Assembly: GCA_021813945.1 (NCBI GenBank)
Contig: JAKAJD010000003.1
Location: 1 to 43,192 of the forward strand
Direction: 5' to 3'
DNA length: 43,192 nt
From: a bacterium
GTDB taxonomy: Bacteria; Patescibacteriota; Microgenomatia; Curtissbacterales; GWA2-41-24
Shown: piece after piece, positions 1-43,192 of the stretch
How positions within the stretch are numbered: position 1 is the stretch's first letter
Layout of the letters: each line of letters opens with the position of its first letter
Notes under the pieces: generated by a model
What the model was told of the DNA's origin: nothing
What the model saw: the letters and a program-made list of their open reading frames with translations, nothing else
The model's database searches: none
Translations under genes and position numbers: made by a program

Positions 1-53
1 CAGATCATTGAAGACAACTGTTTGGAATGATAAAATCACACTTGAATTTATAT

Positions 54-125
54 TCCCCGGTGGCGCAACGGTAGCGCGGCGAGCTGTTAACTCGAAGGCT
101 GTAGGTTCGAATCCTACCCGGGGAG
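54..125 (+). tRNA. tRNA-Asn (anticodon GTT), CCA not encoded (followed by CAA)
   Basis: Cloverleaf read directly: acceptor stem TCCCCGG(54-60)/CCGGGGA(118-124), discriminator G125, D stem GCGC/GCGC, anticodon loop CT-GTT-AA (GTT at 86-88), T arm GTAGG-TTCGAAT-CCTAC. Confidence 0.97.
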
Positions 126-1802
126 CAAAGGTGCTAAATTTGAAAAGTTTAAGGCTGTTTGGCTTGTGCTATCAGCCTTTTCTTTAGGTTCGAACATTGG
201 AGATATTTCCGGTACTTCTTGTATTGCTTCTTCAATAAACATTAACGGTTTTTCCAAATCAACACGCACAATTTTGTCTTTTAGAATAAGGTTCGAACCA
301 AGAGCAGCCAGAATCTCCCTTTTCTCTTCTCTTGTTCCGTTTTTGAACCAATGTCTGGCATGGCAAGCGAAGTTAAAAGTCTTTTCTGTCTGTGTAAACA
401 ATTTATTGACTCTATTGTCAGTATCCACGAGCTTTTCTTGCAAGGAGTCTTTTTCTATCAAAAGTGCCTCTTTTTGCGCTTTAAATTCCTCGTCTGTTAA
501 TAATGATCCATCTACATTCTGAGGGGAAATTTTGAGTTTAACTAGATTATCGATGCGTTTTAAGCAATTCTGGTATGTGTTTTGTAAAGAATCGACAATT
601 GAGCTCCTGTCTTCTATTTCTTTGTCAGTTACTTCATTAAGGTACTTAATTGCCCAATCTTTGAACTTTTCTGAAATTTGTATTTTTTCAAGCAGTTGAT
701 CTATTTGTTCTTCCAGGGTTTCTTTCCTAATGCTTCCCTGAGTACATTTCGGATTTTTCCTTTTTGTGCAGTGGTAGTAAATATAGTGTAAAAGTTTGGG
801 CTGGTGCATATTCTCAATTTTTATCTTGCAGTATGGGCACGACACCTTATTATTGGATGAAAATTTCTGGTTGCAAGCCGAGCAAATAATTTGCCATTTC
901 TCCTCGGCCGTTATTGCTGCGTTGCATTCGCCGCATTTTAGGAGACCGACGTAATCAAAGCTATTGGTTTTGGGTCTAGGGCTATCTGTTCGACCTACCA
1001 ATTTTTGAACCCGTTCGAATTCCTCTTTCGTGATCATTGGCTCATGTTTGCCCTTATGCCACTCTCCGCTTCCAGCAGGGTATTCGAAGTATCCATAATA
1101 GAAAGGGTCTGTAAACAGGCGGTAGATTGCACTTCGAGTCATAGGTTTGCCTCCTAACTTTTTGTGTTTTGGTGTTCGATAGCCCCATTCATTGTTAAGC
1201 TTTTCTAGGATTTGTGGTGGGGTATAAGCGCCAGTTATTATCAGCTCCCACGCTTTTCTGATTAGGTTAAAACTGGCAGGATCTTTCTTAATTGTTTTGC
1301 TACCCTTTTCTGCGTATTTATCGTTCATATAGCCTGGCTTTGCTCCGCTAGGGAGCCAGCCATTTTGAGCTTTTTGCTTAAGACCGCGTTTAACATTTTT
1401 GGAAAGGTCGTCAACAAACTTTTGAGCCATACCGAACTCGATATACATAAGGATGCTATTTTCATTAGTCTGGTTAAAGGTTTGGGCTGGCGTCACAATA
1501 TCTATTCCTTGCTCCTTTAATGCCCAAATAATAGAGCCACCGTCAACAGGGTTTCTTGCAAGCCTGTCTAGCTTCCAACAAAGGACGCCTTGGGCTTCTC
1601 CGGATAAAACCTTGGTCATCATTTCAGCGAATACAGGTCTTCCAGGCGCTTTTGCTGATTGTGATTCGGTAAATGTATGAGTAACTTTGATATGAAGCTT
1701 GCTTGCCAACTCCTTTAGCTCTCTTACTTGGGAATCGATTGAAAGTATTTGTCTGTCCTCAGACTCGCTTGATTTTCTTGCGTAGATGAAATATTTACTC
1801 AT
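114..1802 (-). CDS. Large serine recombinase (Int1); stop codon lies inside the tRNA (antisense)
   Basis: N-terminal YARKS catalytic Ser, DRLARN motif, recombinase domain, Zn ribbon (CGEC...CSAC...CPYC...YYHCT), coiled coil; ends LLPG*, the reverse complement of the tRNA 3' end. Confidence 0.95.
   Translation of the reverse strand: MSKYFIYARKSSESEDRQILSIDSQVRELKELASKLHIKVTHTFTESQSAKAPGRPVFAEMMTKVLSGEAQGVLCWKLDRLARNPVDGGSIIWALKEQGIDIVTPAQTFNQTNENSILMYIEFGMAQKFVDDLSKNVKRGLKQKAQNGWLPSGAKPGYMNDKYAEKGSKTIKKDPASFNLIRKAWELIITGAYTPPQILEKLNNEWGYRTPKHKKLGGKPMTRSAIYRLFTDPFYYGYFEYPAGSGEWHKGKHEPMITKEEFERVQKLVGRTDSPRPKTNSFDYVGLLKCGECNAAITAEEKWQIICSACNQKFSSNNKVSCPYCKIKIENMHQPKLLHYIYYHCTKRKNPKCTQGSIRKETLEEQIDQLLEKIQISEKFKDWAIKYLNEVTDKEIEDRSSIVDSLQNTYQNCLKRIDNLVKLKISPQNVDGSLLTDEEFKAQKEALLIEKDSLQEKLVDTDNRVNKLFTQTEKTFNFACHARHWFKNGTREEKREILAALGSNLILKDKIVRVDLEKPLMFIEEAIQEVPEISPMFEPKEKADSTSQTALNFSNLAPLLPG
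122..126 (+). other. attL core (GGAGC) at the tRNA 3' end
   Basis: GAGC recurs at 7130-7133 and 17682-17685 in the same orientation and the same codon phase (CTC = Leu on the minus strand) relative to the recombinase ORFs. Confidence 0.8.
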
Positions 1803-1824
1803 ATCTTAACTCTATTTTTTACGT

Positions 1825-1835
1825 GACTTATAGTC
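1825..1835. promoter_or_regulatory. Single C-box-like operator GACTTATAGTC upstream of int1
   Basis: Palindrome GACT-TAT-AGTC 23-33 bp upstream of the int1 start; matches the paired boxes at 3895-3920. Confidence 0.7.
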
Positions 1836-2313
1836 AACTAAGTGATTTCTTCAGCGCTAACTCTCTCGATTTCTCCTTGAGTTCTTTAATTCTCTTATTT
1901 CTTCTTTCTTCAATAGATTCGTTTTGTTCTGCCCCCTGAGCAAACTGTTCAGCCAATTGAACATGTTCTTCAGTACTGTGATCAGTATTTTCGTATGTCT
2001 GAACCAAATACGTTTCGTCATAAACATAAAGAATAGTCCTTGAAATTCTTTTTATATAACCTTTTTTAATGAGTGACTTTGTATATCCTGATAGTTTTCC
2101 TATCGACCAGTTTGGAAGCAATATGCTCTTGATTTCTCGATAGGAAAGATTAAACGTACGATAATGTCTACTTTTTGAAAAGTAGTTTGCTAATAGTCGA
2201 TATAGTCTTAAGAGTCTGACTTCGGGATCTAATAGGTGAGTTTCGACTAACAAAAGCTTTTTGTGTTCCCGAACGAATCCATTGAAGTTCACGTCTTCTA
2301 TTGTCATTTTCAT
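1834..2313 (-). CDS. Winged-helix DNA-binding protein (Rep N-terminal-like)
   Basis: LSYREIKSIL...SIGKLSGYTKSLIKKGYIKR pattern resembles a wHTH; located directly upstream of the LSR. Confidence 0.6.
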   Translation of the reverse strand: MKMTIEDVNFNGFVREHKKLLLVETHLLDPEVRLLRLYRLLANYFSKSRHYRTFNLSYREIKSILLPNWSIGKLSGYTKSLIKKGYIKRISRTILYVYDETYLVQTYENTDHSTEEHVQLAEQFAQGAEQNESIEERRNKRIKELKEKSRELALKKSLS

Positions 2314-2329
2314 TTTAAAGTTTGCCTTA

Positions 2330-2473
2330 TTAGTTCTTGGGTGGCCTATATATGGTTTTAAAAAAATTTAATAGTCTCGAAGCTTTTTCAATTGCTTCAG
2401 CGTTATTTAACCGGATTCCAAACTCTTGGTAATAGATCGTTTTAAATTCTTCCACGGCTTCCGGTGATGGCAC
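2330..2473 (-). CDS. 47-aa microprotein (not in ORF track)
   Basis: Manual translation from GTG 2473: MPSPEAVEEFKTIYYQEFGIRLNNAEAIEKASRLLNFFKTIYRPPKN*; starts immediately after the DUF5659 stop; positional paralog at 10875-11018. Confidence 0.75.
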   Translation of the reverse strand: MPSPEAVEEFKTIYYQEFGIRLNNAEAIEKASRLLNFFKTIYRPPKN

Positions 2474-2474
2474 T

Positions 2475-2723
2475 TTAGCTTTCTGCATATATCCTGGTTT
2501 TTAGTATTTTGATTTGGTTGAAGTATGATTGGGGATCAACTCTGAGTTTCCCTTGCCAGTAATCATCTATCAGCTTATTTAGTTTTGGTGTTTTTTTAAA
2601 ACGGAAGAGAACTTTAGATGGGTTAGATTTATCGATAGAATCTAAAAAGAAGAACAGTGAAATTGCCGAGGCCAAAGCCATATCGTGCGTACTGAACAGC
2701 TCCATACTTTTAGTAATAGTCAT
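2475..2723 (-). CDS. DUF5659-like small protein
   Basis: FSTHDMALASAI...IDKSNPSKVLFRF...YWQGKLRVDPQSYFNQIKILKTRIY; clearly paralogous to 11021-11275. Family name from recall. Confidence 0.75.
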   Translation of the reverse strand: MTITKSMELFSTHDMALASAISLFFFLDSIDKSNPSKVLFRFKKTPKLNKLIDDYWQGKLRVDPQSYFNQIKILKTRIYAES

Positions 2724-2773
2724 ATGGAGTTAATGATAAAAATCGGGAAAGGAAGTAGATATTACACCAATAT

Positions 2774-3394
2774 TTAAATCTTGGTGTTTAAGATATGCTC
2801 TCTGGCTCTACCGCGTTTGGTAATTTCATGTATTTTCTTTTTGTATCTATTTACTTCAGTGCCAACTGTAGAATAGACGGCCTCAAACGGCAGCTTATTC
2901 TCGTATTCATCTGCAATTTGTGAATGCGTTTTGGTTGTTTTTTCTTTTACTAAAGTGTTTTTTAAAGAAACATTTGTTGTTTTTGCTTTTGGCCTAACGG
3001 GCAAAAAACTTAATTTGTAATAAAACTGTTTTTTATTGTTTTTGATAAACGTAAATAATTCGTTTATCTTTATTTGTTCTCTGATGTTGATCTGAATTGA
3101 GGACCCTTGACCTTTGAGCTCTATAGGTTGGTGCTGGGTTTTTGTGGCTGGTGTAATCCGATTATGGAGTATTAAGTTCATAAAAGATGACAACCAAAAT
3201 AATTCCTGGAGATTATATCTTTGAACTAGAATCAAAGCATTTTCAAAGAGTTTCTGTTTTCCTTTTTTGTTTAGAATTTCAGATTCTTTTCTTGCCAACG
3301 GTAGGAAATCTTCGAGGAAGGGGTCAGACTCTAAAAGTTTAAAGAAGTTTATTTCTTCACGAGAAAGCCCTTTGTGATGAATTTTAATTTTCAT
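2774..3394 (-). CDS. Hypothetical Lys-rich protein, possible DNA-binding regulator
   Basis: 206-aa ORF in the same position as 11356-12207 in element B. Confidence 0.65.
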   Translation of the reverse strand: MKIKIHHKGLSREEINFFKLLESDPFLEDFLPLARKESEILNKKGKQKLFENALILVQRYNLQELFWLSSFMNLILHNRITPATKTQHQPIELKGQGSSIQINIREQIKINELFTFIKNNKKQFYYKLSFLPVRPKAKTTNVSLKNTLVKEKTTKTHSQIADEYENKLPFEAVYSTVGTEVNRYKKKIHEITKRGRAREHILNTKI

Positions 3395-3437
3395 TGTAAT
3401 AATTGATGGAAGACAATTATAAACTAAGCGAGAGGTA

Positions 3438-3884
3438 TTATTTTCTAATTTCGTCGAGCTTCTTTTTAACTTGGTATGGTTTGTCTATGTGTGTAAGAAC
3501 AATCTCTTGAAACGTAGTTCCGGCAGTATTAATAAATAGAGAGCCAGTTTTAGTAAGTATTTTGTCAAAAAATTTTTCTGATATTGTTACATCCGTGATC
3601 TTGTTGTAATCAACACTAATGGTGTTTGTAGAAAGAAGGCCCTTATGGACTAGTATTCTTTTATTAGTAAAAGCATACGCATTGGATTTTTTTAGATAAA
3701 AACCATAATAAATTAAGGCTACGATGAATGTTATTAATCCTAGCCCGAATATGAATAATAGGGGAACGGATATTACACCCCAGATAATTAAATATGTTTT
3801 GGAGTAATTACCGGAGACAGAAAATTCGTATAAGACTTTCTCCTTTTCAGATAACACTTTTTGCCAAATGTCTGTGTAAATCAT
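3438..3884 (-). CDS. Membrane protein with bacterial PH (bPH_2) domain
   Basis: N-terminal TM hairpin then YAFTNKRILVHKGLLS...KITDVTISEK...TGSLFINTAG, the typical bPH_2 pattern. Confidence 0.8.
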   Translation of the reverse strand: MIYTDIWQKVLSEKEKVLYEFSVSGNYSKTYLIIWGVISVPLLFIFGLGLITFIVALIYYGFYLKKSNAYAFTNKRILVHKGLLSTNTISVDYNKITDVTISEKFFDKILTKTGSLFINTAGTTFQEIVLTHIDKPYQVKKKLDEIRK

Positions 3885-3890
3885 GGCTAA

Positions 3891-3925
3891 ATGTGACTAA
3901 TAGTCCGTAGACCAATAGTCCACTT
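3891..3925. promoter_or_regulatory. Tandem C-box operator pair
   Basis: ATGT-GACTAATAGTC-CGTA-GACCAATAGTC-CACTT: two GAC(T/C)-N3-AGTC boxes at 3895 and 3910 (15-bp spacing, central GT), just upstream of the XRE gene. Confidence 0.8.
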
Positions 3926-3945
3926 TAGCCCAATTATGGTTTAAA

Positions 3946-4164
3946 GTGGTAAACAAATCAAGTCCGGTTCAAAAAAAGTTTGGTGAGAGAGTACGAAAGA
4001 TAAGAATTAAGGTAGGAATTTCCCAGGAGCAATTAGGTTTTGAGACGGGTTTGGATCGAACGTATATATCTGGGATAGAAAGAGGAACTAGAAATCCTAC
4101 TTTAAAGATAATTTCTAAGATCGCTAAAGCCCTAAAAGTTTCAGCATCAGATTTAATGAAGTAA
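3946..4164 (+). CDS. XRE-family HTH protein, R-M controller (C-protein)-like
   Basis: SQEQLG...LDRTYISGIERGTRNPTL; the LDRTYISGIER recognition helix is typical of C proteins; C-boxes upstream. Confidence 0.9.
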   Translation: MVNKSSPVQKKFGERVRKIRIKVGISQEQLGFETGLDRTYISGIERGTRNPTLKIISKIAKALKVSASDLMK

Positions 4165-4207
4165 AATAATCACAAAAGTTCACCTTTATTCACTTTTTGA
4201 TACCTAA

Positions 4208-4621
4208 ATGAACAATTTATACCAAAGTGCGATAGAGCTTAGGTATGAGGGGTTAACTTATAGAGAAATCTCCGAAAAGCTGGGGAATGGGTTATCCGAA
4301 CTTACACTAAGGCACTATTTTGCTCGCGATGGCCAGTTACACGATACTTATGAGGAGTACGAGGATGATCAGAATAAATTACGATGTAAGGAAGCAAAAA
4401 CACTTCTACGACGAGAGACTATCCATGCTGCCAGGGCTCTAATAAATACTTTAAACAGAGCGGAAGAAAAAGAAGACTACGCTTTGATTTTAAAGGTAGC
4501 AGCAATGATCTTAGATAGAAGCGGACTGCGGATTCCTAAGGATGAGTTAGGTGGAACCGAACCTGGTGATTATGCTGAGCAGAAGGAGACGAGTGAGCTA
4601 ATAAAATCCATTAAATTGTAA
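4208..4621 (+). CDS. HTH protein resembling a phage small terminase subunit
   Basis: N-terminal HTH (GLTYREISEKL...SELTLRHY), helical middle, AAMILDRSG motif seen in TerS-like proteins. Confidence 0.5.
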   Translation: MNNLYQSAIELRYEGLTYREISEKLGNGLSELTLRHYFARDGQLHDTYEEYEDDQNKLRCKEAKTLLRRETIHAARALINTLNRAEEKEDYALILKVAAMILDRSGLRIPKDELGGTEPGDYAEQKETSELIKSIKL

Positions 4622-4769
4622 CAGCACAGATTTTTTGAATAATAAGCTGTTAGCCTCAAAATTGTTAACTTTCATTAACTTTTAACCCTAAAAAACCTGC
4701 TTTTGGATACCGTAAATTTGGCATACTTGTGCGGACCAACTACGCAAACCAGCACAAGATTTAGAGCTT

Positions 4770-5396
4770 CTACAAATGCCTTCTTATTAGACCGGCAAAG
4801 ATTCCTCTTACTTCGAAATATTTTGGATCGACATATATGTTGTTCAACTTCTTGTTCCGAGGTTGTAGCACTACTTGGCCCAAATGATTCACCCCACCGT
4901 AAATTTTTAAAGTGACTTCACCATCTACAACGGCAACGATCATTTCGTTCTGTTGAGGCACTTTTCGATATTTAATTAGGATTATGTCACTATCCCAGAC
5001 GTCGTCTTCAATCATAGAGTCACCTTTTACTTCCAGAGCATAGTAATCTTTTATGTCTCCTTTGATCATGTAGTCTGGCACATCAATGGGTTCGGGATTT
5101 TCAAACGGCTCAATTGGAGGTCCGGCTGCTATTTTTCCGAGAAGGGGTATTTGAATACTCGTTTGATGTGATAAAGAGGTAAATCCACGAGCTAGATTGG
5201 GGAGTTTTTTTATGTGGCCTTTCTTTCTTATGGCCTCAACCATTTCATGAACAGTTGAGACCGCTTTGCCTTCTTGTCTAGCCAGTTCAGAAAGACTGGG
5301 AGCATAACCGTGTTTGCGGTAGTGCGCAACCATTTTGTCTAAAATTTTCTTTTGTATTGGAGTTAATGGTCTTGGTCGAAGGGTATTGACAGTCAT
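4770..5396 (-). CDS. lexA: LexA-family autocleavable repressor (start reassigned to ATG 5396)
   Basis: LTPIQKKIL...GYAPSLSELA N-terminal wHTH; IPLLGKIAAG Ala-Gly cleavage site; GDSM catalytic Ser; VTLK catalytic Lys. Confidence 0.9.
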   Translation of the reverse strand: MTVNTLRPRPLTPIQKKILDKMVAHYRKHGYAPSLSELARQEGKAVSTVHEMVEAIRKKGHIKKLPNLARGFTSLSHQTSIQIPLLGKIAAGPPIEPFENPEPIDVPDYMIKGDIKDYYALEVKGDSMIEDDVWDSDIILIKYRKVPQQNEMIVAVVDGEVTLKIYGGVNHLGQVVLQPRNKKLNNIYVDPKYFEVRGIFAGLIRRHL

Positions 5397-5541
5397 GATT
5401 TGCGCTTGAGATAATATACCCTGAAATCTTCCGAAAGGTAAGATATCAAAAAAATCCGGGGGAAACCGAATTTGTTTGAAGGACGTTAGTCCTTTTAACA
5501 TTTAATCAATAAATCGGCATCCGGTCAAGGTGGTGATAAAA

Positions 5542-5775
5542 ATGCCAGGCAAGAATCAACATGTAGTTCCAGTAGGAAGTGATTGGGGTATTCGTGGAGA
5601 GGGCAATTCTAGACTTACTTCAGTTTTTGAAAATAAACAAGACGCATTAAAGGTAGGTAGGAAGATTGCAATCAACCAACAAGCAGAGCTTGTTATTCAC
5701 GGCCGAGATGGTCGGATCCAAGACAAGGATAGTTTTGGCCACGATCCAGTCCCGCCAAGAGATAAAAAACATTAA
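5542..5775 (+). CDS. DUF2188 family protein (start reassigned to ATG 5542)
   Basis: HVVP...WGIRGEG...F...QDA...ELVIHGRDGRIQ pattern. Confidence 0.85.
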   Translation: MPGKNQHVVPVGSDWGIRGEGNSRLTSVFENKQDALKVGRKIAINQQAELVIHGRDGRIQDKDSFGHDPVPPRDKKH

Positions 5776-5777
5776 AT

Positions 5778-7103
5778 ATGGATATTCTGACCAAGAAAAT
5801 AGAATCATTCGGTTTTGATGATATAGTGACTTTTTGCAAAGAAGGTCACCGAGAAGATTATCAAATTGATTACAAAAAAGATCTTCCTTCGAATGGTTTG
5901 GCAAAGCACTTCGCCGCTTTTTCGAATTCAAAAGGTGGTTTGATCCTAATTGGTGTTGAAGAAAATAGAATCACAGGTATTCCTATTAAGTGGGATGGTG
6001 TGAATAATGATGCGAAGTCGATTGAAAGGATACATCAGTGGGCTTCAAACGTGGAGCCTTTACCGAGAAGCACAGTTCATGTTACTGAAGAGAAAAACGG
6101 AAAGGTTTTTATATTGATTCGAATATTGGAGGGTGATCGAACACCATACTACGTTCAGAACGATTCAAATCTGTGGGTTAGGACTGGAAATATTAGTACT
6201 CCTATTGATCTTGCGTCCCCTGATTATGCAGAGTTGTTATTTAAGAGAAAAGAGCAGGCTGATATCAGCCGCAATATATTTATAAAACAGACAGCCGATG
6301 TTTATAACGCGGCTTTAAGAAGGGCAGAACGAGAACGTTTGGCGAAGATTGCGAAAGAGGCAGAAGATTACAAAAAGAAAAAAGAAGCGGGAGACCCTCA
6401 ACCCATAATAGATGCATTTGCTGGCGGCTTTCATTCCCACATTTATTCAAATAAACTTGGAAGCCAAGCCTCAATGTGTACTATCATTCTACAGCCATTT
6501 TTCCCAAAGGAGGCATTATTAAAGCCTTCTGAAATAAAAGATCGAATAGTTGAAATTAGAGATTTGCAGAGAACTCCCAGAATGTATTTTCCAGATTTAA
6601 ATGTGTGGCCAATACCTCAGGGAATTTTGCGTTTTGATTGGGGGGAAAGTGATGGACAAATTGACTGTCATCAGATTTACGCTTCTGGTTTGGTTTACTC
6701 TTCAACTGATGTTTTGATGGTAGACCATGAATCTAAGAAAAAACTAATTTACTTGTCTCACGTTTTAGGAAGACTATTTCAAGTTTTGAAGGCGGCTAGT
6801 AATTTTTATCAAATTGCCGGATACCAAGGTGGTGTGGAAGGATATCTGGAGCTGGCTAATACTGAGGATATTAGCTTGGTGGGGTTTCAGCATGAGCTTT
6901 TTAACAGAGATTTGCTGGGTTTAATGCCCAGCTACCAACTTAATTTTTCAGATTTAGATACTTCAAAATTAAGTGACCCTAAAGCTTTCCAGGAATTTTT
7001 CGAGAATTATGTTAAAGAATTTTTCTGGTCTATTGGAAAGCCTGACTTGCACGAGTCTCTAATTAAGAAATTTTTGCAAGATAATCAGTGGCTTGTCACG
7101 TAA
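5778..7103 (+). CDS. Schlafen/AlbA_2-domain protein with an unknown C-terminal domain
   Basis: E...IDYKK...KHFAAFSNSKGGLILIGVEE AlbA_2 signature in the first ~150 aa. Confidence 0.85.
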   Translation: MDILTKKIESFGFDDIVTFCKEGHREDYQIDYKKDLPSNGLAKHFAAFSNSKGGLILIGVEENRITGIPIKWDGVNNDAKSIERIHQWASNVEPLPRSTVHVTEEKNGKVFILIRILEGDRTPYYVQNDSNLWVRTGNISTPIDLASPDYAELLFKRKEQADISRNIFIKQTADVYNAALRRAERERLAKIAKEAEDYKKKKEAGDPQPIIDAFAGGFHSHIYSNKLGSQASMCTIILQPFFPKEALLKPSEIKDRIVEIRDLQRTPRMYFPDLNVWPIPQGILRFDWGESDGQIDCHQIYASGLVYSSTDVLMVDHESKKKLIYLSHVLGRLFQVLKAASNFYQIAGYQGGVEGYLELANTEDISLVGFQHELFNRDLLGLMPSYQLNFSDLDTSKLSDPKAFQEFFENYVKEFFWSIGKPDLHESLIKKFLQDNQWLVT

Positions 7104-8698
7104 CTGGTTCTAACGTTCTCTACTAGGCGGAGCCAAATAGGACGCTCAAGGTATAAATGACCTGTTTGGAGCGTATTGTCAGGCTTTTCTTTAGGTTCGA
7201 AAGTTTTATCTGTAATTTCTTCTTTATTCTGCACTTTCGAATTATTTGTTATTCGTACAGCTTCGGCAAGGAGTTCAAATGTCTTTGAGTATTCAATATT
7301 AAGCTTGCCTTCGTTAAGGGTAAGTTTTGAGAATACCAGGTTGATAAGGGCTCGTTTATCCTCTTCGCTCTTTGCTTTCTCGTATATCTGTCTGGCTCTT
7401 TGGGAAAGCTCGTAAATGTTAATCCCTAATTGGTAGTATTTACTACTTGCGTGGTTGTGCTTTTCCGCAGTTTGGGTGAGTTTATCCAACTCGTCATTCC
7501 ACTGCTTTGATAACCTGTTATACGCCTCTTCGGTGACTTTGCCATCCAGCTTATCAATGTATAACTTATCCAGTCGGTTTCTCAGTAATTCTTGTTTCTG
7601 ATTGAGCTCAGCAATAACAGATGTGTAATATGCAATTTGGTCTTTGTGACCTTCTTTCAAAGCTTTTCTTATCCACTCGACAATTCGGGTATTCTTAATT
7701 TCCAGCTTCTCAAACTCACCAACAATCTGCTTTTCAACTTCATCTTGTGTTACCCAACTCTTTTGTGAACAGTTTTTATAGTGATTACAGTGACCGTAAA
7801 TAATGCCTTTATGTATTTCCCAAGTAATCGTTCCATTGCATTCTTGGCAACGAAGCACCCCCTTAAATCTATAGCTATGTTTGGCGTATTTGGGAGTATT
7901 TTTACTTCTGAGTAGCGACTGTACTTTATAAAATACTTCCTCGGATAGTAATACTGGGTGATTTCCTTTATAGATTTCTCTGTTCCAGCACATCTTGCCA
8001 ATGTAAAACGGGTCACAAAGTAGTCTATGAATTCTGCTTTTAACCACTTTACTTCCACTATCGTTTCTTAAGCCTTCCTCATACATTTTGGTTGTGAGTT
8101 TCTTGAGCGAGTATTCACCGGACGAATACAGCTCAAACATTTTTCTAATGAATCCTGCTTTTTCTTCATCAATAATGTGCGTTTTGTGCCCTTTTTCTCC
8201 TATGGTTTTGTAGCCGATTGGCGGTTTAGTGGGTAGCCAACCTTGAGCAATTTTCTCCTTTTGCCCCTTCTTTACATTCTCCGACAGCAATCTGACATAG
8301 TATTCGGCAGTGGCTACCTTTACTCTCCACATAAACCACTCATGGGACTTTGAGTTTTTGTGTAATATGCAGCCTTCCTTAGCAAGATGAATCTGGTTGT
8401 TATCGTTCTCTAAAACCCACTTATCAATGGTTGGAACATCAGCGAAGTTACGAGTTAGGCGGTCTGTGGTTTCGACAATAACCACGGAAATTTTGAATTT
8501 ACGAATGTAAGCAGCCATCTCATTGAATACTTTTCTTTGAACACTTCCGCTTGCTGATTCTGAAACTGCAAATACTTTTTCAATAGTAAAGTTATTGCGT
8601 CCAGCATAATCCCGAAGGTACTTCTCTTGTGCGGGAAGGGAATAGCCCGTTTCCTCCTGCTCTTTACTCGATACTCTGCAAAATAAAACTGCTTTCAT
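7085..8698 (-). CDS. Large serine recombinase (Int2), currently with a chimeric C-terminal tail
   Basis: FCRVSS catalytic Ser, DRLTRN, recombinase domain, Zn ribbon CQEC...YGHCNHYKNC, coiled coil; reads through the att junction (W-L at 7135-7130). Confidence 0.95.
   Translation of the reverse strand: MKAVLFCRVSSKEQEETGYSLPAQEKYLRDYAGRNNFTIEKVFAVSESASGSVQRKVFNEMAAYIRKFKISVVIVETTDRLTRNFADVPTIDKWVLENDNNQIHLAKEGCILHKNSKSHEWFMWRVKVATAEYYVRLLSENVKKGQKEKIAQGWLPTKPPIGYKTIGEKGHKTHIIDEEKAGFIRKMFELYSSGEYSLKKLTTKMYEEGLRNDSGSKVVKSRIHRLLCDPFYIGKMCWNREIYKGNHPVLLSEEVFYKVQSLLRSKNTPKYAKHSYRFKGVLRCQECNGTITWEIHKGIIYGHCNHYKNCSQKSWVTQDEVEKQIVGEFEKLEIKNTRIVEWIRKALKEGHKDQIAYYTSVIAELNQKQELLRNRLDKLYIDKLDGKVTEEAYNRLSKQWNDELDKLTQTAEKHNHASSKYYQLGINIYELSQRARQIYEKAKSEEDKRALINLVFSKLTLNEGKLNIEYSKTFELLAEAVRITNNSKVQNKEEITDKTFEPKEKPDNTLQTGHLYLERPIWLRLVENVRTSYVTSH
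7129..7144 (+). other. Hybrid att junction: right end of element A and left end of element B
   Basis: GGAGCCA core; the arm GCCAAATAGGACG (7132-7144) is the inverted complement, 11/13, of CGTCCCACTTGGC (17669-17681). Confidence 0.8.
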
Positions 8699-8724
8699 AT
8701 TTTTATAGTTATTTTTAGTATATT

Positions 8725-8754
8725 GATACTATCAAGTAATGTCAACTAATATCA
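8725..8754 (+). promoter_or_regulatory. 10-bp tandem direct repeats upstream of int2
   Basis: GATACTATCA-AGTAATGTCA-ACTAATATCA; the same unit occurs at 12273-12292. Confidence 0.65.
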
Positions 8755-8958
8755 TAAATGTGAACCTATTTCCAATTCCGCCCATTGAGCCTTATCAATA
8801 ATTCTCCGCATAAGGGATGCCAAATGTTTTCTACACCTTACACATGGGGATGGGGCTTTCGTAGAAATATATTCATCAATCGCTTCTGTCAGAAGAATTA
8901 AATCTTGCCTATCTACCTCTAATTGATAATACCTCTTTTTATTGTTTATATTCTTCAT
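8752..8958 (-). CDS. Small hypothetical protein (CxxC)
   Basis: 68-aa ORF overlapping the upstream ATPase stop by 4 nt (ATGA). Confidence 0.6.
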   Translation of the reverse strand: MKNINNKKRYYQLEVDRQDLILLTEAIDEYISTKAPSPCVRCRKHLASLMRRIIDKAQWAELEIGSHL

Positions 8959-10250
8959 ATCGATTCACCCCCTGTGTCTGCTGACATTTCGGGTAAGGAC
9001 TCGTCTGACCCAAAAATCTCTTTGGCGGTTTCAACAATATCTTCGTGTGGTTTGGCATTACCAAGGAGTTCTCTTGTGGACTCTTTTATTCTCCACCTGT
9101 CTGCCACGCCTTGTCCTTGATGTTCTCTATCGATAAGTCCAAGCCCATTGAGGTCTTCCAATAATCTCCTGGTTGTGTTTGTGGGATAGCCGATTTTCGT
9201 TGCTATTTCTGCTGTAGTGAGATAGTCTTGCGTTTCAAGTAAAATTCCTATTGCTAATTTTCGCTTTATCGGTAAACAGTCAAAGCCAACTTTATATACC
9301 AGTTCATAGTCCTCATCAGCAAACTCACCATTACGCATTAAAGCCATTGCCGAGCATAAAGTGATGAGTTGTTTGGCAAGTCGAGTAGGAAGTTCAACAT
9401 CAGGTATTTGTTCAATCTCTCTCGTAGAATAACTTTCTCTAATAACGCCACTTCTTGCTCTGGTTACAAAACTTGCAAGATTAGCAATTCGGTCTATCAA
9501 CGATTCAGGAAGTGAGTAATTTGTCTCTGGGACGTTGATGCTTTCAATATAATCAGTAAAAGCAGTCTGAATTTCCGTTCTCATTGCCGTTTCACCTCCA
9601 CTATTTGCAATTGCTTTCTTGGCTACAGCTATGTAATCGGGTTGCAGGGGGCGGTATTGGATAAAACGCTCTCCTAATACCGTGTATATTTCGTGATGTC
9701 TATCAATAACGGTGGTGACACCAGCGATAAAGCCTATTTTGCCTTGCCACTCCTTTGTTTCTCCAGTTCCAAATTCTTTGCGATAGGTGCCGTCGAATAT
9801 TTCTCGTAGCTGCGAAATAATAACCTGCTGTTTATCACGGTGCATACTGAGCACTGTCGTGAAGTCTTTCAAGGTAAGAATTGTTCCGGTTGGTATACGC
9901 AATAATAAACTTGCGTTTTTGTTACCCTTTTCACCACTGAGGAAAGTTTGCGTTGTTAGGTCAGATAAAGCGTATATTTTCTCAATTTTGTTGAGTCCTC
10001 GAATAAGCTCTGTTTTTGTGGCTCCTGGCGGAGCGACGATAAACAACCACACAGGGTCGGCATTTAAACGGTTGGCGATAACAGTTGCAGCAAGCAATCG
10101 AAGAATACCCTTATCTTTTATTAACAGCCACTTATTCACGATACTTTCCAGTGTGTTAAAGTCTATCGGATGCCTGTCCTCAAGCAGGTTCTTTTCTATT
10201 TCTAAGAATTTTTGCTCTATTTTTTGCTCGTTAAATGAATAATTTGTCAT
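8955..10250 (-). CDS. AAA+/MCM-like ATPase with C-terminal wHTH, putative replicative helicase
   Basis: Walker A-like VAPPGATKTE, Walker B-like ILTLKDF, QLREIFDG, GFIAGVT, LGERF arginine-finger region, C-terminal TTAEIATKIGYPTNTTRRLLEDL HTH. Confidence 0.7.
   Translation of the reverse strand: MTNYSFNEQKIEQKFLEIEKNLLEDRHPIDFNTLESIVNKWLLIKDKGILRLLAATVIANRLNADPVWLFIVAPPGATKTELIRGLNKIEKIYALSDLTTQTFLSGEKGNKNASLLLRIPTGTILTLKDFTTVLSMHRDKQQVIISQLREIFDGTYRKEFGTGETKEWQGKIGFIAGVTTVIDRHHEIYTVLGERFIQYRPLQPDYIAVAKKAIANSGGETAMRTEIQTAFTDYIESINVPETNYSLPESLIDRIANLASFVTRARSGVIRESYSTREIEQIPDVELPTRLAKQLITLCSAMALMRNGEFADEDYELVYKVGFDCLPIKRKLAIGILLETQDYLTTAEIATKIGYPTNTTRRLLEDLNGLGLIDREHQGQGVADRWRIKESTRELLGNAKPHEDIVETAKEIFGSDESLPEMSADTGGESI
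8983..8996 (-). repeat. Element B dispersed motif TTACCCGAAATGTC, copy 1
   Basis: GACATTTCGGGTAA on the plus strand; exact match to the reverse complement of 17563-17576. Confidence 0.75.
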
Positions 10251-10882
10251 AGATTTCCATTGAGATAATTAACTGCTTCTTTGAATGAATAGTTGTGTAG
10301 TAACCGGACAAGATTGATAGAATTACCCCCTTGATTACACCCAAAACACCAACAGGTATTTGAATCAGGGTAAATAAAGAATGAAGGCGTATGTTCTTCG
10401 TGAAGTGGGCATAAACATACGATTCTGCTTCCGCTTCTGCGAAGCCTCACATCCTTACTGAGGAGTGTTTCGATAGGCACTTGAAGTGCTGAGGACATTT
10501 CGTCTTCACTCAATCTGTTTAATTTCTTTGCTTGCCTATTTTTACTAATCCAGAGGAGATGTTTCAGTCTTGAAATGTGGGTATCAACTTCAAATAGCTT
10601 CTGTCCCTCCGTTGCTTTTATCCATTCCCTCCAAAACCATTGCGTAAAGTCGTCTTTAATCTCTCTTTTAATATACGAAAGCTTATTTGCTATGGTTTGC
10701 ACTAACAAGACTCGGTCTACCTCGAATTCTGAGATTTTAACGGGGATAATTTCTTTTGCTTCAGGAAATATTGCCAATAGCTCTTTATCTGTATATTTAG
10801 GCTGGCTTTTTCGCCATTCTTTTTCCAGCTCAAAGGCATAGTCAAGATACTCATCGTCTATTACTAAGGTTTTATTATTCAT
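10247..10882 (-). CDS. Stand-alone CHC2 (DnaG-type) primase zinc-finger protein
   Basis: C-terminal CPLHEEHTPSF...WCFGCNQGGN; no TOPRIM domain; ATGA overlap with the ATPase gene. Confidence 0.85.
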   Translation of the reverse strand: MNNKTLVIDDEYLDYAFELEKEWRKSQPKYTDKELLAIFPEAKEIIPVKISEFEVDRVLLVQTIANKLSYIKREIKDDFTQWFWREWIKATEGQKLFEVDTHISRLKHLLWISKNRQAKKLNRLSEDEMSSALQVPIETLLSKDVRLRRSGSRIVCLCPLHEEHTPSFFIYPDSNTCWCFGCNQGGNSINLVRLLHNYSFKEAVNYLNGNL

Positions 10883-11018
10883 AGTTGATTTTTATTAGTA
10901 GTTCAAAAAACATAACCAGAGAATTTCCAATTTCAGATAGTTCGGATGGAGTTAAACTAACTCCGTAATCCTCTTCAATAATAGTCTTGAGCTCTTGTAA
11001 TAGTTGTTGACTAACCAT
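10875..11018 (-). CDS. 47-aa microprotein (not in ORF track)
   Basis: Manual translation: MVSQQLLQELKTIIEEDYGVSLTPSELSEIGNSLVMFFELLIKINYE*; overlaps the next start codon; similar to 2330-2473. Confidence 0.8.
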   Translation of the reverse strand: MVSQQLLQELKTIIEEDYGVSLTPSELSEIGNSLVMFFELLIKINYE

Positions 11019-11020
11019 AG

Positions 11021-11275
11021 CTATCTTTCTCCGTAAATCCTCCCTTTAATTACCTTGAGCTGGTTAAAGTAAGCCAAAGGCTCGACTCTGACCTCTCTTC
11101 GCCAAAAAGACTCAATAAGCTCATCGAGTTGTTCGTTGCGTTGGAACAGAAAACTAACTTTGTGAGGAGAGGTTCTGTCTATCGAATCAATAGGAAACCA
11201 AAGTGATATAGCAGTAGCCAACGGGAGACTTTGTGTGGAGTAAATAGTATCCAGTTTTATGTTTTCTTGGCTCAT
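11021..11275 (-). CDS. DUF5659-like small protein
   Basis: YSTQSLPLATAI...IDRTSPHKVSFLF...FWRREVRVEPLAYFNQLKVIKGRIY; paralog of 2475-2723. Confidence 0.78.
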   Translation of the reverse strand: MSQENIKLDTIYSTQSLPLATAISLWFPIDSIDRTSPHKVSFLFQRNEQLDELIESFWRREVRVEPLAYFNQLKVIKGRIYGER

Positions 11276-11355
11276 ACTTATGCAAATAAAAAAGCTCTGA
11301 ACTTTTACATCCAGAGCTTACCAAGTGAGCCTCTTGAAATTGTGACACTAATTTT

Positions 11356-12207
11356 TCATTTTTTGTGTAGTAGAAGTCTTGCTCGCTCTTTTAATCGTTG
11401 TTTTTGTTTACGCACGACTTGACTCCTTTTACCAGTATTATCATTAAATATTCTGGTTGCTAAGTCTGTCGAGGTAACCTTGTGGTGCTCTTCCTCACCC
11501 CCAAGCCCTCTTGCAAAATCGAACCGGTGTTCAATCTGTCCCATTTTTCTTGTTTTCAAAGCCGTATCAAGAGTGCGGAAACGCCTGCGTATATTTTTGC
11601 TTCTTTTTAGAATTTCTTTAAGCTCTCTATATGCCTGTCTAAACTTGGGTTTTGGTATTTGCGGGTTATTTCCGACTATTCCTTTAAAGCAGGCGAGAAT
11701 AAATTTTTTCTCTTGAGTGGTAAGCACAAACCTTTCTATTTCGTCAACGTGGTTTATTACTTGGTTAATAAGTTCGAAGTTATAGGAGGGAATATATGAT
11801 GGTTTGCCATAAAGTAGATAGTCTTGTACCCAATCGTAAAAATTCAGTGGCAATTTATACTCTTGTATAAGGTCAGTAATCGTTTTTTCAAGCATTTCCC
11901 GTTTCGCGGGTGGCAATGATTCTAGCCAGTCGTGTACTTCGATGTCTACGCTCCTGCCTTCGTACTCAATTTGTATGGTTTTAAAATCATGATTGGGGTT
12001 CAGACTGGGGATTTTAAATTGTGTTTGTATATCTCGGATTTCCGCGTTAAACTTCTTATCCCGTTTAAGATAAGTCGCAATCTCCTCATTTAGATTGCTT
12101 CGCACTCCAAAGAATTTTTCGGCTTCACGCCACAAACTTATTTGAATTAGAGTGCCAATGGGAGAAAGTTTCTTTAATGTATTGATGTGTTTTTTCTTTA
12201 ATCTCAT
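11356..12207 (-). CDS. Hypothetical protein with a basic C-terminus
   Basis: 283-aa ORF, first gene of the leftward backbone operon. Confidence 0.7.
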   Translation of the reverse strand: MRLKKKHINTLKKLSPIGTLIQISLWREAEKFFGVRSNLNEEIATYLKRDKKFNAEIRDIQTQFKIPSLNPNHDFKTIQIEYEGRSVDIEVHDWLESLPPAKREMLEKTITDLIQEYKLPLNFYDWVQDYLLYGKPSYIPSYNFELINQVINHVDEIERFVLTTQEKKFILACFKGIVGNNPQIPKPKFRQAYRELKEILKRSKNIRRRFRTLDTALKTRKMGQIEHRFDFARGLGGEEEHHKVTSTDLATRIFNDNTGKRSQVVRKQKQRLKERARLLLHKK

Positions 12208-12225
12208 TCTTATGTTTATACTTCG

Positions 12226-12242
12226 GTTTACCCGAAAAGTCG
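12226..12242 (+). repeat. Element B dispersed motif, copy 2
   Basis: GTTTACCCGAAAAGTCG, 16/17 identical to 17561-17577; in the divergent promoter region. Confidence 0.75.
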
Positions 12243-12272
12243 GTTAATTGATTTAGCCTGGTGATAGTGTAT

Positions 12273-12292
12273 ACTAATATCAAGTAATATCA
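12273..12292 (+). promoter_or_regulatory. 10-bp tandem direct repeats upstream of the excisionase-like gene
   Basis: ACTAATATCA-AGTAATATCA, ending 11 bp before ATG 12304; TATCAAGTAAT(A/G)TCAA is 15/16 identical to 8730-8745. Confidence 0.65.
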
Positions 12293-12303
12293 AAGAATAA
12301 TTT

Positions 12304-12489
12304 ATGAAAAAAGACAATAGCGAAGGTTTAATTAAGCTTAGCGAGGCATGTAAGATTCTGAATGTTCACCCCCAAACGCTCCGGCAGTGGGATAGAAAAG
12401 GGATTCTAAAAGCTGTGAGGTTTGGACAAAGAGGTGATAGGAGATATAGAAAGGAAGATATCTTAAAATTAATTGGCAAAAAAACTTAG
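12304..12489 (+). CDS. MerR-type HTH, excisionase/RDF-like
   Basis: LIKLSEACKILNVHPQTLRQWDRKG...GDRRYRKEDI. Confidence 0.9.
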   Translation: MKKDNSEGLIKLSEACKILNVHPQTLRQWDRKGILKAVRFGQRGDRRYRKEDILKLIGKKT

Positions 12490-12491
12490 TT

Positions 12492-12908
12492 ATGAATCTA
12501 AATATTAAGGAATTCTTGTCGTCAAGCCTTGTAGATGCAGTAAAAAGGCTTGGCATAGTTGGGACGATTTCTTATGTAGGAGCTGCCACTGTTTTCGTTG
12601 TTCTCCTTTTGGTCAATTTTAATGCGGAACCTGTAAAAGCTGGCGTGTTGTTAAGCATAGGCGTTGCCTTGTTAATGTACTCAGGAGCAATCTATTGGTC
12701 TGAAACAAAACAAGAAACCGAGAAAATGAAGGAGGCTTTAGGAGTTCTGCGTGAGGTATATAACCGTATGGCCGAACAAATATCAACAGCAGATAAAGAT
12801 AAAACCGTTTCAATAACCATGACTATTGATAACCTGCCAGATAAAATTGCAGAGGTTATTAAGAAGACTTCAATTCAAGGAAAAGAAAGTCATGAAACAA
12901 AAAAATAA
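12492..12908 (+). CDS. Two-TM membrane protein with coiled-coil tail
   Basis: Two hydrophobic segments followed by a charged helical region. Confidence 0.7.
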   Translation: MNLNIKEFLSSSLVDAVKRLGIVGTISYVGAATVFVVLLLVNFNAEPVKAGVLLSIGVALLMYSGAIYWSETKQETEKMKEALGVLREVYNRMAEQISTADKDKTVSITMTIDNLPDKIAEVIKKTSIQGKESHETKK

Positions 12909-13635
12909 ATTTGCATTAGTTACAGGAGCATCCACAGGCATCGGTAGAGCAATTGCTATTGAATTAGCAAAATCAGGTGTTTATGTTGGATTGGTTGCTC
13001 GAACTGAGGATAGACTAAAAATAACTAAAAAATTAATTGAACAAGGAGGTGGTCAAGTTGAAATCTTCATTGCTGATTTGAGCAGAGTTGAGTCGATAAA
13101 TAACTTAATTTTTCAAGTTAAAAACAAAACGAAAAAGATTAGTATTTTAATAAACGTTGCTGGAATATGGCATGGAGACGATGAGGTATTTGCGGATAAA
13201 GATTTTGATACCTTTTCCCAGAAAGTAATTCTTGATACTTATCATGTTGGCATGATTGCCCCTACCTTACTTGCTCACGCTCTCATACCCTTAATGCTAA
13301 GGGGTAGCAGAATAATAAACATTTCAGGTACTTTTGAAAGTGGTGCTAAGGGATGGCTACCTTACTTTGTATCAAAGAAAGCAATAGAAGACTTGACCAT
13401 CGGTTTGGCTGAGGAGTTGAAAGACAAAGGCATAACAGCCAATGCTATTTCTCCTTCTGATACTGCTACGGAAGCCTACAAAAAGTATTTTCCTCAGTAT
13501 ATGGCAGAGGCTATTGAACCAGAAGAAATCGCCAAATTTGCAGTATATTTGTGCTCACCTCAGGCAAGTGACATTTCGGGTAAAGTGTTTGTGTTGAAAA
13601 AGGGCAAACAACCTTTTGAGGGATATCATACTTAA
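12892..13635 (+). CDS. Short-chain dehydrogenase/reductase (start reassigned to ATG 12892)
   Basis: TGASTGIG glycine-rich motif, NVAG, YFVSK catalytic YxxxK. Confidence 0.92.
   Translation: MKQKNKFALVTGASTGIGRAIAIELAKSGVYVGLVARTEDRLKITKKLIEQGGGQVEIFIADLSRVESINNLIFQVKNKTKKISILINVAGIWHGDDEVFADKDFDTFSQKVILDTYHVGMIAPTLLAHALIPLMLRGSRIINISGTFESGAKGWLPYFVSKKAIEDLTIGLAEELKDKGITANAISPSDTATEAYKKYFPQYMAEAIEPEEIAKFAVYLCSPQASDISGKVFVLKKGKQPFEGYHT
13570..13584 (-). repeat. Element B dispersed motif, copy 3 (inside the SDR gene)
   Basis: GACATTTCGGGTAAA, a 15-bp exact match to the reverse complement of 17562-17576. Confidence 0.7.
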
Positions 13636-13653
13636 GAAAATAAAAAAAGCATT

Positions 13654-14121
13654 ATGGCAAGTAGAGATAGAGATGAAGATAAACTTCGCAAAAGGCTTGT
13701 TTCAGCATTAAGAGAAATCTTAACAAAGAATGACCCCGAACTTTTAGTTGAAGAAGTACACGGCGTTGGGGAGCATGGATTAGATATTATTTTTCTCGCT
13801 CGTGATTACTCCGGAGAAAAACATTGCTTCGGAATACAAGTAAAAGCAGTTAATATTTCCTGTCAGGGACACCCTACGAAGGATGTTAAAGAGATAATAG
13901 GGCAACTTACTATCGCAACAGGTTACGATTATAAATTCCAAGCAGATAATACCTATGAGTTTAGTGGCTTTTATGTTGTGACAGACAAAGAAGTTTCCGA
14001 AGTAGCAAAAAAGTATATCTCGTCGGCATTCAAACACGGAAAGCCAATTTACTATTTGTACGGCTCAAGATTGGAGAAGTTTCTACTAGACAACGAAAAT
14101 AAAAACATAACAAAACCATGA
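13654..14121 (+). CDS. Mrr-like PD-(D/E)xK restriction endonuclease-fold protein
   Basis: GEHGLDII...FGIQVK motif (D...QxK), FYVVT strand; 155 aa, stand-alone. Confidence 0.8.
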   Translation: MASRDRDEDKLRKRLVSALREILTKNDPELLVEEVHGVGEHGLDIIFLARDYSGEKHCFGIQVKAVNISCQGHPTKDVKEIIGQLTIATGYDYKFQADNTYEFSGFYVVTDKEVSEVAKKYISSAFKHGKPIYYLYGSRLEKFLLDNENKNITKP

Positions 14122-16295
14122 AAATAAAATTTGAATTTAAAGACGACAAGAGTAACCCTACGGAACAAGTAAAAGCATTCATCGCATACTGGCTGGAAGA
14201 ACATGGTATCAGAGATGAGGTAAAAGTATTATCCCCAGAAAAAATTTTGGGTAAAGGAGCAGACTATTTTGTTATAAATTCTGGACTTCTAATTGAAGCG
14301 ACCCAGTTGATTGACAATGAAGATTTAGCTAGGAGTGCTAAGTGGGCTATTACGGTAAATACTCTAAGCAAATTAATTAAAGAAGATAGCAGATTTTCTT
14401 CGATTAAAGGATTGCATTCTATTTCTACACCAGAAAACTTCGGTCTTAAAGCATCGCAACTAAAAAACGAGTCTGTATTAAATACAAAGATAAGTAAGGC
14501 TGTTGACGACATAATTAAAGCAATTTTGTCTAAAAGACCAGAAGTGGATGTATTTGGATATAAACTAAGAGTTGAAAAAGTTAACGAGGTTGACGATGGT
14601 ATTTATTTCTCAACCATAGGAAGAGCGAGGTCTATTAGTGTAGCAGGAATTTTCCATGAGAATTTGAGGAAAAAATTTGACAAGGCCAATACACAGCTTG
14701 GGATAGAAGAAATTGATGGAGCCAAGGTTAAGAGCAGAGTGCTTCTAATTGTAAATAAATATCGTTTGCTAACTTTCGATTGGGATTTATTTGAGGGACT
14801 CAGTTATTCATATAAAGAGCTAGTCGAGAAATACAGCAACATCAGCGAGATTTGGTTTCAAGCTGAAGACGGGGAAGGTAAATATCAGCATAAGTTGCTT
14901 TACAGAAAGGCTATCTTTACGCAGTTTGAAAACATGGATTTCTCAAATATGAACAGCCAAGATTACGAGGTCTTCGCAAAGTGGTTTTCAGCGCTTGAGA
15001 AATTAGATGATAATAAAAAACAAATCTTAATCGAGGCTCTTAAAATTCTATTAAAAAGACACTCACCTCATAAAATCTTTCCTGACCCCCAGACGAGAAT
15101 TGAAATGGTAAGGTATGGAAGATGGCTTGCCGAGAACAACAAAAGGAATGACGCAAACTGGCTGATAAAGCAATTTCTTAACGACCCTGACCCAAGCGAC
15201 CCCCCAACTGGGGACAAAAAAGATTATGGTAATGAGTTGCATGAAAGCATTAAGAAAGCAACTAAATCTGATATACATGCGATACATACTGTAAAAGGTC
15301 ATTTGGCATGGACTGTTCAATTGCTATCACTAAAAAAAGATTTTCTTCTCAAAGAGTCTTATGGTTATACACAAGGGGTGCTAAGAAGTACTAAGCACTT
15401 ATATTTAATCCTTCAGTGGATATTCCCACTAATCGAAATATCTAATAGACGATTCTGGTTAAAGGAACTCGATGAAAAACTTTATGAAGATTTTAGGAAG
15501 CTATGCTTTGAGCTTCTTGAGTCTTATTCAAAATATCCTGATATAGCAAAAGGGTTAGTTCATGTTTTTCATTACTTCAAGGAATTAACCACAGAGGAGA
15601 CTAAAGAAGTACTAAATAAACTTGAGAAAGCCGATGATTATGAAACGTTACTTCTTTATTTTGCAATATACAGAGAAAAGCACTTCAAAGAGGAAAAATA
15701 CAATAAAGAGATTAGAGATTACAATCCTACATATGCAAAGAAAAAACTTGAAGAGACGATATTAAATGACGATAACGGACTTCTCAATCTGCGTTCGGGA
15801 ATAGCTTGGAATATTTGGAAGATACTATCAGAGGATGAAAAAGAGCTTGAAACCCTTATCCCATTAATAGACAGTTTTTTAACAAGCCCTTACGATGGTC
15901 ATCTTTTTCACAATTTTGAGAGAATTGTTGAGGAGTATATTGATAAATTCCCAGAGAAAAGTATCACATGGTTTATACAAATAATTAAAGCTGCGAAACT
16001 GTATTTAGACAAAAAACCTGACGAAGGCAGAAACGTGTGGTTAAGCACCGAAATAGGAAAAGTATTAAGGAAAACAGCAGAGAAAAAACCCGAGCAACTG
16101 CTGGTACTAATAGAACTTCTATATGAAATGTGGATGAAAGGAGCGTTCGTGGGAACTATATCAGAGATTTTTACTTCGTATAAATTTATTGATAACAAAG
16201 AGCTTAGATTACAACTGGAAGGTAAGTTCAAGGAAATTTACTTTCGAATGAAAAAAGTGAATGAGAAACTTGAAAACGTAGATTGGTCTGAGTAA
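14118..16295 (+). CDS. 725-aa protein: possible N-terminal nuclease-like domain plus long alpha-helical C-terminus
   Basis: GADYF-x6-IEAT near the N-terminus resembles a PD-(D/E)xK-type centre; the C-terminal ~450 aa looks helical-repeat-like; ATGA overlap with the upstream nuclease gene. Confidence 0.7.
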   Translation: MKIKFEFKDDKSNPTEQVKAFIAYWLEEHGIRDEVKVLSPEKILGKGADYFVINSGLLIEATQLIDNEDLARSAKWAITVNTLSKLIKEDSRFSSIKGLHSISTPENFGLKASQLKNESVLNTKISKAVDDIIKAILSKRPEVDVFGYKLRVEKVNEVDDGIYFSTIGRARSISVAGIFHENLRKKFDKANTQLGIEEIDGAKVKSRVLLIVNKYRLLTFDWDLFEGLSYSYKELVEKYSNISEIWFQAEDGEGKYQHKLLYRKAIFTQFENMDFSNMNSQDYEVFAKWFSALEKLDDNKKQILIEALKILLKRHSPHKIFPDPQTRIEMVRYGRWLAENNKRNDANWLIKQFLNDPDPSDPPTGDKKDYGNELHESIKKATKSDIHAIHTVKGHLAWTVQLLSLKKDFLLKESYGYTQGVLRSTKHLYLILQWIFPLIEISNRRFWLKELDEKLYEDFRKLCFELLESYSKYPDIAKGLVHVFHYFKELTTEETKEVLNKLEKADDYETLLLYFAIYREKHFKEEKYNKEIRDYNPTYAKKKLEETILNDDNGLLNLRSGIAWNIWKILSEDEKELETLIPLIDSFLTSPYDGHLFHNFERIVEEYIDKFPEKSITWFIQIIKAAKLYLDKKPDEGRNVWLSTEIGKVLRKTAEKKPEQLLVLIELLYEMWMKGAFVGTISEIFTSYKFIDNKELRLQLEGKFKEIYFRMKKVNEKLENVDWSE

Positions 16296-16303
16296 TTATC
16301 GAC

Positions 16304-16317
16304 TTTACCTAAATGTC
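16304..16317 (+). repeat. Element B dispersed motif, degenerate copy 4
   Basis: TTTACCTAAATGTC versus TTTACCCGAAATGTC. Confidence 0.45.
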
Positions 16318-16325
16318 AGAGGGGA

Positions 16326-16535
16326 TTATTTTTCAAACAATTGAGCTAATTCTATTTCAAGAGCACGAGCAATCTTAGTGAGAGTTTTTAGGGTTGGATT
16401 TCTTTTTCCACTTTCTATATCCACAATCGAACGAGCTTCGATTTTTGTAAGCTCCGCTAATTTTTCCTGAGTCATATCCTTCTCTTTCCGTAACCTTTTT
16501 ATCCGTTCGCCTACTTTTTTGTAAGTCCCAATCAT
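16326..16535 (-). CDS. XRE-family HTH regulator
   Basis: GERIKRLRKEKDMTQEKLAE...IESGKRNPTLKTL. Confidence 0.9.
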   Translation of the reverse strand: MIGTYKKVGERIKRLRKEKDMTQEKLAELTKIEARSIVDIESGKRNPTLKTLTKIARALEIELAQLFEK

Positions 16536-16549
16536 ATTGACTAAAGTGT

Positions 16550-16615
16550 GAAATATATGTAAGATTTAAACCAGGAAATATATTTCGGATTTTTATTAAA
16601 ATAGACTGAAATATA
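16550..16615. promoter_or_regulatory. Candidate XRE operators (GAAATATA x3)
   Basis: GAAATATA at 16550, 16575 and 16608; 16575-16586 is the perfect palindrome GAAATATATTTC; lies in the divergent promoter region. Confidence 0.55.
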
Positions 16616-16676
16616 GGCATAAAAAGAATAAAAAATACTTTGGATTAAACAACCAAAAGATTAATAAAAACTACTT

Positions 16677-17027
16677 ATGAATAGAACTTTTAGCGGTACA
16701 CGATTTTTAAAACTATTTCAAATAATTTCAGCCTCATCCATTCTAATTGCTGTGTTAGCTCTTTTAGCTTCTAAATATTCTCTCCCCGTGGCATTTAGTA
16801 GTTATGAAAGAAAGCAACAATATTGTTATGACAAATACTGGAATGTAAGTATGCCAACGTACGCTTCCTGTTTTAGAAGGGAAGCAGACTACTGGTCTTT
16901 CTGGATTCAAGTAGAAGAAAAATCTCCTAGAATTCTTGTAGCTGTATTAGGTATCAATTTACTTGGATTTGGCTTATACAGATTTTTGTTTCCGCGTAGC
17001 CATAGAAGTCTGCATGCTGAAGCATAA
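16677..17027 (+). CDS. Small membrane protein with a Cys pair
   Basis: TM - loop (YCYD...ASCF) - TM. Confidence 0.6.
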   Translation: MNRTFSGTRFLKLFQIISASSILIAVLALLASKYSLPVAFSSYERKQQYCYDKYWNVSMPTYASCFRREADYWSFWIQVEEKSPRILVAVLGINLLGFGLYRFLFPRSHRSLHAEA

Positions 17028-17028
17028 T

Positions 17029-17208
17029 ATGATTAACTTAATTTACCGCATTCTCTATCTTTATACATTCGCATTTGCGTATTTTATTTCCATCGCCTTG
17101 CTGTATGAAACAGTATTTAACGGATGGAAACCATGGGGGCTGACGCTGTTATTGCCGGTTGATTTGTTCCTGATTCTCGTTTTTATCAACCGCCGGAAAA
17201 AAGCATGA
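17029..17208 (+). CDS. 59-aa two-TM protein (start reassigned to ATG 17029)
   Basis: Hydrophobic, basic C-terminus; starts 1 nt after the previous stop. Confidence 0.5.
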   Translation: MINLIYRILYLYTFAFAYFISIALLYETVFNGWKPWGLTLLLPVDLFLILVFINRRKKA

Positions 17209-17560
17209 TAAGTAATGATTACAGTCATACTACTGTAGTAATACAGTAATACTTATAGTGTGTGGTACGACACATTAAACACATAAAAATATGCTGCAAA
17301 GTGTGTAAGTAATTAACCCCCGTATTTCCAAATAGCCTCAAAAATAGATGTTTTTCGTGATACCCCCATTGATACTCACTGTTACTTTTATGTATACATG
17401 TATATGTGCTGCATGATACTTTATGATGATTTTTGTGATGACAAGTTATGACTTTATGATGTCTTGTTTTACCTGCGGTGTGCGGATATTGACCTGAAGG
17501 TTGAACAGGTTTGAGCAACTTGAAGTAGTAGTACCCTCCCTCGTCAAATTATGAAACTGA

Positions 17561-17577
17561 GTTTACCCGAAATGTCG
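17561..17577 (+). repeat. Element B dispersed motif, copy 5
   Basis: GTTTACCCGAAATGTCG, about 105 bp inside the right end. Confidence 0.75.
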
Positions 17578-17582
17578 AAAGA

Positions 17583-17687
17583 CTAATAGGTAGATAAGAA
17601 GTATTGTGATTGTTTAAGCGTAAGCTCAGGATATTCAACCTCCTCTGACCAATTCACTCGTCTAAATTCGTCCCACTTGGCGAGCCA
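17583..17687 (-). other. Orphan recombinase C-terminal coding segment
   Basis: Translates WLAKWDEFRRVNWSEEVEYPELTLKQSQYFLSTY*; in-frame stop three codons upstream (17694-17696) and no start; in phase with both LSRs across the GAGC core. Confidence 0.8.
17669..17687 (+). other. attR of the tandem array
   Basis: CGTCCCACTTGGC-GA-GCCA; joining the tRNA at GA restores ...CCGGGGAG-CCA. Confidence 0.85.
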
Positions 17688-17763
17688 TTCGACTCACCCT
17701 GTTCGCTCATGGCTATAGCCGCTAACTACTTGAGTCGAATGTCTTGAGTGAGTCATGAGCGAA
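17686..17763. repeat. Interleaved inverted repeats (REP-like) upstream of the GIY-YIG gene
   Basis: CATTCGACTCA(17686-96)/TGAGTCGAATG(17731-41); TTCGCTCATG(17702-11)/CATGAGCGAA(17754-63); palindrome GGCTATAGCC(17711-20). Confidence 0.8.
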
Positions 17764-17768
17764 GGCGA

Positions 17769-18053
17769 ATGACGAATCGAAAGACATACTATTTTTACAT
17801 TCTCCGCTGCGCTGACAATTCACTTTATTGTGGGATGAGTTCTAATTTAGAAAACCGACTTAAAGAACACAACTCCAACGGCTCAAAAGGAGCTAAATAT
17901 TTGAGAGGTAAAAAGCCGGTTAAATTTGTACACACGGAAAAATTTCAAGATATTAAATCAGCTATGAATAGGGAGTTGCAAGTTAAGAGGTGGACTAAAG
18001 CTAAAAAGGAGGCTTTGATAGCCGGAAATTTTGAATTGTTAAAAAAGTTATAA
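17769..18053 (+). CDS. Stand-alone GIY-YIG nuclease (UPF0213-like)
   Basis: YFYIL...LYCG, RLKEH, A...E..VK.W...KK..LI. Confidence 0.9.
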   Translation: MTNRKTYYFYILRCADNSLYCGMSSNLENRLKEHNSNGSKGAKYLRGKKPVKFVHTEKFQDIKSAMNRELQVKRWTKAKKEALIAGNFELLKKL

Positions 18054-18159
18054 ATTGAAAAATTGTAATCGGAAATTTATATTAAGGATACCTACCTGCT
18101 TGCCAAAATTGATTAAAGGAGTCAGTTTTGTAGTCAATAAAGCGCGGTAGAAGAGAACA

Positions 18160-19072
18160 ATGAAATCTATTTTGATAAAGCCACCATCATCTCCGCTAGT
18201 GACAGTAATCCTCCGCTGTCTAGGAATTGGAGTAATCTACGCTGTGACCAACGCACTAGTAGCGGTTTTGCTGGGACAAATGACCCGTCTCGCCCCGACC
18301 TGGGAAACGCCCTTATCTGGACCCTAACCGGCACTATTATCGCTTTATCCTTGAGTCCTTTTATTCGTCACTCTTTCTGGTCGCGAAACAAAACTATTCT
18401 TGCAGTGTGGACACTTTTAACGTTTGTCCGTGCAATCGGATTGGGAATTGAAGGCGCTCTTTTCAAGCCTACCACCGCGACTAACCAATTCGTTAGTGCA
18501 ATCACTGGTACTCTTGTCCTTCTATGGATTGCCTGGGTCGCCGTCCGTTTGCTCGCTCCAAATACTCTAGCAAAGAGTGTGGACGGAATAAGATTTCCCA
18601 GTTCGATTAAAGCCTGGTGGGAATGGATTTTGCGAGTAATAGTTGGCAGTCTATCTTACCTTGTTTTCTACTTTGTGTTTGGAGCTGCGAACGCTTTCCT
18701 GTACACCCTTTTGTGTTTGGAGCTGCGAACGCTTTCCTGTACACCCTGAGTTTTTACAAGGACAATCCACAGTACGGATTCAGTCTTCCGCCTGTTGGAA
18801 TAATCTTTATCGCACTACTAATACGCGGTCCTCTCATGGTTCTTGGTGCTGCTCTCCTTGCCCAGTCTGTGTCGGTATCGCGTCGCCAGCTTGCGGTCTG
18901 GTTGGGTCTGCTCCTGTTCGTTGTGGATGGGCTTGCCGCCTATGTTGAGGGGACCTTCCGCACAATGCCGTTGGGCTTTAATATGGCAACACTCGCCGAG
19001 CTTTTCTTCCAGAACTTTCTAACCGGTGTGGTCGTCGCCTACTTGTTTGGCAATCAGTCCCAGAGGGGCTGA
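18160..19072 (+). pseudogene. Multi-pass membrane protein gene with two frameshifts
   Basis: Hydrophobic coding in three consecutive frames: ATG 18160 frame to ~18295, the 18351-18749 frame, then the 18617-19072 frame after a 38-bp duplication; repaired length about 291 aa. Confidence 0.7.
18672..18747 (+). repeat. Perfect 38-bp tandem duplication
   Basis: TTTGTGTTTGGAGCTGCGAACGCTTTCCTGTACACCCT at 18672-18709 and 18710-18747. Confidence 0.95.
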
Positions 19073-19214
19073 CGTGCACCTTATTTCATTGACTGCTGTA
19101 GCCCTGTGAGATAATTGGATTGTTGTAGCTTTTTAATTTCTTCCCATCTCTGCCGCATTTTGCTACCAAATCCTATAGTTTGACTTTAAAGCCTTTTTTG
19201 GTATAATTTTCCCC

Positions 19215-19511
19215 ATGACGATTGAAATTTGTCAAAGAAGTTGGATTAACAGGCCGGGAGAATTTGGAGCTGTAAAGGGCACCGTTGAGCCAGAAAATGA
19301 TACTGTTTTTCGTTTGAATAGTGGCACTGTAGCTGAAATAACCGGCACAGAAGACGGTGGTAAAGTAGTTATTAAAGAGGGTGTTTATGATACTAAATCA
19401 ACTGTTAGTAGCGTAACTTTAAATGATGGCGATTTTTTTAGGCACGGAAAGTGGACATTTTATGGTCATAGCATGGATAAACCGATGCCAGTTAAGATTT
19501 TACATTTTTAG
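19215..19511 (+). CDS. Hypothetical protein
   Basis: 98-aa beta-rich ORF filling the gap; no motif recognised. Confidence 0.6.
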   Translation: MTIEICQRSWINRPGEFGAVKGTVEPENDTVFRLNSGTVAEITGTEDGGKVVIKEGVYDTKSTVSSVTLNDGDFFRHGKWTFYGHSMDKPMPVKILHF

Positions 19512-19513
19512 TA

Positions 19514-20587
19514 CTATCGAATCTTAGTCACAATTCCCTTTTCCGCATCTACCTCAACCATATCTCCATCCTTAAAAACTTTTGTTGCATTGCCTGTTGC
19601 AACTATACAGGGTATCCCAAATTCACGGCTTACAATGGCGGCGTGAGATAAAAGGCCTCCTACATCAGTAACAATAGCTGCTGCTTTTTGACAAGCAATT
19701 ATTAACTCCGGTGCTGTTGTCTCTGCAATGAGGATGTTACCTTTTTCCATTTTGGATATTTCCGCATTTAAGATACCTATATCTTTGTAATCGACATTAA
19801 TAACTTTAACCTTTCCAGTTGCCTTGCCTAAGCTTGCGGGTGTGCCGTTTACCGTTTTTGTTGAAGATGCGGTATCTCTAAATGATTGAATAATTGTTAG
19901 AACATTTTGTCCCTGGTCTATTGCGCTGCGATCGTAATTTATAAGGAAAGCGGTTTGTCGTTTGGAGATCTGGTGTAGATTGGGTTTTTTACCTTCGAAA
20001 AGACCAAGGATTTCCTGCTGGGTTAAATCGGCAAGGATTTTCGGATCAAGATTAAATTGTTTTGCCAGAATTGTAAAAAATTCGCTACTGTATCTGCTTT
20101 TTTCGAATAAAACAGTGTTCATGAATGATCGGACTTTGTCCTTAAACTGAGACATTAAAGCAAGATTTTTCTTAATAATGGGATTCTTTTCTTGGTTGGA
20201 AAAGGCTTTATCTGTGAATTCGAAATTCATCTTTGTATAGTCTTTACAAAGCTTTATTGTGTATTTGAAAAACGTTTTAACGACAGATTGAGAAAGCTTT
20301 TCCTTTTTGCGGATTTCCTTTGAATAAAAATCTTTAAAAGTCTTAAGGTGTTTTATTAAATCTGTTTGATATTCTGTGAATGCGTTTTTTTCGCTATAGA
20401 ACTTTAGACCTCGATCCAGCGTTTTGTTGTAAGCAATATTTGTGAAATATTGCTTAAACATTCCGTTGTCTATTAAAAATAGGACTTCCAAATCTTTATA
20501 GACATCGACGTGAATGTCGGTGACAAATACACTGACTCCTTGAACCCAGAAGCTTAACGTATAGTCCTTCTTATTGAACTTTTTCAT
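19514..20587 (-). CDS. PEP-utilising enzyme mobile (phospho-His) domain protein (start reassigned to ATG 20587)
   Basis: C-terminal TDVGGLLSHAAIVSREFGIPCIVAT...DGDMVEVDAEKG. Confidence 0.85.
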   Translation of the reverse strand: MKKFNKKDYTLSFWVQGVSVFVTDIHVDVYKDLEVLFLIDNGMFKQYFTNIAYNKTLDRGLKFYSEKNAFTEYQTDLIKHLKTFKDFYSKEIRKKEKLSQSVVKTFFKYTIKLCKDYTKMNFEFTDKAFSNQEKNPIIKKNLALMSQFKDKVRSFMNTVLFEKSRYSSEFFTILAKQFNLDPKILADLTQQEILGLFEGKKPNLHQISKRQTAFLINYDRSAIDQGQNVLTIIQSFRDTASSTKTVNGTPASLGKATGKVKVINVDYKDIGILNAEISKMEKGNILIAETTAPELIIACQKAAAIVTDVGGLLSHAAIVSREFGIPCIVATGNATKVFKDGDMVEVDAEKGIVTKIR

Positions 20588-20628
20588 AAGCGGATTGTAC
20601 CAAAGTAAAGGAAATTGGTGATTGGTAT

Positions 20629-21063
20629 CTAGGCTGCAGGAGCGGCTGGTGGCGGTGTAGCTTGAGGAGTAGCAGCTGGCGGAGGATTTGTCGGCGGTTG
20701 CTGGACAGGCGCAACCTGATCTGTATAATGCCTTTTGACAATAAAATAATAAATTAGCGCTCCAATTACGTGCGTAAATACAATCAAGATTATCCACATG
20801 GCTTTGTTTTCAATATGATGAGAGGCGGCATGTACCAACATCCAAACCCAAAAGATGGTGAAAAGAACCGAAACGACAATAACAATAACAAAAAAAGCAA
20901 TGCCAAGACCAATAAAGCCCCCAATTTGTTTTCCTAATTGGTCGCAGGCGATTGGTTTATTGTTTAGAGTACAAGTCGCGCTACTGACAGTTGAAGATTG
21001 GGTAGCGTAATTGATTGGGGTTGTTGCAACTGCAAGAAGTTTGGATATGTCCACTTTCTTCAA
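20629..21063 (-). CDS. PLDc_N-type membrane protein with Pro-rich tail
   Basis: FWVWMLVHA...KAMWIILIVFTHVIGALIYYF. Confidence 0.75.
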   Translation of the reverse strand: MKKVDISKLLAVATTPINYATQSSTVSSATCTLNNKPIACDQLGKQIGGFIGLGIAFFVIVIVVSVLFTIFWVWMLVHAASHHIENKAMWIILIVFTHVIGALIYYFIVKRHYTDQVAPVQQPPTNPPPAATPQATPPPAAPAA

Positions 21064-21161
21064 CTATAAAAGTTATCCCAAACGTTGTAAAGGATTAGAC
21101 ATTCGTTTGCTTTTAATGATCTTCTAACACAATTTTCATAAATGTTCTTTATAATAGCGGC

Positions 21162-21761
21162 ATGAGGAAAATTGTTGTTCTGGAATTTTTGACACTGGAC
21201 GGTGTTATGCAGGCACCCGGAGGCTCAAAAGAAGATACAGCTGAAGGCTTTAAATACGGTGGGTGGACTGCGCCTTATTTTGACGATTTTGCAGGGAAAA
21301 TAATGGCCGGGCAGATGAAGAAGCCTTTTAGTCTCCTTTTAGGCAGAAAAACATTTCAAATTTTTGCGGGGTATTGGCCGGAACATGAAGATATGTGGCC
21401 GGGTGTTAATGATGCAACCAAGTATTGTGTTTCCAAAACTCTTTCGTCTTCTGACTGGCAAAATTCGGTCTTTATTGGCGGAAATGTGGTTGGAAAATTA
21501 AAAAAAATCAAAAAAGGAAAAGGACCGGATCTGCAAGTTTATGGATCTAGCAAACTTGTTCAGACTTTAATGAAAAATGATTTGGTTGATGAGTTTTGGT
21601 TAAAAATTTTTCCAGTGACTTTGGGAAGCGGTAAAAAACTGTTTGAAGATGGAACGATTCCCGTAGCATTCAAATTAACAGAGTCTAAAATTTCTCCAAG
21701 TGGAGTGATATTTGCAAACTACAAGCGCGCCGGGAAAGTTAAAACCGGCTCTATGGTGTAA
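21162..21761 (+). CDS. Dihydrofolate reductase-like / RibD C-terminal domain protein
   Basis: TLDGVMQAPGG...LLGRKTF...GSSKLVQTL...LVDEF...PVTLGSGKKLF. Confidence 0.92.
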   Translation: MRKIVVLEFLTLDGVMQAPGGSKEDTAEGFKYGGWTAPYFDDFAGKIMAGQMKKPFSLLLGRKTFQIFAGYWPEHEDMWPGVNDATKYCVSKTLSSSDWQNSVFIGGNVVGKLKKIKKGKGPDLQVYGSSKLVQTLMKNDLVDEFWLKIFPVTLGSGKKLFEDGTIPVAFKLTESKISPSGVIFANYKRAGKVKTGSMV

Positions 21762-21797
21762 ACATTCCGATTTTTGCTTCTGATATAATCCTTTGTT

Positions 21798-22226
21798 ATG
21801 AAAGCTACTAAAAATAAAAAGGCCATGGGATTTTCGGAAGAAGAAAAAGCGGCAATGAAGGAGTATGCCGGTGAGCTTGTGCTGGGTAAAGGACAAGGAG
21901 AAGCGGCAGTGCTCGAGAAAATCGCTCAGATGCCAAAGGCCGATCGAGATTTAGCAAAAAGAATTCACGAAATTGTTAAGAAAAATGCACCTCAACTCAC
22001 ACCAAAAACATGGTATGGGATGCCGGCTTATGCAAATTCGGACGGTAACGTCATATGCTTTTTCCAAAATGCGTCAAAATTTAAATCAAGGTATGCCACA
22101 TTCGGATTCAACGACAGGGCAAATCTCGACGAAGGCAATATGTGGCCAACTTCATTTGCTTTGAAAAAGTTAACCCCTGCGGATGAAAAAAGAATCGCCA
22201 CGCTTGTCAAAAAAGCAGTAAGCTAA
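21798..22226 (+). CDS. DUF1801 (YdhG-like) protein
   Basis: [16 protein letters not shown]...[19 protein letters not shown]...MWPTSFAL. Confidence 0.85.
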
Positions 22227-22227
22227 C

Positions 22228-22443
22228 TTAGGCCATTGCACCCATTCCCTTGTCCATACCAAGCGCTTGCATTACTTCATCGGCGCTTTTGTAGGTGCCT
22301 TCAGGCAATGTGTCCTTAAACCATTGCTTGTCTTTTTCGGAAAAATCCGACAGGTTGTTGCATTCTGCTATCAACTCGTCGCGGGTTGCAGGGTACATTT
22401 GATGGGTTTTTAAATGGTTCATCATATTTTTTACATCGTCCAT
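22228..22443 (-). CDS. DUF2795-like small protein
   Basis: YPATRDEL...LPEGTYKSADEV; SD GGAGGTG upstream. Confidence 0.7.
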   Translation of the reverse strand: MDDVKNMMNHLKTHQMYPATRDELIAECNNLSDFSEKDKQWFKDTLPEGTYKSADEVMQALGMDKGMGAMA

Positions 22444-22536
22444 ATTAATTCACCTCCGATCTTTTGGAATTATGACTGGGTTTAGTTAAAAGCAGGTGAA
22501 AGATGTGCAAGAAATGTGTAAAGGTGGCGAATTATC

Positions 22537-23235
22537 TTATCTCAGTTTTACTAAAACCGTTGCGATGGTGGATAGGGTATAGGCAACGGTGCTGTAGGTT
22601 ATAAAAGGGTAAGCGCGATATTTGAATCGGATTTTTGCGACAAATACCCAGGAAATTACCATGAGAAGTGCGCTAAAAAATAAGCCAATAAGCACTTTGT
22701 CAAAGGCCGCATAAGCAAACCAGGTGAATGCATAAACGAGACTGTTTAAGGAGAGAACGACCATTTCCTTTTTGGTAAATTTCTTTATGACAAACTTTGA
22801 GGCGAGATAGAGCAGGGGAACAGTTACGAGTAAACTTCCAATAAAGAAAATGATGTTTCCGGCATAGTAGTCGTTAATAAATAAGCCGTTACAAAGGTTG
22901 CCGATAAGCATCTTGGTGTCACAGTAAGTGTTGAGAGTGAAGCTGGCGACCTCGTGCCATCCTTCACCTGCTCCATAGAGGTAAATTCCGACTAGAAAGA
23001 CTAAGGCAGCGAAAGAATTTGTGCGGTTTTTGAGGTTTTGGAAATTGTCGGTTACAACTTTGAGATAGAAAAACGAAAGAACGACTGTTGCGGTTATAAA
23101 GATGACGGTTTGATTGATTTCATGAAGACGGATGAAGTTGAAGGGTTGCAACGTAGGTGAGGGGAGGAGCCGCTCGATTATGATGACCATGGCGATTGCG
23201 GAATAGGCAGTAAAAAGCCAATTGAGTTTGTTCAT
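22537..23235 (-). CDS. Multi-pass membrane protein
   Basis: About 7 hydrophobic segments; G.G.HE motif. Confidence 0.75.
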   Translation of the reverse strand: MNKLNWLFTAYSAIAMVIIIERLLPSPTLQPFNFIRLHEINQTVIFITATVVLSFFYLKVVTDNFQNLKNRTNSFAALVFLVGIYLYGAGEGWHEVASFTLNTYCDTKMLIGNLCNGLFINDYYAGNIIFFIGSLLVTVPLLYLASKFVIKKFTKKEMVVLSLNSLVYAFTWFAYAAFDKVLIGLFFSALLMVISWVFVAKIRFKYRAYPFITYSTVAYTLSTIATVLVKLR

Positions 23236-23304
23236 GGGTCAATATTATCACAGCGCAAAAAAGCAAGTTGAATTTTATGCTTGAGATCTATATAGTGTCC
23301 CGTT

Positions 23305-24138
23305 ATGGAGAGAATAGCTTCATTGAGGGGAAGGGTTACTGAGGCTGCAAAACAACAAGTTCTTATCAGCGCAAGAGCTGAGATAATAGATTTTCCTATT
23401 AATTACAACATAATAGGTAAGGAAAACATTGGAACGGGAAGGGAGCTTCTTAGCGAAGGTAAAATACTGGTTGCTGCTTTGGATCATCGAGTTTATGCAG
23501 ATTTGGTAACTGGCGCCTGTATTGCTATCAAAGAAGATTTTGACGATCTTGTTCAAGTTGGCCATATTGTGATGAGGATTAGCTATCTTCAAAATTTTCC
23601 TACAAATTTACTGCCAAATTACTTTGAAGTTTTGCCTGTTGTCCCGCATACAATGCCCGATTACCCTAAACGTGATGAAATAAACGGACAAGCTATTTCG
23701 ACGGCGCAAAACCTAGATGACGGTTCACTTTTGATTGTGACTCCGGAAGGAACAAGAAGTGGACAAGCCGGGATGCAGGAAGCCAGGTACGGAGCTGAGC
23801 GTTTTTGGCATGGCAGAGGGGAAAGATGGCTAATCCCAATTGCCATCGAAGGAACTGAAAAACAGTGGCCGAAAAAGCTGGGGATGATTGCAGGTGGTGC
23901 CTATTATATTTTGGCTGGGCGATTATGGAATGCTAAGTTTATTTTCGGTGAGCCGGTTGAGGTTGAGGAAATAGATTCAATAGCGGGAAAACTGGCAAAA
24001 AATGAAGATGATTTTGCCAGGTTAAAAACAGAGGTACCTATGGGTCTAATTGCAAGGCTCCACCTTGAAAAGGGAAATCCAAGGTATGCCGGTCGATATG
24101 CAGACCTTGCAAGGCAGCTTCAGGAGATCAGGCCATAA
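23305..24138 (+). CDS. PlsC-like lysophospholipid acyltransferase family protein
   Basis: DHRVYAD (HxxxxD) and PEGTRS motifs. Confidence 0.8.
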   Translation: MERIASLRGRVTEAAKQQVLISARAEIIDFPINYNIIGKENIGTGRELLSEGKILVAALDHRVYADLVTGACIAIKEDFDDLVQVGHIVMRISYLQNFPTNLLPNYFEVLPVVPHTMPDYPKRDEINGQAISTAQNLDDGSLLIVTPEGTRSGQAGMQEARYGAERFWHGRGERWLIPIAIEGTEKQWPKKLGMIAGGAYYILAGRLWNAKFIFGEPVEVEEIDSIAGKLAKNEDDFARLKTEVPMGLIARLHLEKGNPRYAGRYADLARQLQEIRP

Positions 24139-24212
24139 ATTTTTAAGAAATAGGGAGTTGCGCCGATTTCTTCAATAGTATATAAAGGTTTTTCATAGTT
24201 TTGGAGCGAAGA

Positions 24213-24737
24213 ATGAAAAAAGCCGTAATTTTAACAGCAGATCAATTTGAAGATATGGAACTGATGTATCCTGTTTTCCGATTACAGGAAGCAGGGTGGA
24301 AAGTGGATATTGCTGCCCCCAAAAAAGAGGCTATTTCCGGAGAAGGAGGATATGGCCAGTTTATGCCTGATTTGACTATCGATGAGGTCGATCCTGATAA
24401 GTACGATTTGTTGGTTATTCCGGGAGGATCTCCGGATGGAGCGCCGGCAGTTGTTCGCAAAATCAAAAAGGCACAGGAAATTACTCAATCATTTTTTGAA
24501 AAGAATAAACCCGTTGCATCGGTTTGTCATGGACCGTGGCTTCTTGCAGATTCAGGAGTAGTCAAAGGCAGAAAACTGACTTCTTATTGGCACGATGGAG
24601 TTCCCGAAAGCGTCAAAGAAGCAGGCGGAAAATGGGAAGATAAAGAAGTCGTAGTTGATGGGAATTTGGTTACTTCTAGATGGCCGGCGGATTTGCCGGC
24701 TTTTATGCGGGAAGTGATGAAGATCACGGGAAAATAA
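24213..24737 (+). CDS. DJ-1/PfpI family protein (start reassigned to ATG 24213)
   Basis: FEDMEL, IPGG, SVCHGPW nucleophile, VDGNLVTSR. Confidence 0.93.
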   Translation: MKKAVILTADQFEDMELMYPVFRLQEAGWKVDIAAPKKEAISGEGGYGQFMPDLTIDEVDPDKYDLLVIPGGSPDGAPAVVRKIKKAQEITQSFFEKNKPVASVCHGPWLLADSGVVKGRKLTSYWHDGVPESVKEAGGKWEDKEVVVDGNLVTSRWPADLPAFMREVMKITGK

Positions 24738-24820
24738 GCGCGGGATTACAAAGCCATCTCCAAATAAATTTTGAATCTACTTGTAAAAAAAATTGCCGAA
24801 GCTTAATATAAAATTGGCAA

Positions 24821-25351
24821 ATGATGGCGAAGTATCTAGTATTTGTAATTATACTGGTTGTTATTGCGGGAGGGGCGTATTATTTTGGAGTTCAGAAGAA
24901 TAAAGCCGCTCCGATCGTATCGCCAAGCGCTTTGAATAGCCTGACTTCTCCTACACCCCAAGCTTCAAATTCGTCTGAGGCAACTAGCAAAACTCCGGAC
25001 CAAGCTGCGAAGGCATTTTATGACTTTTACCAGGATTGCATGAAGAATCCGCCGAAAGCCGCTTTGGGGCAAGTTGGCAATTGGTGCCAGGAAAATAACC
25101 CTAACATAACTTCGACTTTTGTGGCCAATTTAGAAAAAGGCGACGTTGCCAAAGAAGGTGCAGATCCAATTGTTTGTGCCCAGCAACCTCCGGAAAGCAT
25201 TACGGCGGAAGCATTTATAATTTCTGGCAACAGCGCACAAGGAAAGGTGAGTGAGAAATTTGGTCCAATGACAGTTGAGCCGGTTTTAAGTCTTCTTAAA
25301 GAGACGAGTGGATGGAAAGTTGACAATATAACTTGTCCAAAGCCACAATAA
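24821..25351 (+). CDS. Exported or membrane-anchored protein with Cys pairs
   Basis: N-terminal TM, Ser/Pro linker, FY..Y...DPIVCAQ...WKVDNITC. Confidence 0.75.
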   Translation: MMAKYLVFVIILVVIAGGAYYFGVQKNKAAPIVSPSALNSLTSPTPQASNSSEATSKTPDQAAKAFYDFYQDCMKNPPKAALGQVGNWCQENNPNITSTFVANLEKGDVAKEGADPIVCAQQPPESITAEAFIISGNSAQGKVSEKFGPMTVEPVLSLLKETSGWKVDNITCPKPQ

Positions 25352-25353
25352 AA

Positions 25354-25524
25354 ATGGATTTAAAAAAGTGGTTGGTTGTTGCGATAATAGTTTTACTTTT
25401 GGCTTTGGATTTTCTGTCTTTCCACGACATTTTTGAAATGCACAGCTTACGGGATTGGCTGACACTTCTTTTGTCAATTTTGGTATTTTTCTATTTTGCC
25501 AAGGTATATTTGGAGAAAAAATAG
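25354..25524 (+). CDS. Small two-TM protein
   Basis: MDLKKWLVVAIIV...; starts 2 nt after the previous stop. Confidence 0.6.
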   Translation: MDLKKWLVVAIIVLLLALDFLSFHDIFEMHSLRDWLTLLLSILVFFYFAKVYLEKK

Positions 25525-25531
25525 TTTATTC

Positions 25532-26494
25532 TTATTGCTTGGCAAGCTCTTTTAGAAGTCCTTCGCCAACACTTATTCCAGGGTGAATTCTGAAGGCAAA
25601 AAAGCGATCTTGATTGCCGATTGTGGTTCCGGCAACAGTCGAGGCAGCTGTTCGAAATCCGGCTTCTTTAACAAGAGCTATTGTTGAAAGGTTAAATGAA
25701 CCGTAAGGATAAGCAAAAGCTGTTATTGGAACGCCCAACTTTTGCTCAAGTTGGATTTTGCTGGTGTTGATTTCTATCTTGGCTGAGTTCTCATTTAGTG
25801 ATGCCAATCCTAAATGATGAGCGGTGTGGGCGCCTATCTCGACAAGCCCACTTTGGGCAACAGAGGTAAGCTCGGCTGATGTCATGTAGTTGGGACGATC
25901 TATAAAGCCGGAAACAATGTAGGCTACTGCCTTAACGTTATATTTTTTCAGAATTGGCAGAACATCAAAGTAGAAATCTTCGTAACCGTCGTCAAATGTC
26001 AGAACCACAGGTTTAGGTGGAGCAGGTTTAATATTGTCCAGAATGTCTGCAACATCCGACATATTTATAAATGTATAGCCGCTATCTTGGAGGGTTTTGA
26101 TTTGCTTTTCAAATGTTTCCGGCAAGATATCCAAAGACATGCGAATGGTATCTTTTCTATCGCGGACGTGTTCAACATAGTGGTATATGAGAATTGGCAG
26201 ATGGAAAGTTTGCCCATCTGCTCTAATGCCACTCGCGGGCTGGCCTGTTTTGACTGCTTGATCTATGGCTTGGCGAACATCGTCGGGGATGTTGTATTGC
26301 GAGATTTGGTCTTCGTTTTGTGATTTCGTGGAGTTGCCGGTTACAAATAATTTATTGAGTTGATTTGCGCTTAGGCTTTTGTTGACAAGCAAAAAGGAAA
26401 AAAAGATAAAAAATATCAAAGCAAGAACAAAGAATCCGGATCCAAGCGCTACCATAAGTGTTAATTGCCTATTTTTTCTTGAATACTTTTTCAT
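25532..26494 (-). CDS. Polysaccharide deacetylase (CE4/NodB-like), membrane anchored
   Basis: LTFDDGY, GAHTAHH, FAYPYG motifs; N-terminal TM. Confidence 0.92.
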   Translation of the reverse strand: MKKYSRKNRQLTLMVALGSGFFVLALIFFIFFSFLLVNKSLSANQLNKLFVTGNSTKSQNEDQISQYNIPDDVRQAIDQAVKTGQPASGIRADGQTFHLPILIYHYVEHVRDRKDTIRMSLDILPETFEKQIKTLQDSGYTFINMSDVADILDNIKPAPPKPVVLTFDDGYEDFYFDVLPILKKYNVKAVAYIVSGFIDRPNYMTSAELTSVAQSGLVEIGAHTAHHLGLASLNENSAKIEINTSKIQLEQKLGVPITAFAYPYGSFNLSTIALVKEAGFRTAASTVAGTTIGNQDRFFAFRIHPGISVGEGLLKELAKQ

Positions 26495-26580
26495 TGATTT
26501 TTATATTATATCTTTGGCTTGTTGGTGTTGATAGATGGATAGGTTTGATTTTCTTATTATTTTGTAGTATTTTGTACTTA

Positions 26581-26632
26581 GGTATACAGAGTTGTGTGCC
26601 AAGACAAAGACGTCGAATCGGCGTCTTTTTTT
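26581..26632 (+). promoter_or_regulatory. ANTAR-type dual-hairpin leader overlapping an intrinsic terminator (site 1)
   Basis: P1 GGTATAC-AGAGTT-GTGTGCC, P2 GAC-AAAGAC-GTC (both hexaloops with A1/G4); P2 overlaps the 5' arm of terminator AAAGACGTCG-AAT-CGGCGTCTTT followed by a T run. Confidence 0.75.
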
Positions 26633-26646
26633 GTTGGAGAAAAATT

Positions 26647-27030
26647 ATGATCGATCGAACTGAATTAACTGGAAATGAAAGTGGATATGAAGGTCTTCAC
26701 CAAGGTTTGGTGGCAGCTTACCGGCAATCTGGTGATGGATGGCGGGTAGTAGAGTTAGCTCGGGATTTGATGCGCGAGGCATACCGGGATAGAGGAAGGA
26801 GCGGTATTATCGATTTATCTCGTAAGCCAACGCCTCAGGTTAAAAGTGCTTTGGATAATTTGGACGGGGATGTGCGTGGTAGACTTTTAAGTCTTGCCAA
26901 AAATGAACCATTAAGAGAGGGTTCCATCGAGGGTTTAAGAGAATATTTTAGTGAGCACTTTGCCCAAGCGGAAGCTGCAGTCCGTTGTATTTTAGGTGCA
27001 CATATTGAAGCAAGCAGAAGTGCTGCTTAG
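26647..27030 (+). CDS. Hypothetical protein (start reassigned to ATG 26647)
   Basis: GGAGA SD; begins 14 nt after the terminator T run. Confidence 0.7.
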   Translation: MIDRTELTGNESGYEGLHQGLVAAYRQSGDGWRVVELARDLMREAYRDRGRSGIIDLSRKPTPQVKSALDNLDGDVRGRLLSLAKNEPLREGSIEGLREYFSEHFAQAEAAVRCILGAHIEASRSAA

Positions 27031-27042
27031 ATAGAGTTTGCT

Positions 27043-27095
27043 GCACAAGGAATGTGCAAATATAGACAAAGGCGTCTTAAAAGACGTCTTTTTTT
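27043..27095 (+). promoter_or_regulatory. ANTAR-type dual-hairpin leader overlapping an intrinsic terminator (site 2)
   Basis: P1 GCAC-AAGGAAT-GTGC (7-nt loop, A1/G4), P2 GAC-AAAGGC-GTC overlapping terminator AAAGGCGTC-TTAAAA-GACGTCTTT followed by a T run. Confidence 0.7.
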
Positions 27096-27133
27096 AATCG
27101 CAAAAAAAGGCGGCAAGAAAGGAGGCGAGAAAC

Positions 27134-27361
27134 ATTAGTCGAGAAAATCTAATAAGCGCTGTGGCGAACAGAGCCGGTTTGGAGTTTAACAGAGCCACAG
27201 ATAAACTTGAACACTTGGAAGGCGCTCCACTCGATGTAGTCTATCGAGCAATAAGGGATGATCTGAGTGTAGATTGCGAAACAGCAAGGGATTTTGTAAT
27301 CGGACTGGATAGCGGCGCCTTTTATATTCCTGAACCGCGTGAGTTGGGGATAGGAGATTAG
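27134..27361 (+). CDS. Small hypothetical protein (ATT start 27134 or GTG 27161)
   Basis: AAGGAGG SD at 27119-27125 is spaced for in-frame ATT 27134; the first conventional start is GTG 27161. Confidence 0.55.
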   Translation: MSRENLISAVANRAGLEFNRATDKLEHLEGAPLDVVYRAIRDDLSVDCETARDFVIGLDSGAFYIPEPRELGIGD

Positions 27362-27384
27362 TCTAAGTGTGTTAAAATCTGGCC

Positions 27385-28074
27385 GTGGCAGATAGCAAAA
27401 ATCGGGAACTGGAGATACTTTCGGCGATTGTTGATTCAATTGCCTATAACCTAGACCTTGATGCAGTTTTGGGGCAGATTGTGGAAATTGTCCACAAAGA
27501 AACTTTGGCTGATTCTATCTTTCTTTATGTTTACGATGAGCCTTCGGCACAAGTTGTGCTTCGTGCTTCTAAAAACCCGCACCCAACCTTACTGGGGAAA
27601 GTGTCTTTGAATTTGGGGGAAGGGATAACTGGTTGGGTTGCAGAACACAAAAAAATTGTCGAGATTACCGAAAACGCTTCGGACGATAAGCGGTTTAAGT
27701 TTTTCCATGATATTCCGGAAGATAGATATGAAGCATTTTTGTCTTTACCTATTACTTTTCAGGGTAAATTGATTGGTGTTGTAAATATCCAGTATAAAAA
27801 GCCTAAAAAACACACGCCTGAGCAAATTCGGTTGCTTTCGACTGTGGCTAAGCAAGTTGGTGGAGCTTTGGAAAACGCAAGGCTTGTTTTGGAGTCGGCT
27901 GCCCTTAAGGATGCGCTCGAAACAAGAAGGCTTGTCGACCAAGCAAAAGGGATTCTTATAAAAAAGGAGGGCATGAGTGAGCCCGAAGCATATTCTCACT
28001 TGCAGAAACTTTCAATGAAACACAGAAAACCAATCCGCGAAATTGCCGAGGCGGTTGTAATTTCTTCAAAATAA
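27385..28074 (+). CDS. GAF-ANTAR RNA-binding antiterminator
   Basis: N-terminal GAF (GEGITGWVA...FLSLPI...LIGVVN), C-terminal ANTAR (RRLVDQAKGIL...EPEAY..LQKLSM...IAEAVV). Confidence 0.93.
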   Translation: MADSKNRELEILSAIVDSIAYNLDLDAVLGQIVEIVHKETLADSIFLYVYDEPSAQVVLRASKNPHPTLLGKVSLNLGEGITGWVAEHKKIVEITENASDDKRFKFFHDIPEDRYEAFLSLPITFQGKLIGVVNIQYKKPKKHTPEQIRLLSTVAKQVGGALENARLVLESAALKDALETRRLVDQAKGILIKKEGMSEPEAYSHLQKLSMKHRKPIREIAEAVVISSK

Positions 28075-28111
28075 GTAATTAAAGTAATCAAGTATTGACA
28101 TTTTGAGGTAG

Positions 28112-28131
28112 ATATGATTAAATTCACATAT
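28112..28131. promoter_or_regulatory. Candidate ArsR operator (ATATG-N10-CATAT)
   Basis: Inverted repeat between TTGACA (28095-28100) and the arsR start. Confidence 0.5.
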
Positions 28132-28143
28132 TAACATATTCTC

Positions 28144-28434
28144 ATGAATGCAAATGCTATCAAAATCTTCAAGTCTTTAGGAGACCCTACACGAATTCGG
28201 GTGCTTCTTTTGTTGCAGCACAAGAAAGAAGAAACGTGCCAAAACTTGATGAAAGAATTTCCCCTAACGCAATCTGCAATGTCGAGGCATTTTAACAAAA
28301 TGGTCGACGGCGGAGTGCTTTCAGGAAGGCGTGACGGAGCATTGTGGTTTTACAGTATAAACAGGGAATTTCTGAAAAAATCCGGAATCGATATAGACAG
28401 AATTTTGGAAAATTACAAAAAAGAAATTAATTAG
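28144..28434 (+). CDS. ArsR/SmtB-family regulator
   Basis: FKSLGDPTRIRVL...TCQNL...TQSAMSRHF...G...YSIN. Confidence 0.9.
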   Translation: MNANAIKIFKSLGDPTRIRVLLLLQHKKEETCQNLMKEFPLTQSAMSRHFNKMVDGGVLSGRRDGALWFYSINREFLKKSGIDIDRILENYKKEIN

Positions 28435-28448
28435 GAGGTGATTTAGTT

Positions 28449-28610
28449 ATGTGCTACAACTGTGGATGCGGAATGCTCGATAACGATATGGGCAATCCGG
28501 ATAACATTACAACAAGTGATTTTAAGGCTGCGGCAGGGGCTTCAAATCAGAGCGAAAAGGAAGCTAAAGAGCAAACTTTTGAGGCTTTGAAAAGAGAGTT
28601 AGGAAAGTAA
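28449..28610 (+). CDS. 53-aa CxxCxC microprotein (not in ORF track)
   Basis: MCYNCGCGMLDNDMGNPDNITTSDFKAAAGASNQSEKEAKEQTFEALKRELGK*; strong SD GGAGGTG; paralog at 29098. Confidence 0.85.
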   Translation: MCYNCGCGMLDNDMGNPDNITTSDFKAAAGASNQSEKEAKEQTFEALKRELGK

Positions 28611-28618
28611 TAATCAGA

Positions 28619-28762
28619 TTAAATTCTGGCTGATGTGATAATTGCCAGAGTGGTAATTACCATGCCAGCCGCAATTGCTGCACTTGAAGCTATAATTTTT
28701 CGGTATACGTGTTCATACATTGCCCGGTTATGTGCCTGTTGAGTGAAGTAGACGCTTTTCAT
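28619..28762 (-). CDS. Possible 47-aa single-TM protein (not in ORF track)
   Basis: MKSVYFTQQAHNRAMYEHVYRKIIASSAAIAAGMVITTLAIITSARI*. Confidence 0.4.
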   Translation of the reverse strand: MKSVYFTQQAHNRAMYEHVYRKIIASSAAIAAGMVITTLAIITSARI

Positions 28763-28891
28763 ATTAAACAGTTTATCGTGACGGCTTTAGAACAATTAAT
28801 TGGAAGCTGTAATAAAAGTGTTAATTCTTCTTAGTCTTTTTCTCATCTTATTTACACATTATTCTTACAGCCTGCTTTTAAGATACGTTTT

Positions 28892-29074
28892 GTGAAATAT
28901 AAAGTTAAAGACGATTCTTTTTTTAACAAGGGGACATTAGGACGCTGGGTTTTAATTTACCTAATAATAGCGGCGGTCATATTTAGTCTTGTTTATTACT
29001 TTCTACTTACCGTTCCCAAGGTCGACGGAATGACGCTTCGCACGCAAACAATGATTCTGAATAGACAAATATAA
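28892..29074 (+). CDS. Small single-TM protein
   Basis: WVLIYLIIAAVIFSLVYYF hydrophobic stretch. Confidence 0.5.
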   Translation: MKYKVKDDSFFNKGTLGRWVLIYLIIAAVIFSLVYYFLLTVPKVDGMTLRTQTMILNRQI

Positions 29075-29097
29075 TTTTGAGGAGGTGATTTGGGTTT

Positions 29098-29292
29098 ATG
29101 TGCTACAACTGCGGATGTGGAATGCCCGATGATGACATGGGTCAAGGGCATGCAGGAGTTGACCCGGGTGGTAAATCAATAACCAATAAAACTTTTAAGG
29201 CAGCGTCAGATTCTCAGGGAATGAGTGTGGAAGAATCAAAAAAGAATGCTTTGGATCTTTTACAAAAGACCTTGGGAGAAAAAGGCGATTAA
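29098..29292 (+). CDS. 64-aa CxxCxC microprotein
   Basis: MCYNCGCGMPDDDMG...; SD GGAGGTG. Confidence 0.85.
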   Translation: MCYNCGCGMPDDDMGQGHAGVDPGGKSITNKTFKAASDSQGMSVEESKKNALDLLQKTLGEKGD

Positions 29293-29328
29293 CTTCTCAG
29301 TGCAAAAGTCAGAATTTAGTTTTACAAT

Positions 29329-30285
29329 GTGCCTGTGGAAAAAATAACTTTAAATTCTGGCGGCAAAATGCCGGTTTTGGGCCTTGGAACGTGGAAATCG
29401 AAGCCGGATGCTGTAGGCGCGGCAGTAGAATATGCTCTCTGCGAAGCTTCTTACGATCATATTGACTGCGCCTCGATTTACAGAAACGAAGATGAAATTG
29501 GAAGGTCTCTAAAAAATGTTTTTGAAAGCGGTAAAAGAAAAAGGGAAGATGTTTTTATCAACAGCAAGCTTTGGAATACAGATCACAAGAGAGGCGCTGT
29601 TAAAGCAGCATGTCAGGCAACTCTTTCGGATCTTAATCTCAAATATTTAGATTTGTACTTGATGCATTGGGGAATTGCTATTCCTCCAAATGAAAATAAT
29701 AGGCAACATTACGGAAGGCTAGAAGAGCAATTGGACGAGAACGATTATCTTATTTTGGACAAAATTTCTGTTCGGGAGACTTGGGAAGCGATGGAAGAGC
29801 TGGTTTCTGCCGGTTTAGTTAAAGCGATCGGGGTTGCTAACTTTACTGCTCCTCAACTCGTCGATCTTTTAACCTATGCAAAAGTTAAACCTGCAATGAA
29901 TCAAATTGAATTGCATCCTTACCTACAACAGACAAGGCTTATTGAGTTTTGCAAATCACAAGATATTGTTGTGACTGCTTATTCTCCTTTGGGCTCGCCA
30001 GGGAATTATAGAGGAAGCGGTTTGCCGGTGTTGGTGGAGGATGAAACTATTGCGGAGATTGCTAAAAATCATGGTAAATCGCCAGCGCAAATTCTTATAA
30101 GATGGGCGATACAACGAGGAACTGTGGTTATTCCCAAAAGTGTTACACCAGAGCGAATCAAAGAAAATACAGATGTTTTTGGTTTTGAACTATCAGACGA
30201 TGAAATGAAAAAAGTCGCCGGTTTGGATCGGAATGTGCGTTTTGTCGACCCTTACAGTTGGTGGAAAATTCCCTATTTTGGGTAA
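29329..30285 (+). CDS. Aldo/keto reductase
   Basis: LGLGTW, HIDCASIY.NE, SKLWN, LDLYLMHW, IGVANF, NQIELHPY, IPKS. Confidence 0.96.
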   Translation: MPVEKITLNSGGKMPVLGLGTWKSKPDAVGAAVEYALCEASYDHIDCASIYRNEDEIGRSLKNVFESGKRKREDVFINSKLWNTDHKRGAVKAACQATLSDLNLKYLDLYLMHWGIAIPPNENNRQHYGRLEEQLDENDYLILDKISVRETWEAMEELVSAGLVKAIGVANFTAPQLVDLLTYAKVKPAMNQIELHPYLQQTRLIEFCKSQDIVVTAYSPLGSPGNYRGSGLPVLVEDETIAEIAKNHGKSPAQILIRWAIQRGTVVIPKSVTPERIKENTDVFGFELSDDEMKKVAGLDRNVRFVDPYSWWKIPYFG

Positions 30286-30288
30286 ATC

Positions 30289-31095
30289 ATGGCAGATTCA
30301 GAAAAGCAAGAAATAATCAGTTTTTTCCACGAGATATCTCCAATAATCCTGGCATTAGCTGCAGAGAAATTCAAAAAAGCCAAGATTGTTAAATACAAAG
30401 GCAGGGATAAGGACACTTTGAATTTTGTGACAGAGGCGGATATTGCTTGTGAGAATGTGATAGTTGCGGAGATTAAAAAAAGGTTTCCGGCCGATGGGGT
30501 TGTGGCTGAAGAAAATTATTCTAATGTGAAGGTTGGGCAACATGGGCGGTTTTGGATTATTGATCCCATCTGCGGTACTTCTAATTTTGCCAAAGAGCTA
30601 AAGCTTTTTGTTTCTAATATTGCGCTTGCTGAGGATGGTAAATTGGTTGCAGGGTGTGCGGTTGACCATTCTCAGGGAGAGTACATTTGGAGTGTAGGAA
30701 AGGGAATTTTTATTGGGCAAAAGAAGGCTGATTTGGGGCGAAAATCTTCCGGTCGGACAATCGAGGTTGATTTAGGGGCGGCCATGACCGGTTCTCGAGC
30801 GATAAGGGAACAATTTGCAAGGTTTGTCTCTAAGCTTGTTGTTGAGACCAACTATGCGCCGGTGTCTTACAATTCATCTCTGGGTTTTTCTTACGCAGCA
30901 ATTGGCAGATTAGATGCTTATGTTAGCGCAGATAACAAAGTTTGGGATGTAGCAGCGCCGAATTTTCTGATAATGGTAGCAGGTGGTGTTGTGACCACGT
31001 TTGAGGGAAAGCCCTGGACTTTGGAATCCAGAAGCGTTGTTGCAGCAAGAGAAAAAGATTTCCATAAAGAGTTGATAAGCTATTTAAATAGCTAA
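30289..31095 (+). CDS. Inositol monophosphatase family protein
   Basis: FVTEAD, AEE, WIIDPICGTSNF, WDVAA. Confidence 0.92.
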   Translation: MADSEKQEIISFFHEISPIILALAAEKFKKAKIVKYKGRDKDTLNFVTEADIACENVIVAEIKKRFPADGVVAEENYSNVKVGQHGRFWIIDPICGTSNFAKELKLFVSNIALAEDGKLVAGCAVDHSQGEYIWSVGKGIFIGQKKADLGRKSSGRTIEVDLGAAMTGSRAIREQFARFVSKLVVETNYAPVSYNSSLGFSYAAIGRLDAYVSADNKVWDVAAPNFLIMVAGGVVTTFEGKPWTLESRSVVAAREKDFHKELISYLNS

Positions 31096-31097
31096 GG

Positions 31098-31787
31098 ATG
31101 AAACTTAAAGTTTTGTGCTGGAATATTTGGACCGATGGCGATTTCGATGAGGTCTGCCGTTTTTTAAAAGCAGCGGATGCAGATATTATTGGGCTTGAGG
31201 AAGTGCAAGCGGATGTTCCGGAACGTGATGTCATTGGTTTTCTTTTCAAATTAGGCTATGGCCATGTTTTTGCGCCGGTAAAAAAAGACTGGGGGAATAG
31301 GATTGTTTCCGACGGGCCGGCGGTTTTTAGCAAGCATAAGATTCTCAAATCGGAAACCTATCTTCTTTCGAGCACTGACCCGAGAGCCGCTGCTAGGGCG
31401 GACATTCAAATAGGGGGTGAAACTTTGCACATTTTTGGAACTCACTTGGTTCACAGTCACCAAAAGCCTTATAAGGTTCAGGAGGAACAGGCAAGGAAGC
31501 TTTTGAGTTTAGTTCCGGAAGAGAGCAGTATTGTGATGGGAGACTTTAACGCAGGTCCCGATAGCGAAGCAATAAGGATTTTAAGCAGCAGGCTTGTTAA
31601 CTCAGATTCTGGCTTGACGCCGACATGGAGTGTCTATCCTGAGGGTTGTGCCGTATGCAAGCCGGAAAAAGTTAGTATCAAGCTAGATTACATTTTTATA
31701 ACATCTGACCTGGAAGCTAGTAACTTTCAAGTAGAAGCTTCAAAAGCATCCGATCATCTGCCTATTTCTCTGGCTTTAGCGCTTTAG
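31098..31787 (+). CDS. Endonuclease/exonuclease/phosphatase family protein
   Basis: WNI, GLEEV, THL, MGDFNA, LDYIF, ASDHLP. Confidence 0.92.
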   Translation: MKLKVLCWNIWTDGDFDEVCRFLKAADADIIGLEEVQADVPERDVIGFLFKLGYGHVFAPVKKDWGNRIVSDGPAVFSKHKILKSETYLLSSTDPRAAARADIQIGGETLHIFGTHLVHSHQKPYKVQEEQARKLLSLVPEESSIVMGDFNAGPDSEAIRILSSRLVNSDSGLTPTWSVYPEGCAVCKPEKVSIKLDYIFITSDLEASNFQVEASKASDHLPISLALAL

Positions 31788-31817
31788 AAAAAGAGTTTAC
31801 AATCAAAAATAATTGCT

Positions 31818-33332
31818 GTGAAGAAAAATTTGCCGCTTTTGGCTGTTTTAGGTGTTGTTCTTTTAGGTCTTTTAATTAGGATCGTTCCCACATTTGGCAA
31901 TAATTTTTACTTCACAATGGATATTGCCAATGAGGCAACGAAGGCAAGAGAAATTATATTTTTTAGATTGCATCCCCTAGTAGGACAGGAAACAAGCATC
32001 CCAGGTTTTTACCATGGCCCATTGTGGCTTTACTACATCAGTATCGGATATTTGCTTTTTAACTTTCACCCTTTCGGTTCCCTTTTTATGCTCTTTTTAT
32101 TAAACGCTGCAGCAACTGCAGTTTTGATGTGGAGGGTTATAAAGAAGGTAAGTTTAAAAGTCGGTATTTTAATTGGTTTATCGCTTCAGTTTTTTTGGCC
32201 TTATTACGACACAACCCGATTTGCTTTTAGTCCTTTTCCTTTGGTATCTGTTGCAATTGTCAACTTAATACTCCTTGCTTGGGCACTCGAGGGAAATGTT
32301 GGAGCTCTAATTGGATCTGCTGTCGTCAGTTCCCTACCGTCCCATTTGGAAGTGGCAAGTTTGCCACCATTTTTGGGACTTTTCTCAGCGGTGGCGTTTT
32401 GGCTTTTTGTTAAAAAAAGGTTCACGGGTAAGCAGTTTTTCTATGCAATTTTGGCTCTTGCTGCAACTCATTTGGCAAGAATTGTGTCAGAGTTGCTTTC
32501 TGATTTTTCTCAGCTCAGAGCAATTCAAGAGCATGCAGCGTCTCAACGTAGCTTTTTGTCGACAACTCAGTTTATTAAATTTTTTGGCCAGATGATTGAG
32601 ATTATTCGACAAGGTTTGGTGCCGCAAAACACTATTCTATCTATTTTTTTGATTCTAGGTTTTGCTTTGATCCTTTATAAACAGAAAAAAAAGAACCGGT
32701 TTATTTTAAGGTTTGCTGTTTTAACATTTATTCTTTGCGTCTTTAGTTTTGTCTGGTTTGCGTCAAATACGGGTTGGCACCCATGGCACACAGTCTATAT
32801 TGCACCTCTGGTTTTTATTTCAACTCTTCTTATTGGAAGTTCCCTAAAGCGTAAATGGGCAATTGCCGTTTGCATTTTTTTAATTGCTGTTCAGCTGCCA
32901 GTGTTTTATAAAAATTACATTTATAATTTTAGGCCGACCAATGATGCCAGTATTCTTTCCAATGAATTGGCTGCTATTGATTGGACGTATTCGGAAAGCG
33001 GTGGACAAGGTTTTTACGTTTATACCTTTCTGCCATCGGTTTACGATTACCCTTATCAATATTTATACTGGTGGCGAGGAACCAGAAAATATAAATACGT
33101 TCCTTGTGAATACACGACATATCCCGGAGTGCCCGACTTTTTTGTCAGAAACTACGCTTTATACCAAAAGCCACAAAGATCATGTGAGAATGTAAGATAT
33201 TTGATTGTGGAGCCTGATCAAAATACTGGTACGCAAGCACTGTGGCTTTCGGAAGTCAGGAAAAGCACCAGTTTAGACAAGGAAGCAAACTTTGGAACAA
33301 TTAGGGTTGAAAAAAGAAAAATTAACCCTTAA
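31818..33332 (+). CDS. GT-C fold (GT39/ArnT-like) membrane glycosyltransferase
   Basis: Many TM segments, early P.VG...G.Y.GP.W.Y loop, soluble C-terminus. Confidence 0.75.
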   Translation: MKKNLPLLAVLGVVLLGLLIRIVPTFGNNFYFTMDIANEATKAREIIFFRLHPLVGQETSIPGFYHGPLWLYYISIGYLLFNFHPFGSLFMLFLLNAAATAVLMWRVIKKVSLKVGILIGLSLQFFWPYYDTTRFAFSPFPLVSVAIVNLILLAWALEGNVGALIGSAVVSSLPSHLEVASLPPFLGLFSAVAFWLFVKKRFTGKQFFYAILALAATHLARIVSELLSDFSQLRAIQEHAASQRSFLSTTQFIKFFGQMIEIIRQGLVPQNTILSIFLILGFALILYKQKKKNRFILRFAVLTFILCVFSFVWFASNTGWHPWHTVYIAPLVFISTLLIGSSLKRKWAIAVCIFLIAVQLPVFYKNYIYNFRPTNDASILSNELAAIDWTYSESGGQGFYVYTFLPSVYDYPYQYLYWWRGTRKYKYVPCEYTTYPGVPDFFVRNYALYQKPQRSCENVRYLIVEPDQNTGTQALWLSEVRKSTSLDKEANFGTIRVEKRKINP

Positions 33333-33374
33333 TTTCGTCTTGATATTTGGTGGTATAATGACCCTTCGACTATT

Positions 33375-33767
33375 ATGAAGAAATCTCCAGTTGTGCATTT
33401 TGAAATGCCTTACAAAAACCCAAAACGGGTTTCTAAATTTTACAGTTCAGTATTTGGCTGGGAAATGAACGATGCCGGAGCTGATATGGGCAATTATGTC
33501 GTGGCTTATACGGCTGAGGTGGACAAAAATAGAATGGTTAAAACTCCCGGTACGATAAACGGAGGTTTTTACAAGTGGTCTGCTAAATCTAAAGAGCCTT
33601 CGGTTGTTATTTCGGTTGATGACATTAAAGTGAGCATAGCAGCAGTTAAAAAAGCGGGAGGAAAGATACTTGGCAAGCCACAGGAAATCCCTGGAATTGG
33701 GATGTGGGTTTCTTTTAGGGACAGCGAGGGAAATAGAGTTAGTATTCTACAGGCTAGTCCTAGATAA
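33375..33767 (+). CDS. VOC/glyoxalase family protein
   Basis: VVHFEM...FY..VFGW...INGGF...VDDI...GGK...IPGIG...F.DSEGNRV. Confidence 0.92.
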   Translation: MKKSPVVHFEMPYKNPKRVSKFYSSVFGWEMNDAGADMGNYVVAYTAEVDKNRMVKTPGTINGGFYKWSAKSKEPSVVISVDDIKVSIAAVKKAGGKILGKPQEIPGIGMWVSFRDSEGNRVSILQASPR

Positions 33768-33861
33768 TTTCCCTCTTACAAATTTAATACATTTTTCTTA
33801 CGAAAGATTGTCAGGGAGCCCTTTATGATGAAATCTTTCCCACGAAACCAGAGTTTTTATT

Positions 33862-34383
33862 ATGGATAGGGTAAACAAAAAGATAATAATAGAACGGATA
33901 TTTGATGCTCCAAGAGAAGCGGTTTGGAATGCGTGGACGGATCCAACAGAAGTTAAAAAATGGTGGGGTCCTAAGGATTTTTGGTCACCTTCTGCAAAAA
34001 TAGATTTTAAGGTTGGGGGCAAATATATTTACGCGATGCACGGACCAAAAGGAACGGAATATGACCGCGATCTTTGGAGTGCCGGAATTTACAGAGAAAT
34101 TGTGCCTAAGAAAAAGATCGTCGTTTCCGATTATTTTTCTGATAGCCAAGGGAATAAAACAAGCCCGACAGATCATGGTTTAAGCCCTGATTTTCCGACT
34201 GAGATGAATGTTGAAGTAACATTTAACGAAATTGGCAAAGAAAAAACTAAACTTTCTATTGTCTACACCCCTGAGTCAGAAAGTCAGTATGAAGCAATGA
34301 TTAAAACTGGAATGGAAGAGGGTTGGGGGACAAGTTTAGACAAATTGGCTAACTTATTAAAAAGCGGGGAGGTGAGTAATTAA
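33862..34383 (+). CDS. SRPBCC/AHSA1 domain protein
   Basis: ERIFDAPREAVWNAWTDP...WWGP...GW..SLDKL. Confidence 0.92.
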   Translation: MDRVNKKIIIERIFDAPREAVWNAWTDPTEVKKWWGPKDFWSPSAKIDFKVGGKYIYAMHGPKGTEYDRDLWSAGIYREIVPKKKIVVSDYFSDSQGNKTSPTDHGLSPDFPTEMNVEVTFNEIGKEKTKLSIVYTPESESQYEAMIKTGMEEGWGTSLDKLANLLKSGEVSN

Positions 34384-34766
34384 TGCTTAACTTTAACTCA
34401 ATTTTGCTTTCGACAGAAGATCCAAAAAAACTGGCCGAGTTCTATGCAAAGGTTTTCGATAAAAAACCGGAGATGGAAGAGGACAAGTACATTGGATTTT
34501 TGGTAGGAAGCTGTTTTTTTAGTATTGGAGAACACGACAAAATCCATGGAAAAAATCCGAACGCGGACAGGATCCTTTTTAACTTTGAAACAAAAGACGT
34601 AAAAGGGGAATTTGAAAGGATAAAGGGAATCGGTGCTGAGGTTATCAAAGAACCATATAAAATGGGTGAAGGAGACTTCTGGATCGCAACTTTTGCTGAT
34701 CCCGACGGAAACTATTTTCAGGTTTTGACTCCTTGGGACGAAGGCAATGAACAAAAAGAAAAATAG
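34383..34766 (+). CDS. VOC family protein
   Basis: LAEFY..VF...FADPDGNYFQV. Confidence 0.9.
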   Translation: MLNFNSILLSTEDPKKLAEFYAKVFDKKPEMEEDKYIGFLVGSCFFSIGEHDKIHGKNPNADRILFNFETKDVKGEFERIKGIGAEVIKEPYKMGEGDFWIATFADPDGNYFQVLTPWDEGNEQKEK

Positions 34767-34848
34767 CCCAAAAATAACCACTTGACATTCGGGTTTGTTT
34801 CGGGTATTGTTAATTAGGATAAGAGATTTGAGGGGAGGTGAAGAGAGA

Positions 34849-35100
34849 ATGGACGAGAAGAAGAATAAAAAATCGGATTTTTCTAAAAACCGCGTTAAAT
34901 CTTCAATTTTAAAAGCCCAAGGCAAAACTTTTTTCTTTGACGTAAATGTTTCCGAAAGTGACAGAAAATATTTGAAAATCACGGAATCGAGGTTTATGGG
35001 CGAGGGAAAGGACCACGTGAGAAATTCCGTGGTTTTATTTGCCGATAATATTGATGCTTTTCAAAATAGTTTGCGAGAAATCTCCGCTTATTTGAGGTGA
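34849..35100 (+). CDS. DUF3276/PUR-like nucleic-acid-binding protein (start reassigned to ATG 34849)
   Basis: KAQGKTFFFDV...YLKITESR...RNSVVLF.D; SD GGAGGTG. Confidence 0.8.
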   Translation: MDEKKNKKSDFSKNRVKSSILKAQGKTFFFDVNVSESDRKYLKITESRFMGEGKDHVRNSVVLFADNIDAFQNSLREISAYLR

Positions 35101-35145
35101 AGGCACTAAGCGCGGCCGGCCGCGTGGACGTATATAATAGTTAAT

Positions 35146-37002
35146 GTGAGCCTCGGGACGAAGTTTTTAAAATCTCCATTACGTGAATATTTTATTGTTG
35201 GGTTAGTATTTCTAGGATTTCTGATATTTTTTGTTTCTGGTAATCAGTTTTTGCTTCTTTGTGCTGCTGCTTTAGGATCTATTCCGACGTTTTGGAATGC
35301 TTTTTTAGCACTTTCAAAAAGGCATATAAGCATTGAAGTTTTTAATTCTTTTGCTTTAGGGGTCTCTTTTCTGCTGAAAAGCTATGAATCGGCTGGGTTT
35401 ATAGTTTTGATGCTTTCTTTTGCTGCGGTTTTAGATTGGTACACTCAAAGCCGGGCCAATCGAGCGGTTGAGGAGCTTTTAAAACTAAAACCGCTTAGAG
35501 CTTTTTGCGAAAAAGGCTCAAGCCTAATTGAGGTTTCTGTAGACCAGTTAAAAGTTGGAGATGTGGTTGTTGTAAAAAGCGGTGAGCGGATTCCGGTTGA
35601 TGGTCTGGTGGTTTTTGGTAAGGCCGAGGTTAACCAATCTTCGATTAGCGGAGAATCGGTGCCGGTTGAAAAAGTCGTGGGTGATGAGGTTTTAAGCTCG
35701 ACTCTCAATGAGTCTGGAATTTTGAAAGTCAAAGCAACAAGGGTTGGGAAAGACTCAACACTCGAGCGAATGGCAGCTTTGGTGGCTGATGCTTCAAAAC
35801 ATAAGTCTAGAATGATGAAGCTGGCTGACAGGTTTGCCGGGATATTCTTGCCGATCGTTCTTTTGACAGGTGTTTTGGTCTATTTAATAACAAAAAATAT
35901 CGAAATGACTGCCGCTTTGTTTTTGGTTGCCTGCGCTGATGATATGGCTGTTGCAATTCCACTGGCGATGACGATGGCTTTAGGAAGAGCGGCAAAGAGG
36001 GGTGTAATTGTTAAGGGAGGGGAGTGGTTTGATGCGCTTTCAAAGCTAAAAATTTTGGTTCTGGATAAAACTGGAACTTTAACTTACGGGAGTCTCCAGG
36101 TTAAGGACGTCAGTTTGGAAAATGCCGTGGATGAGAAGTTGTTTTGGAAAATGGTTAGTCAGGCGGAAAGATATTCAGAACATCCAGTTGGAAGAGCAAT
36201 TTATAAGGAAGCTGCTTTGAAAGCTGATAATCCCGGAGAACCTGATGATTTCCAAATTTATGCAGGGAGCGGAGTTTGGGTTAAATCAAAAGGCAACGAA
36301 GTTCTTATTGGCAATTCAAAGATTTTGGAAAATACTCATTTCAAGGCAGATTCTAAACTAAAAAAGAAAATTCTTGCTAAATTTTCCAACCTAGCGGACG
36401 GAACGCAATCCGCAGTTTTGGTAATTATTAACAATAAGCTTTCAGGTTGGATTTGTGTTGCTGATACAGTTCGAGTAGAGGCAAAAGAAAGTATTGCCAA
36501 AATTAAAGAGGCTGGAGTTTCTAGGGTTCTAATGTTTACAGGGGACAACAGGAAGGTGGCACAATCTGTTTGTCAAACGTTAGGAATTACCGAATATGAA
36601 GCAGATATGAAGCCTGAGAGCAAACTGGATCAGTTGGCTAAGCTTTCCAAAGAAGGAGCGGTTGGAATGATTGGGGACGGAATCAACGATGCGCCGGCTT
36701 TGGCGCGGGCTGATGTTGGGATTGCTATGGGCGGAGAAGGAACAGCAGTTGCGGTAGAGGCGGCTGATGTTGTCATTTTGACGGACGATTTGTCGAGGCT
36801 TCCTGAAGTGATTAACCTTGGAAGGCGGACAATTTCTGTTATTCGAGGCGACATCGTGATTTGGGCGGTAACCAATGCCATTGGCTTTGCGCTTGTTTTG
36901 AGCGGTTTTGCAGGGCTGTCGATTGCGGCTTTTTATAATTTTGCAACTGATTTTTTACCACTTTTCAATTCGACCAGGTTGTTTAGCCGCGAGCGGCGTT
37001 GA
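35146..37002 (+). CDS. P1B-type heavy-metal ATPase with atypical membrane motif
   Basis: SGES, DKTGT, SEHP, TGDN, GDGINDAPAL; ACADD in place of CPC; no N-terminal metal-binding domain. Confidence 0.93.
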   Translation: MSLGTKFLKSPLREYFIVGLVFLGFLIFFVSGNQFLLLCAAALGSIPTFWNAFLALSKRHISIEVFNSFALGVSFLLKSYESAGFIVLMLSFAAVLDWYTQSRANRAVEELLKLKPLRAFCEKGSSLIEVSVDQLKVGDVVVVKSGERIPVDGLVVFGKAEVNQSSISGESVPVEKVVGDEVLSSTLNESGILKVKATRVGKDSTLERMAALVADASKHKSRMMKLADRFAGIFLPIVLLTGVLVYLITKNIEMTAALFLVACADDMAVAIPLAMTMALGRAAKRGVIVKGGEWFDALSKLKILVLDKTGTLTYGSLQVKDVSLENAVDEKLFWKMVSQAERYSEHPVGRAIYKEAALKADNPGEPDDFQIYAGSGVWVKSKGNEVLIGNSKILENTHFKADSKLKKKILAKFSNLADGTQSAVLVIINNKLSGWICVADTVRVEAKESIAKIKEAGVSRVLMFTGDNRKVAQSVCQTLGITEYEADMKPESKLDQLAKLSKEGAVGMIGDGINDAPALARADVGIAMGGEGTAVAVEAADVVILTDDLSRLPEVINLGRRTISVIRGDIVIWAVTNAIGFALVLSGFAGLSIAAFYNFATDFLPLFNSTRLFSRERR

Positions 37003-37036
37003 CCTTTTTTTCTTTTTAGGTTAAGTTGTAGTTCAT

Positions 37037-37855
37037 ATGATTAAAGTCGATTACACGCCAATTATTGAGAAAGTCGCTTCGCACGGTTTGAAGATAATTA
37101 TTATTATTGCCGGAGTTATCGTTTCCCAGATGGTTTTAAAAAGAGCGCTGCCTAAACTTTTGGCACTTTCGGAAAAGCGTGTAGGGGAAAGACAAGACGA
37201 ATTTAGAAAGCGTGTACGAACGCTTGGTTCTGTTATAGCTAACGCGGTTACGGTGGTTTTGATGGTTATAGGGGGACTGATGATTCTTTCTGAAGTCGGA
37301 ATCGATATTTTCCCGCTTTTGACTGGTGCCGGTTTAGTCGGTTTGGCCTTTGGATTTGGAGCGCAGAATTTGGTGAGGGATTTAATTGCGGGATTTTTCA
37401 TTTTGTTGGAAAACCAATATAGAAAAGGTGATGTTGTCAAAATTGCTGGTGTTGAGGGTTTGGTTGAGGATGTCAATTTGAGACGCACAATTTTGAGGGA
37501 TCTTGATGGTACTGTGCATTCAATTCCTAACGGTGCAATTACCGTTGCTTCCAATTACAGTTTGGGTTTTTCCAGAGTTAATTTAGATGTGCCTATTGCC
37601 TACGATAGTGATGTTGATAAGGCGATAACAATCCTAAATAAAATAGGAGAGGGTATCGCCAAGGATAAGCAATTTGGCGAATTTGTCATTAAGACCCCAC
37701 AGGTTTTGGGAGTTGATGCATTTGGAGAGCGTGGTCTGGAAATCAGATTTTTGGGCGACACAAAACCGATTAAGCAATGGGTGGTTGCAAGGGAGCTTAG
37801 GCGCAGGATAAAGGTAGAATTCGACAAAGCAAAAATAGAAATTCCACACGCATAG
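37037..37855 (+). CDS. MscS-family mechanosensitive channel
   Basis: GAGLVGLAFGFGAQNLVRDLIAG...GDVV...VEDVNLRRT...G....IPNG. Confidence 0.95.
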   Translation: MIKVDYTPIIEKVASHGLKIIIIIAGVIVSQMVLKRALPKLLALSEKRVGERQDEFRKRVRTLGSVIANAVTVVLMVIGGLMILSEVGIDIFPLLTGAGLVGLAFGFGAQNLVRDLIAGFFILLENQYRKGDVVKIAGVEGLVEDVNLRRTILRDLDGTVHSIPNGAITVASNYSLGFSRVNLDVPIAYDSDVDKAITILNKIGEGIAKDKQFGEFVIKTPQVLGVDAFGERGLEIRFLGDTKPIKQWVVARELRRRIKVEFDKAKIEIPHA

Positions 37856-37897
37856 AGTCTGCTTGACGAGGCTTGCTTGGTCAGTTTATAAAGGAGA

Positions 37898-38893
37898 GTG
37901 GTGACCAAAAAAGGTTTTATTCAGTTTCTCCCCTTGTTTGCAATCGCGATTGTTTTAATAGGGACAGTCGCAAGCCTCTCTGTTTATCAGCAAAATTCAC
38001 AGAAGGCAGCTGTTGGTAAAGTCCTTTCGGACCGATCTGGAAGCGATGATAATGGAGGCGACCATGGCGGAAGCTCTGGGGAGTCAGGGGGAAGTTCTCA
38101 GCAGTCTTCAGGTGGAGACCAAAAGCCAAGTACTTCAAATTCAAACAAGTCAGAAGTAAAGAATGTATCCGAGGGAGAAAACAAAGTAGAAAAACCGGAG
38201 AAGGTCGAGATTAAACAGCCTGAGTTTAAGCAGGAAGTGCATCAGGAGACAAGTGAGGCAAGCGGTTCGGCTAAATTTGAAAGTAAATTTGAGAATGGAA
38301 ATTTAAAGATTGAAATCAAGGTGGAGGACGGCAAAGTCGTGACGAAAGTCCACGACGAAAACGGACGCGAAGTCGAGATTGAGGCTAGTGACGAAGCTAA
38401 GCTTACACATGAGGCGGATAGTGTACTGGAAAAAGAGGATATCGAAATTGCCACAGGTTCTGCTGAGCCAGGATTTGTTCATAAAGGAGAAAAAGTAAGG
38501 ACTAACTTTCCACTTTCGGTTAATCCCACAACAGGCCAGTTGTTTGTAACTACGCCGGCTGGGACAAAAGTAGTTGCAATTTTGCCTGCTGTTGCAATTG
38601 AAAACATGATTAGGGCGGGTGTTATAACAACTGTTAGTGGTGGTGTATCTAACCCTCCAGGTGGAACTGGATCGGCGACACAAGTGGCTTCTGTTTTAGG
38701 TGCGGCTACCGAGCTGACGACTGACGGGAAGGGAAATCTTGTTTACAAAATAAGCGGTGAGAAAAGTAAGCACTTTTTGGGAATTTTGCCGGTTAATCTT
38801 AATGTGACAGCTGTCGTTTCTGCTGAAAATGGACAACTCATTTCTACCCAGGAAAGCCTCTTTGCAAGGCTTTTGGATTTGGTTTCCTTCTAG
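37898..38893 (+). CDS. Membrane-anchored surface protein with Ser/Gly- and Glu/Lys-rich linker
   Basis: N-terminal hydrophobic anchor, low-complexity linker, C-terminal TNFPLSVNP...TTPAG domain. Confidence 0.8.
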   Translation: MVTKKGFIQFLPLFAIAIVLIGTVASLSVYQQNSQKAAVGKVLSDRSGSDDNGGDHGGSSGESGGSSQQSSGGDQKPSTSNSNKSEVKNVSEGENKVEKPEKVEIKQPEFKQEVHQETSEASGSAKFESKFENGNLKIEIKVEDGKVVTKVHDENGREVEIEASDEAKLTHEADSVLEKEDIEIATGSAEPGFVHKGEKVRTNFPLSVNPTTGQLFVTTPAGTKVVAILPAVAIENMIRAGVITTVSGGVSNPPGGTGSATQVASVLGAATELTTDGKGNLVYKISGEKSKHFLGILPVNLNVTAVVSAENGQLISTQESLFARLLDLVSF

Positions 38894-38954
38894 TCTATTG
38901 ACACTTTTTGCAATAAGTGGATTAATTTAATGTATTCCTGCAATTGCAGGCAAA

Positions 38955-39152
38955 GTGATTGAGGCTAAAGAGAGAGCCGCTATTTTTTCTTCCAAACCCT
39001 TTGGTCAGGGAACTGCATTAGAGTCAAGCTTAAGAGAAACACTTTTAGCCTCCTCGCCAGATTTTTATTCAAATGATGGCAAAATATTTCCGATTGATGG
39101 CTTAACTGAATATGTTGTGGATAGGAGGGTTATAGATGAGCGGCGGTCTTGA
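38955..39152 (+). CDS. Small hypothetical protein
   Basis: 65-aa ORF after a TTGACA-type promoter; overlaps the next start. Confidence 0.4.
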   Translation: MIEAKERAAIFSSKPFGQGTALESSLRETLLASSPDFYSNDGKIFPIDGLTEYVVDRRVIDERRS

Positions 39153-40029
39153 AAGGACAGTTGTTTCGCCAGGCGATCCGCTGGCGGGTAAAAGGGTAGG
39201 ATGGGAAGAGGCAAGCAGGGCTTCTGAACTACTAGATACCGTAGAAGGTAACGCCCATTTGGAGTTTTTGGATCAACTGCCAAAAGGTTTACTGCAGCAT
39301 ATCATCAAGGAATCCAAAAGACCCTTGGTGAAACGCTTGATTGAGGCTGCGATGGTTGCGAATGATGCTGCTTTAGCCCTGATTGAAGCAGATAACTTCC
39401 GACGTGATCCATATAAAGGAGCAGATATGTATAGAAGGGGAGGGTCGACAGTTGTGGTTGGGACTGGGTTTGGAGCTCTCGGAACATGGTATGAGCCTAC
39501 TGAAACTTTTCTTACAAATGCTGGCCATCGGGTAGTAATTTTTGGTGAAGACGAGTTCAATTTGAGGCCACTTGAACATCAAGTGCCCGAATTTGTGGCT
39601 TTTGTGAGGGATCAGGCACAAATCGCTGGTGATAAGGTTGATCTCTGGATGCACAGCAAGTCTGGTTTATTAGCTTATGGTGCACATTTACTGCACACCA
39701 GGGATATGGTTGATAATGTGAACCATGTTGTCGACGTCGGGACCGGTTTAACTCATTGGGTCAACCCTTTAATTTTAGGTGGGTATTATGGAAGCCAGCT
39801 TGCTTTTAGCGGCAATGATTTTGAATGGGCCCGAAAACTTAAGGGCTATGCGAAGTCCGCTCGAATGGACGGTTTGAAGGTAACAACGATTTCCAGAAAA
39901 GACGATGATCCTGTTATGAGAGGTGACCCCTTTGGAGATAAGCACATTCCGATAACCGGTTCACATATAGGTAATGGGTGGTCACTTGAGACAATGCGCT
40001 TGGGTGAGCAGGCCTTAAGGGCTGCATAG
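39136..40029 (+). CDS. Alpha/beta-hydrolase-fold protein (lipase/esterase-like)
   Basis: VDLWMHSKSG nucleophile-elbow variant, VVVGTGF oxyanion region, DDPV Asp, GSHIG His. Confidence 0.65.
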   Translation: MSGGLERTVVSPGDPLAGKRVGWEEASRASELLDTVEGNAHLEFLDQLPKGLLQHIIKESKRPLVKRLIEAAMVANDAALALIEADNFRRDPYKGADMYRRGGSTVVVGTGFGALGTWYEPTETFLTNAGHRVVIFGEDEFNLRPLEHQVPEFVAFVRDQAQIAGDKVDLWMHSKSGLLAYGAHLLHTRDMVDNVNHVVDVGTGLTHWVNPLILGGYYGSQLAFSGNDFEWARKLKGYAKSARMDGLKVTTISRKDDDPVMRGDPFGDKHIPITGSHIGNGWSLETMRLGEQALRAA

Positions 40030-40131
40030 TAAGACCAAAGCTATTATGTCCAAAATTTTAAGGGATTTTGGGAAGAGTTCACAGTATGTGGCAGTTTTTA
40101 TTCTGCTATATTTGAAGCCGTTTCAGTTAAA

Positions 40132-40596
40132 TTAGTTGATTTGCCCGGCCTGCATTAAATTCCTTCTTTCCATTTCGATATTTGCCTTTTCAACATTTAG
40201 ACCTTCTCTGGCAGACATGGCAATTCCTTCCACTAAGCTTCTTATTTTATAGACGTCTTTTCGTGGCAAAAGTTCCACGCAGATTTGGGGACCTCCAGTT
40301 AAACTTTGAACGTGAATATGCCCAAAGAAAGGCCCGCTTGCTGCGTTAACGCAGGCAATATCTGTTGCCATTATGGAAACGATCTCATACGACCATGGCC
40401 CGAATCTTTTGAACCAGACGATTCGAAGCTCTTCGACGATTATTTCATCCGGGAAAAGCCTTAACGGGAAAATCTGGCGGGATCTGGCCAGAATTCTCGA
40501 TTGGCTGTTAGGTGTAATTTCCGCCTTGCCGGTGCCGTTTTTTAATCTCGTTGCCCGGTCAAGACGCCAAGAGTCGCTTAGTGCTAGGTAGTTCAT
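40132..40596 (-). CDS. Hypothetical protein, PH-like fold
   Basis: LFPDEIIVEELRIVW...SI...DIACV...GPFFGHIHV pattern. Confidence 0.65.
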   Translation of the reverse strand: MNYLALSDSWRLDRATRLKNGTGKAEITPNSQSRILARSRQIFPLRLFPDEIIVEELRIVWFKRFGPWSYEIVSIMATDIACVNAASGPFFGHIHVQSLTGGPQICVELLPRKDVYKIRSLVEGIAMSAREGLNVEKANIEMERRNLMQAGQIN

Positions 40597-41039
40597 TTTT
40601 TCACCCCCTTTCCATTTGAATTTTGCTCGTCAATTTTTCGGGAAAGCTTATTCACAGCTGAGGTGAAGGCTTTATATTCATCTTTTGTAAGGCTCGCTTT
40701 GACAAGGCTTTCTAGTTGAAACGCCTGTCTTTTAACTTTTTGAGCTTCCGTTTTGCCGAGTGGAGTTAATTTTATTTGATAGGCTCTTCTACTTTGGGGG
40801 TGGGTGTGGCGACGGACTAGCTTTAGCTTTTCGAGCTCGTCGACCAATGTTACAACAGAGGGAGGCTTTAAATGCAGACTTCGGGCAATATCGATTTGGC
40901 TTGTTTTTTCTTGGGAGTCGAGGATTAAAAGAGTAGAGGCTTGGGAGTTAGATAGGCTGTTTACTTGGGCATTCAGCCCAATATTGTTTTGTAACTTTTT
41001 AGAAAGTCCAATCACATGGAAAACAAGAGTATGTTTCAA
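40593..41039 (-). CDS. MarR-family regulator
   Basis: SQIDIARSL....PSVVTLVDELEK..LVRR......RRAYQIKLTPLG. Confidence 0.92.
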   Translation of the reverse strand: MKHTLVFHVIGLSKKLQNNIGLNAQVNSLSNSQASTLLILDSQEKTSQIDIARSLHLKPPSVVTLVDELEKLKLVRRHTHPQSRRAYQIKLTPLGKTEAQKVKRQAFQLESLVKASLTKDEYKAFTSAVNKLSRKIDEQNSNGKGVKK

Positions 41040-41069
41040 ATTGCTGCCCCTCCCTTGTTAACCTGATTG

Positions 41070-41096
41070 TTAGAATTCTAATTATTAGATATCTAA
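41070..41096. promoter_or_regulatory. Tandem palindromic operators, probably MarR sites
   Basis: TTAGAATTCTAA (41070-81) and TTAGATATCTAA (41085-96), both perfect 12-bp palindromes 15 bp apart. Confidence 0.75.
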
Positions 41097-41231
41097 CATT
41101 GGTTTACGCAATGAGATCTTATCGCATGGAAATAGATTTGTCAATAAAACTTATAGAAAATAGTTTTAATTCTGATAGATTCTGATTTGACAACTTATAA
41201 TAAAAGTTATATAATTCGCGGGCTTTGTTTT

Positions 41232-42536
41232 ATGAAAAATAGACATCTAAAGGTTGTTTTACCTCTTTTAAGCGGAATAGGGCTTGCTGTTTTTGCGGCT
41301 TTTAATGTAATGGCGAGTGTCGATTCTATTAGTGCTTCGCAGTTTTCTCAATTTTGTGCAGCAAATTCGACTACTTGTAAAAAGGTAGATTTTTCCGGAG
41401 CAACAAGCGGCTCTGTAGCATGTCCTTCAAATGGTCAAGAAGTGAAAAATGTTTATGTTCATGCTGGCGATGGCCAAACGGTATACAAGCTGCCGGAGCA
41501 GGGATTTGATTATGCAATAAACGGTAGTTCGGCACTGGTTACTGAAGAAGGTTTTCCACACGATATTAGTTGGGTTGCGGTAGATTGCAAAAACAGCGAG
41601 ACTGCAAGTCCAACGCCGTCTCCTACAGCTATTGCGACACCAACACCGACACCAACACCAACACCGACACCTACGCCTCAGGCAACGGCCACTCCTACAC
41701 CAACGCCTACGCCTCAGGGAAATTCAGGATCCATAACTGTTTGTAAGGTTATTGTGGATTCAAATGGAAATGTGACAGACGGATCTTCTACTCCAGGTGT
41801 AACCTTTTCTATTTCAGGTCTGAAGCCTGTTTTTAACAGCGGTGAAGGCCCAGGTGGTGTTTTGCCTAATACGACTTTTACAACGCCACTTAGCTTGAAT
41901 GCGAAGGTTTTACCAAACAGCAGTGGTAACGACGCAAAATGCGTTAAGTACAGTAATCTGGCAACAGGGGACTACTTTTATTCTCAGGAAACAATCAGTT
42001 CGGGAAGCGGTTGGCAAACACCCAAGTATAATGACCAGTTTAACTCAACCATTCAAGGTCTGAGCAACTTTTCCCCTTATGACAATGGGAATTTTATAAA
42101 TGGTTCTTCCAACAATAAGGATTCAGATGGCTTAATTATTCTCCAGAATGAAAGGCCAAATCGAACGTTGGTTATTTTGAACACGATGAATGTTTCGGCA
42201 ACGCCGACGCCGACACCAACACCGACACCGACACCAACACCGACACCAACACCTGAGGTTGTTAGCAATAATCAGAGCCAAAGCCAAACACAAAATAATA
42301 ACCAAACGGTTAACGTCACCGTACAAGGATCAGTTTTGGGTGCCAGTACACCTACAAAACAACCCGACACTGGTGTATCAGTTTTAGGTTTGGCATCGGT
42401 GTTTTCAGCTGCTCCATTTGGTCTTTTCCTTGCGAAATTTGGACGAGGAAAAGCTGTTTATAAGAAAAAAGAAGAACTAGGCGAATACGCCAGTGGACTC
42501 TTTAATAAAAGAAACAAGGGGCTTGACAACTTATAA
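41232..42536 (+). CDS. Secreted surface protein with Pro-Thr linkers and LPxTG-like C-terminal signal (start reassigned to ATG 41232)
   Basis: Signal peptide, two Cys-containing domains, (PT)n linkers, QPDTG followed by a hydrophobic segment and basic tail. Confidence 0.85.
   Translation: MKNRHLKVVLPLLSGIGLAVFAAFNVMASVDSISASQFSQFCAANSTTCKKVDFSGATSGSVACPSNGQEVKNVYVHAGDGQTVYKLPEQGFDYAINGSSALVTEEGFPHDISWVAVDCKNSETASPTPSPTAIATPTPTPTPTPTPTPQATATPTPTPTPQGNSGSITVCKVIVDSNGNVTDGSSTPGVTFSISGLKPVFNSGEGPGGVLPNTTFTTPLSLNAKVLPNSSGNDAKCVKYSNLATGDYFYSQETISSGSGWQTPKYNDQFNSTIQGLSNFSPYDNGNFINGSSNNKDSDGLIILQNERPNRTLVILNTMNVSATPTPTPTPTPTPTPTPTPEVVSNNQSQSQTQNNNQTVNVTVQGSVLGASTPTKQPDTGVSVLGLASVFSAAPFGLFLAKFGRGKAVYKKKEELGEYASGLFNKRNKGLDNL
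41608..41712 (+). repeat. Pro-Thr coding repeat 1
   Basis: ACACCA/ACACCG/ACGCCT hexamer repeats. Confidence 0.8.
42199..42254 (+). repeat. Pro-Thr coding repeat 2
   Basis: ACGCCG/ACACCA/ACACCG hexamer repeats. Confidence 0.8.
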
Positions 42537-42607
42537 TAAGTACTATAAAATGCGCAAACTGTATCAAACTGTCTCCTTGCCCCTTTAAGAAAAATCTGCC
42601 AAATTAA

Positions 42608-43192
42608 ATGATCGGAAGATATTTGAAAGTCTTCCTGCCCGTAATAGCAGTCTTTATGCTGCTTGCTTTTGGCGTCTCTGCTAAAAGTGTTTTTGCTTCA
42701 CAAAATCCTGGTTCAATTTCAATTTGTAAGATTATAATTGATCAAAACGGCAATGTTGTAGACGGTTCGCAAGCCTCTGGCGCAACCTTTGCTATAAATG
42801 GCTTGTCACAGATTTTTAACAGCGGTGAAGGCCCGGGTGGAGTCTTGCCTAACACGTCTTTTGCGACCCCTCTAACTTTAAATACAAAGATTTTATCGAC
42901 AAGTAACGGGAACGACGCTTCTTGTGTTACATACCACAACTTGGCAACTGGGGATTACTTTTATTCCCAAGAGTCAATTAGCGGAGCGGGGAGTTGGGCT
43001 ACACCAAAATATAATGACCAGTTTGACCATTCAGTTGTAAGTCTTTCTGATTTCTTTTCCTATGACAACAGACTTTTTGATTCTGACAAGTCGAATGATG
43101 ACGCAAGGAATAAAAACGCGGACGGCCACATAATTTTACAGGTCGAAAGGCCAAATAGGACTCTTGTAGTTCTCAACCAAATACAATCAAGC
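42608..43192 (+). CDS. Secreted surface protein, partial (runs off the window end; not in ORF track)
   Basis: MIGRYLKVFLPVIAVFMLLAFGVSAKSVFASQNPGSISICKIIIDQNGNVVDGS...PKYNDQF...ERPNRTLVVLN; paralogous to the second domain of 41232-42536. Confidence 0.85.
   Translation, partial: MIGRYLKVFLPVIAVFMLLAFGVSAKSVFASQNPGSISICKIIIDQNGNVVDGSQASGATFAINGLSQIFNSGEGPGGVLPNTSFATPLTLNTKILSTSNGNDASCVTYHNLATGDYFYSQESISGAGSWATPKYNDQFDHSVVSLSDFFSYDNRLFDSDKSNDDARNKNADGHIILQVERPNRTLVVLNQIQSS

What the first reader, a model, noticed from the sequence alone, without database searches (positions are those of the whole stretch)
114..17687. att sites inside the recombinase ORFs: integration swaps LSR C-terminal tails
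Seen: both LSR genes read through an att core (GA dinucleotide in GAGC at 123, 7130, 17682) in the same codon phase. Int1 ends LL-PG* using antisense tRNA sequence, Int2 ends WL-RLVENVRTSYVTSH*, and a start-less segment WL-AKWDEFRRVNWSEEVEYPELTLKQSQYFLSTY* lies at 17583-17687. Joining 17669-17683 to 7132-7144 gives CGTCCCACTTGGC-GA-GCCAAATAGGACG (arms 11/13 inverted-identical), the expected look of an LSR attP, and fuses the orphan tail in frame to Int2. Inference: free Int2 ends ...RPIWLAKWDEFRR...; free Int1 ends ...APLLRLVENVRT...; integrated Int2 now carries Int1's tail. The recombinase C-terminus would therefore report integration state (stability, directionality or RDF interaction). This parallels attP-within-repressor switches of some mycobacteriophages, but here the switch would be in the integrase itself.
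Basis: partly seen in the sequence, partly recalled or inferred. Interest (0 to 1): 0.88.

Follow-up and report, generated by a model that had tools for sequence, protein, structure and literature searches.

The report
Integrase genes that contain their own attachment sites
Two small mobile elements sit in tandem in a tRNA-Asn gene, and each carries its attachment site inside the end of its own serine integrase gene, so insertion and excision change the enzyme's C-terminal tail; this layout is shared by hundreds of related integrases and I found no published description of it.

Summary
Two large serine recombinase (LSR) genes (114-1802, 7085-8698, minus strand) and a start-less tail (17583-17684) all cross a GAGC core in the same codon phase, at a Leu CTC codon.

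Joining the Int2 body to the orphan tail gives an 11/13 palindromic attP. Joining the outer flanks rebuilds tRNA-Asn with its encoded CCA.

The pattern is family-wide in Patescibacteria. 44 of 59 related junctions run into antisense tRNA. Start-less orphan tails lie 6-10 kb upstream. One circular contig carries an intact gene.

The arms follow canonical LSR grammar. TTCGAACC sits at positions 12-19 of the tRNA arm and TTAGAACC at 17-24 of the element arm, the known 5-bp shift. So W-L, W-D and F/V-R-T are dual-coded with DNA motifs that mimic the tRNA.

Beyond the site, the long tail is a roughly 36-residue helical mini-domain (pLDDT 85) under protein-level purifying selection, even as an orphan. 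Integration severs it.

The structural reading is well supported. A regulatory role for the tail swap is plausible but untested. An excisionase-like gene in E2 and short-tail variants argue against a simple directionality switch. I rate it a new variant of a known kind.

The parts
54..126 (+). tRNA-Asn(GTT). Its T-arm and acceptor 3' strand form the B arm of attB, now the left half of attL.
   Evidence: ARAGORN. The antisense reads TC|CCCGGGTAGGATTCGAACC, with TTCGAACC at positions 12-19 from the core.
123..124 (.). Crossover dinucleotide GA at attL. These are the last two bases of the tRNA acceptor stem, and the antisense TC of Int1's Leu CTC codon.
   Evidence: This Leu is CTC in 57 of 63 family junctions.
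114..1802 (-). Int1, a large serine recombinase in its integrated form. The body ends APLL, followed by PG* read from antisense tRNA.
   Evidence: Pfam Resolvase + Recombinase + Zn_ribbon_recom; translation; 77 of the top 120 homologues end in antisense-tRNA peptides or an immediate stop.
125..7131 (.). Element E1 (7,007 bp), next to the tRNA and inferred to be the later arrival. It carries Int1, a bPH protein, a LexA/S24-type repressor (4770-5501, minus strand) and a Schlafen/AlbA_2 protein (5778-7103, + strand).
7085..7129 (-). E1's free-state tail codons (RLVENVRTSYVTSH*), which form the P arm of attP1. They are currently fused to the Int2 body.
   Evidence: TTAGAACC lies at positions 17-24 from the core, at 7106-7113. 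The arm is 19/24 nt identical to the P arm of the intact gene in L125 and 17/21 nt identical to the L091 tail DNA.
7106..7156 (.). Hybrid junction: P1 arm + GA (7130-7131) + P2' arm. It is flanked by P-type arms on both sides, so it is neither an attB nor an attP.
7085..8698 (-). Int2, a large serine recombinase. The body (7130-8698) ends RPIWL and now carries E1's tail.
   Evidence: Pfam; translation; AF2 model and Foldseek hits to SPbeta, Bxb1, phiC31 and LI integrases.
7132..17683 (.). Element E2 (10,552 bp). It carries Int2, a 431-aa HTH protein, a primase-type CHC2 zinc-finger protein, an SDR, a 725-aa unknown protein and small HTH proteins.
12304..12489 (+). 61-aa HTH_17/MerR-type protein, a candidate excisionase or recombination directionality factor of E2.
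   Evidence: Precomputed Pfam PF12728/PF13411; PHROG excisionase families phrog_66, 2907 and 7735.
17583..17681 (-). Orphan, start-less free-state tail of Int2 (AKWDEFRRVNWSEEVEYPELTLKQSQYFLSTY*). Its first 8 codons form the P2 arm of attP2.
   Evidence: (E=1e-12).
17658..17708 (.). attR: P2 arm + GA (17682-17683) + B' flank. The flank begins GCCA and restores the tRNA discriminator and CCA in the rebuilt attB.
   Evidence: B' arms of 14 relatives share only GC(C/A)A.

Best explanation
What is there (shown). The window holds two unrelated-cargo integrative elements, E1 (7.0 kb) and E2 (10.6 kb), inserted in tandem into the 3' end of a Patescibacteria tRNA-Asn gene. Each was inserted by its own large serine recombinase.

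The attP of each element lies inside the 3' end of its own integrase ORF. The 2-bp crossover sits in a Leu CTC codon, which is the antisense of the tRNA acceptor end. The codons just before it form the P' arm and the 8 codons after it form the P arm.

The arms mimic the tRNA. An inner GGA(Y) motif keeps the same register in all arms. A T-loop-like TT(C/A)GAAC motif lies 5 bp further out in attP than in attB, as in canonical LSR sites.

Consequence (shown from sequence). Recombination changes the protein. The free, circular element encodes a full-length enzyme. Integration replaces everything after the Leu with 2-12 residues of antisense tRNA. In a tandem array it is replaced by the neighbour's tail, which is why Int2 now ends in E1's tail while its own tail sits orphaned at attR.

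Order of arrival (inferred). E1 arrived second, using the tRNA-side junction of E2 as its attB. This fits because only the tRNA half of attB is conserved.

Function (inferred). For long-tail enzymes such as Int2, the detached part is an autonomous helical mini-domain of about 36 residues on a disordered linker, kept by protein-level selection. The enzyme therefore exists as a free-state isoform and an integrated-state isoform. I think the mini-domain most likely acts only in the free state, promoting or gating attP x attB integration or enzyme stability. The truncated core would stay competent for RDF-assisted excision. I put about 0.35 on that functional part.
For: Anatomy and phase.

attP2 palindrome of 11/13, and a rebuilt attB that restores ...CCGGGGA-G-CCA.

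Family-wide dichotomy of tails. Among the top 120 homologues, Int2 family has 72 integrated-type and 34 free-type; Int1 family has 77 and 30.

Related loci. 44 of 59 Int2-family junctions continue into antisense tRNA. Where ARAGORN calls the tRNA it is Asn in 30 loci and Gln in 3.

Start-less orphan tails lie on the integrase strand 6-10 kb upstream in L001, L003, L007, L026, L032, L041, L044, L056 and L059.

Free forms. L090 is a 9,588-bp contig with an exact 23-bp terminal overlap, an intact Int1-family gene and no tRNA. In L088 an ORF continues in frame across the contig ends.

Int1 reconstruction: intact relative L125 and P0232/L091.

att grammar and the 5-bp shift of the outer motif, matching Rutherford et al. 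2013.

LSR identity: Pfam; AF2 pLDDT 84 and Foldseek hits to SPbeta, Bxb1, phiC31 and LI integrases.

Tail as a protein module.
- The crossover Leu is CTC in 20 of 22 tails, which is a DNA constraint.
- Pro+15 is invariant with third-position entropy of 1.98 bits. Leu+26 uses TTG, TTA and CTC. Arg+4 is AGA in 8 and CGA in 7.
- Close pairs have pS far above pN in the distal tail, including orphan-orphan pairs: 0.53 vs 0.06, 0.86 vs 0.18, 0.44 vs 0.07.
- The tail alone folds with pLDDT 84.9, and the crossover lies inside helix 1.
- 345 representative clusters carry the module at a C-terminus.

B' arms show no consensus beyond GC(C/A)A, which explains accretion at the tRNA side.
Against: - No junction or circle evidence exists for this particular pair of elements. 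All 9 contigs carrying Int2 show the same tandem arrangement, and the 90% cluster of Int2 has a single member.
- attP1 is not palindromic (3/13). Both E1 arms deviate from the family's inner GGAY motif.
- The P' arms lack the outer motif.
- Short-tail enzymes, including E1's own 14-residue tail, have no mini-domain. The module is therefore not a general requirement.
- E2 encodes an excisionase-like protein, so directionality need not depend on the tail.
- The first 8 tail codons are constrained at DNA level. Part of the peptide conservation is therefore not evidence of protein function.
- Orphan detection is biased towards intact tails.
- pS values near 0.8 are saturated.
Confidence: 0.8

Rival explanations
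1. The overlap of ORF and att site is real but functionally neutral. Compact elements place attP at the very end of int. tRNA mimicry dictates the first tail codons. The two protein isoforms behave the same, and the tail only supplies a stop codon or generic stability.
For: Short-tail variants exist with barely more than the 8 P-arm codons, including E1's own tail. Integrated forms carry arbitrary tails of 2-12 residues, and hybrid tails are tolerated. W-D and F/V-R-T are explained by DNA motifs. An excisionase-like gene is present.
Against: The distal 22 codons lie beyond any LSR att site yet show protein-level purifying selection, even in orphans. They fold confidently as an autonomous module whose first helix is cut by the crossover. 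The module is shared by at least 3 LSR subfamilies that are only 27% identical.
Confidence: 0.3
2. E1 and E2 are fixed, no longer mobile relics in this genome. The tail swap is a historical scar rather than an operating switch here.
For: The arrangement is identical in all 9 contigs from several samples. E1's arms deviate from the family motifs and attP1 lacks symmetry. The tRNA lost its encoded CCA at the E1 junction.
Against: Both integrase ORFs, the orphan tail, the repressor and the excisionase-like gene are intact. The attP2 arms are 11/13 symmetric. L125 carries the same asymmetric attP1 type in an intact gene.
Confidence: 0.3
3. The whole 125-17683 segment is one composite 17.6-kb element with two recombinases, and the 7130 site is an internal site rather than a boundary.
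For: The two parts always occur together in the available assemblies.
Against: Relatives are single elements of 6-10 kb, each with one LSR next to the tRNA and one orphan tail. The 7130 junction consists of a P-type arm from one family and a P' arm from another. Each half has its own regulators.
Confidence: 0.05
4. The 17583-17687 peptide is the remnant of a decayed third recombinase gene, or a chance ORF, and is unrelated to Int2.
For: It has no start codon, and in L003 a similar tail is attached to the C-terminal part of another LSR.
Against: A stop codon lies two codons upstream of W-L, and the upstream DNA is the tRNA-restoring B' flank rather than LSR sequence. The palindrome with the Int2 body is 11/13. 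The tail is 56% identical, by my manual count, to the orphan tail of L001, whose integrase is 75% identical to Int2.
Confidence: 0.03

Closest known systems
SSV-type 'suicidal' tyrosine integrases of archaeal viruses and plasmids (Badel et al. 2020, PMC7253208)
   Same: The recombination site lies inside the integrase ORF, so integration splits the gene and excision rebuilds it. Hybrid genes assembled from parts of different origin are seen, as with the Int2 body carrying E1's tail. The targets are tRNA genes.
   Different: Those are tyrosine recombinases, and the split yields two inactive pseudogenes. Here the enzyme is a serine recombinase. Only a C-terminal tail or mini-domain is removed, and all catalytic and DNA-binding domains stay on one ORF.
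Integration-dependent immunity of mycobacteriophages BPs, Brujita and Charlie (Broussard & Hatfull 2013, PMC3694055)
   Same: attP lies inside a coding sequence, so the free and integrated genomes express different C-termini. There, the removed C-terminus is a functional degradation tag.
   Different: In those phages the split gene is the repressor and the integrase is a tyrosine enzyme with an unchanged tag. Here the integrase itself is altered. The LexA-type repressor of E1 (4770-5501) is far from any att site. No degron is evident in the tails.
Canonical phage large serine integrases (LI/A118, Bxb1, phiC31, SPbeta)
   Same: The domain set and fold are the same. The sites have a 2-bp crossover and short att sites. 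The inner RD motif keeps its register and the outer ZD motif sits 5 bp further out in attP than in attB.
   Different: [quoted passage not shown] Here attP is inside int, the target is a tRNA 3' end, only one attB half-site is conserved, and the P' arm lacks the outer motif.
Tandem accretion of integrative elements at tRNA genes (known for tyrosine-integrase islands and ICE/IME arrays; from my own knowledge, not checked here)
   Same: Successive elements target the same tRNA and pile up, leaving hybrid junctions. L032 shows three orphan tails in a row.
   Different: With long identity blocks the flanking ORFs do not change. With the 2-bp serine crossover, the neighbour's tail becomes part of the protein.
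Engineered integrase-RDF fusions (Olorunniji et al. 2017, PMC5737554; seen, title and abstract only)
   Same: A module appended to the integrase is used to set recombination directionality. This is a conceptual precedent for a tail acting as a switch.
   Different: That system is artificial, and the appended module is an RDF that promotes excision. Here the natural module is present in the free state, where integration is needed, and its activity is unknown.

Membership tests
Large serine recombinase (serine integrase) | N-terminal resolvase catalytic domain with the nucleophilic Ser | tested here: met
   PF00239 at E=7e-24 for Int1 and 1e-20 for Int2. Invariant R8/S10 in the Int2 family and R9/S11 in the Int1 family.
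Large serine recombinase (serine integrase) | Recombinase domain plus zinc-ribbon domain with an inserted coiled coil | tested here: met
   PF07508 and PF13408. Four invariant Cys. AF2 long helices at 337-441. Foldseek E=1e-14 to 1e-18 against SPbeta, Bxb1 and phiC31 integrases.
Large serine recombinase att-site grammar | 2-bp crossover flanked by imperfect inverted repeats in attP | tested here: inconclusive
   attP2 matches 11/13 around GA. attP1 matches 3/13 and L125 shares that asymmetry. The exact dinucleotide within GAGC is inferred from symmetry and was not mapped.
Large serine recombinase att-site grammar | Outer (ZD) motif shifted 5 bp towards the centre in attB relative to attP, with the inner (RD) motif in the same register | tested here: met
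   TTCGAACC lies at 12-19 in 44 B arms. TTyGAAC lies at 17/18-23 in 23 P arms. GGAY lies at 9-12 in the B, P and P' arms. The rule is taken from Rutherford 2013. It is met for the B and P arms only, not for P' or B'.
Large serine recombinase | Catalyses attP x attB integration; excision needs an RDF | not testable with these tools
   Only indirect evidence is available: integrated and free configurations of relatives, and an excisionase-like gene in E2.
SSV-type suicidal integrase | attP inside the integrase ORF | tested here: met
SSV-type suicidal integrase | Tyrosine recombinase whose gene is split into two inactive pseudogenes | tested here: not met
   The enzyme is a serine recombinase. 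After integration 523 of 555 residues, including all known domains, remain on one ORF. This is an analogue, not a member.
Integration-dependent immunity switch | attP within the repressor gene, with integration removing a C-terminal degradation tag | tested here: not met
   The repressor-like gene at 4770-5501 is intact and about 1.6 kb from the nearest att core. The gene altered here is the integrase. No tag was tested.
tRNA-targeting integrative element (genomic island) | Inserts in the 3' end of a tRNA gene and restores the tRNA with element DNA | tested here: met
   tRNA-Asn at 54-126 remains a complete tRNA call. Int2-type P' arms supply G-CCA, since TGG CTC is the antisense. The E1 junction supplies GCAA, so the encoded CCA is lost there.

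The most novel reading that the evidence does not exclude
The severed C-terminal mini-domain is a built-in state sensor for serine integrases. In this reading only the full-length enzyme made from the circular element is integration-competent, or is barred from excision. The truncated enzyme made from the integrated copy has a different directionality, RDF responsiveness or stability. The DNA rearrangement would then set the enzyme's own direction. This would be a natural protein-level directionality switch in the family used for genome engineering, encoded by an att site that also mimics a tRNA.
Probability: 0.25. Interest if true: 0.88.

Novelty: new variant of a known kind. Interest (0 to 1): 0.72.

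Why it matters
Serine integrases are the main tools for one-way insertion of large DNA. Their directionality is thought to rest on the coiled coil and a separate RDF protein.

This is a large, natural and apparently undescribed clade. There are thousands of homologues, and 345 representative clusters carry the tail module. In it:
- attP is embedded in the integrase ORF;
- the att arms mimic the T-arm and CCA end of a tRNA, so several conserved residues are really DNA motifs read as protein;
- integration and excision toggle a folded C-terminal mini-domain on and off the enzyme.

That gives a directly testable question: do the two isoforms differ in direction, activity or stability?

It also gives a ready set of compact enzyme and site pairs with a highly conserved target, tRNA-Asn. 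And it offers an explanation for how elements accrete at tRNA genes in Patescibacteria, whose mobile elements are poorly known.

There is also an annotation consequence. Most database entries for these enzymes are the integrated, truncated form with junk tails.

Tried and rejected
- Symmetry test for attP1 (Int1 body + 7085-7131) failed at 3/13, with no better centre nearby. I therefore looked for independent support and found it in L125 and L091.
- The viral-contig scan with the Int2 family gave only 5 weak loci, so these are not typical phages.
- I looked for the free form of this very element. No full-length 555-aa Int2 is in the 90% cluster, and all 9 contigs show the same tandem array.
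A search for the empty site or circle junction was therefore not run.
- L086, L087 and L088 showed no terminal overlap. Joining the ends of L087 gave no continuous ORF, but joining the ends of L088 did.
- The tail module has no Pfam, PDB-sequence or Foldseek match.
- The cargo proteins have no PADLOC match.
- I checked the phiC31 cryo-EM preprint for a role of a C-terminal tail and found none.
- Ten full-text literature searches, plus reading of Durrant 2021, Integrase-On-Demand, SV1 and Suzuki 2019, found no description of attP inside an LSR ORF or of tRNA-Asn-targeting LSRs in Patescibacteria.
- I rejected 'the tail conservation is purely a DNA constraint' because of the codon third-position data.
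- I rejected 'all tail conservation is protein constraint' because W-L, W-D and F/V-R-T coincide with att motifs.

Full report
**1. The observation**

ARAGORN finds one tRNA, tRNA-Asn(GTT), at 54-126 on the + strand. [quoted passage not shown] They are only 27% identical to each other.

Int1 ends ...APLL-PG*, and its stop codon lies inside the antisense tRNA. Int2 ends ...RPIWL-RLVENVRTSYVTSH*. At 17583-17693 on the minus strand there is a start-less frame, *VEWL-AKWDEFRRVNWSEEVEYPELTLKQSQYFLSTY*.

GAGC occurs at 123, 7130 and 17682. In each case GAG is the antisense of a Leu CTC codon, in the same phase relative to the downstream stop (12, 48 and 102 nt).

Joining the orphan side to the Int2 body gives CGTCCTATTTGGC-TC-GCCAAGTGGGACG in coding orientation. 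The arms match at 11/13 and this is the best palindrome centre in the region. Joining the outer flanks gives ...CCGGGGA-G-CCA-ttcgac, which is tRNA-Asn with an encoded CCA end.

**2. It is a family trait, not a coincidence**

I searched with the rebuilt 555-aa Int2 and found 1,874 homologues. Most of the best 120 cover 94-95% of the query and diverge exactly after the (R/H)PxWL or xLL junction.

- 45 continue with peptides such as PREDSNLEP, PRVDSNHEP or RGLDSNQQP.
- 27 stop within one or two residues.
- 34 carry free-type tails.

DSN is GAT TCG AAC, the antisense of the tRNA T-loop. About twenty homologues cover 98-100% of the query and share the orphan's tail, A/G-x-W-D-D/E-F-R-T-x2-W-x5-Y-P-E-x8-L-L.

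The Int1 family behaves the same way, with 77 integrated-type and 30 free-type among 120.

In 80 genome loci, all in Patescibacteria-like MAGs, the Leu is CTC in 57 of 63 junctions. It is CTG in the three tRNA-Gln cases. 44 of 59 evaluable junctions run straight into an antisense tRNA, which ARAGORN calls as Asn in 30 loci and Gln in 3.

An HMM of the long tails finds start-less orphan tails on the integrase strand, 6-10 kb upstream of the integrase. These are in L001, L003, L007, L026, L032, L041, L044, L056 and L059. It scores the window's orphan at E=1e-12.

Free forms exist. L090 is a 9,588-bp contig with an exact 23-bp terminal overlap. It has no tRNA and an intact Int1-family gene with a free-type tail. 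In L088 (7,977 bp, intact long-tail gene) the ORFs at the two contig ends join in frame.

**3. The att sites obey LSR grammar and mimic the tRNA**

I read each arm outward from the crossover.

- tRNA arm (B), 44 loci: C-g-c-g-g-g-n-a-G-G-A-t-T-C-G-A-A-C-C.
- Tail arm (P), 9 intact + 14 orphan: g-c-c-n-n-a-t-g-G-g-A-c-G-A-t-T-T-t-n-G-A-A-c.
- Integrase-body arm (P'): G-C-C-A-g-A-T-g-G-G-A-c-G.

The inner GGAY motif sits at positions 9-12 in all three arms. The outer T-loop motif TTCGAAC sits at 12/13-18 in B and at 17/18-23 in P. That is the 5-bp shift of the zinc-ribbon-domain motif between attB (11-19) and attP (16-24) described for LI integrase (PMC3783163).

In the window, the tRNA arm has TTCGAACC at 12-19. 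E1's tail arm has TTAGAACC at 17-24 (7106-7113). The orphan arm has TTAGACGA at 17-24.

Several 'conserved residues' are therefore DNA motifs read as protein.

- W-L (TGG CTC) is the antisense of CCA, the discriminator and the acceptor end.
- RPxW and W-D carry the inner motif.
- F-R-T or V-R-T (TTT AGA ACT or GTT CGA ACC) is the T-loop mimic.

The B' arms of 14 elements share nothing beyond GC(C/A)A. Only the tRNA half of attB is conserved. This explains why a tRNA-side junction (tRNA arm + P' arm) can serve as target for the next element, and why arrays grow at the tRNA side. I therefore infer that E1, which lies next to the tRNA, arrived after E2.

**4. E1's reconstruction**

Int1 body + 7085-7131 is not palindromic, at 3/13. 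Both E1 arms also deviate from the inner motif.

However, L125 is an intact gene 49% identical to Int1. It reads ...AKPLL-SIVENIRTFF..., with DNA GCCAAACCTTTGC-TC-TCCATCGTAGAGAACATTAGAACC. It has the same body end as Int1, and 19 of 24 bases match the window's 7106-7129 arm. P0232/L091 reads SLVDDVRTSYIMSS, with 17/21 matching bases.

This subfamily simply has an asymmetric attP.

**5. What the tail is**

AlphaFold2 of the rebuilt Int2 (76-sequence alignment) gives mean pLDDT 84. Foldseek hits SPbeta, Bxb1, phiC31 and LI integrases. After the coiled coil and a last beta/alpha unit there is a disordered linker at 489-512 (pLDDT below 50). Helices follow at 519-530, 534-537 and 541-554 (pLDDT 77-87).

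The 44-residue tail region alone folds with pLDDT 84.9. It is therefore an autonomous mini-domain. The crossover Leu lies inside its first helix, so integration destroys the domain.

Codon statistics on 22 tails separate the two kinds of constraint.

- The crossover Leu is CTC in 20 of 22, which is a DNA constraint.
- Beyond the att site, Pro+15 is invariant with third-position entropy of 1.98 bits.
- Leu+26 uses TTG, TTA and CTC.
- Arg+4 is AGA in 8 and CGA in 7.

Close pairs in the distal tail have pS far above pN. Examples are 0.87 vs 0.05, and orphan-orphan pairs at 0.53 vs 0.06, 0.86 vs 0.18 and 0.44 vs 0.07. Orphan tails under protein-level selection imply that these elements regularly pass through the free state, where the gene is whole.

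A profile of the tail finds 345 representative clusters at E of 1e-3 or better. Nearly all are short proteins with the module at the C-terminus. They are LSR C-terminal fragments and orphans, and they include a third LSR subfamily. The module has no Pfam, PDB or Foldseek relative.

**6. Mechanism**

Shown from sequence: there are two tandem elements, E1 (125-7131) and E2 (7132-17683), each with attP inside its own integrase ORF. Recombination exchanges everything after the Leu codon.

- The free Int2 would be 555 aa and carry the mini-domain.
- After E2 inserted it would have ended WL-PG*.
- After E1 inserted it acquired E1's 14-residue tail.

Inferred: the truncated core must still be able to excise, otherwise orphan tails would not stay under selection. 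The mini-domain is therefore a free-state accessory. It might help or gate attP x attB integration, or alter stability.

Two observations caution against a simple 'tail equals directionality' model. E2 encodes a 61-aa HTH_17/MerR protein with excisionase-family hits. Short-tail enzymes such as Int1 also lack the module.

I put about 0.8 on the structural model and about 0.35 on a state-specific function for the mini-domain. I put about 0.25 on the stronger, most novel reading, that it is a genuine built-in directionality or activity switch.

No evidence of current mobility exists for this locus. All nine contigs carrying Int2 show the same array.

**7. Comparison and novelty**

The nearest precedent is the SSV-type 'suicidal' tyrosine integrases, which have attP in the ORF, a gene split on integration, and hybrid reassembly (PMC7253208). 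Those are tyrosine enzymes that become inactive pseudogenes.

Integration-dependent immunity places attP in the repressor and removes a degradation tag (PMC3694055).

For serine integrases, attP is described as lying upstream or downstream of int (PMC4068962). Ten full-text searches and several papers gave no report of attP inside an LSR ORF, or of tRNA-Asn-targeting LSRs in Patescibacteria.

I therefore class this as a new variant of a known kind. The enzymes are bona fide LSRs with canonical site grammar. What is new is an unreported arrangement that makes the enzyme's C-terminus depend on the state of the DNA.

Noticed in passing
L048 5750-11200; also L064, L031, L033 and proteins P0006, P0038, P0105, P0154, P0175, P0196: There is a second conserved tail class after the junction: P-x-P followed by an amphipathic stretch, for example PTPVAILNILEDFGYLAQLKAQLDIIKKL and ...RQRWNEIKKL. 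In L048 this tail is followed by about 5.3 kb with no LSR-like ORF of 200 aa or more, then tRNA-Asn and rpoD/dnaG. A different kind of element may therefore be sharing the same site and donating its own tail.
   Followed up: partly
L053 11540-11800: An Int2-family gene with an intact long tail and a palindromic attP is followed directly by rpoD/dnaG-like genes. That is the usual host neighbourhood of tRNA-Asn in relatives, yet no tRNA-Asn is found there. I have no explanation.
   Followed up: partly
L032 478, 995 and 3055 (+ strand): Three orphan tails lie in a row, 0.5 and 2 kb apart, upstream of one integrated element. This looks like a pile-up of att remnants from repeated accretion and decay.
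   Followed up: no
window 17684-17710 and the B' arms of 13 relatives: The non-tRNA half of attB has no consensus beyond GC(C/A)A. These LSRs seem to recognise essentially one half-site plus the core, which is unusual for serine integrases.
   Followed up: partly
window 123-130: At the E1 junction the tRNA-Asn gene now reads ...GGGGA-G-CAA instead of the rebuilt ...G-CCA. Int2-type elements restore the encoded CCA (W = TGG) and Int1-type elements (L = TTG) do not, so the tRNA must rely on CCA addition.
   Followed up: no
window 5778-7103 (+) against 7085-7131 (-): E1's last gene is a 441-aa Schlafen/AlbA_2 protein with a weak PHROG helicase hit. It converges on the tail codons now used by Int2 and overlaps them by 19 bp. 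A related SLFN_AlbA_2 + HATPase_c_4 gene is cargo in L086.
   Followed up: partly
window 11021-11275 (-) and E1 2475-2723 (-); L089, L090: Small DUF5659 proteins recur in both E1 and E2 and in unrelated relatives of both integrase families. They may be a conserved core gene of these elements.
   Followed up: no
L004, L005, L007, L011-L013 and others; L028, L031, L034, L069: Many loci are titled as Gammaproteobacteria, Pseudomonadales or even archaea (Methanoperedens, Methanodesulfokora, Bathyarchaeia, Nanoarchaeia), yet they carry the same Patescibacteria-type integrase and tRNA-Asn context. This could be mislabelled bins or contamination, or a wider host range.
   Followed up: no
window 17748-18053 (+): A GIY-YIG nuclease-domain ORF lies about 65 bp beyond attR on the host side.
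   Followed up: no
L091 2331-3542: An IS110-family transposase gene overlaps the 3' end of an Int1-family integrase that has a long free-type tail.
   Followed up: no

Follow-up and report, generated by a model that had tools for sequence, protein, structure and literature searches.

The window analysed here, a stretch of 43,192 nucleotides, comes from an uncultured Patescibacteria (Microgenomates-like) bacterium of mine drainage. Its single tRNA-Asn(GTT) gene (54-125/126, plus strand; ARAGORN, Rfam RF00005 at 67.3 bits) is the integration target of two islands, A and B, each with one of the only two large serine recombinase (LSR) genes of the window. An earlier, sequence-only reading had placed two stacked LSR islands at tRNA-Asn and recognised three crossover sites of the same orientation; these sequence facts are all confirmed.

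Island A spans 7,007 bp (125-7131), which is the spacing of its repeats. Its LSR, Int1 (114-1802, minus strand), translates to 562 aa in the present array and matches the Pfam families Resolvase (7e-24), Recombinase and Zn_ribbon_recom. The gene ends across the first junction, J1, where the antisense of the tRNA supplies its final residues and stop (LPG*). The cargo (1834..7103) begins with a 159-aa protein without known function, adjoining Int1, and continues with a DUF5659 protein (2475-2723), a 206-aa protein without known function, a bacterial PH domain protein (3438-3884), an XRE-type HTH protein (3946-4164), a 137-aa protein again without known function, a LexA/S24-type repressor (4770-5501), a DUF2188 protein (5530-5775), and a Schlafen/AlbA_2 protein (5778-7103). 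There are no virion, relaxase or secretion genes among this cargo, and nothing in the island is recognisable as a directionality factor, which LSRs need for excision; the directionality factors of LSRs are not known to share a fold. The right end of A, i.e., its P arm (7085..7132, minus strand), encodes L-RLVENVRTSYVTSH* in frame.

Island B (7132-17683; 10,552 bp) occurs in all of the contigs and runs that were examined. Its LSR, Int2 (7085-8698, minus strand), has 537 aa in the present array and the same three Pfam families. This gene ends across the second junction, J2, so that residues 523-537 are supplied by island A, and the similarity of Int2 to its relatives ends at about residue 523-524. 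The cargo of B (8752..17027) encodes a 68-aa protein, a 431-aa protein with a winged HTH at its C-terminus, a CHC2 zinc-finger primase-like protein (10247-10882), a DUF5659 protein, a 283-aa protein, a MerR/excisionase-like HTH_17 protein that is a candidate directionality factor (12304-12489; PHROG 66, 9e-9), a short-chain dehydrogenase, 155-aa and 725-aa proteins without known function, an XRE HTH protein (16326-16535), and a 116-aa membrane protein. The right end of B, comprising the P arm and beyond (17583..17684, minus strand), encodes L-AKWDEFRRVNWSEEVEYPELTLKQSQYFLSTY* in frame. The chromosomal flank (17686..18053, plus strand) consists of a long hairpin directly 3' of the last crossover (17686-17742, plus strand; fold -36.7 kcal/mol, z = -3.6) and a small GIY-YIG gene (17769-18053, plus strand; Pfam GIY-YIG).

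Three junctions, all given on the plus strand, delimit these segments. J1, the attL of A (101..150), reads ATCCTACCCGGG-GA-GCAAAGGTGCTA: the tRNA half-site, GA at 123-124, and the P' arm of A, GCAAAGGTGCTAAATTTGAAAAG. J2, at once the attR of A and the left junction of B (7105..7160), reads CTCTACTAGGCG-GA-GCCAAATAGGAC, in which GA (7130-7131) separates the P arm of A from the P' arm of B, GCCAAATAGGACGCTCAAGG. J3, the attR of B (17655..17710), reads GTCCCACTTGGC-GA-GCCATTCGACTC, with GA at 17682-17683 between the P arm of B and the chromosomal B' arm. GAGC is common to the three, which are co-oriented and centred on GA; cores of 4-6 nt are, by themselves, trivial evidence. The longer pattern GGCG.?AGC[CA]A is found on both strands of the window at J2 and J3 only, and the junction architecture recurs in >100 related loci. 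The left arms start with GCAA in A and GCCA in B, as had been claimed. As J1 now stands (GAGCAAA), the tRNA-Asn gene does not encode a CCA, and about 12 Int1-family relatives at tRNA-Asn show the same GAGCA... junction.

The integrases and their attachment sites

Int1 and Int2 are 27% identical. The resolvase catalytic domain is present in both (PF00239, 7e-24 and 1e-20), as are PF07508 and PF13408, although the zinc ribbon of Int2 lies slightly under the Pfam cut-off. The region of the catalytic serine reads YARKSSES in Int1 and CRVSSKEQ in Int2, and R8-V9-S10-S11 is invariant in an alignment of 21 family members. Similarity to solved LSRs is limited, at the sequence level, to the catalytic domain. 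LSRs carry a coiled coil inserted in the zinc-ribbon domain. In the AlphaFold model of one family member, the homologue P0069, there are long helices at 337-454; the model matches the structures of the SPbeta, Bxb1, phiC31 and LI integrases at E values from 2.5e-19 to 1e-11, and with the first three the alignment covers its full length.

Both enzymes fall in a very large Patescibacteria clade. The comparison covered 126 LSR genes from 117 related loci. A convergent tRNA lies at the end of 74 of these genes, and 70 of them have their stop codon within it; for 43 of the 74 the tRNA is tRNA-Asn, for which the Int1 and Int2 families are both specific. About ten of the related loci (L063, L069, L073, L097, L126, L127/128, L132, L141, L147, L165) contain stacks of two or three LSR islands that are co-oriented and distantly related, and whose internal junctions have the same form as in A and B. 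The pair is itself a tandem array: two co-oriented elements at one target, with distantly related integrases of the same specificity. It is not recognisable as prophage, there being no capsid, portal, tail or terminase match in A or B (PHROGs, Pfam), and no relatives appear among IMG/VR contigs. Nor do Pfam assignments place a relaxase, oriT, coupling protein or type IV secretion gene in either island, as an ICE or IME would have; many of the cargo proteins have no family, so mobilisation functions may be among them.

LSR att sites are about 40-50 bp long, with imperfect inverted arms on either side of a non-palindromic 2-bp crossover, a form that B shows clearly. For symmetry, identical positions were counted in the first 22 nt of each arm, starting from GA and moving outward, and compared with random 22-mers from the window (mean 5.8; ≥11 at P = 0.017). 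P(B) and P'(B) agree at 12/22 positions and at 11 of the inner 13, so that attP(B) can be written CGTCCCACTTGGC-GA-GCCAAATAGGACG; for P(B) and P'(A) the score is 11/22. The attP of A, with 8/22, is weakly symmetric, as the sequence-only reading had stated. From this symmetry, GA is the probable crossover dinucleotide. In the target it would be G123-A124, the last two acceptor bases, with the acceptor and T arm of tRNA-Asn forming the B half-site.

By inspection, a putative zinc-ribbon motif lies at +12..19 in the tRNA arm (TTCGAACC), at +17..24 in P(A) (TTAGAACC) and at +17..22 in P(B) (TTAGAC); [CA]GAAC falls at +19..23 in the P arms, and CGAAC at +14..18 in the tRNA arm. The same outward displacement by 5 bp can be seen, again by inspection, in L069, L071, L075, L097, L099, L182 and L183. 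As read from the sequence, this is the shift described for LSRs, whose zinc-ribbon motif sits 5 bp further out in attP than in attB (PMC3783163).

Mobility and order of arrival

Do these islands still move? The population data that bear on this question are assembled Logan contigs of four runs, X1-X4. In a single 3,263-nt contig of run X2, the right end of A is joined to its own left end (window ..7133 to 127..151), reading ...CTACTAGGCGGAGC|AAAGGTGCTAAATTTGAAAAGTTTA. This P(A)|P'(A) joint shares 5 nt only, so a k=31 graph could not have made it without real reads, and it confines the crossover to GGAGC. Read depth in X1 is 8.7-10.2 for A, 17.6 for B, and 19.5 and 18.6 for the flanks; in X2 it is 11-14, 26.6, and 32.5 and 30, respectively. 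X3 and X4 give the same ratio: A stands at about half of B and of both flanks. Island A is polymorphic and still mobile, as its attP junction exists in the population (one contig of one run) and A is absent from roughly half of the genomes. It is the only one of the two islands for which the joined attP expected of an attL x attR reaction is found. Independent excision of A had been ranked as the least supported outcome, a view that the data contradict: the sole recombinant junction in public data is A's own.

Taken alone, the X2 contig cannot distinguish a free A circle from a tandem A-A array. The depth of A in X2 (about 14) is about twice that of its attL k-mers (about 7, the flank there being at 32.5), a ratio that fits one circle per integrated copy as well as a dimer. 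A chromosomal head-to-tail duplication of A in place of an excised circle is nevertheless quite improbable: an LSR tandem dimer itself needs attP x attL/attR recombination or the re-integration of a circle, which implies a circle either way, and the remaining three runs show A at half depth but no A-A joint.

Could A and B instead form a single composite element and move together, with J2 a relic? The symmetry of P(B)/P'(A) exceeds that of P(A)/P'(A), and the two islands occur together in all complete contigs. This reading is, however, very improbable in view of the two-fold depth difference between A and B in four samples, the sole joint being that of A, J3 showing neither break nor joint, and the 592-aa form of Int1 expected from A+B not being on record. 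In addition, the Int2 query protein contains the tail of A, so that exact-sequence look-up is biased towards A+B.

With A as a separately mobile unit, B appears as the resident. It adjoins the GIY-YIG flank in every contig found, and J3 has no variant, contig break or loose end in the four runs. The left neighbour of B in X2 is another Int1-type arm (ATATGTATACTAGGCGGAGC). The tRNA|B junction expected after excision of A (GGGGAGC|CAAATAGG) is in no contig searched; the tRNA k-mer tangle may conceal it, or graph cleaning may have removed it. The empty site, as previously reconstructed, agrees with the sequence, yet it has never been observed: neither it nor a B-only allele, a B circle or an A+B circle is found in public contigs, records or relatives. 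The genome collection holds no relative close enough to show this site, and the nearest flank homologue is 66% identical as a protein and has no nearby tRNA-Asn.

The array could have arisen as follows. Each LSR would bind an attP made of its own element's two ends (P-GA-P') and an attB consisting of the tRNA acceptor and T arm plus whatever sequence lies downstream; it would cut at GA and insert the element so that the LSR gene points into the tRNA. B would have come first, at TCCTACCCGGG-GA-GCCATTCGACTC, keeping the encoded CCA, and A second, at the only junction still holding a tRNA half-site, i.e., the tRNA plus the P' arm of B. This order is probable. It had been said to be readable from the CCA, an argument that fails: with the crossover in GAGC, both orders predict identical junctions and attP sites. 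What survives of the earlier proposal is B as the likely older resident, a conclusion that now comes from the presence of B in every contig, the invariant J3, the half depth of A, and the other arm beside B in X2.

In the reverse order, A would have entered the empty tRNA site and B would then have used the attR of A, with the tRNA-like P arm as half-site. The P arms do mimic the tRNA arm, the junctions are those that either order would leave, and loss by excision would make A polymorphic in both cases. This sequence of events is still unlikely, given that the zinc-ribbon motif in the P arm of A lies at the attP position (+5) and not at that of attB. Moreover, B is fixed and the slot nearest the tRNA is variable (A in some genomes, the other arm in X2), a pattern that would require two independent insertions of B into near-identical genomes; and for the observed excision (J1 x J2) to be canonical, the P' arm of B must have been the original B' arm of A. 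Excision would also follow a hierarchy: J1 x J2 would be the sole canonical attL x attR pair, so that B would leave cleanly only once A has gone.

Integrase reading frames across the junctions

The new main point that emerges from this locus is that the LSR frame crosses its own recombination site, so that integration would alter the tail of the protein. In-frame, junction-dependent tails had already been proposed, and they hold: every arm combination leaves the frame open, Int1 with the B arm giving ...NLAPLLAKWDEFRR..., as claimed, and with the A arm ...LLRLVENVRTSYVTSH*. At the level of sequence, the right end of A continues Int1 in frame with its native C-terminal tail, that of B does so for Int2, and the predicted proteins on the excised circles have 574 and 555 aa, respectively; hence a full-length LSR gene would exist on the excised circle only. 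An LSR copy integrated beside the tRNA ends after 2-12 tRNA-encoded residues, and a distal copy in a stack reads the tail of its neighbour, as Int2 reads the right end of A.

The tail of A belongs to an xVxxVRT class that a further Int1-type island, in L069, also encodes at its right end. The tail of B matches a motif of ~35 residues kept in about one-sixth of the closest homologues listed, and the tail conserved in 21 full-length homologues. The full-length homologues lie on contigs that lack a tRNA, flanked on either side by element genes; one full-length relative, P0103, adjoins TraG/TrwB-like genes. As for the four alternative-tail proteins, none is on record.

It is conceivable, if somewhat doubtful, that these tails have no role as protein, their conservation reflecting a DNA constraint on the tRNA-like P arm and the frames beyond it being accidental. 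The stretch coding for the first ~8 tail residues (W-D-D/E-F-R-T) overlaps with the P half-site, these residues mirror the W-D-S-N that the tRNA encodes, the tail of A is 15 residues only, and LSR tails form several unrelated classes. Conservation, however, reaches 18-30 residues (54-90 nt) past the crossover, outside any LSR half-site, and the pattern ..W..I..PEL...Q.K.LL is kept in at least 20 homologues at 50-60% overall identity. Over 30 codons, the tails of B and L075 have 9 identical, 6 synonymous and 15 non-synonymous codons, i.e., synonymous changes at 6 of 15 conserved residues, and the conserved tail carried by the 555-aa form of Int2 is predicted to be helical (AlphaFold model, pLDDT 72-77). 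As a whole, the locus is very probably explained by tandem accretion at tRNA-Asn of two LSR-driven elements with unrelated cargo, with a mobile A and junction-split LSR genes.

Comparison with known systems

ICEs, IMEs and CIMEs are known to accrete in tandem at one target gene in streptococci and other bacteria (PMC5704250). With such arrays A and B share co-orientation, one target, distantly related integrases of the same specificity, the entry of an incoming element into a resident's att site, and complex excision patterns (PMC5704250). They differ in that both enzymes are LSRs, the host belongs to the Patescibacteria, the elements are of 7-10 kb with no relaxase, oriT or secretion genes found, and the integrase genes themselves cross the junctions.

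Composite islands of the SCCmec/ACME type at rlmH (orfX) are moved by Ccr serine recombinases, and they resemble A and B as serine-recombinase islands stacked at one site whose units may excise singly or jointly. In SCCmec, the att site is not spanned by the ccr genes, which are internal to the cassette; a protein gene end serves as the target, and direct repeats of about 15-20 bp flank the cassettes. A and B, in contrast, have a tRNA target, att-spanning LSR genes, and a probable 2-bp core within imperfect inverted arms.

The LI/A118, Bxb1, phiC31 and SPbeta integrases share with Int1 and Int2 their domain architecture, fold and, probably, short att sites with a central dinucleotide, and phage LSRs also share the attP motif lying 5 bp further out (PMC3783163). 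Unlike them, A and B use a tRNA 3' end, have no virion genes, and place attP inside the integrase coding sequence. Targeting of tRNA 3' ends is typical of tyrosine integrases, and among these the archaeal enzyme of the SSV1 type is split by its own attP into two large parts. Mycobacteriophages BPs and Brujita, with a tyrosine recombinase, have integration-dependent immunity in which the split gene (in BPs) is the repressor; in SSV1 as in these phages, the splitting acts as a genetic switch. An attP inside an element gene, with integration altering the C-terminus of the product, is common to these systems and to A and B, where a serine recombinase would lose or swap its last 15-35 residues only. 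Finally, TnpX of the LSR elements Tn4451/Tn4453 offers a parallel of another kind: its circle joint creates a promoter and changes expression of the recombinase. In both cases the circle junction would alter the recombinase, the joint of A or B by completing a coding sequence instead of creating a promoter.

Two islands and three junctions at tRNA-Asn

The islands studied here belong to an uncultured Patescibacteria (Microgenomates-like) bacterium from mine drainage. Their insertion point is a tRNA-Asn(GTT) gene at 54-125, recognized by ARAGORN and Rfam and preceded by 53 nt of the window. Island A (125-7131; 7,007 bp) is bounded by junctions J1 and J2, and island B (7132-17683; 10,552 bp) by J2 and J3. 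J1, the attL of A, reads ATCCTACCCGGG-GA-GCAAAGG, with GA at 123-124; J2, both the attR of A and the left junction of B, reads CTCTACTAGGCG-GA-GCCAAATAGG (GA at 7130-7131); and J3, the attR of B, reads GTCCCACTTGGC-GA-GCCATTCGACTC (GA at 17682-17683). Each island has its own LSR on the minus strand, Int1 in A (114-1802; 562 aa) and Int2 in B (7085-8698; 537 aa), both with resolvase, recombinase, and zinc-ribbon domains, and each gene terminates just past one junction. Neither further LSR genes nor additional copies of the GGCG(G)AGC[CA]A motif occur within the window. All the statements about the DNA made in the sequence-only reading could be reproduced, in-frame tails and arm symmetries included.

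Int1 and Int2 are 27% identical as proteins, yet they have a C-terminal FEPKEK..T.QT in common, whose F-E is invariant in the LSR family. At the DNA level this region is a 40-nt repeat at the 3' ends of the two genes (155-194 and 7162-7201), 83% identical, with copies 7,007 bp apart. The same stretch includes TAGGTTCGAA, a sequence identical to the tRNA T arm, 60-70 nt from the crossover, and it could act in the protein, as a motif, or in the DNA, as an accessory site.

As for the cargo, island A encodes a LexA-like repressor, XRE regulators, and a Schlafen/AlbA_2 protein, and island B a primase-like protein, an excisionase-like HTH protein, and a dehydrogenase; the majority of the genes in both are of unknown function. 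No virion or conjugation genes were found in A or B, and PADLOC returned zero known defence systems on the cargo.

The chromosomal side of J3 begins with a long hairpin (17686-17742; CAUUCGACUCA...UGAGUCGAAUG, -36.7 kcal/mol, z = -3.6), right after the crossover and ahead of the GIY-YIG gene (17769-18053). It has neither a U tract nor an Rfam match, and it is probably the native structure that follows tRNA-Asn-CCA in the empty site.

Mobility of island A in the population

Population data came from Logan assembled contigs only (k=31), for four DNA runs (X1-X4) of one mine-drainage study; a second run search for the locus returned the same study only, and the RNA runs of that study contained none of the locus sequence. 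In X2, a contig of 3,263 nt follows the right part of A to 7133 and then continues with window 127-151, reading CTACTAGGCGGAGC/AAAGGTGCTAAATTTGAAAAGTTTA. Since the two sides have only GGAGC in common, this joint must exist in the reads. It represents the attP of A, whether on a circle or within an A-A tandem, and places the crossover inside GGAGC.

The k-mer depth tells a matching story, for in four of four runs the contigs of A have about half the depth of B and of both flanks. The values in X1 are 8.7-10.2 for A, 17.6 for B, and 19.5 and 18.6 for the flanks; those in X2 are 11.3-14.4, 26.6, and 32.5 and 30, with the attL(A) k-mers at about 7 against a flank of 32.5; and X3 and X4 repeat the ratio. 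A second haplotype of A at at least 90% identity is absent from the contigs of the runs. J3, for its part, appears in the run contigs without a break or loose end, B is present in every contig with the GIY-YIG flank gene, and an 11.6-kb contig of B in X2 differs from the window by 2 substitutions. Island A is polymorphic in this population and its attP joint exists, and B is fixed.

What, then, separates the tRNA from B in the half of the population devoid of A? Either nothing is expected there, or another Int1-type island ending ...ATATGTATACTAGGCGGAGC. The left of B in X2 carries 13 nt (TCTTAAATATGTA) and then TACTAGGCGGAGC, which replace the GTTCTAACGTTCT and CTACTAGGCGGAGC of A (window 7108-7133). 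A similar right arm belongs to the Int1-type island at the related locus L069, which suggests that the dominant X2 strain holds a different Int1-type island in the tRNA-proximal slot. The tRNA/B joint, the chromosomal product of A excision, was not seen in the run contigs; this absence is uninformative because the tangle of tRNA k-mers (depth up to ~1,150) or graph cleaning could hide it.

The sequence-only reading had proposed combinatorial excision, with circles of A, B, or A+B. The X2 joint points to excision of A itself, the outcome which that reading held to be least supported; neither the B circle nor the A+B circle, nor the empty site, was found by any route (proteins, clusters, metagenome contigs, run contigs). 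Exact-protein look-ups with the flank gene and both integrases gave A+B or B+flank contigs only, and they are biased because the encoded Int2 includes the tail of A. Cluster look-ups gave one member per cluster, four hypothetical tail forms were absent from the protein collection, and the left end of B had 0 matches in metagenome contigs. The empty site of a relative, which the earlier reading had hoped to compare, was sought through synteny of the PEP-utilizer flank gene; the best match was 66% identical and lacked a neighbouring tRNA-Asn, which made the comparison impossible.

Several other candidate variants were set aside. Breaks at 6764-6792 (X1) and 6847-6872 (X3) have no alternative path and are assembly breaks. 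The loose end GAGCAAA/AATAAAACGTCCATATGGCG... (X1, X4) has a stop codon in frame with the LSR and resembles a terminator following the tRNA-Asn of another organism, the tRNA 3' half reaching a depth of ~1,100. The joint 127->1303 (X3, X4) is not interpretable as an allele: window 100-127 is followed by 32 nt equal to 1303-1334, inside Int1, and then by unrelated, foreign GC-rich sequence (GAGGGGCGCTGGCGCAGG...). This contig may be a remnant LSR beside the tRNA-Asn of another organism.

Structural variation also occurs inside A, at 3888-4119. One X2 contig is without 3926-4118, which deletes most of the XRE HTH gene 3946-4164; X1 and X3 show a 38-nt joint that goes back from 3925 to 3888; X2 and X4 have foreign sequence on either side of the shared 3888-3925; and in X3 and X4 the depth falls across 3805-5072. 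Past the GIY-YIG gene, the ORF region 18351-19072 contains two perfect tandem copies of a 38-nt sequence (18672-18747; TTTGTGTTTGGAGCTGCGAACGCTTTCCTGTACACCCT twice). The Logan contigs are interrupted exactly there (60-nt unitig 18680-18739), and the duplication may reflect variation in copy number, or a frameshift, in a gene for a membrane protein.

Junction geometry and order of arrival

GA is the symmetry axis of all three junctions and the putative crossover dinucleotide, so that an attP is written P-GA-P', with P the right-end and P' the left-end arm of an element. The reconstructed attP of B, CGTCCCACTTGGC-GA-GCCAAATAGGACG, comes close to a perfect inverted repeat (11/13). The arms of A match each other at 8/22, and the symmetry noted earlier between the right arm of B and the left arm of A holds at 11/22.

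An inner motif, [GA]T[AG]GGA, lies at +6..11 in the tRNA arm and in both arms of B alike. An outer motif is found in the T loop of the tRNA arm (TTCGAACC) at +12..19 from the centre, at the right end of A (TTAGAACC) at +17..24, and at that of B (TTAGAC) at +17..22; by inspection, the arms of L069, L071, L075, L097, L099, L182, and L183 have it at equal offset. The zinc-ribbon motif of LSRs is shifted 5 bp outward in attP relative to attB (PMC3783163). The offset between the right arms and the tRNA arm is this shift, and the right arms of A and B are therefore genuine LSR P arms.

Which island arrived first? The sequence-only reading argued from the encoded CCA that B preceded A. Its observation stands, for CCA is retained with B (GAGCCA) and removed with A (GAGCAAA), and because CCA is removed at all Int1-family junctions its loss by A is tolerated. 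The argument itself leaves the order undecided: for a crossover within GAGC, the junctions and attPs come out alike whichever island came first. The polymorphism of A would also be compatible with either order, arising through excision. We nevertheless consider it fairly likely that B came first and A second, because a tRNA half-site at attB spacing persists only at the tRNA-proximal junction, because the right arm of a resident island has attP spacing, and because B is constant while the proximal slot is variable. The downstream half-site would have to be loosely read, as these enzymes work in many hosts with differing flanks, and this favours the same order.

With regard to excision, J1 x J2 would be the sole canonical attL x attR pair, so that A would leave first and B would then have a proper attL (tRNA plus the P' of B). 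An A+B circle would require Int1 and Int2 to form a mixed synapse, or one to recognize the site of the other, and is unlikely.

A recombinase frame split by its attachment site

In both LSR families the reading frame passes over the crossover at a CTC codon (complement of GAG). The right end of B encodes, in frame, AKWDEFRRVNWSEEVEYPELTLKQSQYFLSTY and a stop; that of A encodes RLVENVRTSYVTSH and a stop, a tail presently read by Int2 and of a class also read from another Int1-type island, at L069. The tails being encoded across the crossover, full-length Int1 (574 aa) and Int2 (555 aa) occur only on excised circles. As read from these frames, tRNA-adjacent enzymes have a few tRNA-encoded residues at their end instead of the tail, and the distal enzyme of a stack takes the tail of its neighbour.

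With the 555-aa circle form of Int2 as the query, homologues number >1,840 at E <= 1e-30. Among the top 120, about one-sixth cover 98-100% of the query and the rest stop at 94-95%, which is the crossover. Most of 21 full-length homologues retrieved share the tail ..W[DN][DE]FRT[LF][KR]W..[IV]..PEL...Q.K.LL, a few have another class (e.g., P0024), and three are on contigs that lack a tRNA and have element genes on both sides. Is the tail conserved as protein, or purely as DNA? Its first ~8 residues lie over the P arm and echo the WDSN encoded by the tRNA, and conservation at the DNA level is possible for these. It does not easily explain the remaining residues: conservation extends 54-90 nt past the crossover, and the tails of B and L075 use synonymous codons at 6 of 15 conserved residues. 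In the structure model, a disordered linker leads into the tail, some 35 residues long, which is predicted to form short helices (pLDDT 72-77). A protein tail opens a tentative, rather doubtful prospect, that an LSR gene split by its own attP might act as a state sensor, with activity, stability, or directionality depending on the tail and thus differing between the free and integrated states. If this were true, excision would be hierarchical within a stack (last in, first out).

The family extends well beyond this locus. Scans of species-representative genomes gave 56 loci with Int2 and 61 with Int1, nearly all in Patescibacteria MAGs and together comprising 126 distinct LSR genes. A convergent tRNA gene lies at the end of 74 of these, tRNA-Asn in 43, and 70 of the 74 have their LSR stop codon within that tRNA; more distant Int1 relatives end at tRNAs Gln, Met, Ser, Gly, Trp, and others. 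Integration at tRNA 3' ends, with the recombinase reading into the tRNA, is therefore a rule of the clade. In several MAGs the tRNA-Asn target of an Int2-like LSR has a group I intron in the anticodon loop (L065 11615-11831, L067 11609-11828, L083 11609-11893; Rfam RF00028, 62-77 bits), and at five more loci (L070, L091, L102, L105, L110) insertions of 160-630 nt occupy that position; ARAGORN missed such genes because of them.

Sequence searches of the PDB gave matches confined to the catalytic domain, so a fold search was needed. The model of a family member matches the SPbeta, Bxb1, phiC31, and LI integrases over the full length, and the family enzymes are genuine LSRs by fold too. In contigs L178-L181, from several samples, a full-length tail-bearing Int2 homologue (P0103) sits in ~23 kb elements that carry a 983-aa M23 peptidase, a NosD/beta-helix protein, Phage_rep_O, HTH_36, and TraG/TrwB-like coupling proteins. 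These neighbours suggest that some members of the clade drive conjugative or plasmid-like elements.

Altogether, this LSR family is large and undescribed, targets tRNA 3' ends, normally a habit of tyrosine integrases, conforms to the att-site geometry known for LSRs, and has its attP inside the recombinase frame. LSRs are the preferred tools for placing large DNA in genomes, and the determinants of their direction are an active question; the family offers natural attP/attB pairs for many orthogonal enzymes. To our knowledge, the mobile elements of Patescibacteria are poorly known. The present locus marks their tRNA-Asn as a hot spot: small islands accumulate there, and come and go within a natural population.

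How does all this compare with known systems? Co-oriented stacks of 2-3 distantly related LSR islands also occur at L063, L069, L073, L097, L126, L127/128, L132, L141, L147, and L165, with either LSR type in the tRNA-proximal position and inner junctions shaped like J2; stacking is thus a recurrent outcome, corresponding to the "tandem accretion" of ICEs and IMEs (PMC5704250). Such accretion and its complex excision are known, as is the att-site geometry of LSRs, and the stack alone is an ordinary case of moderate interest. A literature search, limited in coverage, turned up neither an account of tRNA-associated LSR islands from Patescibacteria nor one of an LSR gene that extends across its attP. 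This split gene would be of higher interest if the tail is functional, and its nearest analogies are the SSV1 integrase, BPs immunity, and the TnpX promoter.

Follow-up and report, generated by a model that had tools for sequence, protein, structure and literature searches.

A controller protein-type switch probably regulates the integrase gene of a small tRNA-adjacent island in Patescibacteria

Controller (C) proteins are the textbook case of a timing switch: with it, a pair of toxic mobile genes can become established in a new cell. In the restriction-modification (R-M) system Esp1396I, the operators O_L and O_R are located at the C/R promoter and a single operator, O_M, at the methyltransferase promoter. 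By description in the papers, O_M is almost perfectly palindromic and does not contain the extra base of O_L. Within C.Esp1396I, roles have been assigned to the residues E25, R35, and Y37 (PMC2504287) as well as to D34, R35, and the loop 43-46 (PMC3488213). C.AhdI, C.PvuII, and C.BclI are known for leaderless C transcripts (PMC2632904, PMC2691842). A survey by Sorokin et al. 2009, which scanned only the region from -100 to +50 of C genes, revealed that most C homologues with C-box-like sites occur without R-M genes, that many C homologues adjoin resolvases, integrases, or transposases, and that some of them may regulate other functions (PMC2632904).

The window analyzed here, i.e., the whole stretch of 43,192 nucleotides to which all positions refer, hosts element A, a small island mobilized by a large serine recombinase (LSR) beside tRNA-Asn in a genome of the Patescibacteria (candidate phyla radiation, CPR). 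Judged by its sequence, we consider it probable that a C-family switch is the master regulator of this element and regulates its integrase via operators at the C and int1 promoters, as at Esp1396I. The left island edge is formed by tRNA-Asn(GTT) (54-126, plus strand; ARAGORN and Rfam, the Rfam scan of the window yielding tRNA only), into which the 3' end of int1 runs. The edge adjoins tRNA-Asn in nine other loci too, and the LSR/tRNA arrangement is common to many related loci. The integrase gene int1 (114-1802, minus strand) encodes an LSR of 562 aa with the Pfam domains Resolvase (PF00239), Recombinase (PF07508), and Zn_ribbon_recom (PF13408). Relatives were found at 61 loci of the genome contigs collection (selected loci are referred to by L numbers) and none in IMG/VR; in view of this and of the lack of structural genes, we rejected a viral nature of the island. 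Neither direct repeats nor a tRNA fragment were found to mark the right end of element A. The one repeat present (155-194 and 7162-7201) belongs to the coding sequence at the 3' ends of int1 and int2, which are homologous there. Following the logic of a tandem arrangement, the right edge probably lies at ~7.1 kb, at the end of int2.

Between the operator and int1, a leftward gene string (1834-3884, minus strand; assigned by ORFs, Pfam, and PHROGs) comprises genes for proteins of 159 aa, 52 aa, 82 aa (DUF5659), 206 aa, and 148 aa (a bPH_2 membrane protein). It is tightly packed and looks like an operon, and its 52-aa and DUF5659 genes are found again in int1-family loci. On the plus strand, a gene for a 137-aa protein (4208-4621) follows 43 bp downstream of the C gene and is probably co-transcribed with it. 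The first-pass annotation had labeled this gene TerS-like. No terminase match was obtained in Pfam, the PHROGs matches were weak and non-terminase, and neither tblastn against 50,697 phage records nor the PDB provided any match; with a single homologue among 5.8 billion proteins, the protein is an orphan, and we dropped the small terminase assignment. It has only a weak N-terminal helix-turn-helix match (Pfam Sigma70_r4_2, E 2e-4, below the cutoff). The same element carries a LexA-like S24 repressor gene (4770-5501), and its product may act as the actual induction switch, a point against the C-family switch in this role. Because it is missing from related elements, we considered it as cargo and not as part of a conserved module. 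In respect to R-M genes, which the annotation had declared absent from element A, neither methyltransferase nor endonuclease families were detected by Pfam and PADLOC in ORFs of at least 90 aa across the window. This absence is firm for the methyltransferase, while for the endonuclease, a class of proteins hard to recognize, it means that none is recognizable among these ORFs.

The regulator itself is a protein of 72 aa encoded at 3946-4164 (plus strand) with a GTG start, a start codon that is unfavourable for leaderless translation. An exact look-up of the protein in the contig index gave no match, probably owing to this GTG start; the C gene has been left uncalled in L142 and L147 as well. 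Its proposed membership in the C-protein family, with LDRTYISGIER as recognition helix, was borne out by several lines of evidence. Pfam assigns the protein to HTH_3. In a phmmer search of the PDB, the ten best matches are exclusively C proteins with E-values from 1e-11 to 3e-14, among them C.AhdI (3.4e-14), C.BclI (2.2e-13), and C.Esp1396I (1.2e-12), and the next match follows at 3e-8. The best PADLOC match is Control_protein PDLC03665 (2.8e-21, positions 5-69 of 77). LDRTYISGIER represents residues 36-46, and in an ungapped alignment to C.Esp1396I the residues E28, D37, R38, T39, Y40, R46, and R49 are conserved, corresponding to E25, D34, R35, T36, Y37, R43, and R46 of the latter, whereas the backbone-contacting S52 is changed to I55. 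By sequence, the protein thus classifies as an R-M controller protein.

A paired operator of 35 bp (3891-3925, plus strand) is located within the 61-bp divergent intergenic region upstream of the C gene. Pattern scans assigned the boxes GACTAATAGTC (O_L, 3895-3905) and GACCAATAGTC (O_R, 3910-3920), which are 15 bp apart and separated by the spacer CGTA with GT at 3907-3908; the paired GAC(T/C)-N3-AGTC boxes with central GT described beforehand were thereby all located. The stretch 3895-3920 agrees with GACT-N3-AGTC-N4-GACT-N3-AGTC at 15 out of 16 positions and ends 26 bp from the C start codon. The similarity of the 35-bp site to the C.Esp1396I operator, initially noted, holds against the printed sequence of the native, crystallized operator, with 26 of 35 positions identical (PMC2504287). 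Across the window, GACYNNNAGTC gave 8 strand-matches with 0.93 expected, a number reached in none of 100 shuffles. The operator is conserved ahead of homologues in CPR loci; identical or near-identical boxes occur at the C homologues of L001-L004, L142, and further loci, and the Esp1396I-like operator class is present in the genomes of 83 species. Between the operator and the GTG, a putative -10 element, TATGGT (3935-3940, plus strand), lies 5 nt ahead of the start codon, a -10-to-start spacing shared by L001-L003 and L142, and the poor -35 position is overlapped by O_R. With a weak -35 under the proximal box, this predicted promoter geometry fits the leaderless, activator-dependent type.

The paired operator is the point at which a different view of the protein, in our opinion an unlikely one, has to be weighed: it could be a maintenance repressor of the island like phage CI or ICEBs1 ImmR, without activation or establishment timing. 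Int and the leftward operon would then be kept off while the element is integrated, and the likeness to C proteins would reflect shared XRE ancestry together with a shared tetramer-on-35-bp binding mode. In temperate elements, control of int by a repressor is usual, which favours this view. The location of the operator points in the same direction: it lies between divergent genes, 7 bp away from the start of the leftward one, and a predicted leftward promoter (TTGATT-17-CATAAT, consensus scan) would transcribe across it. Furthermore, in L001, L005, and L008 no co-directional gene downstream of C is available to be timed, leaving C itself, the divergent operon, and int as the only obvious targets. 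On the other side, the box spacing, the poor -35 under O_R, and the -10 at 5-6 nt from the start match activator-dependent C promoters (PMC2632904), and neither a cleavage domain nor an antirepressor partner is evident for C. Other loci speak against this view as well. A survey of the gene just downstream of C in 80 genome loci was too noisy and was replaced by targeted Pfam searches, in which R-M genes were found in L007, L009, L012, L016, L153, and L179. In the backbone-related islands L007, L009, and L012 a bona fide R-M system directly follows C, and L016 and L021, which share the operator and have no LSR within the locus, carry an R-M system and an HNH endonuclease, respectively, downstream of C.

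The third box, claimed to sit 23-33 bp upstream of int1, was confirmed at this distance, counted from the A of the start codon ATG of int1 (1802, minus strand). It is the perfect palindrome GACTTATAGTC (1825-1835; extended site ACGTGACTTATAGTCAAC, 1821-1838). The stretch 1821-1835 is identical to the Esp1396I O_L half at 14 of 15 positions, and the exact 11-mer is expected 0.015 times per window and 2e-5 times per given 60-bp stretch. The box overlaps the stop codon of the 159-aa ORF as well as the -35 and the spacer of a predicted int1 promoter, TTGACT-17-TAGAGT (1809-1837, minus strand), which matches the consensus at 9 of 12 positions in a scan that as a whole was not above chance (21 promoters found versus 18.3 expected). 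Its -10 ends 6 nt ahead of the ATG, and this position suggests a leaderless or near-leaderless int1 mRNA. The geometry is kept in L142 as TTGACT-18-TACAGT-6-ATG. We discarded the idea that the single box serves a class II activation of int, since its center, at 28 bp from the ATG, is too close for activating int1.

An absence of the site upstream of homologous int genes had been named in the first-pass annotation as an outcome that would refute its proposal, and we checked for it; the site recurs in this position. This conservation applies to L142, L001, L004, L251, and L258, but not to about two thirds of the loci of the same operator class that have an LSR. L142, with ~70% DNA identity to the window and the same insertion site, carries the box GACATATAGTC (position 6948) 24-34 bp upstream of its LSR gene, and the blastn match between L142 and the window stops 8 bp past the box. 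L004, L001, and L251 have boxes with at most 1 mismatch (at 4427, 9230, and 5144, respectively) 26-32 bp upstream of the LSR start; their LSRs share only 24-34% identity with int1 or int2. The corresponding box of L258 (6185, at most 1 mismatch) overlaps the first codons of an LSR ~30% identical to int1, and in L005 it is the paired operator itself that lies ~63 bp upstream of the LSR gene. Given a background of 13 extra boxes (at most 1 mismatch) in 603 kb, taken from 80 unrelated loci sharing the operator, ~0.03 boxes would be expected over ~20 LSR-upstream regions, compared with 5-6 observed. The loci without int-proximal site are L236, L243, L244, L250, L273, and L299 together with the Saccharibacteria R-M islands L007, L009, L012, and L033, none of which has such a box at up to 1 mismatch. 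Two-mismatch candidates in the Saccharibacteria islands overlap the start codon and were treated as chance.

Extension of the analysis to other operator types showed that C-family regulators are common across int1-family elements; for all nine regulators sampled from them, Control_protein was the best PADLOC match. Their operators differ (GACGATAAGTC, ATGCTAGTTAT, CGACTNNCAGTA, ATACAAGGAGTA), and each type is found again at most 60 bp upstream of the element's own int gene. In five motif groups, operator and int-upstream site co-vary. Cognate pairs reached at least 11 of 12 matches in 12 out of 21 loci, versus 4.3% of the non-cognate pairs (Mann-Whitney p 7.5e-6, an approximate value, related loci being phylogenetically non-independent). 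Since the int-proximal site is missing in three of the eight motif groups, and absent from the above-mentioned two thirds of same-class LSR loci, it is an optional feature.

These comparisons also bear on how the box at 1825-1835 might work. That it is functional by means other than promoter occlusion, either as a roadblock to read-through or as the site of another protein (recombinase, directionality factor, or host factor), appears improbable to us. Read-through is plausible considering that the tightly packed genes of the leftward string, of which int1 is the last, are only 16-50 bp apart; roadblock control by a C protein is documented for C.Kpn2I (PMC6237814), and the L258 box is placed just within the beginning of the LSR coding sequence. 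A roadblock, however, would still amount to repression of int by C and is hence a variant of the main model and not opposed to it. Against another binder, the box sequence changes together with the element's own C operator in five motif groups, which points to the C-family regulator, and against a recombinase site, the att sites of LSRs in this family appear to lie at the int 3' end beside the tRNA gene and not at the 5' end. The disfavoured reading that the third box is a chance palindrome without regulatory role and the C gene the orphan of a lost R-M system can draw on two other GACYNNNAGTC matches in host genes (16887 and 41600), on the many same-class LSR loci without int site, and on an island without R-M genes, but is very improbable given an expectation of 2e-5 for the exact 11-mer in a given 60-bp region, a position kept in L142 and in distant relatives with LSRs ~25-34% identical, the co-variation in other motif groups, and an intact C ORF with 89% protein versus ~76% DNA identity to L142.

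Returning to the C-family switch at both promoters, we infer binding, sign of regulation, leaderless starts, and timing from sequence, and C most likely behaves at its own promoter like C.Esp1396I or C.AhdI. A C dimer on the distal O_L would activate the weak, probably leaderless promoter of C and the 137-aa gene, until a second C dimer on O_R, overlapping the -35 position, would shut this promoter down. At the single palindromic box over the int1 -35, C would repress the integrase gene and may in addition stop transcripts that run on from the leftward operon. In L153 and L179, R-M loci of the same operator class (the latter with a SwaI-like REase), the single box precedes the methyltransferase gene, which is convergent with C-R, and this is the position that int occupies in the window island. 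The integrase would thus fill the place of the methyltransferase gene in the circuit of Esp1396I. Its synthesis would take place on entry into a C-free cell and cease once C accumulates; the shut-off of int1 would keep the island stably integrated. The term "repurposed", which the first-pass annotation had used for this switch in relation to R-M systems, was not retained: the data do not give a direction of evolution, and C regulators are routine in this LSR family.

Beyond this element, we tentatively propose that C-family switches are standard master regulators of a large, so far undescribed family of tRNA-adjacent LSR mini-islands in Patescibacteria, a reading we rate somewhat below even. 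Its integrase would possibly be an "early gene, then repressed", as the methyltransferase is in Esp1396I, and the slot downstream of C might, with the same reserve, host interchangeable and potentially toxic cargo. Conceivable examples of such cargo are Type I R-M, Type II R-M, ThsB-TIR, or an orphan like the 137-aa gene. R-M controllers and island regulators could then perhaps be considered as one functional class that times newly arrived DNA irrespective of its cargo. In terms of the targets of C homologues outside R-M systems, the window offers a concrete and testable answer for one class. If confirmed, one small circuit would couple integration to establishment, regulators, operators, and LSRs that belong together would become available as sets, and a mobile-island family would be defined in the poorly studied Patescibacteria, some of its members with defence cargo under C control.

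In comparison with known systems, phage CI-type repressors and ICEBs1 ImmR share with this locus an element-encoded, autoregulated XRE-family regulator and a recombinase promoter that would be silenced as long as the element is resident. These repressors either exceed the present regulator in size or work with a protease or cleavage domain for induction, their operators are not a fixed 35-bp double C-box, and other proteins are closer in sequence to the 72-aa protein. Double C-box and activate-then-repress logic are common to C.AhdI, C.PvuII, and C.BclI, in which C controls its own operon, hence the REase, with no second operator described at an unrelated gene. C homologues near recombinases have been known since the survey of Sorokin et al. 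2009, which reported no cognate sites at recombinase promoters and left the targets open, CPR LSR islands being absent from the data available at that time (PMC2632904). The R-M version of the Esp1396I operator class is seen in L153 and L179. Compared with Esp1396I, the predicted second target is an LSR gene instead of a methyltransferase gene, and the island has neither a methyltransferase nor a recognizable REase, C being probably co-transcribed with a 137-aa orphan. Further differences are the single site, here an 11-bp O_L-type box (GAC-T-TATA-GTC), and the apparently leaderless geometry, in contrast to the 27-nt leader of the Esp1396I CR transcript (PMC2691842). Common to both are a small XRE protein, whose recognition segment LDRTYISGIER is identical, the 35-bp paired operator at 26/35 identity, and a separate single site with the same TATAGTC core, located on the core promoter of a second gene for which earlier expression is expected.

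The 72-aa regulator of element A, the island at the tRNA-Asn gene, is encoded on the plus strand (3946-4164) with a GTG start (translation MVNKSSPVQKKFGERVRKIRIKVGISQEQLGFETGLDRTYISGIERGTRNPTLKIISKIAKALKVSASDLMK). Its ten top matches among solved structures are all controller (C) proteins of restriction-modification (R-M) systems, including C.AhdI (3.4e-14), C.BclI (2.2e-13), and C.Esp1396I with its mutants (~1e-12), and the next hit falls to 3e-8. The top PADLOC model is “Control_protein”, matched at full length (2.8e-21). Ungapped alignment with C.Esp1396I revealed identical counterparts of E25, D34, R35, T36, Y37, R43, and R46, and Ile in place of S52; residue roles in C.Esp1396I, including E25 as tetramer contact, are described in PMC2504287 and PMC3488213. 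Judged by sequence and operator, the regulator is assigned to the C-protein family. R-M linkage, a criterion for C proteins, is lacking, with no match to a DNA methyltransferase (MTase) or recognizable restriction endonuclease (REase) in the ORFs of ≥90 aa scanned across the window.

A pattern search located paired C-boxes, GACTAATAGTC (3895-3905) and GACCAATAGTC (3910-3920), 15 bp apart with the spacer CGTA, and a single box, GACTTATAGTC (1825-1835), 23-33 bp ahead of the start codon of int1 (minus strand, 562 aa, ATG at 1802). All sequence features reported in the first-pass annotation were confirmed, i.e., LDRTYISGIER within the regulator, the paired boxes 15 bp apart, and the third box near int1. 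Counting both strands, GACYNNNAGTC occurs eight times in the window versus 0.93 expected, a number reached by none of 100 shuffles; for the exact single-box 11-mer, the expectation is 0.015 occurrences in the window. The native Esp1396I operator, printed as two halves in PMC2504287, reads ATGTGACTTATAGTCCGTGTGATTATAGTCAACAT when joined. Window positions 3891-3925 (ATGTGACTAATAGTCCGTAGACCAATAGTCCACTT) are identical to it at 26 of 35 positions and match the C-box consensus at 15 of 16. The single site ACGTGACTTATAGTCAAC corresponds to the left half of the distal Esp box O_L (14/15) joined to the right flank of the proximal box O_R (ATAGTCAAC).

The gene int1 (114-1802, minus strand) encodes a large serine recombinase (LSR; Resolvase, Recombinase, and Zn ribbon by Pfam), the 3' end of which enters the tRNA-Asn gene (54-126). 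Tightly packed minus-strand genes for a 159-aa protein, a 52-aa protein, DUF5659, a 206-aa protein, and a bPH_2 membrane protein lie between int1 and the operator. A consensus scan predicted the int1 promoter as TTGACT-17-TAGAGT (1837-1809, minus strand), with the -10 ending 6 nt ahead of the ATG and no Shine-Dalgarno sequence visible ahead of int1. As the scan overall was not above chance (21 promoters found versus 18.3 expected), this assignment is based on conservation in relatives. Four bases at the end of the -35 and seven at the start of the spacer fall within the single box. Since the box center lies 28 bp away from the start codon, a dimer bound there could act by promoter occlusion or as a read-through block, and class I or class II activation via this box is not possible.

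In order to evaluate conservation, 80 genome and 80 metagenome loci with C-protein relatives were fetched, the closest relatives being Patescibacteria. The paired operator is kept upstream of their C genes (identical in L001-L003), and many loci carry an LSR gene nearby on the opposite strand to C. Locus L142, inserted at the same tRNA-Asn/SIMPL site as element A, has operator boxes identical to those of the window and carries ATGTGACATATAGTCAAC 24-34 bp upstream of its LSR ATG, inside TTGACT-18-TACAGT-6-ATG; its blastn match to the window stops 8 bp past the int-proximal box. Boxes with no more than one mismatch likewise accompany much more distant LSR genes in L004 (4427; 30 bp upstream, inside GTTGACTATAAGTAACGTA), L001 (9230; 26 bp upstream), and L258 (6185; overlapping the first codons), and a perfect one lies near that of L251 (5144), with TATAAT two bases on. 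In L005, it is the paired operator itself that precedes the LSR gene, by ~63 bp. With a background of 13 extra boxes per 603 kb in 80 other operator-carrying loci, the 5-6 LSR-upstream boxes found compare with ~0.03 expected over roughly 20 regions; the int-proximal site is missing from about two thirds of the same-class LSR-containing loci. Further boxes were noted elsewhere. A perfect GACTAATAGTC in L142 (11981-11991), within a 600-aa ORF downstream of the 137-aa homolog, may have arisen by chance or serve as an additional regulatory site. In the non-CPR loci L263 (9585-9649), L267 (9567-9631), L275, and L276, three C-boxes are clustered ~360-420 bp ahead of the matched C gene, which may point to C-like genes in tandem or to an additional operator.

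Extension of the analysis toward int1 relatives (61 loci fetched) identified a small XRE gene ≤6 kb upstream in 19 of 61, usually with the 52-aa and DUF5659 genes. Control_protein was the best match for all nine regulators sampled (1e-17 to 1e-24). Their auto-operators are double boxes of differing sequence, and the same sequence reappears just upstream of the own int: GACGATAAGTC in L081, L085, L090, L094, and L109 (19-21 bp ahead of the ATG), ATGCTAGTTAT in L082, L083, L096, and L130, CGACTNNCAGTA in L086 and L091, and ATACAAGGAGTA in L135. Cognate operator/int-upstream pairs reached ≥11/12 matches in 12 of 21 loci versus 4.3% of pairs across different motif groups (Mann-Whitney p 7.5e-6, approximate because the loci are related), the link being present in five of eight groups. 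Such group-specific sequences are what a regulator-target relationship predicts.

The LSR genes of this family terminate at the edge of a convergent tRNA gene or a few bases into it: tRNA-Asn (window, L082, L083, L088, L094, L095, L130, L001, L004, L005), tRNA-Gln (L102-L104, L107, L135, L007), tRNA-Ser (L098, L132), tRNA-Lys (L009, L012), tRNA-Pro (L033), tRNA-Met (L112), and tRNA-Asp (L106). In L132, tRNA-Ser(TGA) flanks both sides of a ~5.5-kb element (2092-2179, 7681-7770). Tyrosine integrases typically insert next to tRNA genes; for serine integrases, this is unusual. In tandem, after the AlbA_2 gene, lies a second, related LSR element. This element B (7085-12500) comprises int2 (7085-8698), a 68-aa gene, genes for a 431-aa HTH protein and a primase zinc-finger protein, a homolog of the 52-aa gene, DUF5659, a 283-aa gene, and a divergent 61-aa MerR/HTH_17 excisionase-like gene (12304-12489). 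The int1 and int2 proteins are ~25% identical, except for their 3' coding ends (155-194, 7162-7201), which are 83% identical over 40 nt, both encode FEPKEK.., and share TAGGTTCGAA with the T-arm of the adjacent tRNA-Asn (102-111); these ends may mark an attachment-site region. Element B carries TATCAAGTAAT(G/A)TCAA upstream of int2 (8729-8754) and in the divergent region by the 61-aa HTH gene (12265-12299), the same logic of a regulator site also placed at int, with another regulator family. Between the C module and int2 (4770-7103), genes for a LexA-like S24 protein (region with a strong TTGACA-18-GATAAT, 5386-5415), a DUF2188 protein matching the PADLOC candidate defense family PDC-S16 (E 2e-33), and a 441-aa Schlafen/AlbA_2 protein look like variable, possibly defense-related cargo, because they are absent from L142 and other related elements. 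A local G+C peak (18001-19000; 0.46 versus ~0.38-0.40 around) spans overlapping ORFs with no Pfam or Rfam match.

The 137-aa gene directly downstream of C, previously termed TerS-like, does not retain this label: it gave no terminase signal, only a sub-threshold HTH match, and a single homolog among 5.8 billion proteins, that of L142. Since downstream genes differ between relatives, the C-controlled slot is variable, and this orphan is one of its occupants. On the LSR-DUF5659-C backbone (DUF5659 confirmed in L012 and L009), C is directly followed by a complete Type I R-M system in L007 and L012 (10236-15900) and by a C5 MTase with partner genes, including a HATPase protein, in L009 (10252-14868). 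In L016, with the same operator and no LSR found within its 8-kb contig, the genes downstream of C (3360-7479) encode a C5 MTase together with an REase of the NgoFVII family and a Z1 protein. Other cargo adjoining C comprises a ThsB-like TIR protein (L004, 10215-10817), a convergent OLD-family AAA_15+TOPRIM nuclease (L008, 11333-13039), an HNH protein (L021), and an ABC/FtsX pair (L003); L001, L005, and L008 have no co-directional gene downstream of C.

Beyond the observed regulator family, operator architecture, and position, conservation, and co-variation of the int site, a circuit can be proposed. The C gene has a -10-like TATGGT ending 5 nt ahead of the GTG, a spacing also found in L001-L003 and L142, and the corresponding -35 position is poor and covered by O_R. 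This geometry agrees with that of leaderless, C-activated promoters in PMC2632904. C would first activate and later repress its own promoter and would use the single site to repress int1, with both mRNAs probably leaderless; entry would be met by an integrase pulse, followed by shut-off and stable residence. The main rival, a plain maintenance repressor, differs solely in dispensing with activation and the timing step. The interpretation in the first-pass annotation is partly supported: its regulator-integrase link is well supported in silico, while “TerS-like”, “repurposed”, and “timing” are not established.

According to Sorokin et al. (PMC2632904), most C homologs that have C-box-like sites are unaccompanied by R-M genes; they often adjoin recombinases, and their targets were left open. 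Our literature search found no description of a cognate C-box located at the promoter of a recombinase gene. The operator class GTGACTWATAGTCCGTAGAC is present in 83 species genomes of many phyla. Two of its loci carry an extra single box ahead of an MTase gene (GGGACTTATAGTCAAC in L153, GTGACTTATAATCAAC in L179; N6_N4_Mtase and Eco57I/N6_Mtase/TaqI_C families), which is convergent with C and its downstream gene, an unannotated 240-aa ORF in L153 and a SwaI-like REase in L179. This arrangement is the Esp1396I layout, and in the window the recombinase gene holds the place of their MTase gene. The window system resembles the Esp1396I circuit but differs in its “early” gene, a recombinase.

What the first reader, a model, noticed from the sequence alone, without database searches (positions are those of the whole stretch)
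8983..17577. A 14-17 bp motif, TTTACCCGAAA(T/A)GTC, dispersed five times across element B only
Seen: copies at 8983-8996 (minus, encoding LPEM at the ATPase C-terminus), 12226-12242 (plus, divergent promoter), 13570-13584 (minus, inside the SDR cargo gene), 16304-16317 (plus, degenerate) and 17561-17577 (plus, near attR). Exact 14-15 bp matches in both orientations within 10 kb are unlikely by chance, and I found no full copy outside B by eye. The spacing does not fit iterons, CRISPR or terminators. Inference: binding sites for a B-encoded protein that mark the whole element (partition- or packaging-like loading, cassette-capture recombination sites, or self-recognition for the nuclease cargo).
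Basis: partly seen in the sequence, partly recalled or inferred. Interest (0 to 1): 0.62.

Follow-up and report, generated by a model that had tools for sequence, protein, structure and literature searches.

The report
Helicase recognition sites marking a mobile island
The repeated 15-base motif is real and belongs to a whole family of small integrating islands, where it is most likely the DNA site read by the island's own replication helicase; this is a new layout of a known kind of replication control, not a new kind of system.

Summary
The motif is real. All five lie in island B; there are none in about 51 kb of surrounding host DNA.

The motif is a family signature: 99 near-exact copies occur in 1.26 Mb of related islands, against about 0.8 expected. 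The copies sit at fixed places: the last codons of the helicase gene, the divergent control region, inside the serine-integrase gene, and beside the attachment site. About 89% point the same way as local transcription.

The ATPase is an MCM-like helicase with a C-terminal winged-helix domain. Distant helicase clades carry their own motif variant, which changes together with the recognition helix. In one clade two facing copies flank an AT-rich spacer right behind the helicase gene, which is a classic origin layout. The motif persists in islands that lack the MerR-like gene, the XRE gene or this integrase type.

Best reading (about 0.5): these are the helicase's own origin and operator sites, as in SaPI Rep-ori and SCCmec Cch2-ori. 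The dispersal and the polarity resemble mycobacteriophage stoperators and remain unexplained. No binding data exist.

The parts
8977..8999 (-). Tail site. The motif core is at 8983-8997, written into the last codons of the helicase gene (reads S-L-P-E-M-S), 24 nt before the ATG of the next small ORF.
   Evidence: 27.6 bits. The same position and reading frame recur in 40 tail sites of 43 distinct helicase genes. The proline codon is CCC at 39 of 40 sites (TCC, serine, at the other), against 20% elsewhere in these genes, while the first codon varies non-synonymously. The tail is predicted to be disordered (pLDDT below 50 for residues 403-431).
12225..12247 (+). Control-region site between the divergent operons. 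It lies 6 nt upstream of a predicted -35 box (TTGATT) for the MerR-like gene, and at about +18 to +32 of the predicted leftward transcript of the replication operon, 20 nt from that operon's first ATG.
   Evidence: 27.5 bits. A site in the same intergenic position and orientation occurs in relatives. In four subfamilies it is an inverted pair (L009, L011, L047, L053).
13564..13586 (-). Cargo site, embedded antisense in the 3' end of the SDR gene (the + strand encodes DISGK). It is one of the minority of copies that oppose local transcription.
   Evidence: 26.5 bits. It is unique to this island and was not found in the related SDR of L006. Its role is unexplained.
17560..17582 (+). Distal site about 105 nt inside the right attachment site. 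In the excised circle it would lie 6 nt beyond the stop codon of the recombinase ORF, convergent with that ORF.
   Evidence: 31.9 bits. Relatives have a site at the same distance, about 85 nt, from the conserved ...GCGAGCCA block. The block 17561-17687 is about 70% identical to L007 and L039.
7673..7695 (-). Site inside the serine-recombinase gene, co-directional with it (AAT ACC CGA ATT GTC GAG = N-T-R-I-V-E).
   Evidence: 22.4 bits. The codons ACC CGA are invariant in 9 homologous recombinase genes (45-100% protein identity) while the flanking codons vary synonymously. A second recombinase subclade carries a site at a different internal position.
16304..16317 (+). It is probably not a member of the motif family.
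   Evidence: It scores 8.2 bits, a level at which 0.85 matches per window are expected by chance.
8955..10250 (-). 431-aa MCM-like AAA+ helicase with a C-terminal winged-helix domain (about residues 333-390, roughly nt 9081-9254) and a disordered tail. It is the proposed reader of the motif.
   Evidence: The full-length model has pLDDT 82.6, and its best fold matches are MCM2-7 subunits. The isolated domain model has pLDDT 92.6 and best matches ArsR/MarR-type DNA-binding winged helices, including a MepR-DNA complex. The recognition helix YPTNTTRR is nearly invariant in the clade that carries this motif.
10247..10882 (-). 211-aa protein with a CHC2 primase zinc finger, just upstream of the helicase gene. 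In many relatives it is replaced by a PrimPol domain fused to the helicase.
   Evidence: Pfam PF01807, E = 3.8e-20. Homologues carry PF09250 and PF08708 fusions.
7085..8698 (-). Large serine recombinase of island B. Its ORF crosses the attachment site.
   Evidence: Pfam Resolvase, Recombinase and Zn_ribbon_recom. The shared GAGCCA crossover lies at 7130 and 17682; read across the excised circle, the ORF has 555 codons and its stop falls at 17583-17585.
12304..12489 (+). 61-aa MerR/HTH_17 excisionase-like protein, the first gene of the cargo-side operon. It is not needed for the motif to be present.
   Evidence: Pfam. It is absent from the motif-bearing relatives L042, L045 and L053, where restriction-modification cargo starts directly at the control region.

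Best explanation
The motif is the cognate DNA site of the island's own replication protein. That protein is an MCM-like helicase whose C-terminal winged-helix domain reads a 14-17 bp asymmetric sequence, (A/G)(C/G)(C/T)TTACCCGAAA(T/A)GTC(G/A)G. As with the self-loading Rep helicases of staphylococcal pathogenicity islands and the Cch2 helicase of SCCmec, binding would mark where the helicase assembles on the excised island (origin function). The copy in the 5' leader of the replication operon would give negative autoregulation. In this clade the sites are few and long. They are written into coding DNA (the helicase's own disordered tail and the integrase gene) and spread over both arms of the island, pointing away from the central control region. 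Shown here: the motif is real; it is specific to the family; its positions are conserved; selection acts on the DNA rather than on the peptide; it is linked to, and changes with, the helicase clade; and one related clade has an origin-like layout. Inferred, not shown: that the winged helix is the binder, that binding starts replication, and what the dispersed, polar copies do.
For: 1. Family signature. There are 99 sites with one mismatch or fewer in 1.26 Mb of loci found through the helicase, against about 0.8 expected.
2. Unbiased scan. A 19-mer scan of 185,579 species genomes gave 16 loci. Only the three that encode this helicase hold more than one copy; the 13 singletons match the chance expectation of about 17.
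3. Position in the helicase gene. A site sits in or just behind the 3' end of the helicase gene in nearly every relative down to about 40% identity. It is always in the same frame, and codon use shows nucleotide-level selection.
4. Change in step with the helicase. Recognition helix YPTNTTRR goes with TACCCGAAAWGTC, YPTTTARR with TTCCCGCAACGTCGG, and YPYSTxYK or xSxAAVRR with TTTCCGAAAAGTCGG. All copies within one element share that element's variant.
5. Origin-like layout. In the Omnitrophota-type clade two facing copies flank an AT-rich spacer immediately after the helicase stop codon (L022: 70% AT against 53% for the locus). This is the SaPI origin layout described in PMC9371898.
6. Exclusion of other binders. 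The motif persists without the MerR-like gene, without any XRE-like gene, with other recombinase types or none, and with CHC2 replaced by PrimPol. Neighbouring island A has DUF5659 and a recombinase but no helicase, and it has no motif.
7. Fold. The protein has an MCM-like AAA+ core and a confident winged helix of the ArsR/MarR DNA-binding type.
8. Precedent. SCCmec Cch2 binds iterons between the helicase gene and the serine-recombinase gene through its C-terminal domain (PMC7581432). The tail site here is in the same position.
Against: There is no binding or replication data. The match between motif variants and helices follows clade boundaries, so shared descent could produce it without contact. 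Most loci were collected through the helicase. In this island's own clade there is no iteron cluster and no facing pair around an AT-rich spacer behind the helicase gene; there are only one or two direct copies inside the coding tail. The site is 14-17 bp long, against 5-6 bp for SaPI and SCC iterons. An origin role does not predict the strong co-orientation with transcription (70 of 79 sites), nor the copies inside the integrase gene, beside attP and antisense in the cargo SDR. Eukaryotic and archaeal MCM winged helices are not sequence-specific origin readers. The full host genome could not be scanned.
Confidence: 0.5

Rival explanations
1. Stoperator-like silencing by a separate repressor. 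The asymmetric sites would be orientation-dependent roadblocks and operators bound by a dedicated island repressor, not the helicase. This repressor would keep the integrated island transcriptionally quiet, as the L5/cluster-A mycobacteriophage repressor does at its 13-bp sites.
For: The site is asymmetric. Site density is about 1 per 2 kb. One copy lies at the main divergent promoter, and others lie between co-directional genes, at gene ends and inside long genes. 70 of 79 non-redundant sites are co-oriented with local transcription. These are the features described for stoperators in PMC9283540. Two recombinase subclades each have an internal co-directional site at a different position, which fits gating of integrase expression.
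Against: No candidate repressor is conserved with the motif. MerR-like and XRE-like genes are missing from many motif-bearing elements with complete arms, and the first gene of the replication operon is mosaic. The motif variants track the helicase clade, and the sites lie in or around the helicase gene even in distant clades. The polarity could equally be a property of helicase-bound sites.
Confidence: 0.17
2. The motif is read by something outside the island, for example a helper-phage transcription factor or RNA polymerase (a satellite switched on by a helper phage), or a host factor.
For: The motif is co-directional with genes, lies 12-70 nt upstream of many start codons and is followed by a purine-rich GGA/GGG stretch, which is promoter-like. 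One relative has a small terminase-like ORF before its integrase (L045), which hints at a satellite lifestyle.
Against: The 19-mer has no match in 2.9 million viral contigs, and a 17-mer gives only 7 single-copy hits, which is chance level. The same motif occurs in islands binned to several different phyla, which is hard to reconcile with one host or helper factor. Copies inside genes, antisense copies and the copy beyond the last gene do not fit a promoter. There are no copies in about 51 kb of host DNA.
Confidence: 0.08
3. The motif acts as RNA: a short element in the island's mRNAs that serves as a translational operator or a processing site.
For: 89% of copies would be transcribed in the sense direction. 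The tail copies lie 5-25 nt before the next start codon. The control-region copies can extend to a 6-4-6 palindrome, ACCCGA-AATG-TCGGGT.
Against: In the window the control-region copy lies upstream of the predicted -35 box. About 30% of copies (the GTCAGA type) cannot form the hairpin. When the left arm changes in other clades (CCGA to CCGC), the right arm does not compensate. Antisense and terminal copies are also conserved.
Confidence: 0.06
4. Recombination sites: cassette-exchange or inversion sites, or accessory sites for the serine recombinase.
For: Copies occur in both orientations. Blocks conserved at about 70% identity between this island and L006 or L007 end at motif copies. One copy lies about 105 nt from the attachment site, and two copies form a 21-nt inverted pair (I3).
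Against: The motif is the same whether the recombinase is of this type, of island A's type, or absent. None of the five true breakpoints between pairs at least 85% identical lies within 700 nt of a copy. Contigs from four metagenome runs show no inversion or deletion joints at the copies. Large serine recombinases need no accessory sites (established knowledge).
Confidence: 0.05

Closest known systems
SaPI/PICI pri-rep-ori module (self-loading Rep helicases of Staphylococcus aureus pathogenicity islands; PMC9371898)
   Same: Both are small integrating islands. The primase is upstream of, or fused to, an initiator-helicase (SF3 or MCM-like SF6). A C-terminal winged-helix domain reads island-specific repeats. 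The cis sites lie at the 3' end of the helicase gene. In one related clade here, facing sites flank an AT-rich spacer.
   Different: Here the site is 14-17 bp and asymmetric, not a 5-6 bp iteron. There are one or two copies at the helicase end instead of 6-12, and they lie inside the coding tail rather than downstream of it. Further copies are spread over the island with a strong polarity. The integrase is a serine rather than a tyrosine recombinase. Binding is untested.
SCCmec Cch/Cch2 helicase and its putative origin between cch2 and ccrC (PMC7581432)
   Same: The element is mobilised by a large serine recombinase and encodes a primase plus a Cch-type helicase; the Cch/Cch2 group is described as MCM-like. 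The helicase C-terminal domain binds direct repeats that lie between the helicase gene and the recombinase gene, which is where the tail site sits here.
   Different: SCCmec uses three AAGTG iterons in an intergenic region, with no copies elsewhere reported. Sequence similarity to Cch or Cch2 was not tested here.
Operators and stoperators of cluster-A mycobacteriophages such as L5 (PMC9283540)
   Same: Both use an asymmetric site of similar length (13 bp there). The sites are dispersed at about 1 per 2 kb, at promoters, in short intergenic gaps and in genes, and their orientation correlates with the direction of transcription.
   Different: Those sites are bound by a dedicated two-domain immunity repressor in a 50-kb phage. 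Here no such repressor is conserved with the motif, and the sites track a replication helicase.
Phage lambda ori inside gene O, and phage P4 alpha protein with ori and crr (from established knowledge, not checked in a paper here)
   Same: In lambda, initiator-binding repeats are written into the initiator's own coding sequence. In P4, a primase-helicase with a C-terminal DNA-binding domain uses binding sites at two separated places.
   Different: The protein families and the repeat sequences and numbers differ. These are analogies only.

Membership tests
SaPI/SCC-type self-loading initiator-helicase with cognate origin | Hexameric AAA+ helicase core of SF3 or MCM-like (SF6) type | tested here: met
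   The AlphaFold model has pLDDT 82.6. Its top 50 Foldseek matches are almost all MCM2-7 or archaeal MCM subunits, with E-values down to 5e-8.
SaPI/SCC-type self-loading initiator-helicase with cognate origin | C-terminal winged-helix DNA-binding domain | tested here: met
   Pfam finds weak IclR/DeoR HTH matches at residues 333-382. The domain model has pLDDT 92.6 and best matches ArsR/MarR winged helices, including a MepR-DNA complex.
SaPI/SCC-type self-loading initiator-helicase with cognate origin | Primase encoded upstream of, or fused to, the helicase | tested here: inconclusive
   In the window only a CHC2 primase zinc-finger protein lies upstream, and no catalytic primase domain was found. 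Many homologues carry a fused PrimPol plus PriCT_1.
SaPI/SCC-type self-loading initiator-helicase with cognate origin | Cluster of short iterons immediately downstream of the helicase gene, in two opposed sets around an AT-rich region | tested here: not met
   In the window there is one 15-bp site inside the coding tail, with no cluster and no facing partner nearby. Close relatives have one or two direct copies 69 bp apart. The feature is met only in a distant clade (L020, L022, L115, L116, L093).
SaPI/SCC-type self-loading initiator-helicase with cognate origin | The helicase binds its own origin specifically, and that origin supports replication | not testable with these tools
   Only indirect evidence is available: the helicase and motif are always linked and change together.
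Cluster-A mycobacteriophage operator/stoperator system | Asymmetric site, many dispersed copies, orientation tied to the direction of transcription | tested here: met
   There are five sites in 10.6 kb. Across the family, 70 of 79 non-redundant sites are co-oriented with local genes.
Cluster-A mycobacteriophage operator/stoperator system | A dedicated immunity repressor encoded by every element that has the sites | tested here: inconclusive
   XRE-like and MerR-like genes are absent from many motif-bearing elements. Homology to the L5 repressor itself was not searched.
Cluster-A mycobacteriophage operator/stoperator system | Orientation-dependent block of transcription elongation | not testable with these tools
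   No RNA data are available; metatranscriptomes from the same study hold nothing from this locus.
Cassette or shufflon-type recombination sites | Sites coincide with rearrangement or cargo-exchange end points and depend on one recombinase family | tested here: not met
   The breakpoints between closely related elements lie 749 nt or more from any copy. The motif is independent of recombinase type. No joints appear at the copies in four runs.

The most novel reading that the evidence does not exclude
A replicative MCM-like helicase could double as the island's global, orientation-dependent transcriptional gatekeeper. Its long asymmetric sites are written into its own disordered tail, into the integrase gene, beside attP and at the cargo promoter. 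Bound there, they would act both as loading sites and as stoperator-like roadblocks. A single protein would then couple replication, integrase expression and cargo (defence-gene) expression in a family of islands spread across Patescibacteria, Omnitrophota and other uncultured lineages.
Probability: 0.15. Interest if true: 0.75.

Novelty: new variant of a known kind. Interest (0 to 1): 0.5.

Why it matters
Almost nothing is known experimentally about how mobile elements of candidate-phyla-radiation bacteria replicate or are controlled. This finding defines a testable pair: a roughly 120-residue winged-helix tail and a 15-17 bp site. Natural specificity variants, with three or four matched helix and site versions, allow a clean specificity-swap experiment. 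If the helicase is the binder, the family extends the SaPI/SCCmec self-loading-helicase principle to uncultured phyla. It would also show an unusual site layout: few, long, polar sites embedded in coding DNA. The motif is in addition a practical marker for finding these defence-carrying islands and their control regions in metagenomes.

Tried and rejected
- **Searches that found nothing:** a single-protein search of species genomes found no close relatives. tblastn against deposited phage genomes found nothing. A PDB sequence search gave only insignificant winged-helix hits.
- **MerR-like excisionase as binder:** rejected. The gene is missing from motif-bearing L042, L045 and L053. A different 10-bp tandem repeat sits at its promoter.
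- **XRE as binder:** rejected. It is absent from most complete relatives.
- **First gene of the replication operon (p283-like) as binder:** rejected. It has no Pfam family, and its relatives share only patchy, mosaic similarity.
- **DUF5659 and CHC2 as binders:** rejected. DUF5659 is present in island A, which has no motif, and is absent from the distant clades that do have a motif variant. CHC2 is replaced by PrimPol in many relatives.
- **LPEMS as a conserved peptide signal:** rejected on codon evidence, and because the variant motif encodes an unrelated peptide, FPQRR, in another clade.
- **The conserved block next to the distal copy as a tRNA-derived attachment core:** rejected. It is the coding sequence for the recombinase tail as read in the excised circle.
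- **LexA box:** considered and dropped. There is no copy upstream of the lexA gene in the window.
- **Distant viral relatives of the helicase (44% identity or less):** they show no comparable motif.
- **RNA evidence:** none is available.


Full report
**Observation**

A search for TTTACCCGAAAWGTC with up to two mismatches finds four matches in the window: 8983-8997(-), 12227-12241(+), 13570-13584(-) and 17562-17576(+). None of 100 shuffles gave as many.

A weight matrix built only from related elements scores these four at 26-32 bits. It also finds a fifth strong site inside the recombinase gene, at 7673-7695(-). All five lie in island B. The rest of the window has no site at this strength, and a further 19 kb or so of host DNA reached by walking along the source contig has none with one mismatch or fewer.

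**Setting**

Island B runs from about 7130 to 17687. On the minus strand it carries:
- a large serine recombinase;
- a 68-aa ORF;
- the ATPase;
- a CHC2 primase zinc-finger protein;
- a DUF5659 protein;
- a 283-aa protein.

On the plus strand it carries:
- a MerR/HTH_17 excisionase-like gene;
- cargo genes: a 138-aa protein, the SDR, a 155-aa protein and a 725-aa protein.

An XRE gene lies on the minus strand further right.

The ATPase model has MCM subunits as its best fold matches. It ends in a confident winged helix of the ArsR/MarR DNA-binding type, followed by a disordered tail. Homologues are abundant in metagenomes, and many are fused to a PrimPol primase. The host is a Patescibacteria-like organism from mine drainage with a contig of about 1 Mb.

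**The motif is a family signature**

I fetched 110 related loci through the helicase, from species genomes and metagenomes. They hold 99 sites with one mismatch or fewer in 1.26 Mb. About 0.8 are expected (the expectation is my calculation from 82 admissible 14-mers). The extended consensus is (A/G)(C/G)(C/T)TTACCCGAAA(T/A)GTC(G/A)G.

In loci whose helicase is at least 47% identical to the window's, the sites recur at fixed places:
- **Helicase tail.** The site is always in the frame that reads L-P-E-M/K-S, typically 8 codons before the stop. A second direct copy often lies 69 bp upstream.
- **Divergent control region.** The site points to the cargo side. In four subfamilies it is an inverted pair.
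- **Inside the recombinase gene.**
- **Beside the attachment site**, about 85 nt inside a conserved ...GCGAGCCA block at the far end of the cargo arm.

An unbiased scan of 185,579 species genomes for a 19-mer version returned 16 loci. Only the three that encode this helicase had more than one copy, and the 13 singletons match the chance expectation of about 17. The same 19-mer has no match in 2.9 million viral contigs.

**DNA, not peptide**

Forty tail sites were found in 43 distinct helicase genes. The proline codon is CCC at 39 of them (TCC, serine, at the other), against 20% CCC elsewhere in these genes. Glutamate is GAA in 36 of 38 sites that encode it. The first codon, meanwhile, varies among Leu, Val, Ile, Ser, Thr and Ala. 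In another clade the variant site in the same place encodes FPQRR.

Inside the recombinase gene, the codons ACC CGA are invariant in nine homologues that otherwise show synonymous change around them. Selection therefore acts on the nucleotides.

**Who reads it**

The motif persists in elements that:
- have no MerR-like gene, with restriction-modification cargo starting directly at the control region;
- have no XRE-like gene;
- carry a recombinase of island A's type, or none;
- have PrimPol in place of the CHC2 protein.

The first gene of the replication operon is mosaic and has no known family. Island A in the same window has DUF5659 and a recombinase but no helicase, and it has no motif.

The helicase is the only constant partner. 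Its recognition helix YPTNTTRR is nearly invariant wherever the motif is TACCCGAAAWGTC. More distant helicase clades carry their own versions:
- YPTTTARR goes with TTCCCGCAACGTCGG;
- YPYSTxYK and xSxAAVRR go with TTTCCGAAAAGTCGG;
- YPLTPTRR goes with CACCCGAAACGTCGG.

All copies within one element share that element's version, and they lie in or around the primase-helicase gene. In the Omnitrophota-type clade two facing copies flank an AT-rich spacer immediately behind the helicase stop codon. This is the layout of SaPI origins, where a Rep helicase reads iterons through a C-terminal winged helix (PMC9371898). It also parallels the SCCmec origin between the cch2 helicase gene and the ccrC recombinase gene (PMC7581432).

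**What does not fit a plain origin**

- In the window's own clade there is no iteron cluster.
- The sites are long and asymmetric.
- 70 of 79 non-redundant sites point the same way as local transcription.
- In the window, the control-region site lies 6 nt upstream of a predicted -35 box for the cargo-side operon. It also lies inside the predicted leader of the replication operon.
- The tail site lies 24 nt before the next ORF.
- Joining the two island ends shows that, in the excised circle, the recombinase ORF runs across the attachment site to a stop at 17583-17585, 6 nt from the distal site. That site therefore marks the boundary between the cargo arm and the integrase gene.

This pattern resembles the operators and stoperators of cluster-A mycobacteriophages, where an asymmetric 13-bp site blocks transcription in one orientation (PMC9283540). 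A combined role is possible but untested.

**Other readings**

- **Cassette-exchange or inversion sites.** Not supported. True breakpoints between closely related elements lie 749 nt or more from any copy, and contigs from four metagenome runs show no joints at the copies.
- **An RNA hairpin.** Not supported. Many copies cannot pair, and arm changes are not compensated.
- **A helper-phage or host factor.** This has no support from the viral scans and fits poorly with the spread of the islands across phyla.

**Verdict**

The best reading, at about even odds, is that these are the cognate sites of the island's MCM-like helicase. That makes this a new layout of the known Rep-ori principle. The reason for the dispersal and polarity remains open.

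Noticed in passing
window 1-7130 versus 7130-18700: In four metagenome runs, the contigs covering island A (about 130-6800) have roughly half the word depth of island B and of the host flanks (for example 9-10 against 17.6 and 18.6 in X1). Several different sequences follow position 129/130, just after the tRNA-Asn gene. The population therefore seems to be mixed for island A, while nearly all cells carry island B.
   Followed up: partly
window 7130-7135 and 17682-17687; 17583-17585: The recombinase ORF of island B crosses the attachment site at a shared GAGCCA. In the integrated state it ends ...IWLRLVENVRTSYVTSH (537 aa). Read across the excised circle it would end ...IWLAKWDEFRRVNWSEEVEYPELTLKQSQYFLSTY (555 codons to the stop). 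The WLAxWDxFR tail is conserved in relatives, so integration swaps the enzyme's C-terminal tail.
   Followed up: partly
window 8727-8754 and 12265-12299: A different repeat, with 10-bp tandem units of the type TAATATCAAG, overlaps the predicted promoter of the recombinase gene (TTGACA-17-TATACT, 11 of 12 matches) and the overlapping divergent promoters of the control region. It is a second candidate operator set, perhaps for the MerR-like excisionase.
   Followed up: no
window 18672-18747: A perfect 38-bp tandem duplication lies inside an ORF of the host flank (18617-19072). All four metagenome runs break their contigs here (18701/18718).
   Followed up: no
L042:4757-7222, L053:3173-5668, L045:3387-4577: In relatives, the slot next to the control-region site holds defence cargo: fused type IIG-like restriction-modification enzymes of 821-831 aa, or a methylase-Mrr fusion. 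In the window the same slot holds the SDR, the 155-aa protein and the 725-aa protein. This is consistent with a swappable defence-gene slot.
   Followed up: partly
L045:9740-9940: A 66-aa ORF just upstream of the recombinase gene matches the small terminase subunit family (PF03592, E = 8.9e-8). This hints that some members of the family are phage satellites.
   Followed up: no
window 13570-13584: The cargo copy is a perfect 15-mer lying antisense inside a typical SDR C-terminal motif (ASDISGK). Why a site should sit there, against the general polarity, is unexplained.
   Followed up: partly

What the first reader, a model, noticed from the sequence alone, without database searches (positions are those of the whole stretch)
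12492..16295. Candidate undescribed defence operon: TM protein - SDR - Mrr-like nuclease - 725-aa nuclease-like/helical protein
Seen: co-directional genes with overlaps or short gaps (TM/SDR overlap, 18-nt gap, ATGA overlap), in island cargo position and AT-rich; no methyltransferase and no NTPase motif recognised. Established: Mrr-like domains are effectors of Avs/STAND and type IV restriction systems, usually fused to a sensor. Inference: the 725-aa protein's helical C-terminus could be a phage-protein sensor activating one or two nucleases without a STAND module. The SDR could make or modify a small molecule or nucleotide for the system, or be unrelated cargo.
Basis: inference. Interest (0 to 1): 0.65.

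Follow-up and report, generated by a model that had tools for sequence, protein, structure and literature searches.

The report
Nuclease pair that travels with restriction systems
The last two genes of the reported four-gene cluster (a small Mrr-like nuclease and a 725-residue protein with a nuclease-like head and an armadillo-like helical body) form a conserved, so far unnamed gene pair that in other genomes sits directly behind restriction-modification genes, which makes it a good but untested candidate for a phage-defence module; the membrane protein and the dehydrogenase belong to the mobile element that carries it, not to the pair.

Summary
The four co-directional, tightly packed genes are real. 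With an upstream HTH gene they probably form one transcript, but they are two evolutionary units.

HTH-TM-SDR (12304-13635) is backbone of a serine-recombinase integrative element of Microgenomates-type (CPR) bacteria. It recurs at 72.5% nucleotide identity in another element, where similarity ends at the SDR stop and different cargo follows.

The 155-aa plus 725-aa pair (13654-16295) is a mobile two-gene module. In 44 of 54 non-redundant related loci a small nuclease gene lies directly upstream of the large gene. It is Mrr_cat-like in 32 loci and LmuA/Cap4-like in 12, and the two types are interspersed on the large protein's tree. In about 23 of 35 loci with enough upstream sequence, the largest same-strand upstream gene is a Type IIG, I, III or II restriction-modification enzyme, often with overlapping stop and start codons.

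The large protein folds confidently (pLDDT 90.5) into an alpha/beta N-domain with a PD...E-x-K-type motif (Lys replaced by Thr in this clade) and an ARM/HEAT-like solenoid. It matched nothing in Pfam, NCBIfam, PADLOC 2.0 or PDB sequences, and five paper searches found no name.

Verdict: a plausible new NTPase-free nuclease-plus-solenoid defence candidate. Function is untested, and the four-gene system is not supported.

The parts
13654..14121 (+). PA: 155-aa Mrr_cat-like PD-(D/E)xK nuclease (motif E40-x-G-x-D44 ... Q62-x-K64), proposed exchangeable effector of the pair
   Evidence: In the family alignment A4 (28 sequences), G42, D44 and Q84 are invariant. E8, D51, G60, Q62 and K64 are at least 90% conserved. 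Twelve of 28 members hit Pfam Mrr_cat, best E 8.8e-7. One homologue (L009) passes the Pfam gathering cut-off, 21.7 against 21 bits. The gene lies directly upstream of the large gene in 32 non-redundant loci. The AF2 model is poor (pLDDT 46.5), but its predicted secondary structure is consistent with a restriction-endonuclease-like fold.
14118..14942 (+). BIG N-domain (residues 1-275): alpha/beta domain with a PD...E-x-K-type motif (D49, E60; canonical Lys replaced by T62 in this clade) plus invariant E244 and Q248
   Evidence: In alignment A6 (31 sequences), D49, E60, L210, I242, E244, I245 and Q248 are invariant. Most clades read 'PDY..hEhK'; the window clade reads 'EAT'. In the AF2 model (pLDDT 90.5), D49 precedes strand 50-52 and E60/T62 lie on strand 57-64, after helix 15-28 and strand 35-38. 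This matches the alpha-beta-beta-beta-alpha-beta core. There is no Pfam or PDB sequence match.
14943..16295 (+). BIG C-domain (residues ~280-715): ARM/HEAT-like alpha-solenoid with conserved DPDPxDP, TVxGHLAW and PLxEIxNRR motifs; proposed sensor/scaffold
   Evidence: AF2 predicts an all-helical region with pLDDT above 90. Foldseek against PDB gives only importin-alpha and designed armadillo proteins (E about 5e-5, TM 0.2-0.36). This is the part kept in every architecture: alone in L020 (444 aa), and fused to a PB-like nuclease N-terminus in ~1200-aa proteins.
12304..12489 (+). 61-aa HTH_17/MerR (excisionase-like) gene; first gene of the co-directional cluster; carrier-element backbone, not part of the pair
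   Evidence: Pfam HTH_17 E 3e-11. It is 87% identical to the equivalent gene in L077/L078. Homologues also occur in L021, L023 and L024.
12492..12908 (+). 138-aa two-TM protein; carrier-element backbone gene, not part of the pair
   Evidence: It has 71 homologues, and the named ones are from Microgenomates-type bacteria. They occur on integrative elements with an SDR (L077-80) and without one (L081, L083/84), and never next to BIG homologues elsewhere. SLATT hits are only sub-threshold (E about 1e-3).
12889..13635 (+). 248-aa classical SDR oxidoreductase; carrier-element backbone or cargo, not part of the pair
   Evidence: Pfam adh_short E 1.9e-35. It is 75% identical to the SDR that follows the TM gene in L077/78, and nucleotide similarity (72.5% over 1409 nt) stops at window position 13628, 7 nt before the end of the SDR gene.
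7085..16535 (.). Probable ~9.5-kb integrative element that carries the pair. It holds a serine recombinase, a 431-aa wHTH protein, a CHC2 primase-like protein, DUF5659, a 283-aa protein, HTH-TM-SDR, PA-BIG and an HTH_3 repressor.
   Evidence: Pfam hits support the gene assignments. The same backbone genes flank other cargo in L077/78 and flank BIG homologues in L021, L023 and L024. Exact ends (att sites) were not determined.

Best explanation
The functional unit is the two-gene pair PA (155 aa) plus BIG (725 aa), not the four genes. It is most likely an NTPase-free, nuclease-based anti-phage or anti-MGE module carried here as cargo of a serine-recombinase integrative element in a CPR (Microgenomates-type) bacterium.

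Shown:
- The pair is conserved across bacteria and a DPANN archaeon.
- The small partner is a PD-(D/E)xK nuclease that has been swapped repeatedly between an Mrr_cat-like and an LmuA/Cap4-like type.
- The constant component is BIG's ARM/HEAT-like solenoid.
- The pair is preferentially placed directly behind restriction-modification genes on the same strand, often translationally coupled.

Inferred:
- BIG is the sensor or scaffold. Its solenoid binds a protein ligand: a phage protein, or possibly an anti-restriction protein or the neighbouring R-M enzyme.
- This binding releases or activates the partner nuclease, and perhaps BIG's own N-terminal PD...ExK-like domain, to cut DNA. The outcome is either destruction of the invader or abortive infection.
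- In the window clade the N-domain has lost the canonical Lys (T62), so there it may act mainly as a DNA-binding or regulatory domain, with PA as the active nuclease.

The TM protein and the SDR are element backbone genes that are co-transcribed but functionally separate.
For: - Pair conservation: PA or PB lies directly upstream of BIG in 44 of 54 non-redundant loci, 32 PA and 12 PB. Start and stop codons overlap as in the window.
- PA is Mrr_cat-like.
- PB is LmuA/Cap4-like: PADLOC LmuA best E 4.1e-12, and E 1.4e-7 for L043; AbpA 8zue N-terminus E 1.6e-3.
- Partner types are interspersed on the BIG neighbour-joining tree, for example L026-PA beside L027-PB and L015-PB beside L032-PA.
- Rosetta-stone fusions of ~1200 aa join a PB-like N-terminus to the BIG solenoid. 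L020 has PB plus a solenoid-only BIG.
- R-M linkage: among 35 loci, the largest same-strand upstream ORF is Eco57I/N6_Mtase type in 13, ResIII in 6, and AlwI, DpnII, Methylase_S and PLDc_2 in one each. Gaps to the partner of -13 to +13 nt occur in many loci.
- BIG structure: pLDDT 90.5, alpha/beta N-domain plus solenoid.
- Separation from TM/SDR.
- No hit for BIG in Pfam, NCBIfam, PADLOC or PDB sequences.
Against: - There is no experimental evidence of any kind; 'defence' rests on guilt by association.
- The N-domain's nuclease fold rests on motif and predicted topology only. No structure-based match was obtained, because Foldseek output was dominated by solenoid hits.
- Profile comparison to PA and PB gave nothing.
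- The window clade lacks the canonical Lys.
- The PA model is of low confidence.
- About a third of loci, including the window, have no adjacent R-M, so the R-M linkage is not obligatory.
- Ten of 54 loci have no detected partner; some of these are visibly degraded.
- ARM-type matches have low TM-scores (0.2-0.36), so they show only a generic solenoid.
- The ligand is unknown.
Confidence: 0.5

Rival explanations
1. Guard of restriction-modification. The pair is a back-up that monitors the upstream R-M enzyme, or captures anti-restriction proteins (Ocr/ArdA-type DNA mimics, Stp-like peptides) with the solenoid. It then unleashes the nuclease(s), as PrrC does with EcoprrI and PARIS does with Ocr.
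For: The pair is tightly coupled on the same strand, often with overlapping stop and start codons, to four different R-M classes: Type IIG, Type I, Type III-like, and PLD-helicase plus MmeI-like methyltransferase. It is always at the 3' end of the R-M genes. Solenoids are typical protein or peptide binders, and the structural matches are to importin-alpha.
Against: About 12 of 35 loci, including the window, L003/L004 and L009, carry the pair with no R-M nearby. A guard specific to one R-M enzyme is hard to reconcile with four unrelated R-M architectures. No anti-restriction ligand was identified.
Confidence: 0.2
2. Modification-dependent (Type IV-like) restriction. PA is an Mrr-type nuclease directed by BIG, which reads modified or foreign DNA through its nuclease-like N-domain and/or a HEAT-like DNA-scanning solenoid. 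The pair clusters with R-M genes as mrr and mcrBC do in the E. coli immigration control region.
For: PA is related to Mrr_cat. No methyltransferase is needed and the pair is viable alone on MGEs (window, L003, L009). The N-domain of BIG is basic in most members, median pI 8.45. It occurs next to R-M genes.
Against: No known modified-base reader domain (SRA, EVE/YTH, Mrr_N winged helix) was detected in Pfam. There is no GTPase or ATPase translocase. The nuclease is exchangeable with an LmuA/Cap4-type effector, which is typical of sensor-effector (abortive) systems rather than Type IV enzymes. The C-domain is slightly acidic, median pI 6.0.
Confidence: 0.15
3. One reading: TM protein, SDR, PA and BIG work together. 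For example, the SDR makes or modifies a small molecule and the TM protein is a membrane effector.
For: The genes are co-directional with overlaps or short gaps, and no terminator-like site lies at a gene junction. The TM protein has weak sub-threshold SLATT-like hits: NCBIfam SLATT_5 E 1.2e-3 and PADLOC RTasSLATT E 2.3e-3.
Against: Neither TM nor SDR is next to any of the 76 other BIG loci. The only SDR hit, in L012, is a generic SDR 1 kb downstream behind two intervening genes. HTH-TM-SDR recurs as a block with unrelated cargo (dCMP deaminase, Ser hydrolase, SET), and similarity ends at the SDR stop. TM homologues also occur without an SDR. The SLATT scores are far below the NCBIfam curated cut-off (18 against 60 bits).
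Confidence: 0.05
4. Not a defence system: an MGE maintenance, DNA-processing or addiction module (for example recombination or repair, or a toxin-like nuclease held in check by BIG) that hitch-hikes in variable regions.
For: In the window clade the pair rides on serine-recombinase elements and lies next to conjugative T4SS genes in L003 and L007. There are no functional data.
Against: The specific, repeated placement behind R-M genes of several classes in phylogenetically distant lineages (Saccharibacteria, Berkelbacteria, WOR-3, Planctomycetia, Pseudomonadota) is what is seen for defence genes. The alternative partner is homologous to the Lamassu effector LmuA.
Confidence: 0.1

Closest known systems
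DSR2 (defence-associated sirtuin 2): N-terminal effector plus C-terminal HEAT-repeat sensor
   Same: Both lack an NTPase and combine an enzymatic effector domain with a long alpha-solenoid in one large protein. In DSR2 the HEAT-repeat domain binds a phage tail tube protein and switches on the effector (PMC11263360 and PMC11087589, abstracts seen). This is the best analogue for how BIG might work.
   Different: The DSR2 effector is a SIR2 NADase, not a PD-(D/E)xK-type domain. DSR2 is a single gene, whereas here a separate small nuclease partner is nearly always present. No sequence or specific structural match to DSR2 was obtained: Foldseek top hits were importin-alpha and designed ARM proteins.
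Lamassu (LmuA effector + LmuB SMC-like sensor, +/- LmuC)
   Same: The alternative partner PB is homologous to LmuA of the Cap4-nuclease type: PADLOC LmuA best E 4.1e-12, and E 1.4e-7 over residues 8-239 of the L043 PB. Both have an exchangeable nuclease effector beside a constant large partner.
   Different: No SMC/Rad50-like LmuB is present and there is no ATPase. The constant partner is a solenoid protein unrelated to LmuB. The window itself has the Mrr-like partner, not the LmuA-like one.
Avs/AVAST and other STAND defence NTPases with Mrr or Cap4 nuclease effectors and TPR-type sensors
   Different: The defining STAND NTPase module is absent. There is no Walker A motif and no NACHT/NB-ARC Pfam hit. 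Effector and sensor lie on two polypeptides.
Mrr / Type IV restriction enzymes of the immigration control region
   Same: Mrr_cat-type catalytic core in PA, location beside Type I R-M genes, and no cognate methyltransferase.
   Different: PA lacks the Mrr N-terminal winged-helix DNA-binding domain and is only 155 aa. It depends, by gene linkage, on a 700-aa solenoid protein that has no counterpart in Mrr.
PrrC/EcoprrI and PARIS (defences that back up restriction-modification)
   Same: Genes embedded in or attached to R-M operons. In those systems the extra genes fire when the R-M system is attacked by phage anti-restriction factors (my own knowledge of these systems; not tested here).
   Different: PrrC is an anticodon nuclease with an ABC-ATPase-like domain, and PARIS is an ATPase plus a TOPRIM nuclease. 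Neither has detectable homology to PA or BIG (no PADLOC hit).

Membership tests
Mrr_cat (PF04471) restriction-endonuclease-like nucleases, for the 155-aa protein | Significant match to the Pfam Mrr_cat profile | tested here: inconclusive
   The window protein itself scores E 0.04, 14.5 bits against a cut-off of 21. Twelve of 28 family members match at E <= 0.05, best 8.8e-7, and the L009 homologue passes the cut-off at 21.7 bits. Membership is therefore transitive.
Mrr_cat (PF04471) restriction-endonuclease-like nucleases, for the 155-aa protein | Catalytic D ... (E/Q)-x-K motif on consecutive beta-strands | tested here: met
   D44 is invariant and Q62 and K64 are at least 90% conserved across 28 sequences. 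In the (low-confidence) AF2 model, strands 44-50 and 56-62 carry these residues.
PD-(D/E)xK nuclease fold, for the BIG N-domain | alpha-beta-beta-beta-alpha-beta core with D at the start of strand 2 and (D/E)-x-K on strand 3 | tested here: inconclusive
   Predicted topology and invariant D49 and E60 fit. K is present in most clades but is T62 in the window clade. There is no sequence hit to any nuclease family. A structure search restricted to the domain could not be run.
STAND/Avs defence NTPases | Central STAND (NACHT/NB-ARC-type) P-loop NTPase domain | tested here: not met
   There is no Walker A motif in any of the five proteins, and no NTPase family in Pfam, NCBIfam or PADLOC.
Lamassu | LmuB SMC/Rad50-like ATPase encoded next to the LmuA effector | tested here: not met
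   Only PB partners in related loci match LmuA. No BIG member matches LmuB or any PADLOC model. The window has PA, not PB.
SLATT two-TM effectors, for the 138-aa TM protein | Match to a SLATT profile above the curated cut-off | tested here: not met
   NCBIfam SLATT_5 scores 18.4 bits against a cut-off of 60 (E 1.2e-3). PADLOC RTasSLATT gives E 2.3e-3. The protein has two TM helices followed by a charged helix, but there is no associated SMODS, SLOG or RT gene.
Restriction-modification system (any type) in the window | A DNA methyltransferase gene in or next to the cluster | tested here: not met
   No methyltransferase Pfam hit among the genes scanned between 114 and 24138, and no [DNS]PP[YFW] motif in the five cluster proteins. 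The right part of the window (24-43 kb) was not scanned by profile.
ARM/HEAT alpha-solenoid, for the BIG C-domain | Stacked helical repeats forming a superhelix; structural similarity to armadillo or HEAT proteins | tested here: met
   The AF2 model is all-helical over residues 280-715 with pLDDT above 90. Foldseek against PDB returned 58 hits at E <= 1e-3, and all 50 hits listed are importin-alpha or designed armadillo-repeat proteins, but with TM-scores of only 0.2-0.36.

The most novel reading that the evidence does not exclude
PA-BIG is a new class of NTPase-free immune module that guards restriction-modification systems. Its armadillo-like solenoid would act as a bait for phage anti-restriction proteins, or would monitor the integrity of the R-M enzyme, and would license an exchangeable nuclease (Mrr-like or LmuA-like). 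This would explain why the pair is translationally coupled to Type I, IIG, III and helicase-linked R-M operons across CPR bacteria, DPANN archaea and several other phyla.
Probability: 0.2. Interest if true: 0.75.

Novelty: new variant of a known kind. Interest (0 to 1): 0.55.

Why it matters
CPR/Patescibacteria and DPANN organisms have tiny genomes and few recognised defences beyond restriction-modification. A conserved pair attached to their R-M operons would be a candidate second layer of immunity. In the 50%-identity representative library, 414 proteins matched the BIG profile at E <= 1e-3.

Mechanistically it would add an example of the 'effector plus solenoid sensor' design without any NTPase, with clear natural effector swapping (Mrr-like against LmuA-like). 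That makes domain-swap experiments straightforward.

For annotation, the result corrects the unit of analysis. It is a two-gene module plus an unrelated HTH-TM-SDR backbone block of a serine-recombinase integrative element, whose slot after the SDR holds variable cargo.

Tried and rejected
- Direct family searches of BIG (Pfam, NCBIfam, PADLOC, PDB sequences) gave nothing significant. The weak ART hit (E 0.016) and PRK12473 hit were dismissed as chance.
- The AF2 model of PA from 14 close homologues was poor (pLDDT 46.5), and its Foldseek search was meaningless.
- Foldseek of the whole BIG model against PDB and BFVD returned only generic solenoid matches.
- hhalign of the PA profile against a bona fide Mrr_cat protein, and of the BIG N-domain against PA and PB profiles, found nothing. 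PA against PB aligned the D...(Q/E)xK core only at E 0.009, probability 4%.
- A profile search of the BIG N-domain against PDB sequences and a per-member Pfam scan found nothing.
- tblastn of BIG homologues against PLSDB plasmids and INPHARED phages gave no match.
- A tRNA-derived att repeat for the second recombinase was looked for. The 40-nt similarity 155-194 / 7162-7201 is only the conserved 3' end of the two recombinase genes.
- Five literature searches for a named equivalent found none (one search failed on syntax). The aquifer defensome paper does not mention it.
- SLATT identity of the TM protein was rejected because the scores are sub-threshold.
- Net-charge analysis of the domains was not decisive.

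Full report
**Observation**

The ORF list confirms four co-directional genes.
- TM protein, 12492-12908, 138 aa.
- SDR, 248 aa from the ATG at 12889 (the longest ORF starts at a TTG at 12826), ending at 13635.
- A 155-aa ORF, 13654-14121.
- A 725-aa ORF, 14118-16295.

The TM protein has two hydrophobic segments. The SDR has intact TGxxxGxG and YxxxK motifs and strong Pfam support (adh_short E 1.9e-35). No Walker A or methyltransferase motif, and no such domain, is present.

The AT bias is modest: 35-37% G+C against 41.5% in the right half of the window.

The cluster is therefore probably a five-gene transcription unit, with no terminator-like site at any gene junction. The promoter scan found no more sites than in shuffled sequence, so this is weak evidence.

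**Surroundings**

Upstream on the other strand lie a large serine recombinase (7085-8698), a 431-aa wHTH protein, a CHC2 zinc-finger primase-like protein, DUF5659 and a 283-aa protein. Downstream lies an HTH_3 repressor-like gene (16326-16535, minus strand). A second serine recombinase (114-1802) abuts tRNA-Asn and heads another small island with a LexA-like repressor and a Schlafen/AlbA_2 protein. The window thus holds two integrative elements in tandem. Close homologues that carry names are from Levybacteria, Gottesmanbacteria and the Microgenomates group, and the longest contig carrying the 725-aa protein is 976 kb. By inference the host is a CPR/Patescibacteria bacterium.

**The four genes are two units**

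The 725-aa protein (called BIG here) first gave 23 homologues. A profile search of 1.84 billion cluster representatives gave 414 at E <= 1e-3. I fetched 76 loci encoding relatives.
- Neither the TM protein nor the SDR is found next to any of them. The only SDR hit is a generic one 1 kb downstream in L012, behind two intervening genes.
- TM homologues (71 proteins) lie on other integrative elements. In a Microgenomates genome (L077/L078) the block HTH_17-TM-SDR is conserved at 72.5% nucleotide identity over 1409 nt. The similarity stops at window position 13628, 7 nt before the end of the SDR gene. A dCMP deaminase, a Ser hydrolase, a SET-domain protein and a small terminase follow there.
- TM homologues also occur without an SDR.
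- BIG relatives of the window's own clade (L021, L023, L024) sit on elements sharing the HTH, DUF5659, recombinase and HTH_3 genes.

HTH-TM-SDR is therefore element backbone. The position after the SDR is a cargo slot, and the 155-aa plus 725-aa pair is the cargo here.

**The pair**

In 44 of 54 non-redundant loci with enough upstream sequence, a small gene lies directly upstream of BIG, typically overlapping its start. It comes in two unrelated types.
- Type PA, 32 loci including the window, about 150 aa. In a 28-sequence alignment G42, D44 and Q84 are invariant, and E8, D51, G60, Q62 and K64 are at least 90% conserved. This is a D...QxK restriction-endonuclease-like signature. The window protein hits Pfam Mrr_cat only at E 0.04, but 12 of 28 members hit it (best E 8.8e-7) and one passes the curated cut-off.
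- Type PB, 12 loci, 250-310 aa. It starts with a G-x-x-Y-Q motif and has invariant Q13, E62 and K64. It matches the Lamassu effector LmuA in PADLOC (best E 4.1e-12; E 1.4e-7 over residues 8-239 of L043) and the N-terminus of AbpA (PDB 8zue, E 1.6e-3). It is a Cap4-type nuclease.

On a neighbour-joining tree of BIG the two partner types are interspersed, so the nuclease partner has been exchanged several times. Proteins of about 1200 aa fuse a PB-like N-terminus to the BIG C-domain. In L020 a PB gene precedes a 444-aa BIG that consists of the C-domain only. The constant element of the system is therefore the C-terminal domain of BIG.

**BIG structure**

AlphaFold2 with the 23-sequence alignment gave a confident model (pLDDT 90.5, pTM 0.76), with an alpha/beta domain (residues 1-272) and an all-helical domain (280-715).

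Foldseek against PDB returned only importin-alpha and designed armadillo proteins (E about 5e-5, TM 0.2-0.36). BFVD gave nothing better. The C-domain is a generic ARM/HEAT-like solenoid without a specific relative.

The N-domain has invariant D49, E60, E244 and Q248.
- D49 precedes strand 50-52, and E60 lies on strand 57-64, after helix 15-28 and strand 35-38. This is the arrangement of a PD-(D/E)xK core.
- Most clades read 'PDY...hEhK', but the window clade reads 'E-A-T', so the canonical Lys is Thr.
- No sequence profile (Pfam, PDB) recognises the domain, and it is not detectably related to PA or PB.

'Nuclease-like' is thus supported by motif and predicted topology only.

**Genomic association**

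For 35 non-redundant loci with at least 2 kb upstream, I took the largest same-strand ORF within 5 kb upstream of the pair and scanned it with Pfam.
- 13 are Eco57I/N6_Mtase/MmeI-type enzymes of 930-1240 aa (Type IIG-like).
- 6 carry ResIII (Type I HsdR or Type III Res).
- One each is AlwI, DpnII, HsdS or a PLD-helicase.

That is about 23 of 35 with restriction-modification genes. Gaps between the last R-M gene and the partner are often -13 to +13 nt. The R-M classes differ even within BIG clades. Lineages include Saccharibacteria, Berkelbacteria, Gottesmanbacteria, WOR-3, Planctomycetia, Pseudomonadota and a Micrarchaeota archaeon. About a third of loci, including the window, have no R-M neighbour, and some are next to conjugative T4SS genes.

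**Interpretation**

The best-supported reading is a two-gene, NTPase-free nuclease module. BIG's solenoid would be the constant sensor or scaffold, and the small nuclease an exchangeable effector. The module is mobile and preferentially parked behind R-M systems, which is the pattern expected of a defence system.

How it is triggered is inferred, not shown. By analogy with DSR2, whose HEAT-repeat domain binds a phage protein and activates an N-terminal effector (PMC11263360, PMC11087589), the solenoid probably binds a protein ligand.

Two specific variants remain open.
- A guard of R-M that responds to anti-restriction factors. This would explain the translational coupling but not the stand-alone loci.
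- A Type IV-like modification-dependent nuclease. This fits Mrr_cat and the R-M neighbourhood, but no reader domain is present and effector swapping argues against it.

The four-gene model is essentially refuted by comparative context. A non-defence MGE function cannot be excluded without experiments.

**Known or new**

No model of PADLOC-DB 2.0.0 matches BIG, neither the window protein (E up to 1) nor ten family members scanned at E <= 0.01. There is no Pfam or NCBIfam family, no solved relative by sequence, and no hit in plasmid or phage records. Five full-text literature searches found no named equivalent. I could not run current DefenseFinder models, so a name given recently cannot be excluded.

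I rate it a new variant of a known kind (effector nuclease plus repeat sensor in defence islands), with moderate interest.

Noticed in passing
window 18672-18747: A perfect 38-nt tandem duplication (not a multiple of three) splits a membrane-protein reading frame into ORFs 18351-18749 and 18617-19072. It could be a frameshifted pseudogene, a slippage-type switch or an assembly artefact.
   Followed up: no
window 54-7103: A second integrative element lies next to tRNA-Asn (54-126). It has a serine recombinase (114-1802, minus strand), a bPH-domain protein (3438-3884), a LexA-like S24 repressor (4770-5501) and a 441-aa Schlafen/AlbA_2 protein (5778-7103), which may itself be defence cargo. The 3' ends of the two recombinase genes share a 40-nt stretch at 83% identity (155-194 / 7162-7201).
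   Followed up: partly
window 17748-18053 and 19514-20797: A stand-alone 101-aa GIY-YIG nuclease gene lies just outside the element. Further on is a 427-aa protein (minus strand) with only a C-terminal PEP-utilizers mobile domain and no Pfam hit over its N-terminal part.
   Followed up: no
L077/L078 4816-8700: A related Microgenomates element has the same HTH-TM-SDR block, but followed by a dCMP deaminase, a Ser hydrolase, a SET-domain protein and a small terminase subunit (Terminase_2). This suggests the element family is phage-satellite-like and has a variable cargo slot after the SDR.
   Followed up: partly
P0209, P0223, P0253 (about 1200 aa); L020 3235-5386; L023 5692-7857: Other architectures of the family were seen. 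There are single proteins of ~1200 aa whose N-terminus carries the PB-like motifs (by eye), followed by a long helical region and the BIG solenoid. L020 has a solenoid-only BIG (444 aa) after a PB gene. L023 has a BIG without any partner, next to an ORF on the other strand with a C5-methyltransferase-like PPCQGFS motif.
   Followed up: partly
L007 8157-8627: A 156-aa gene overlapping the 3' end of the BIG homologue carries a 'PD...IEET' motif reminiscent of the BIG N-domain motif. It may be a third small nuclease-like component in that locus. No homologue was found in the other loci.
   Followed up: partly
L008, L026, L058, L068: In four loci the pair follows a two-gene unit. One gene is a PLD plus SNF2-helicase protein (PLDc_2, ResIII, Helicase_C). 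The other is a 1140-1240-aa MmeI/Eco57I-type methyltransferase. This helicase-linked R-M-like system was not classified further.
   Followed up: no
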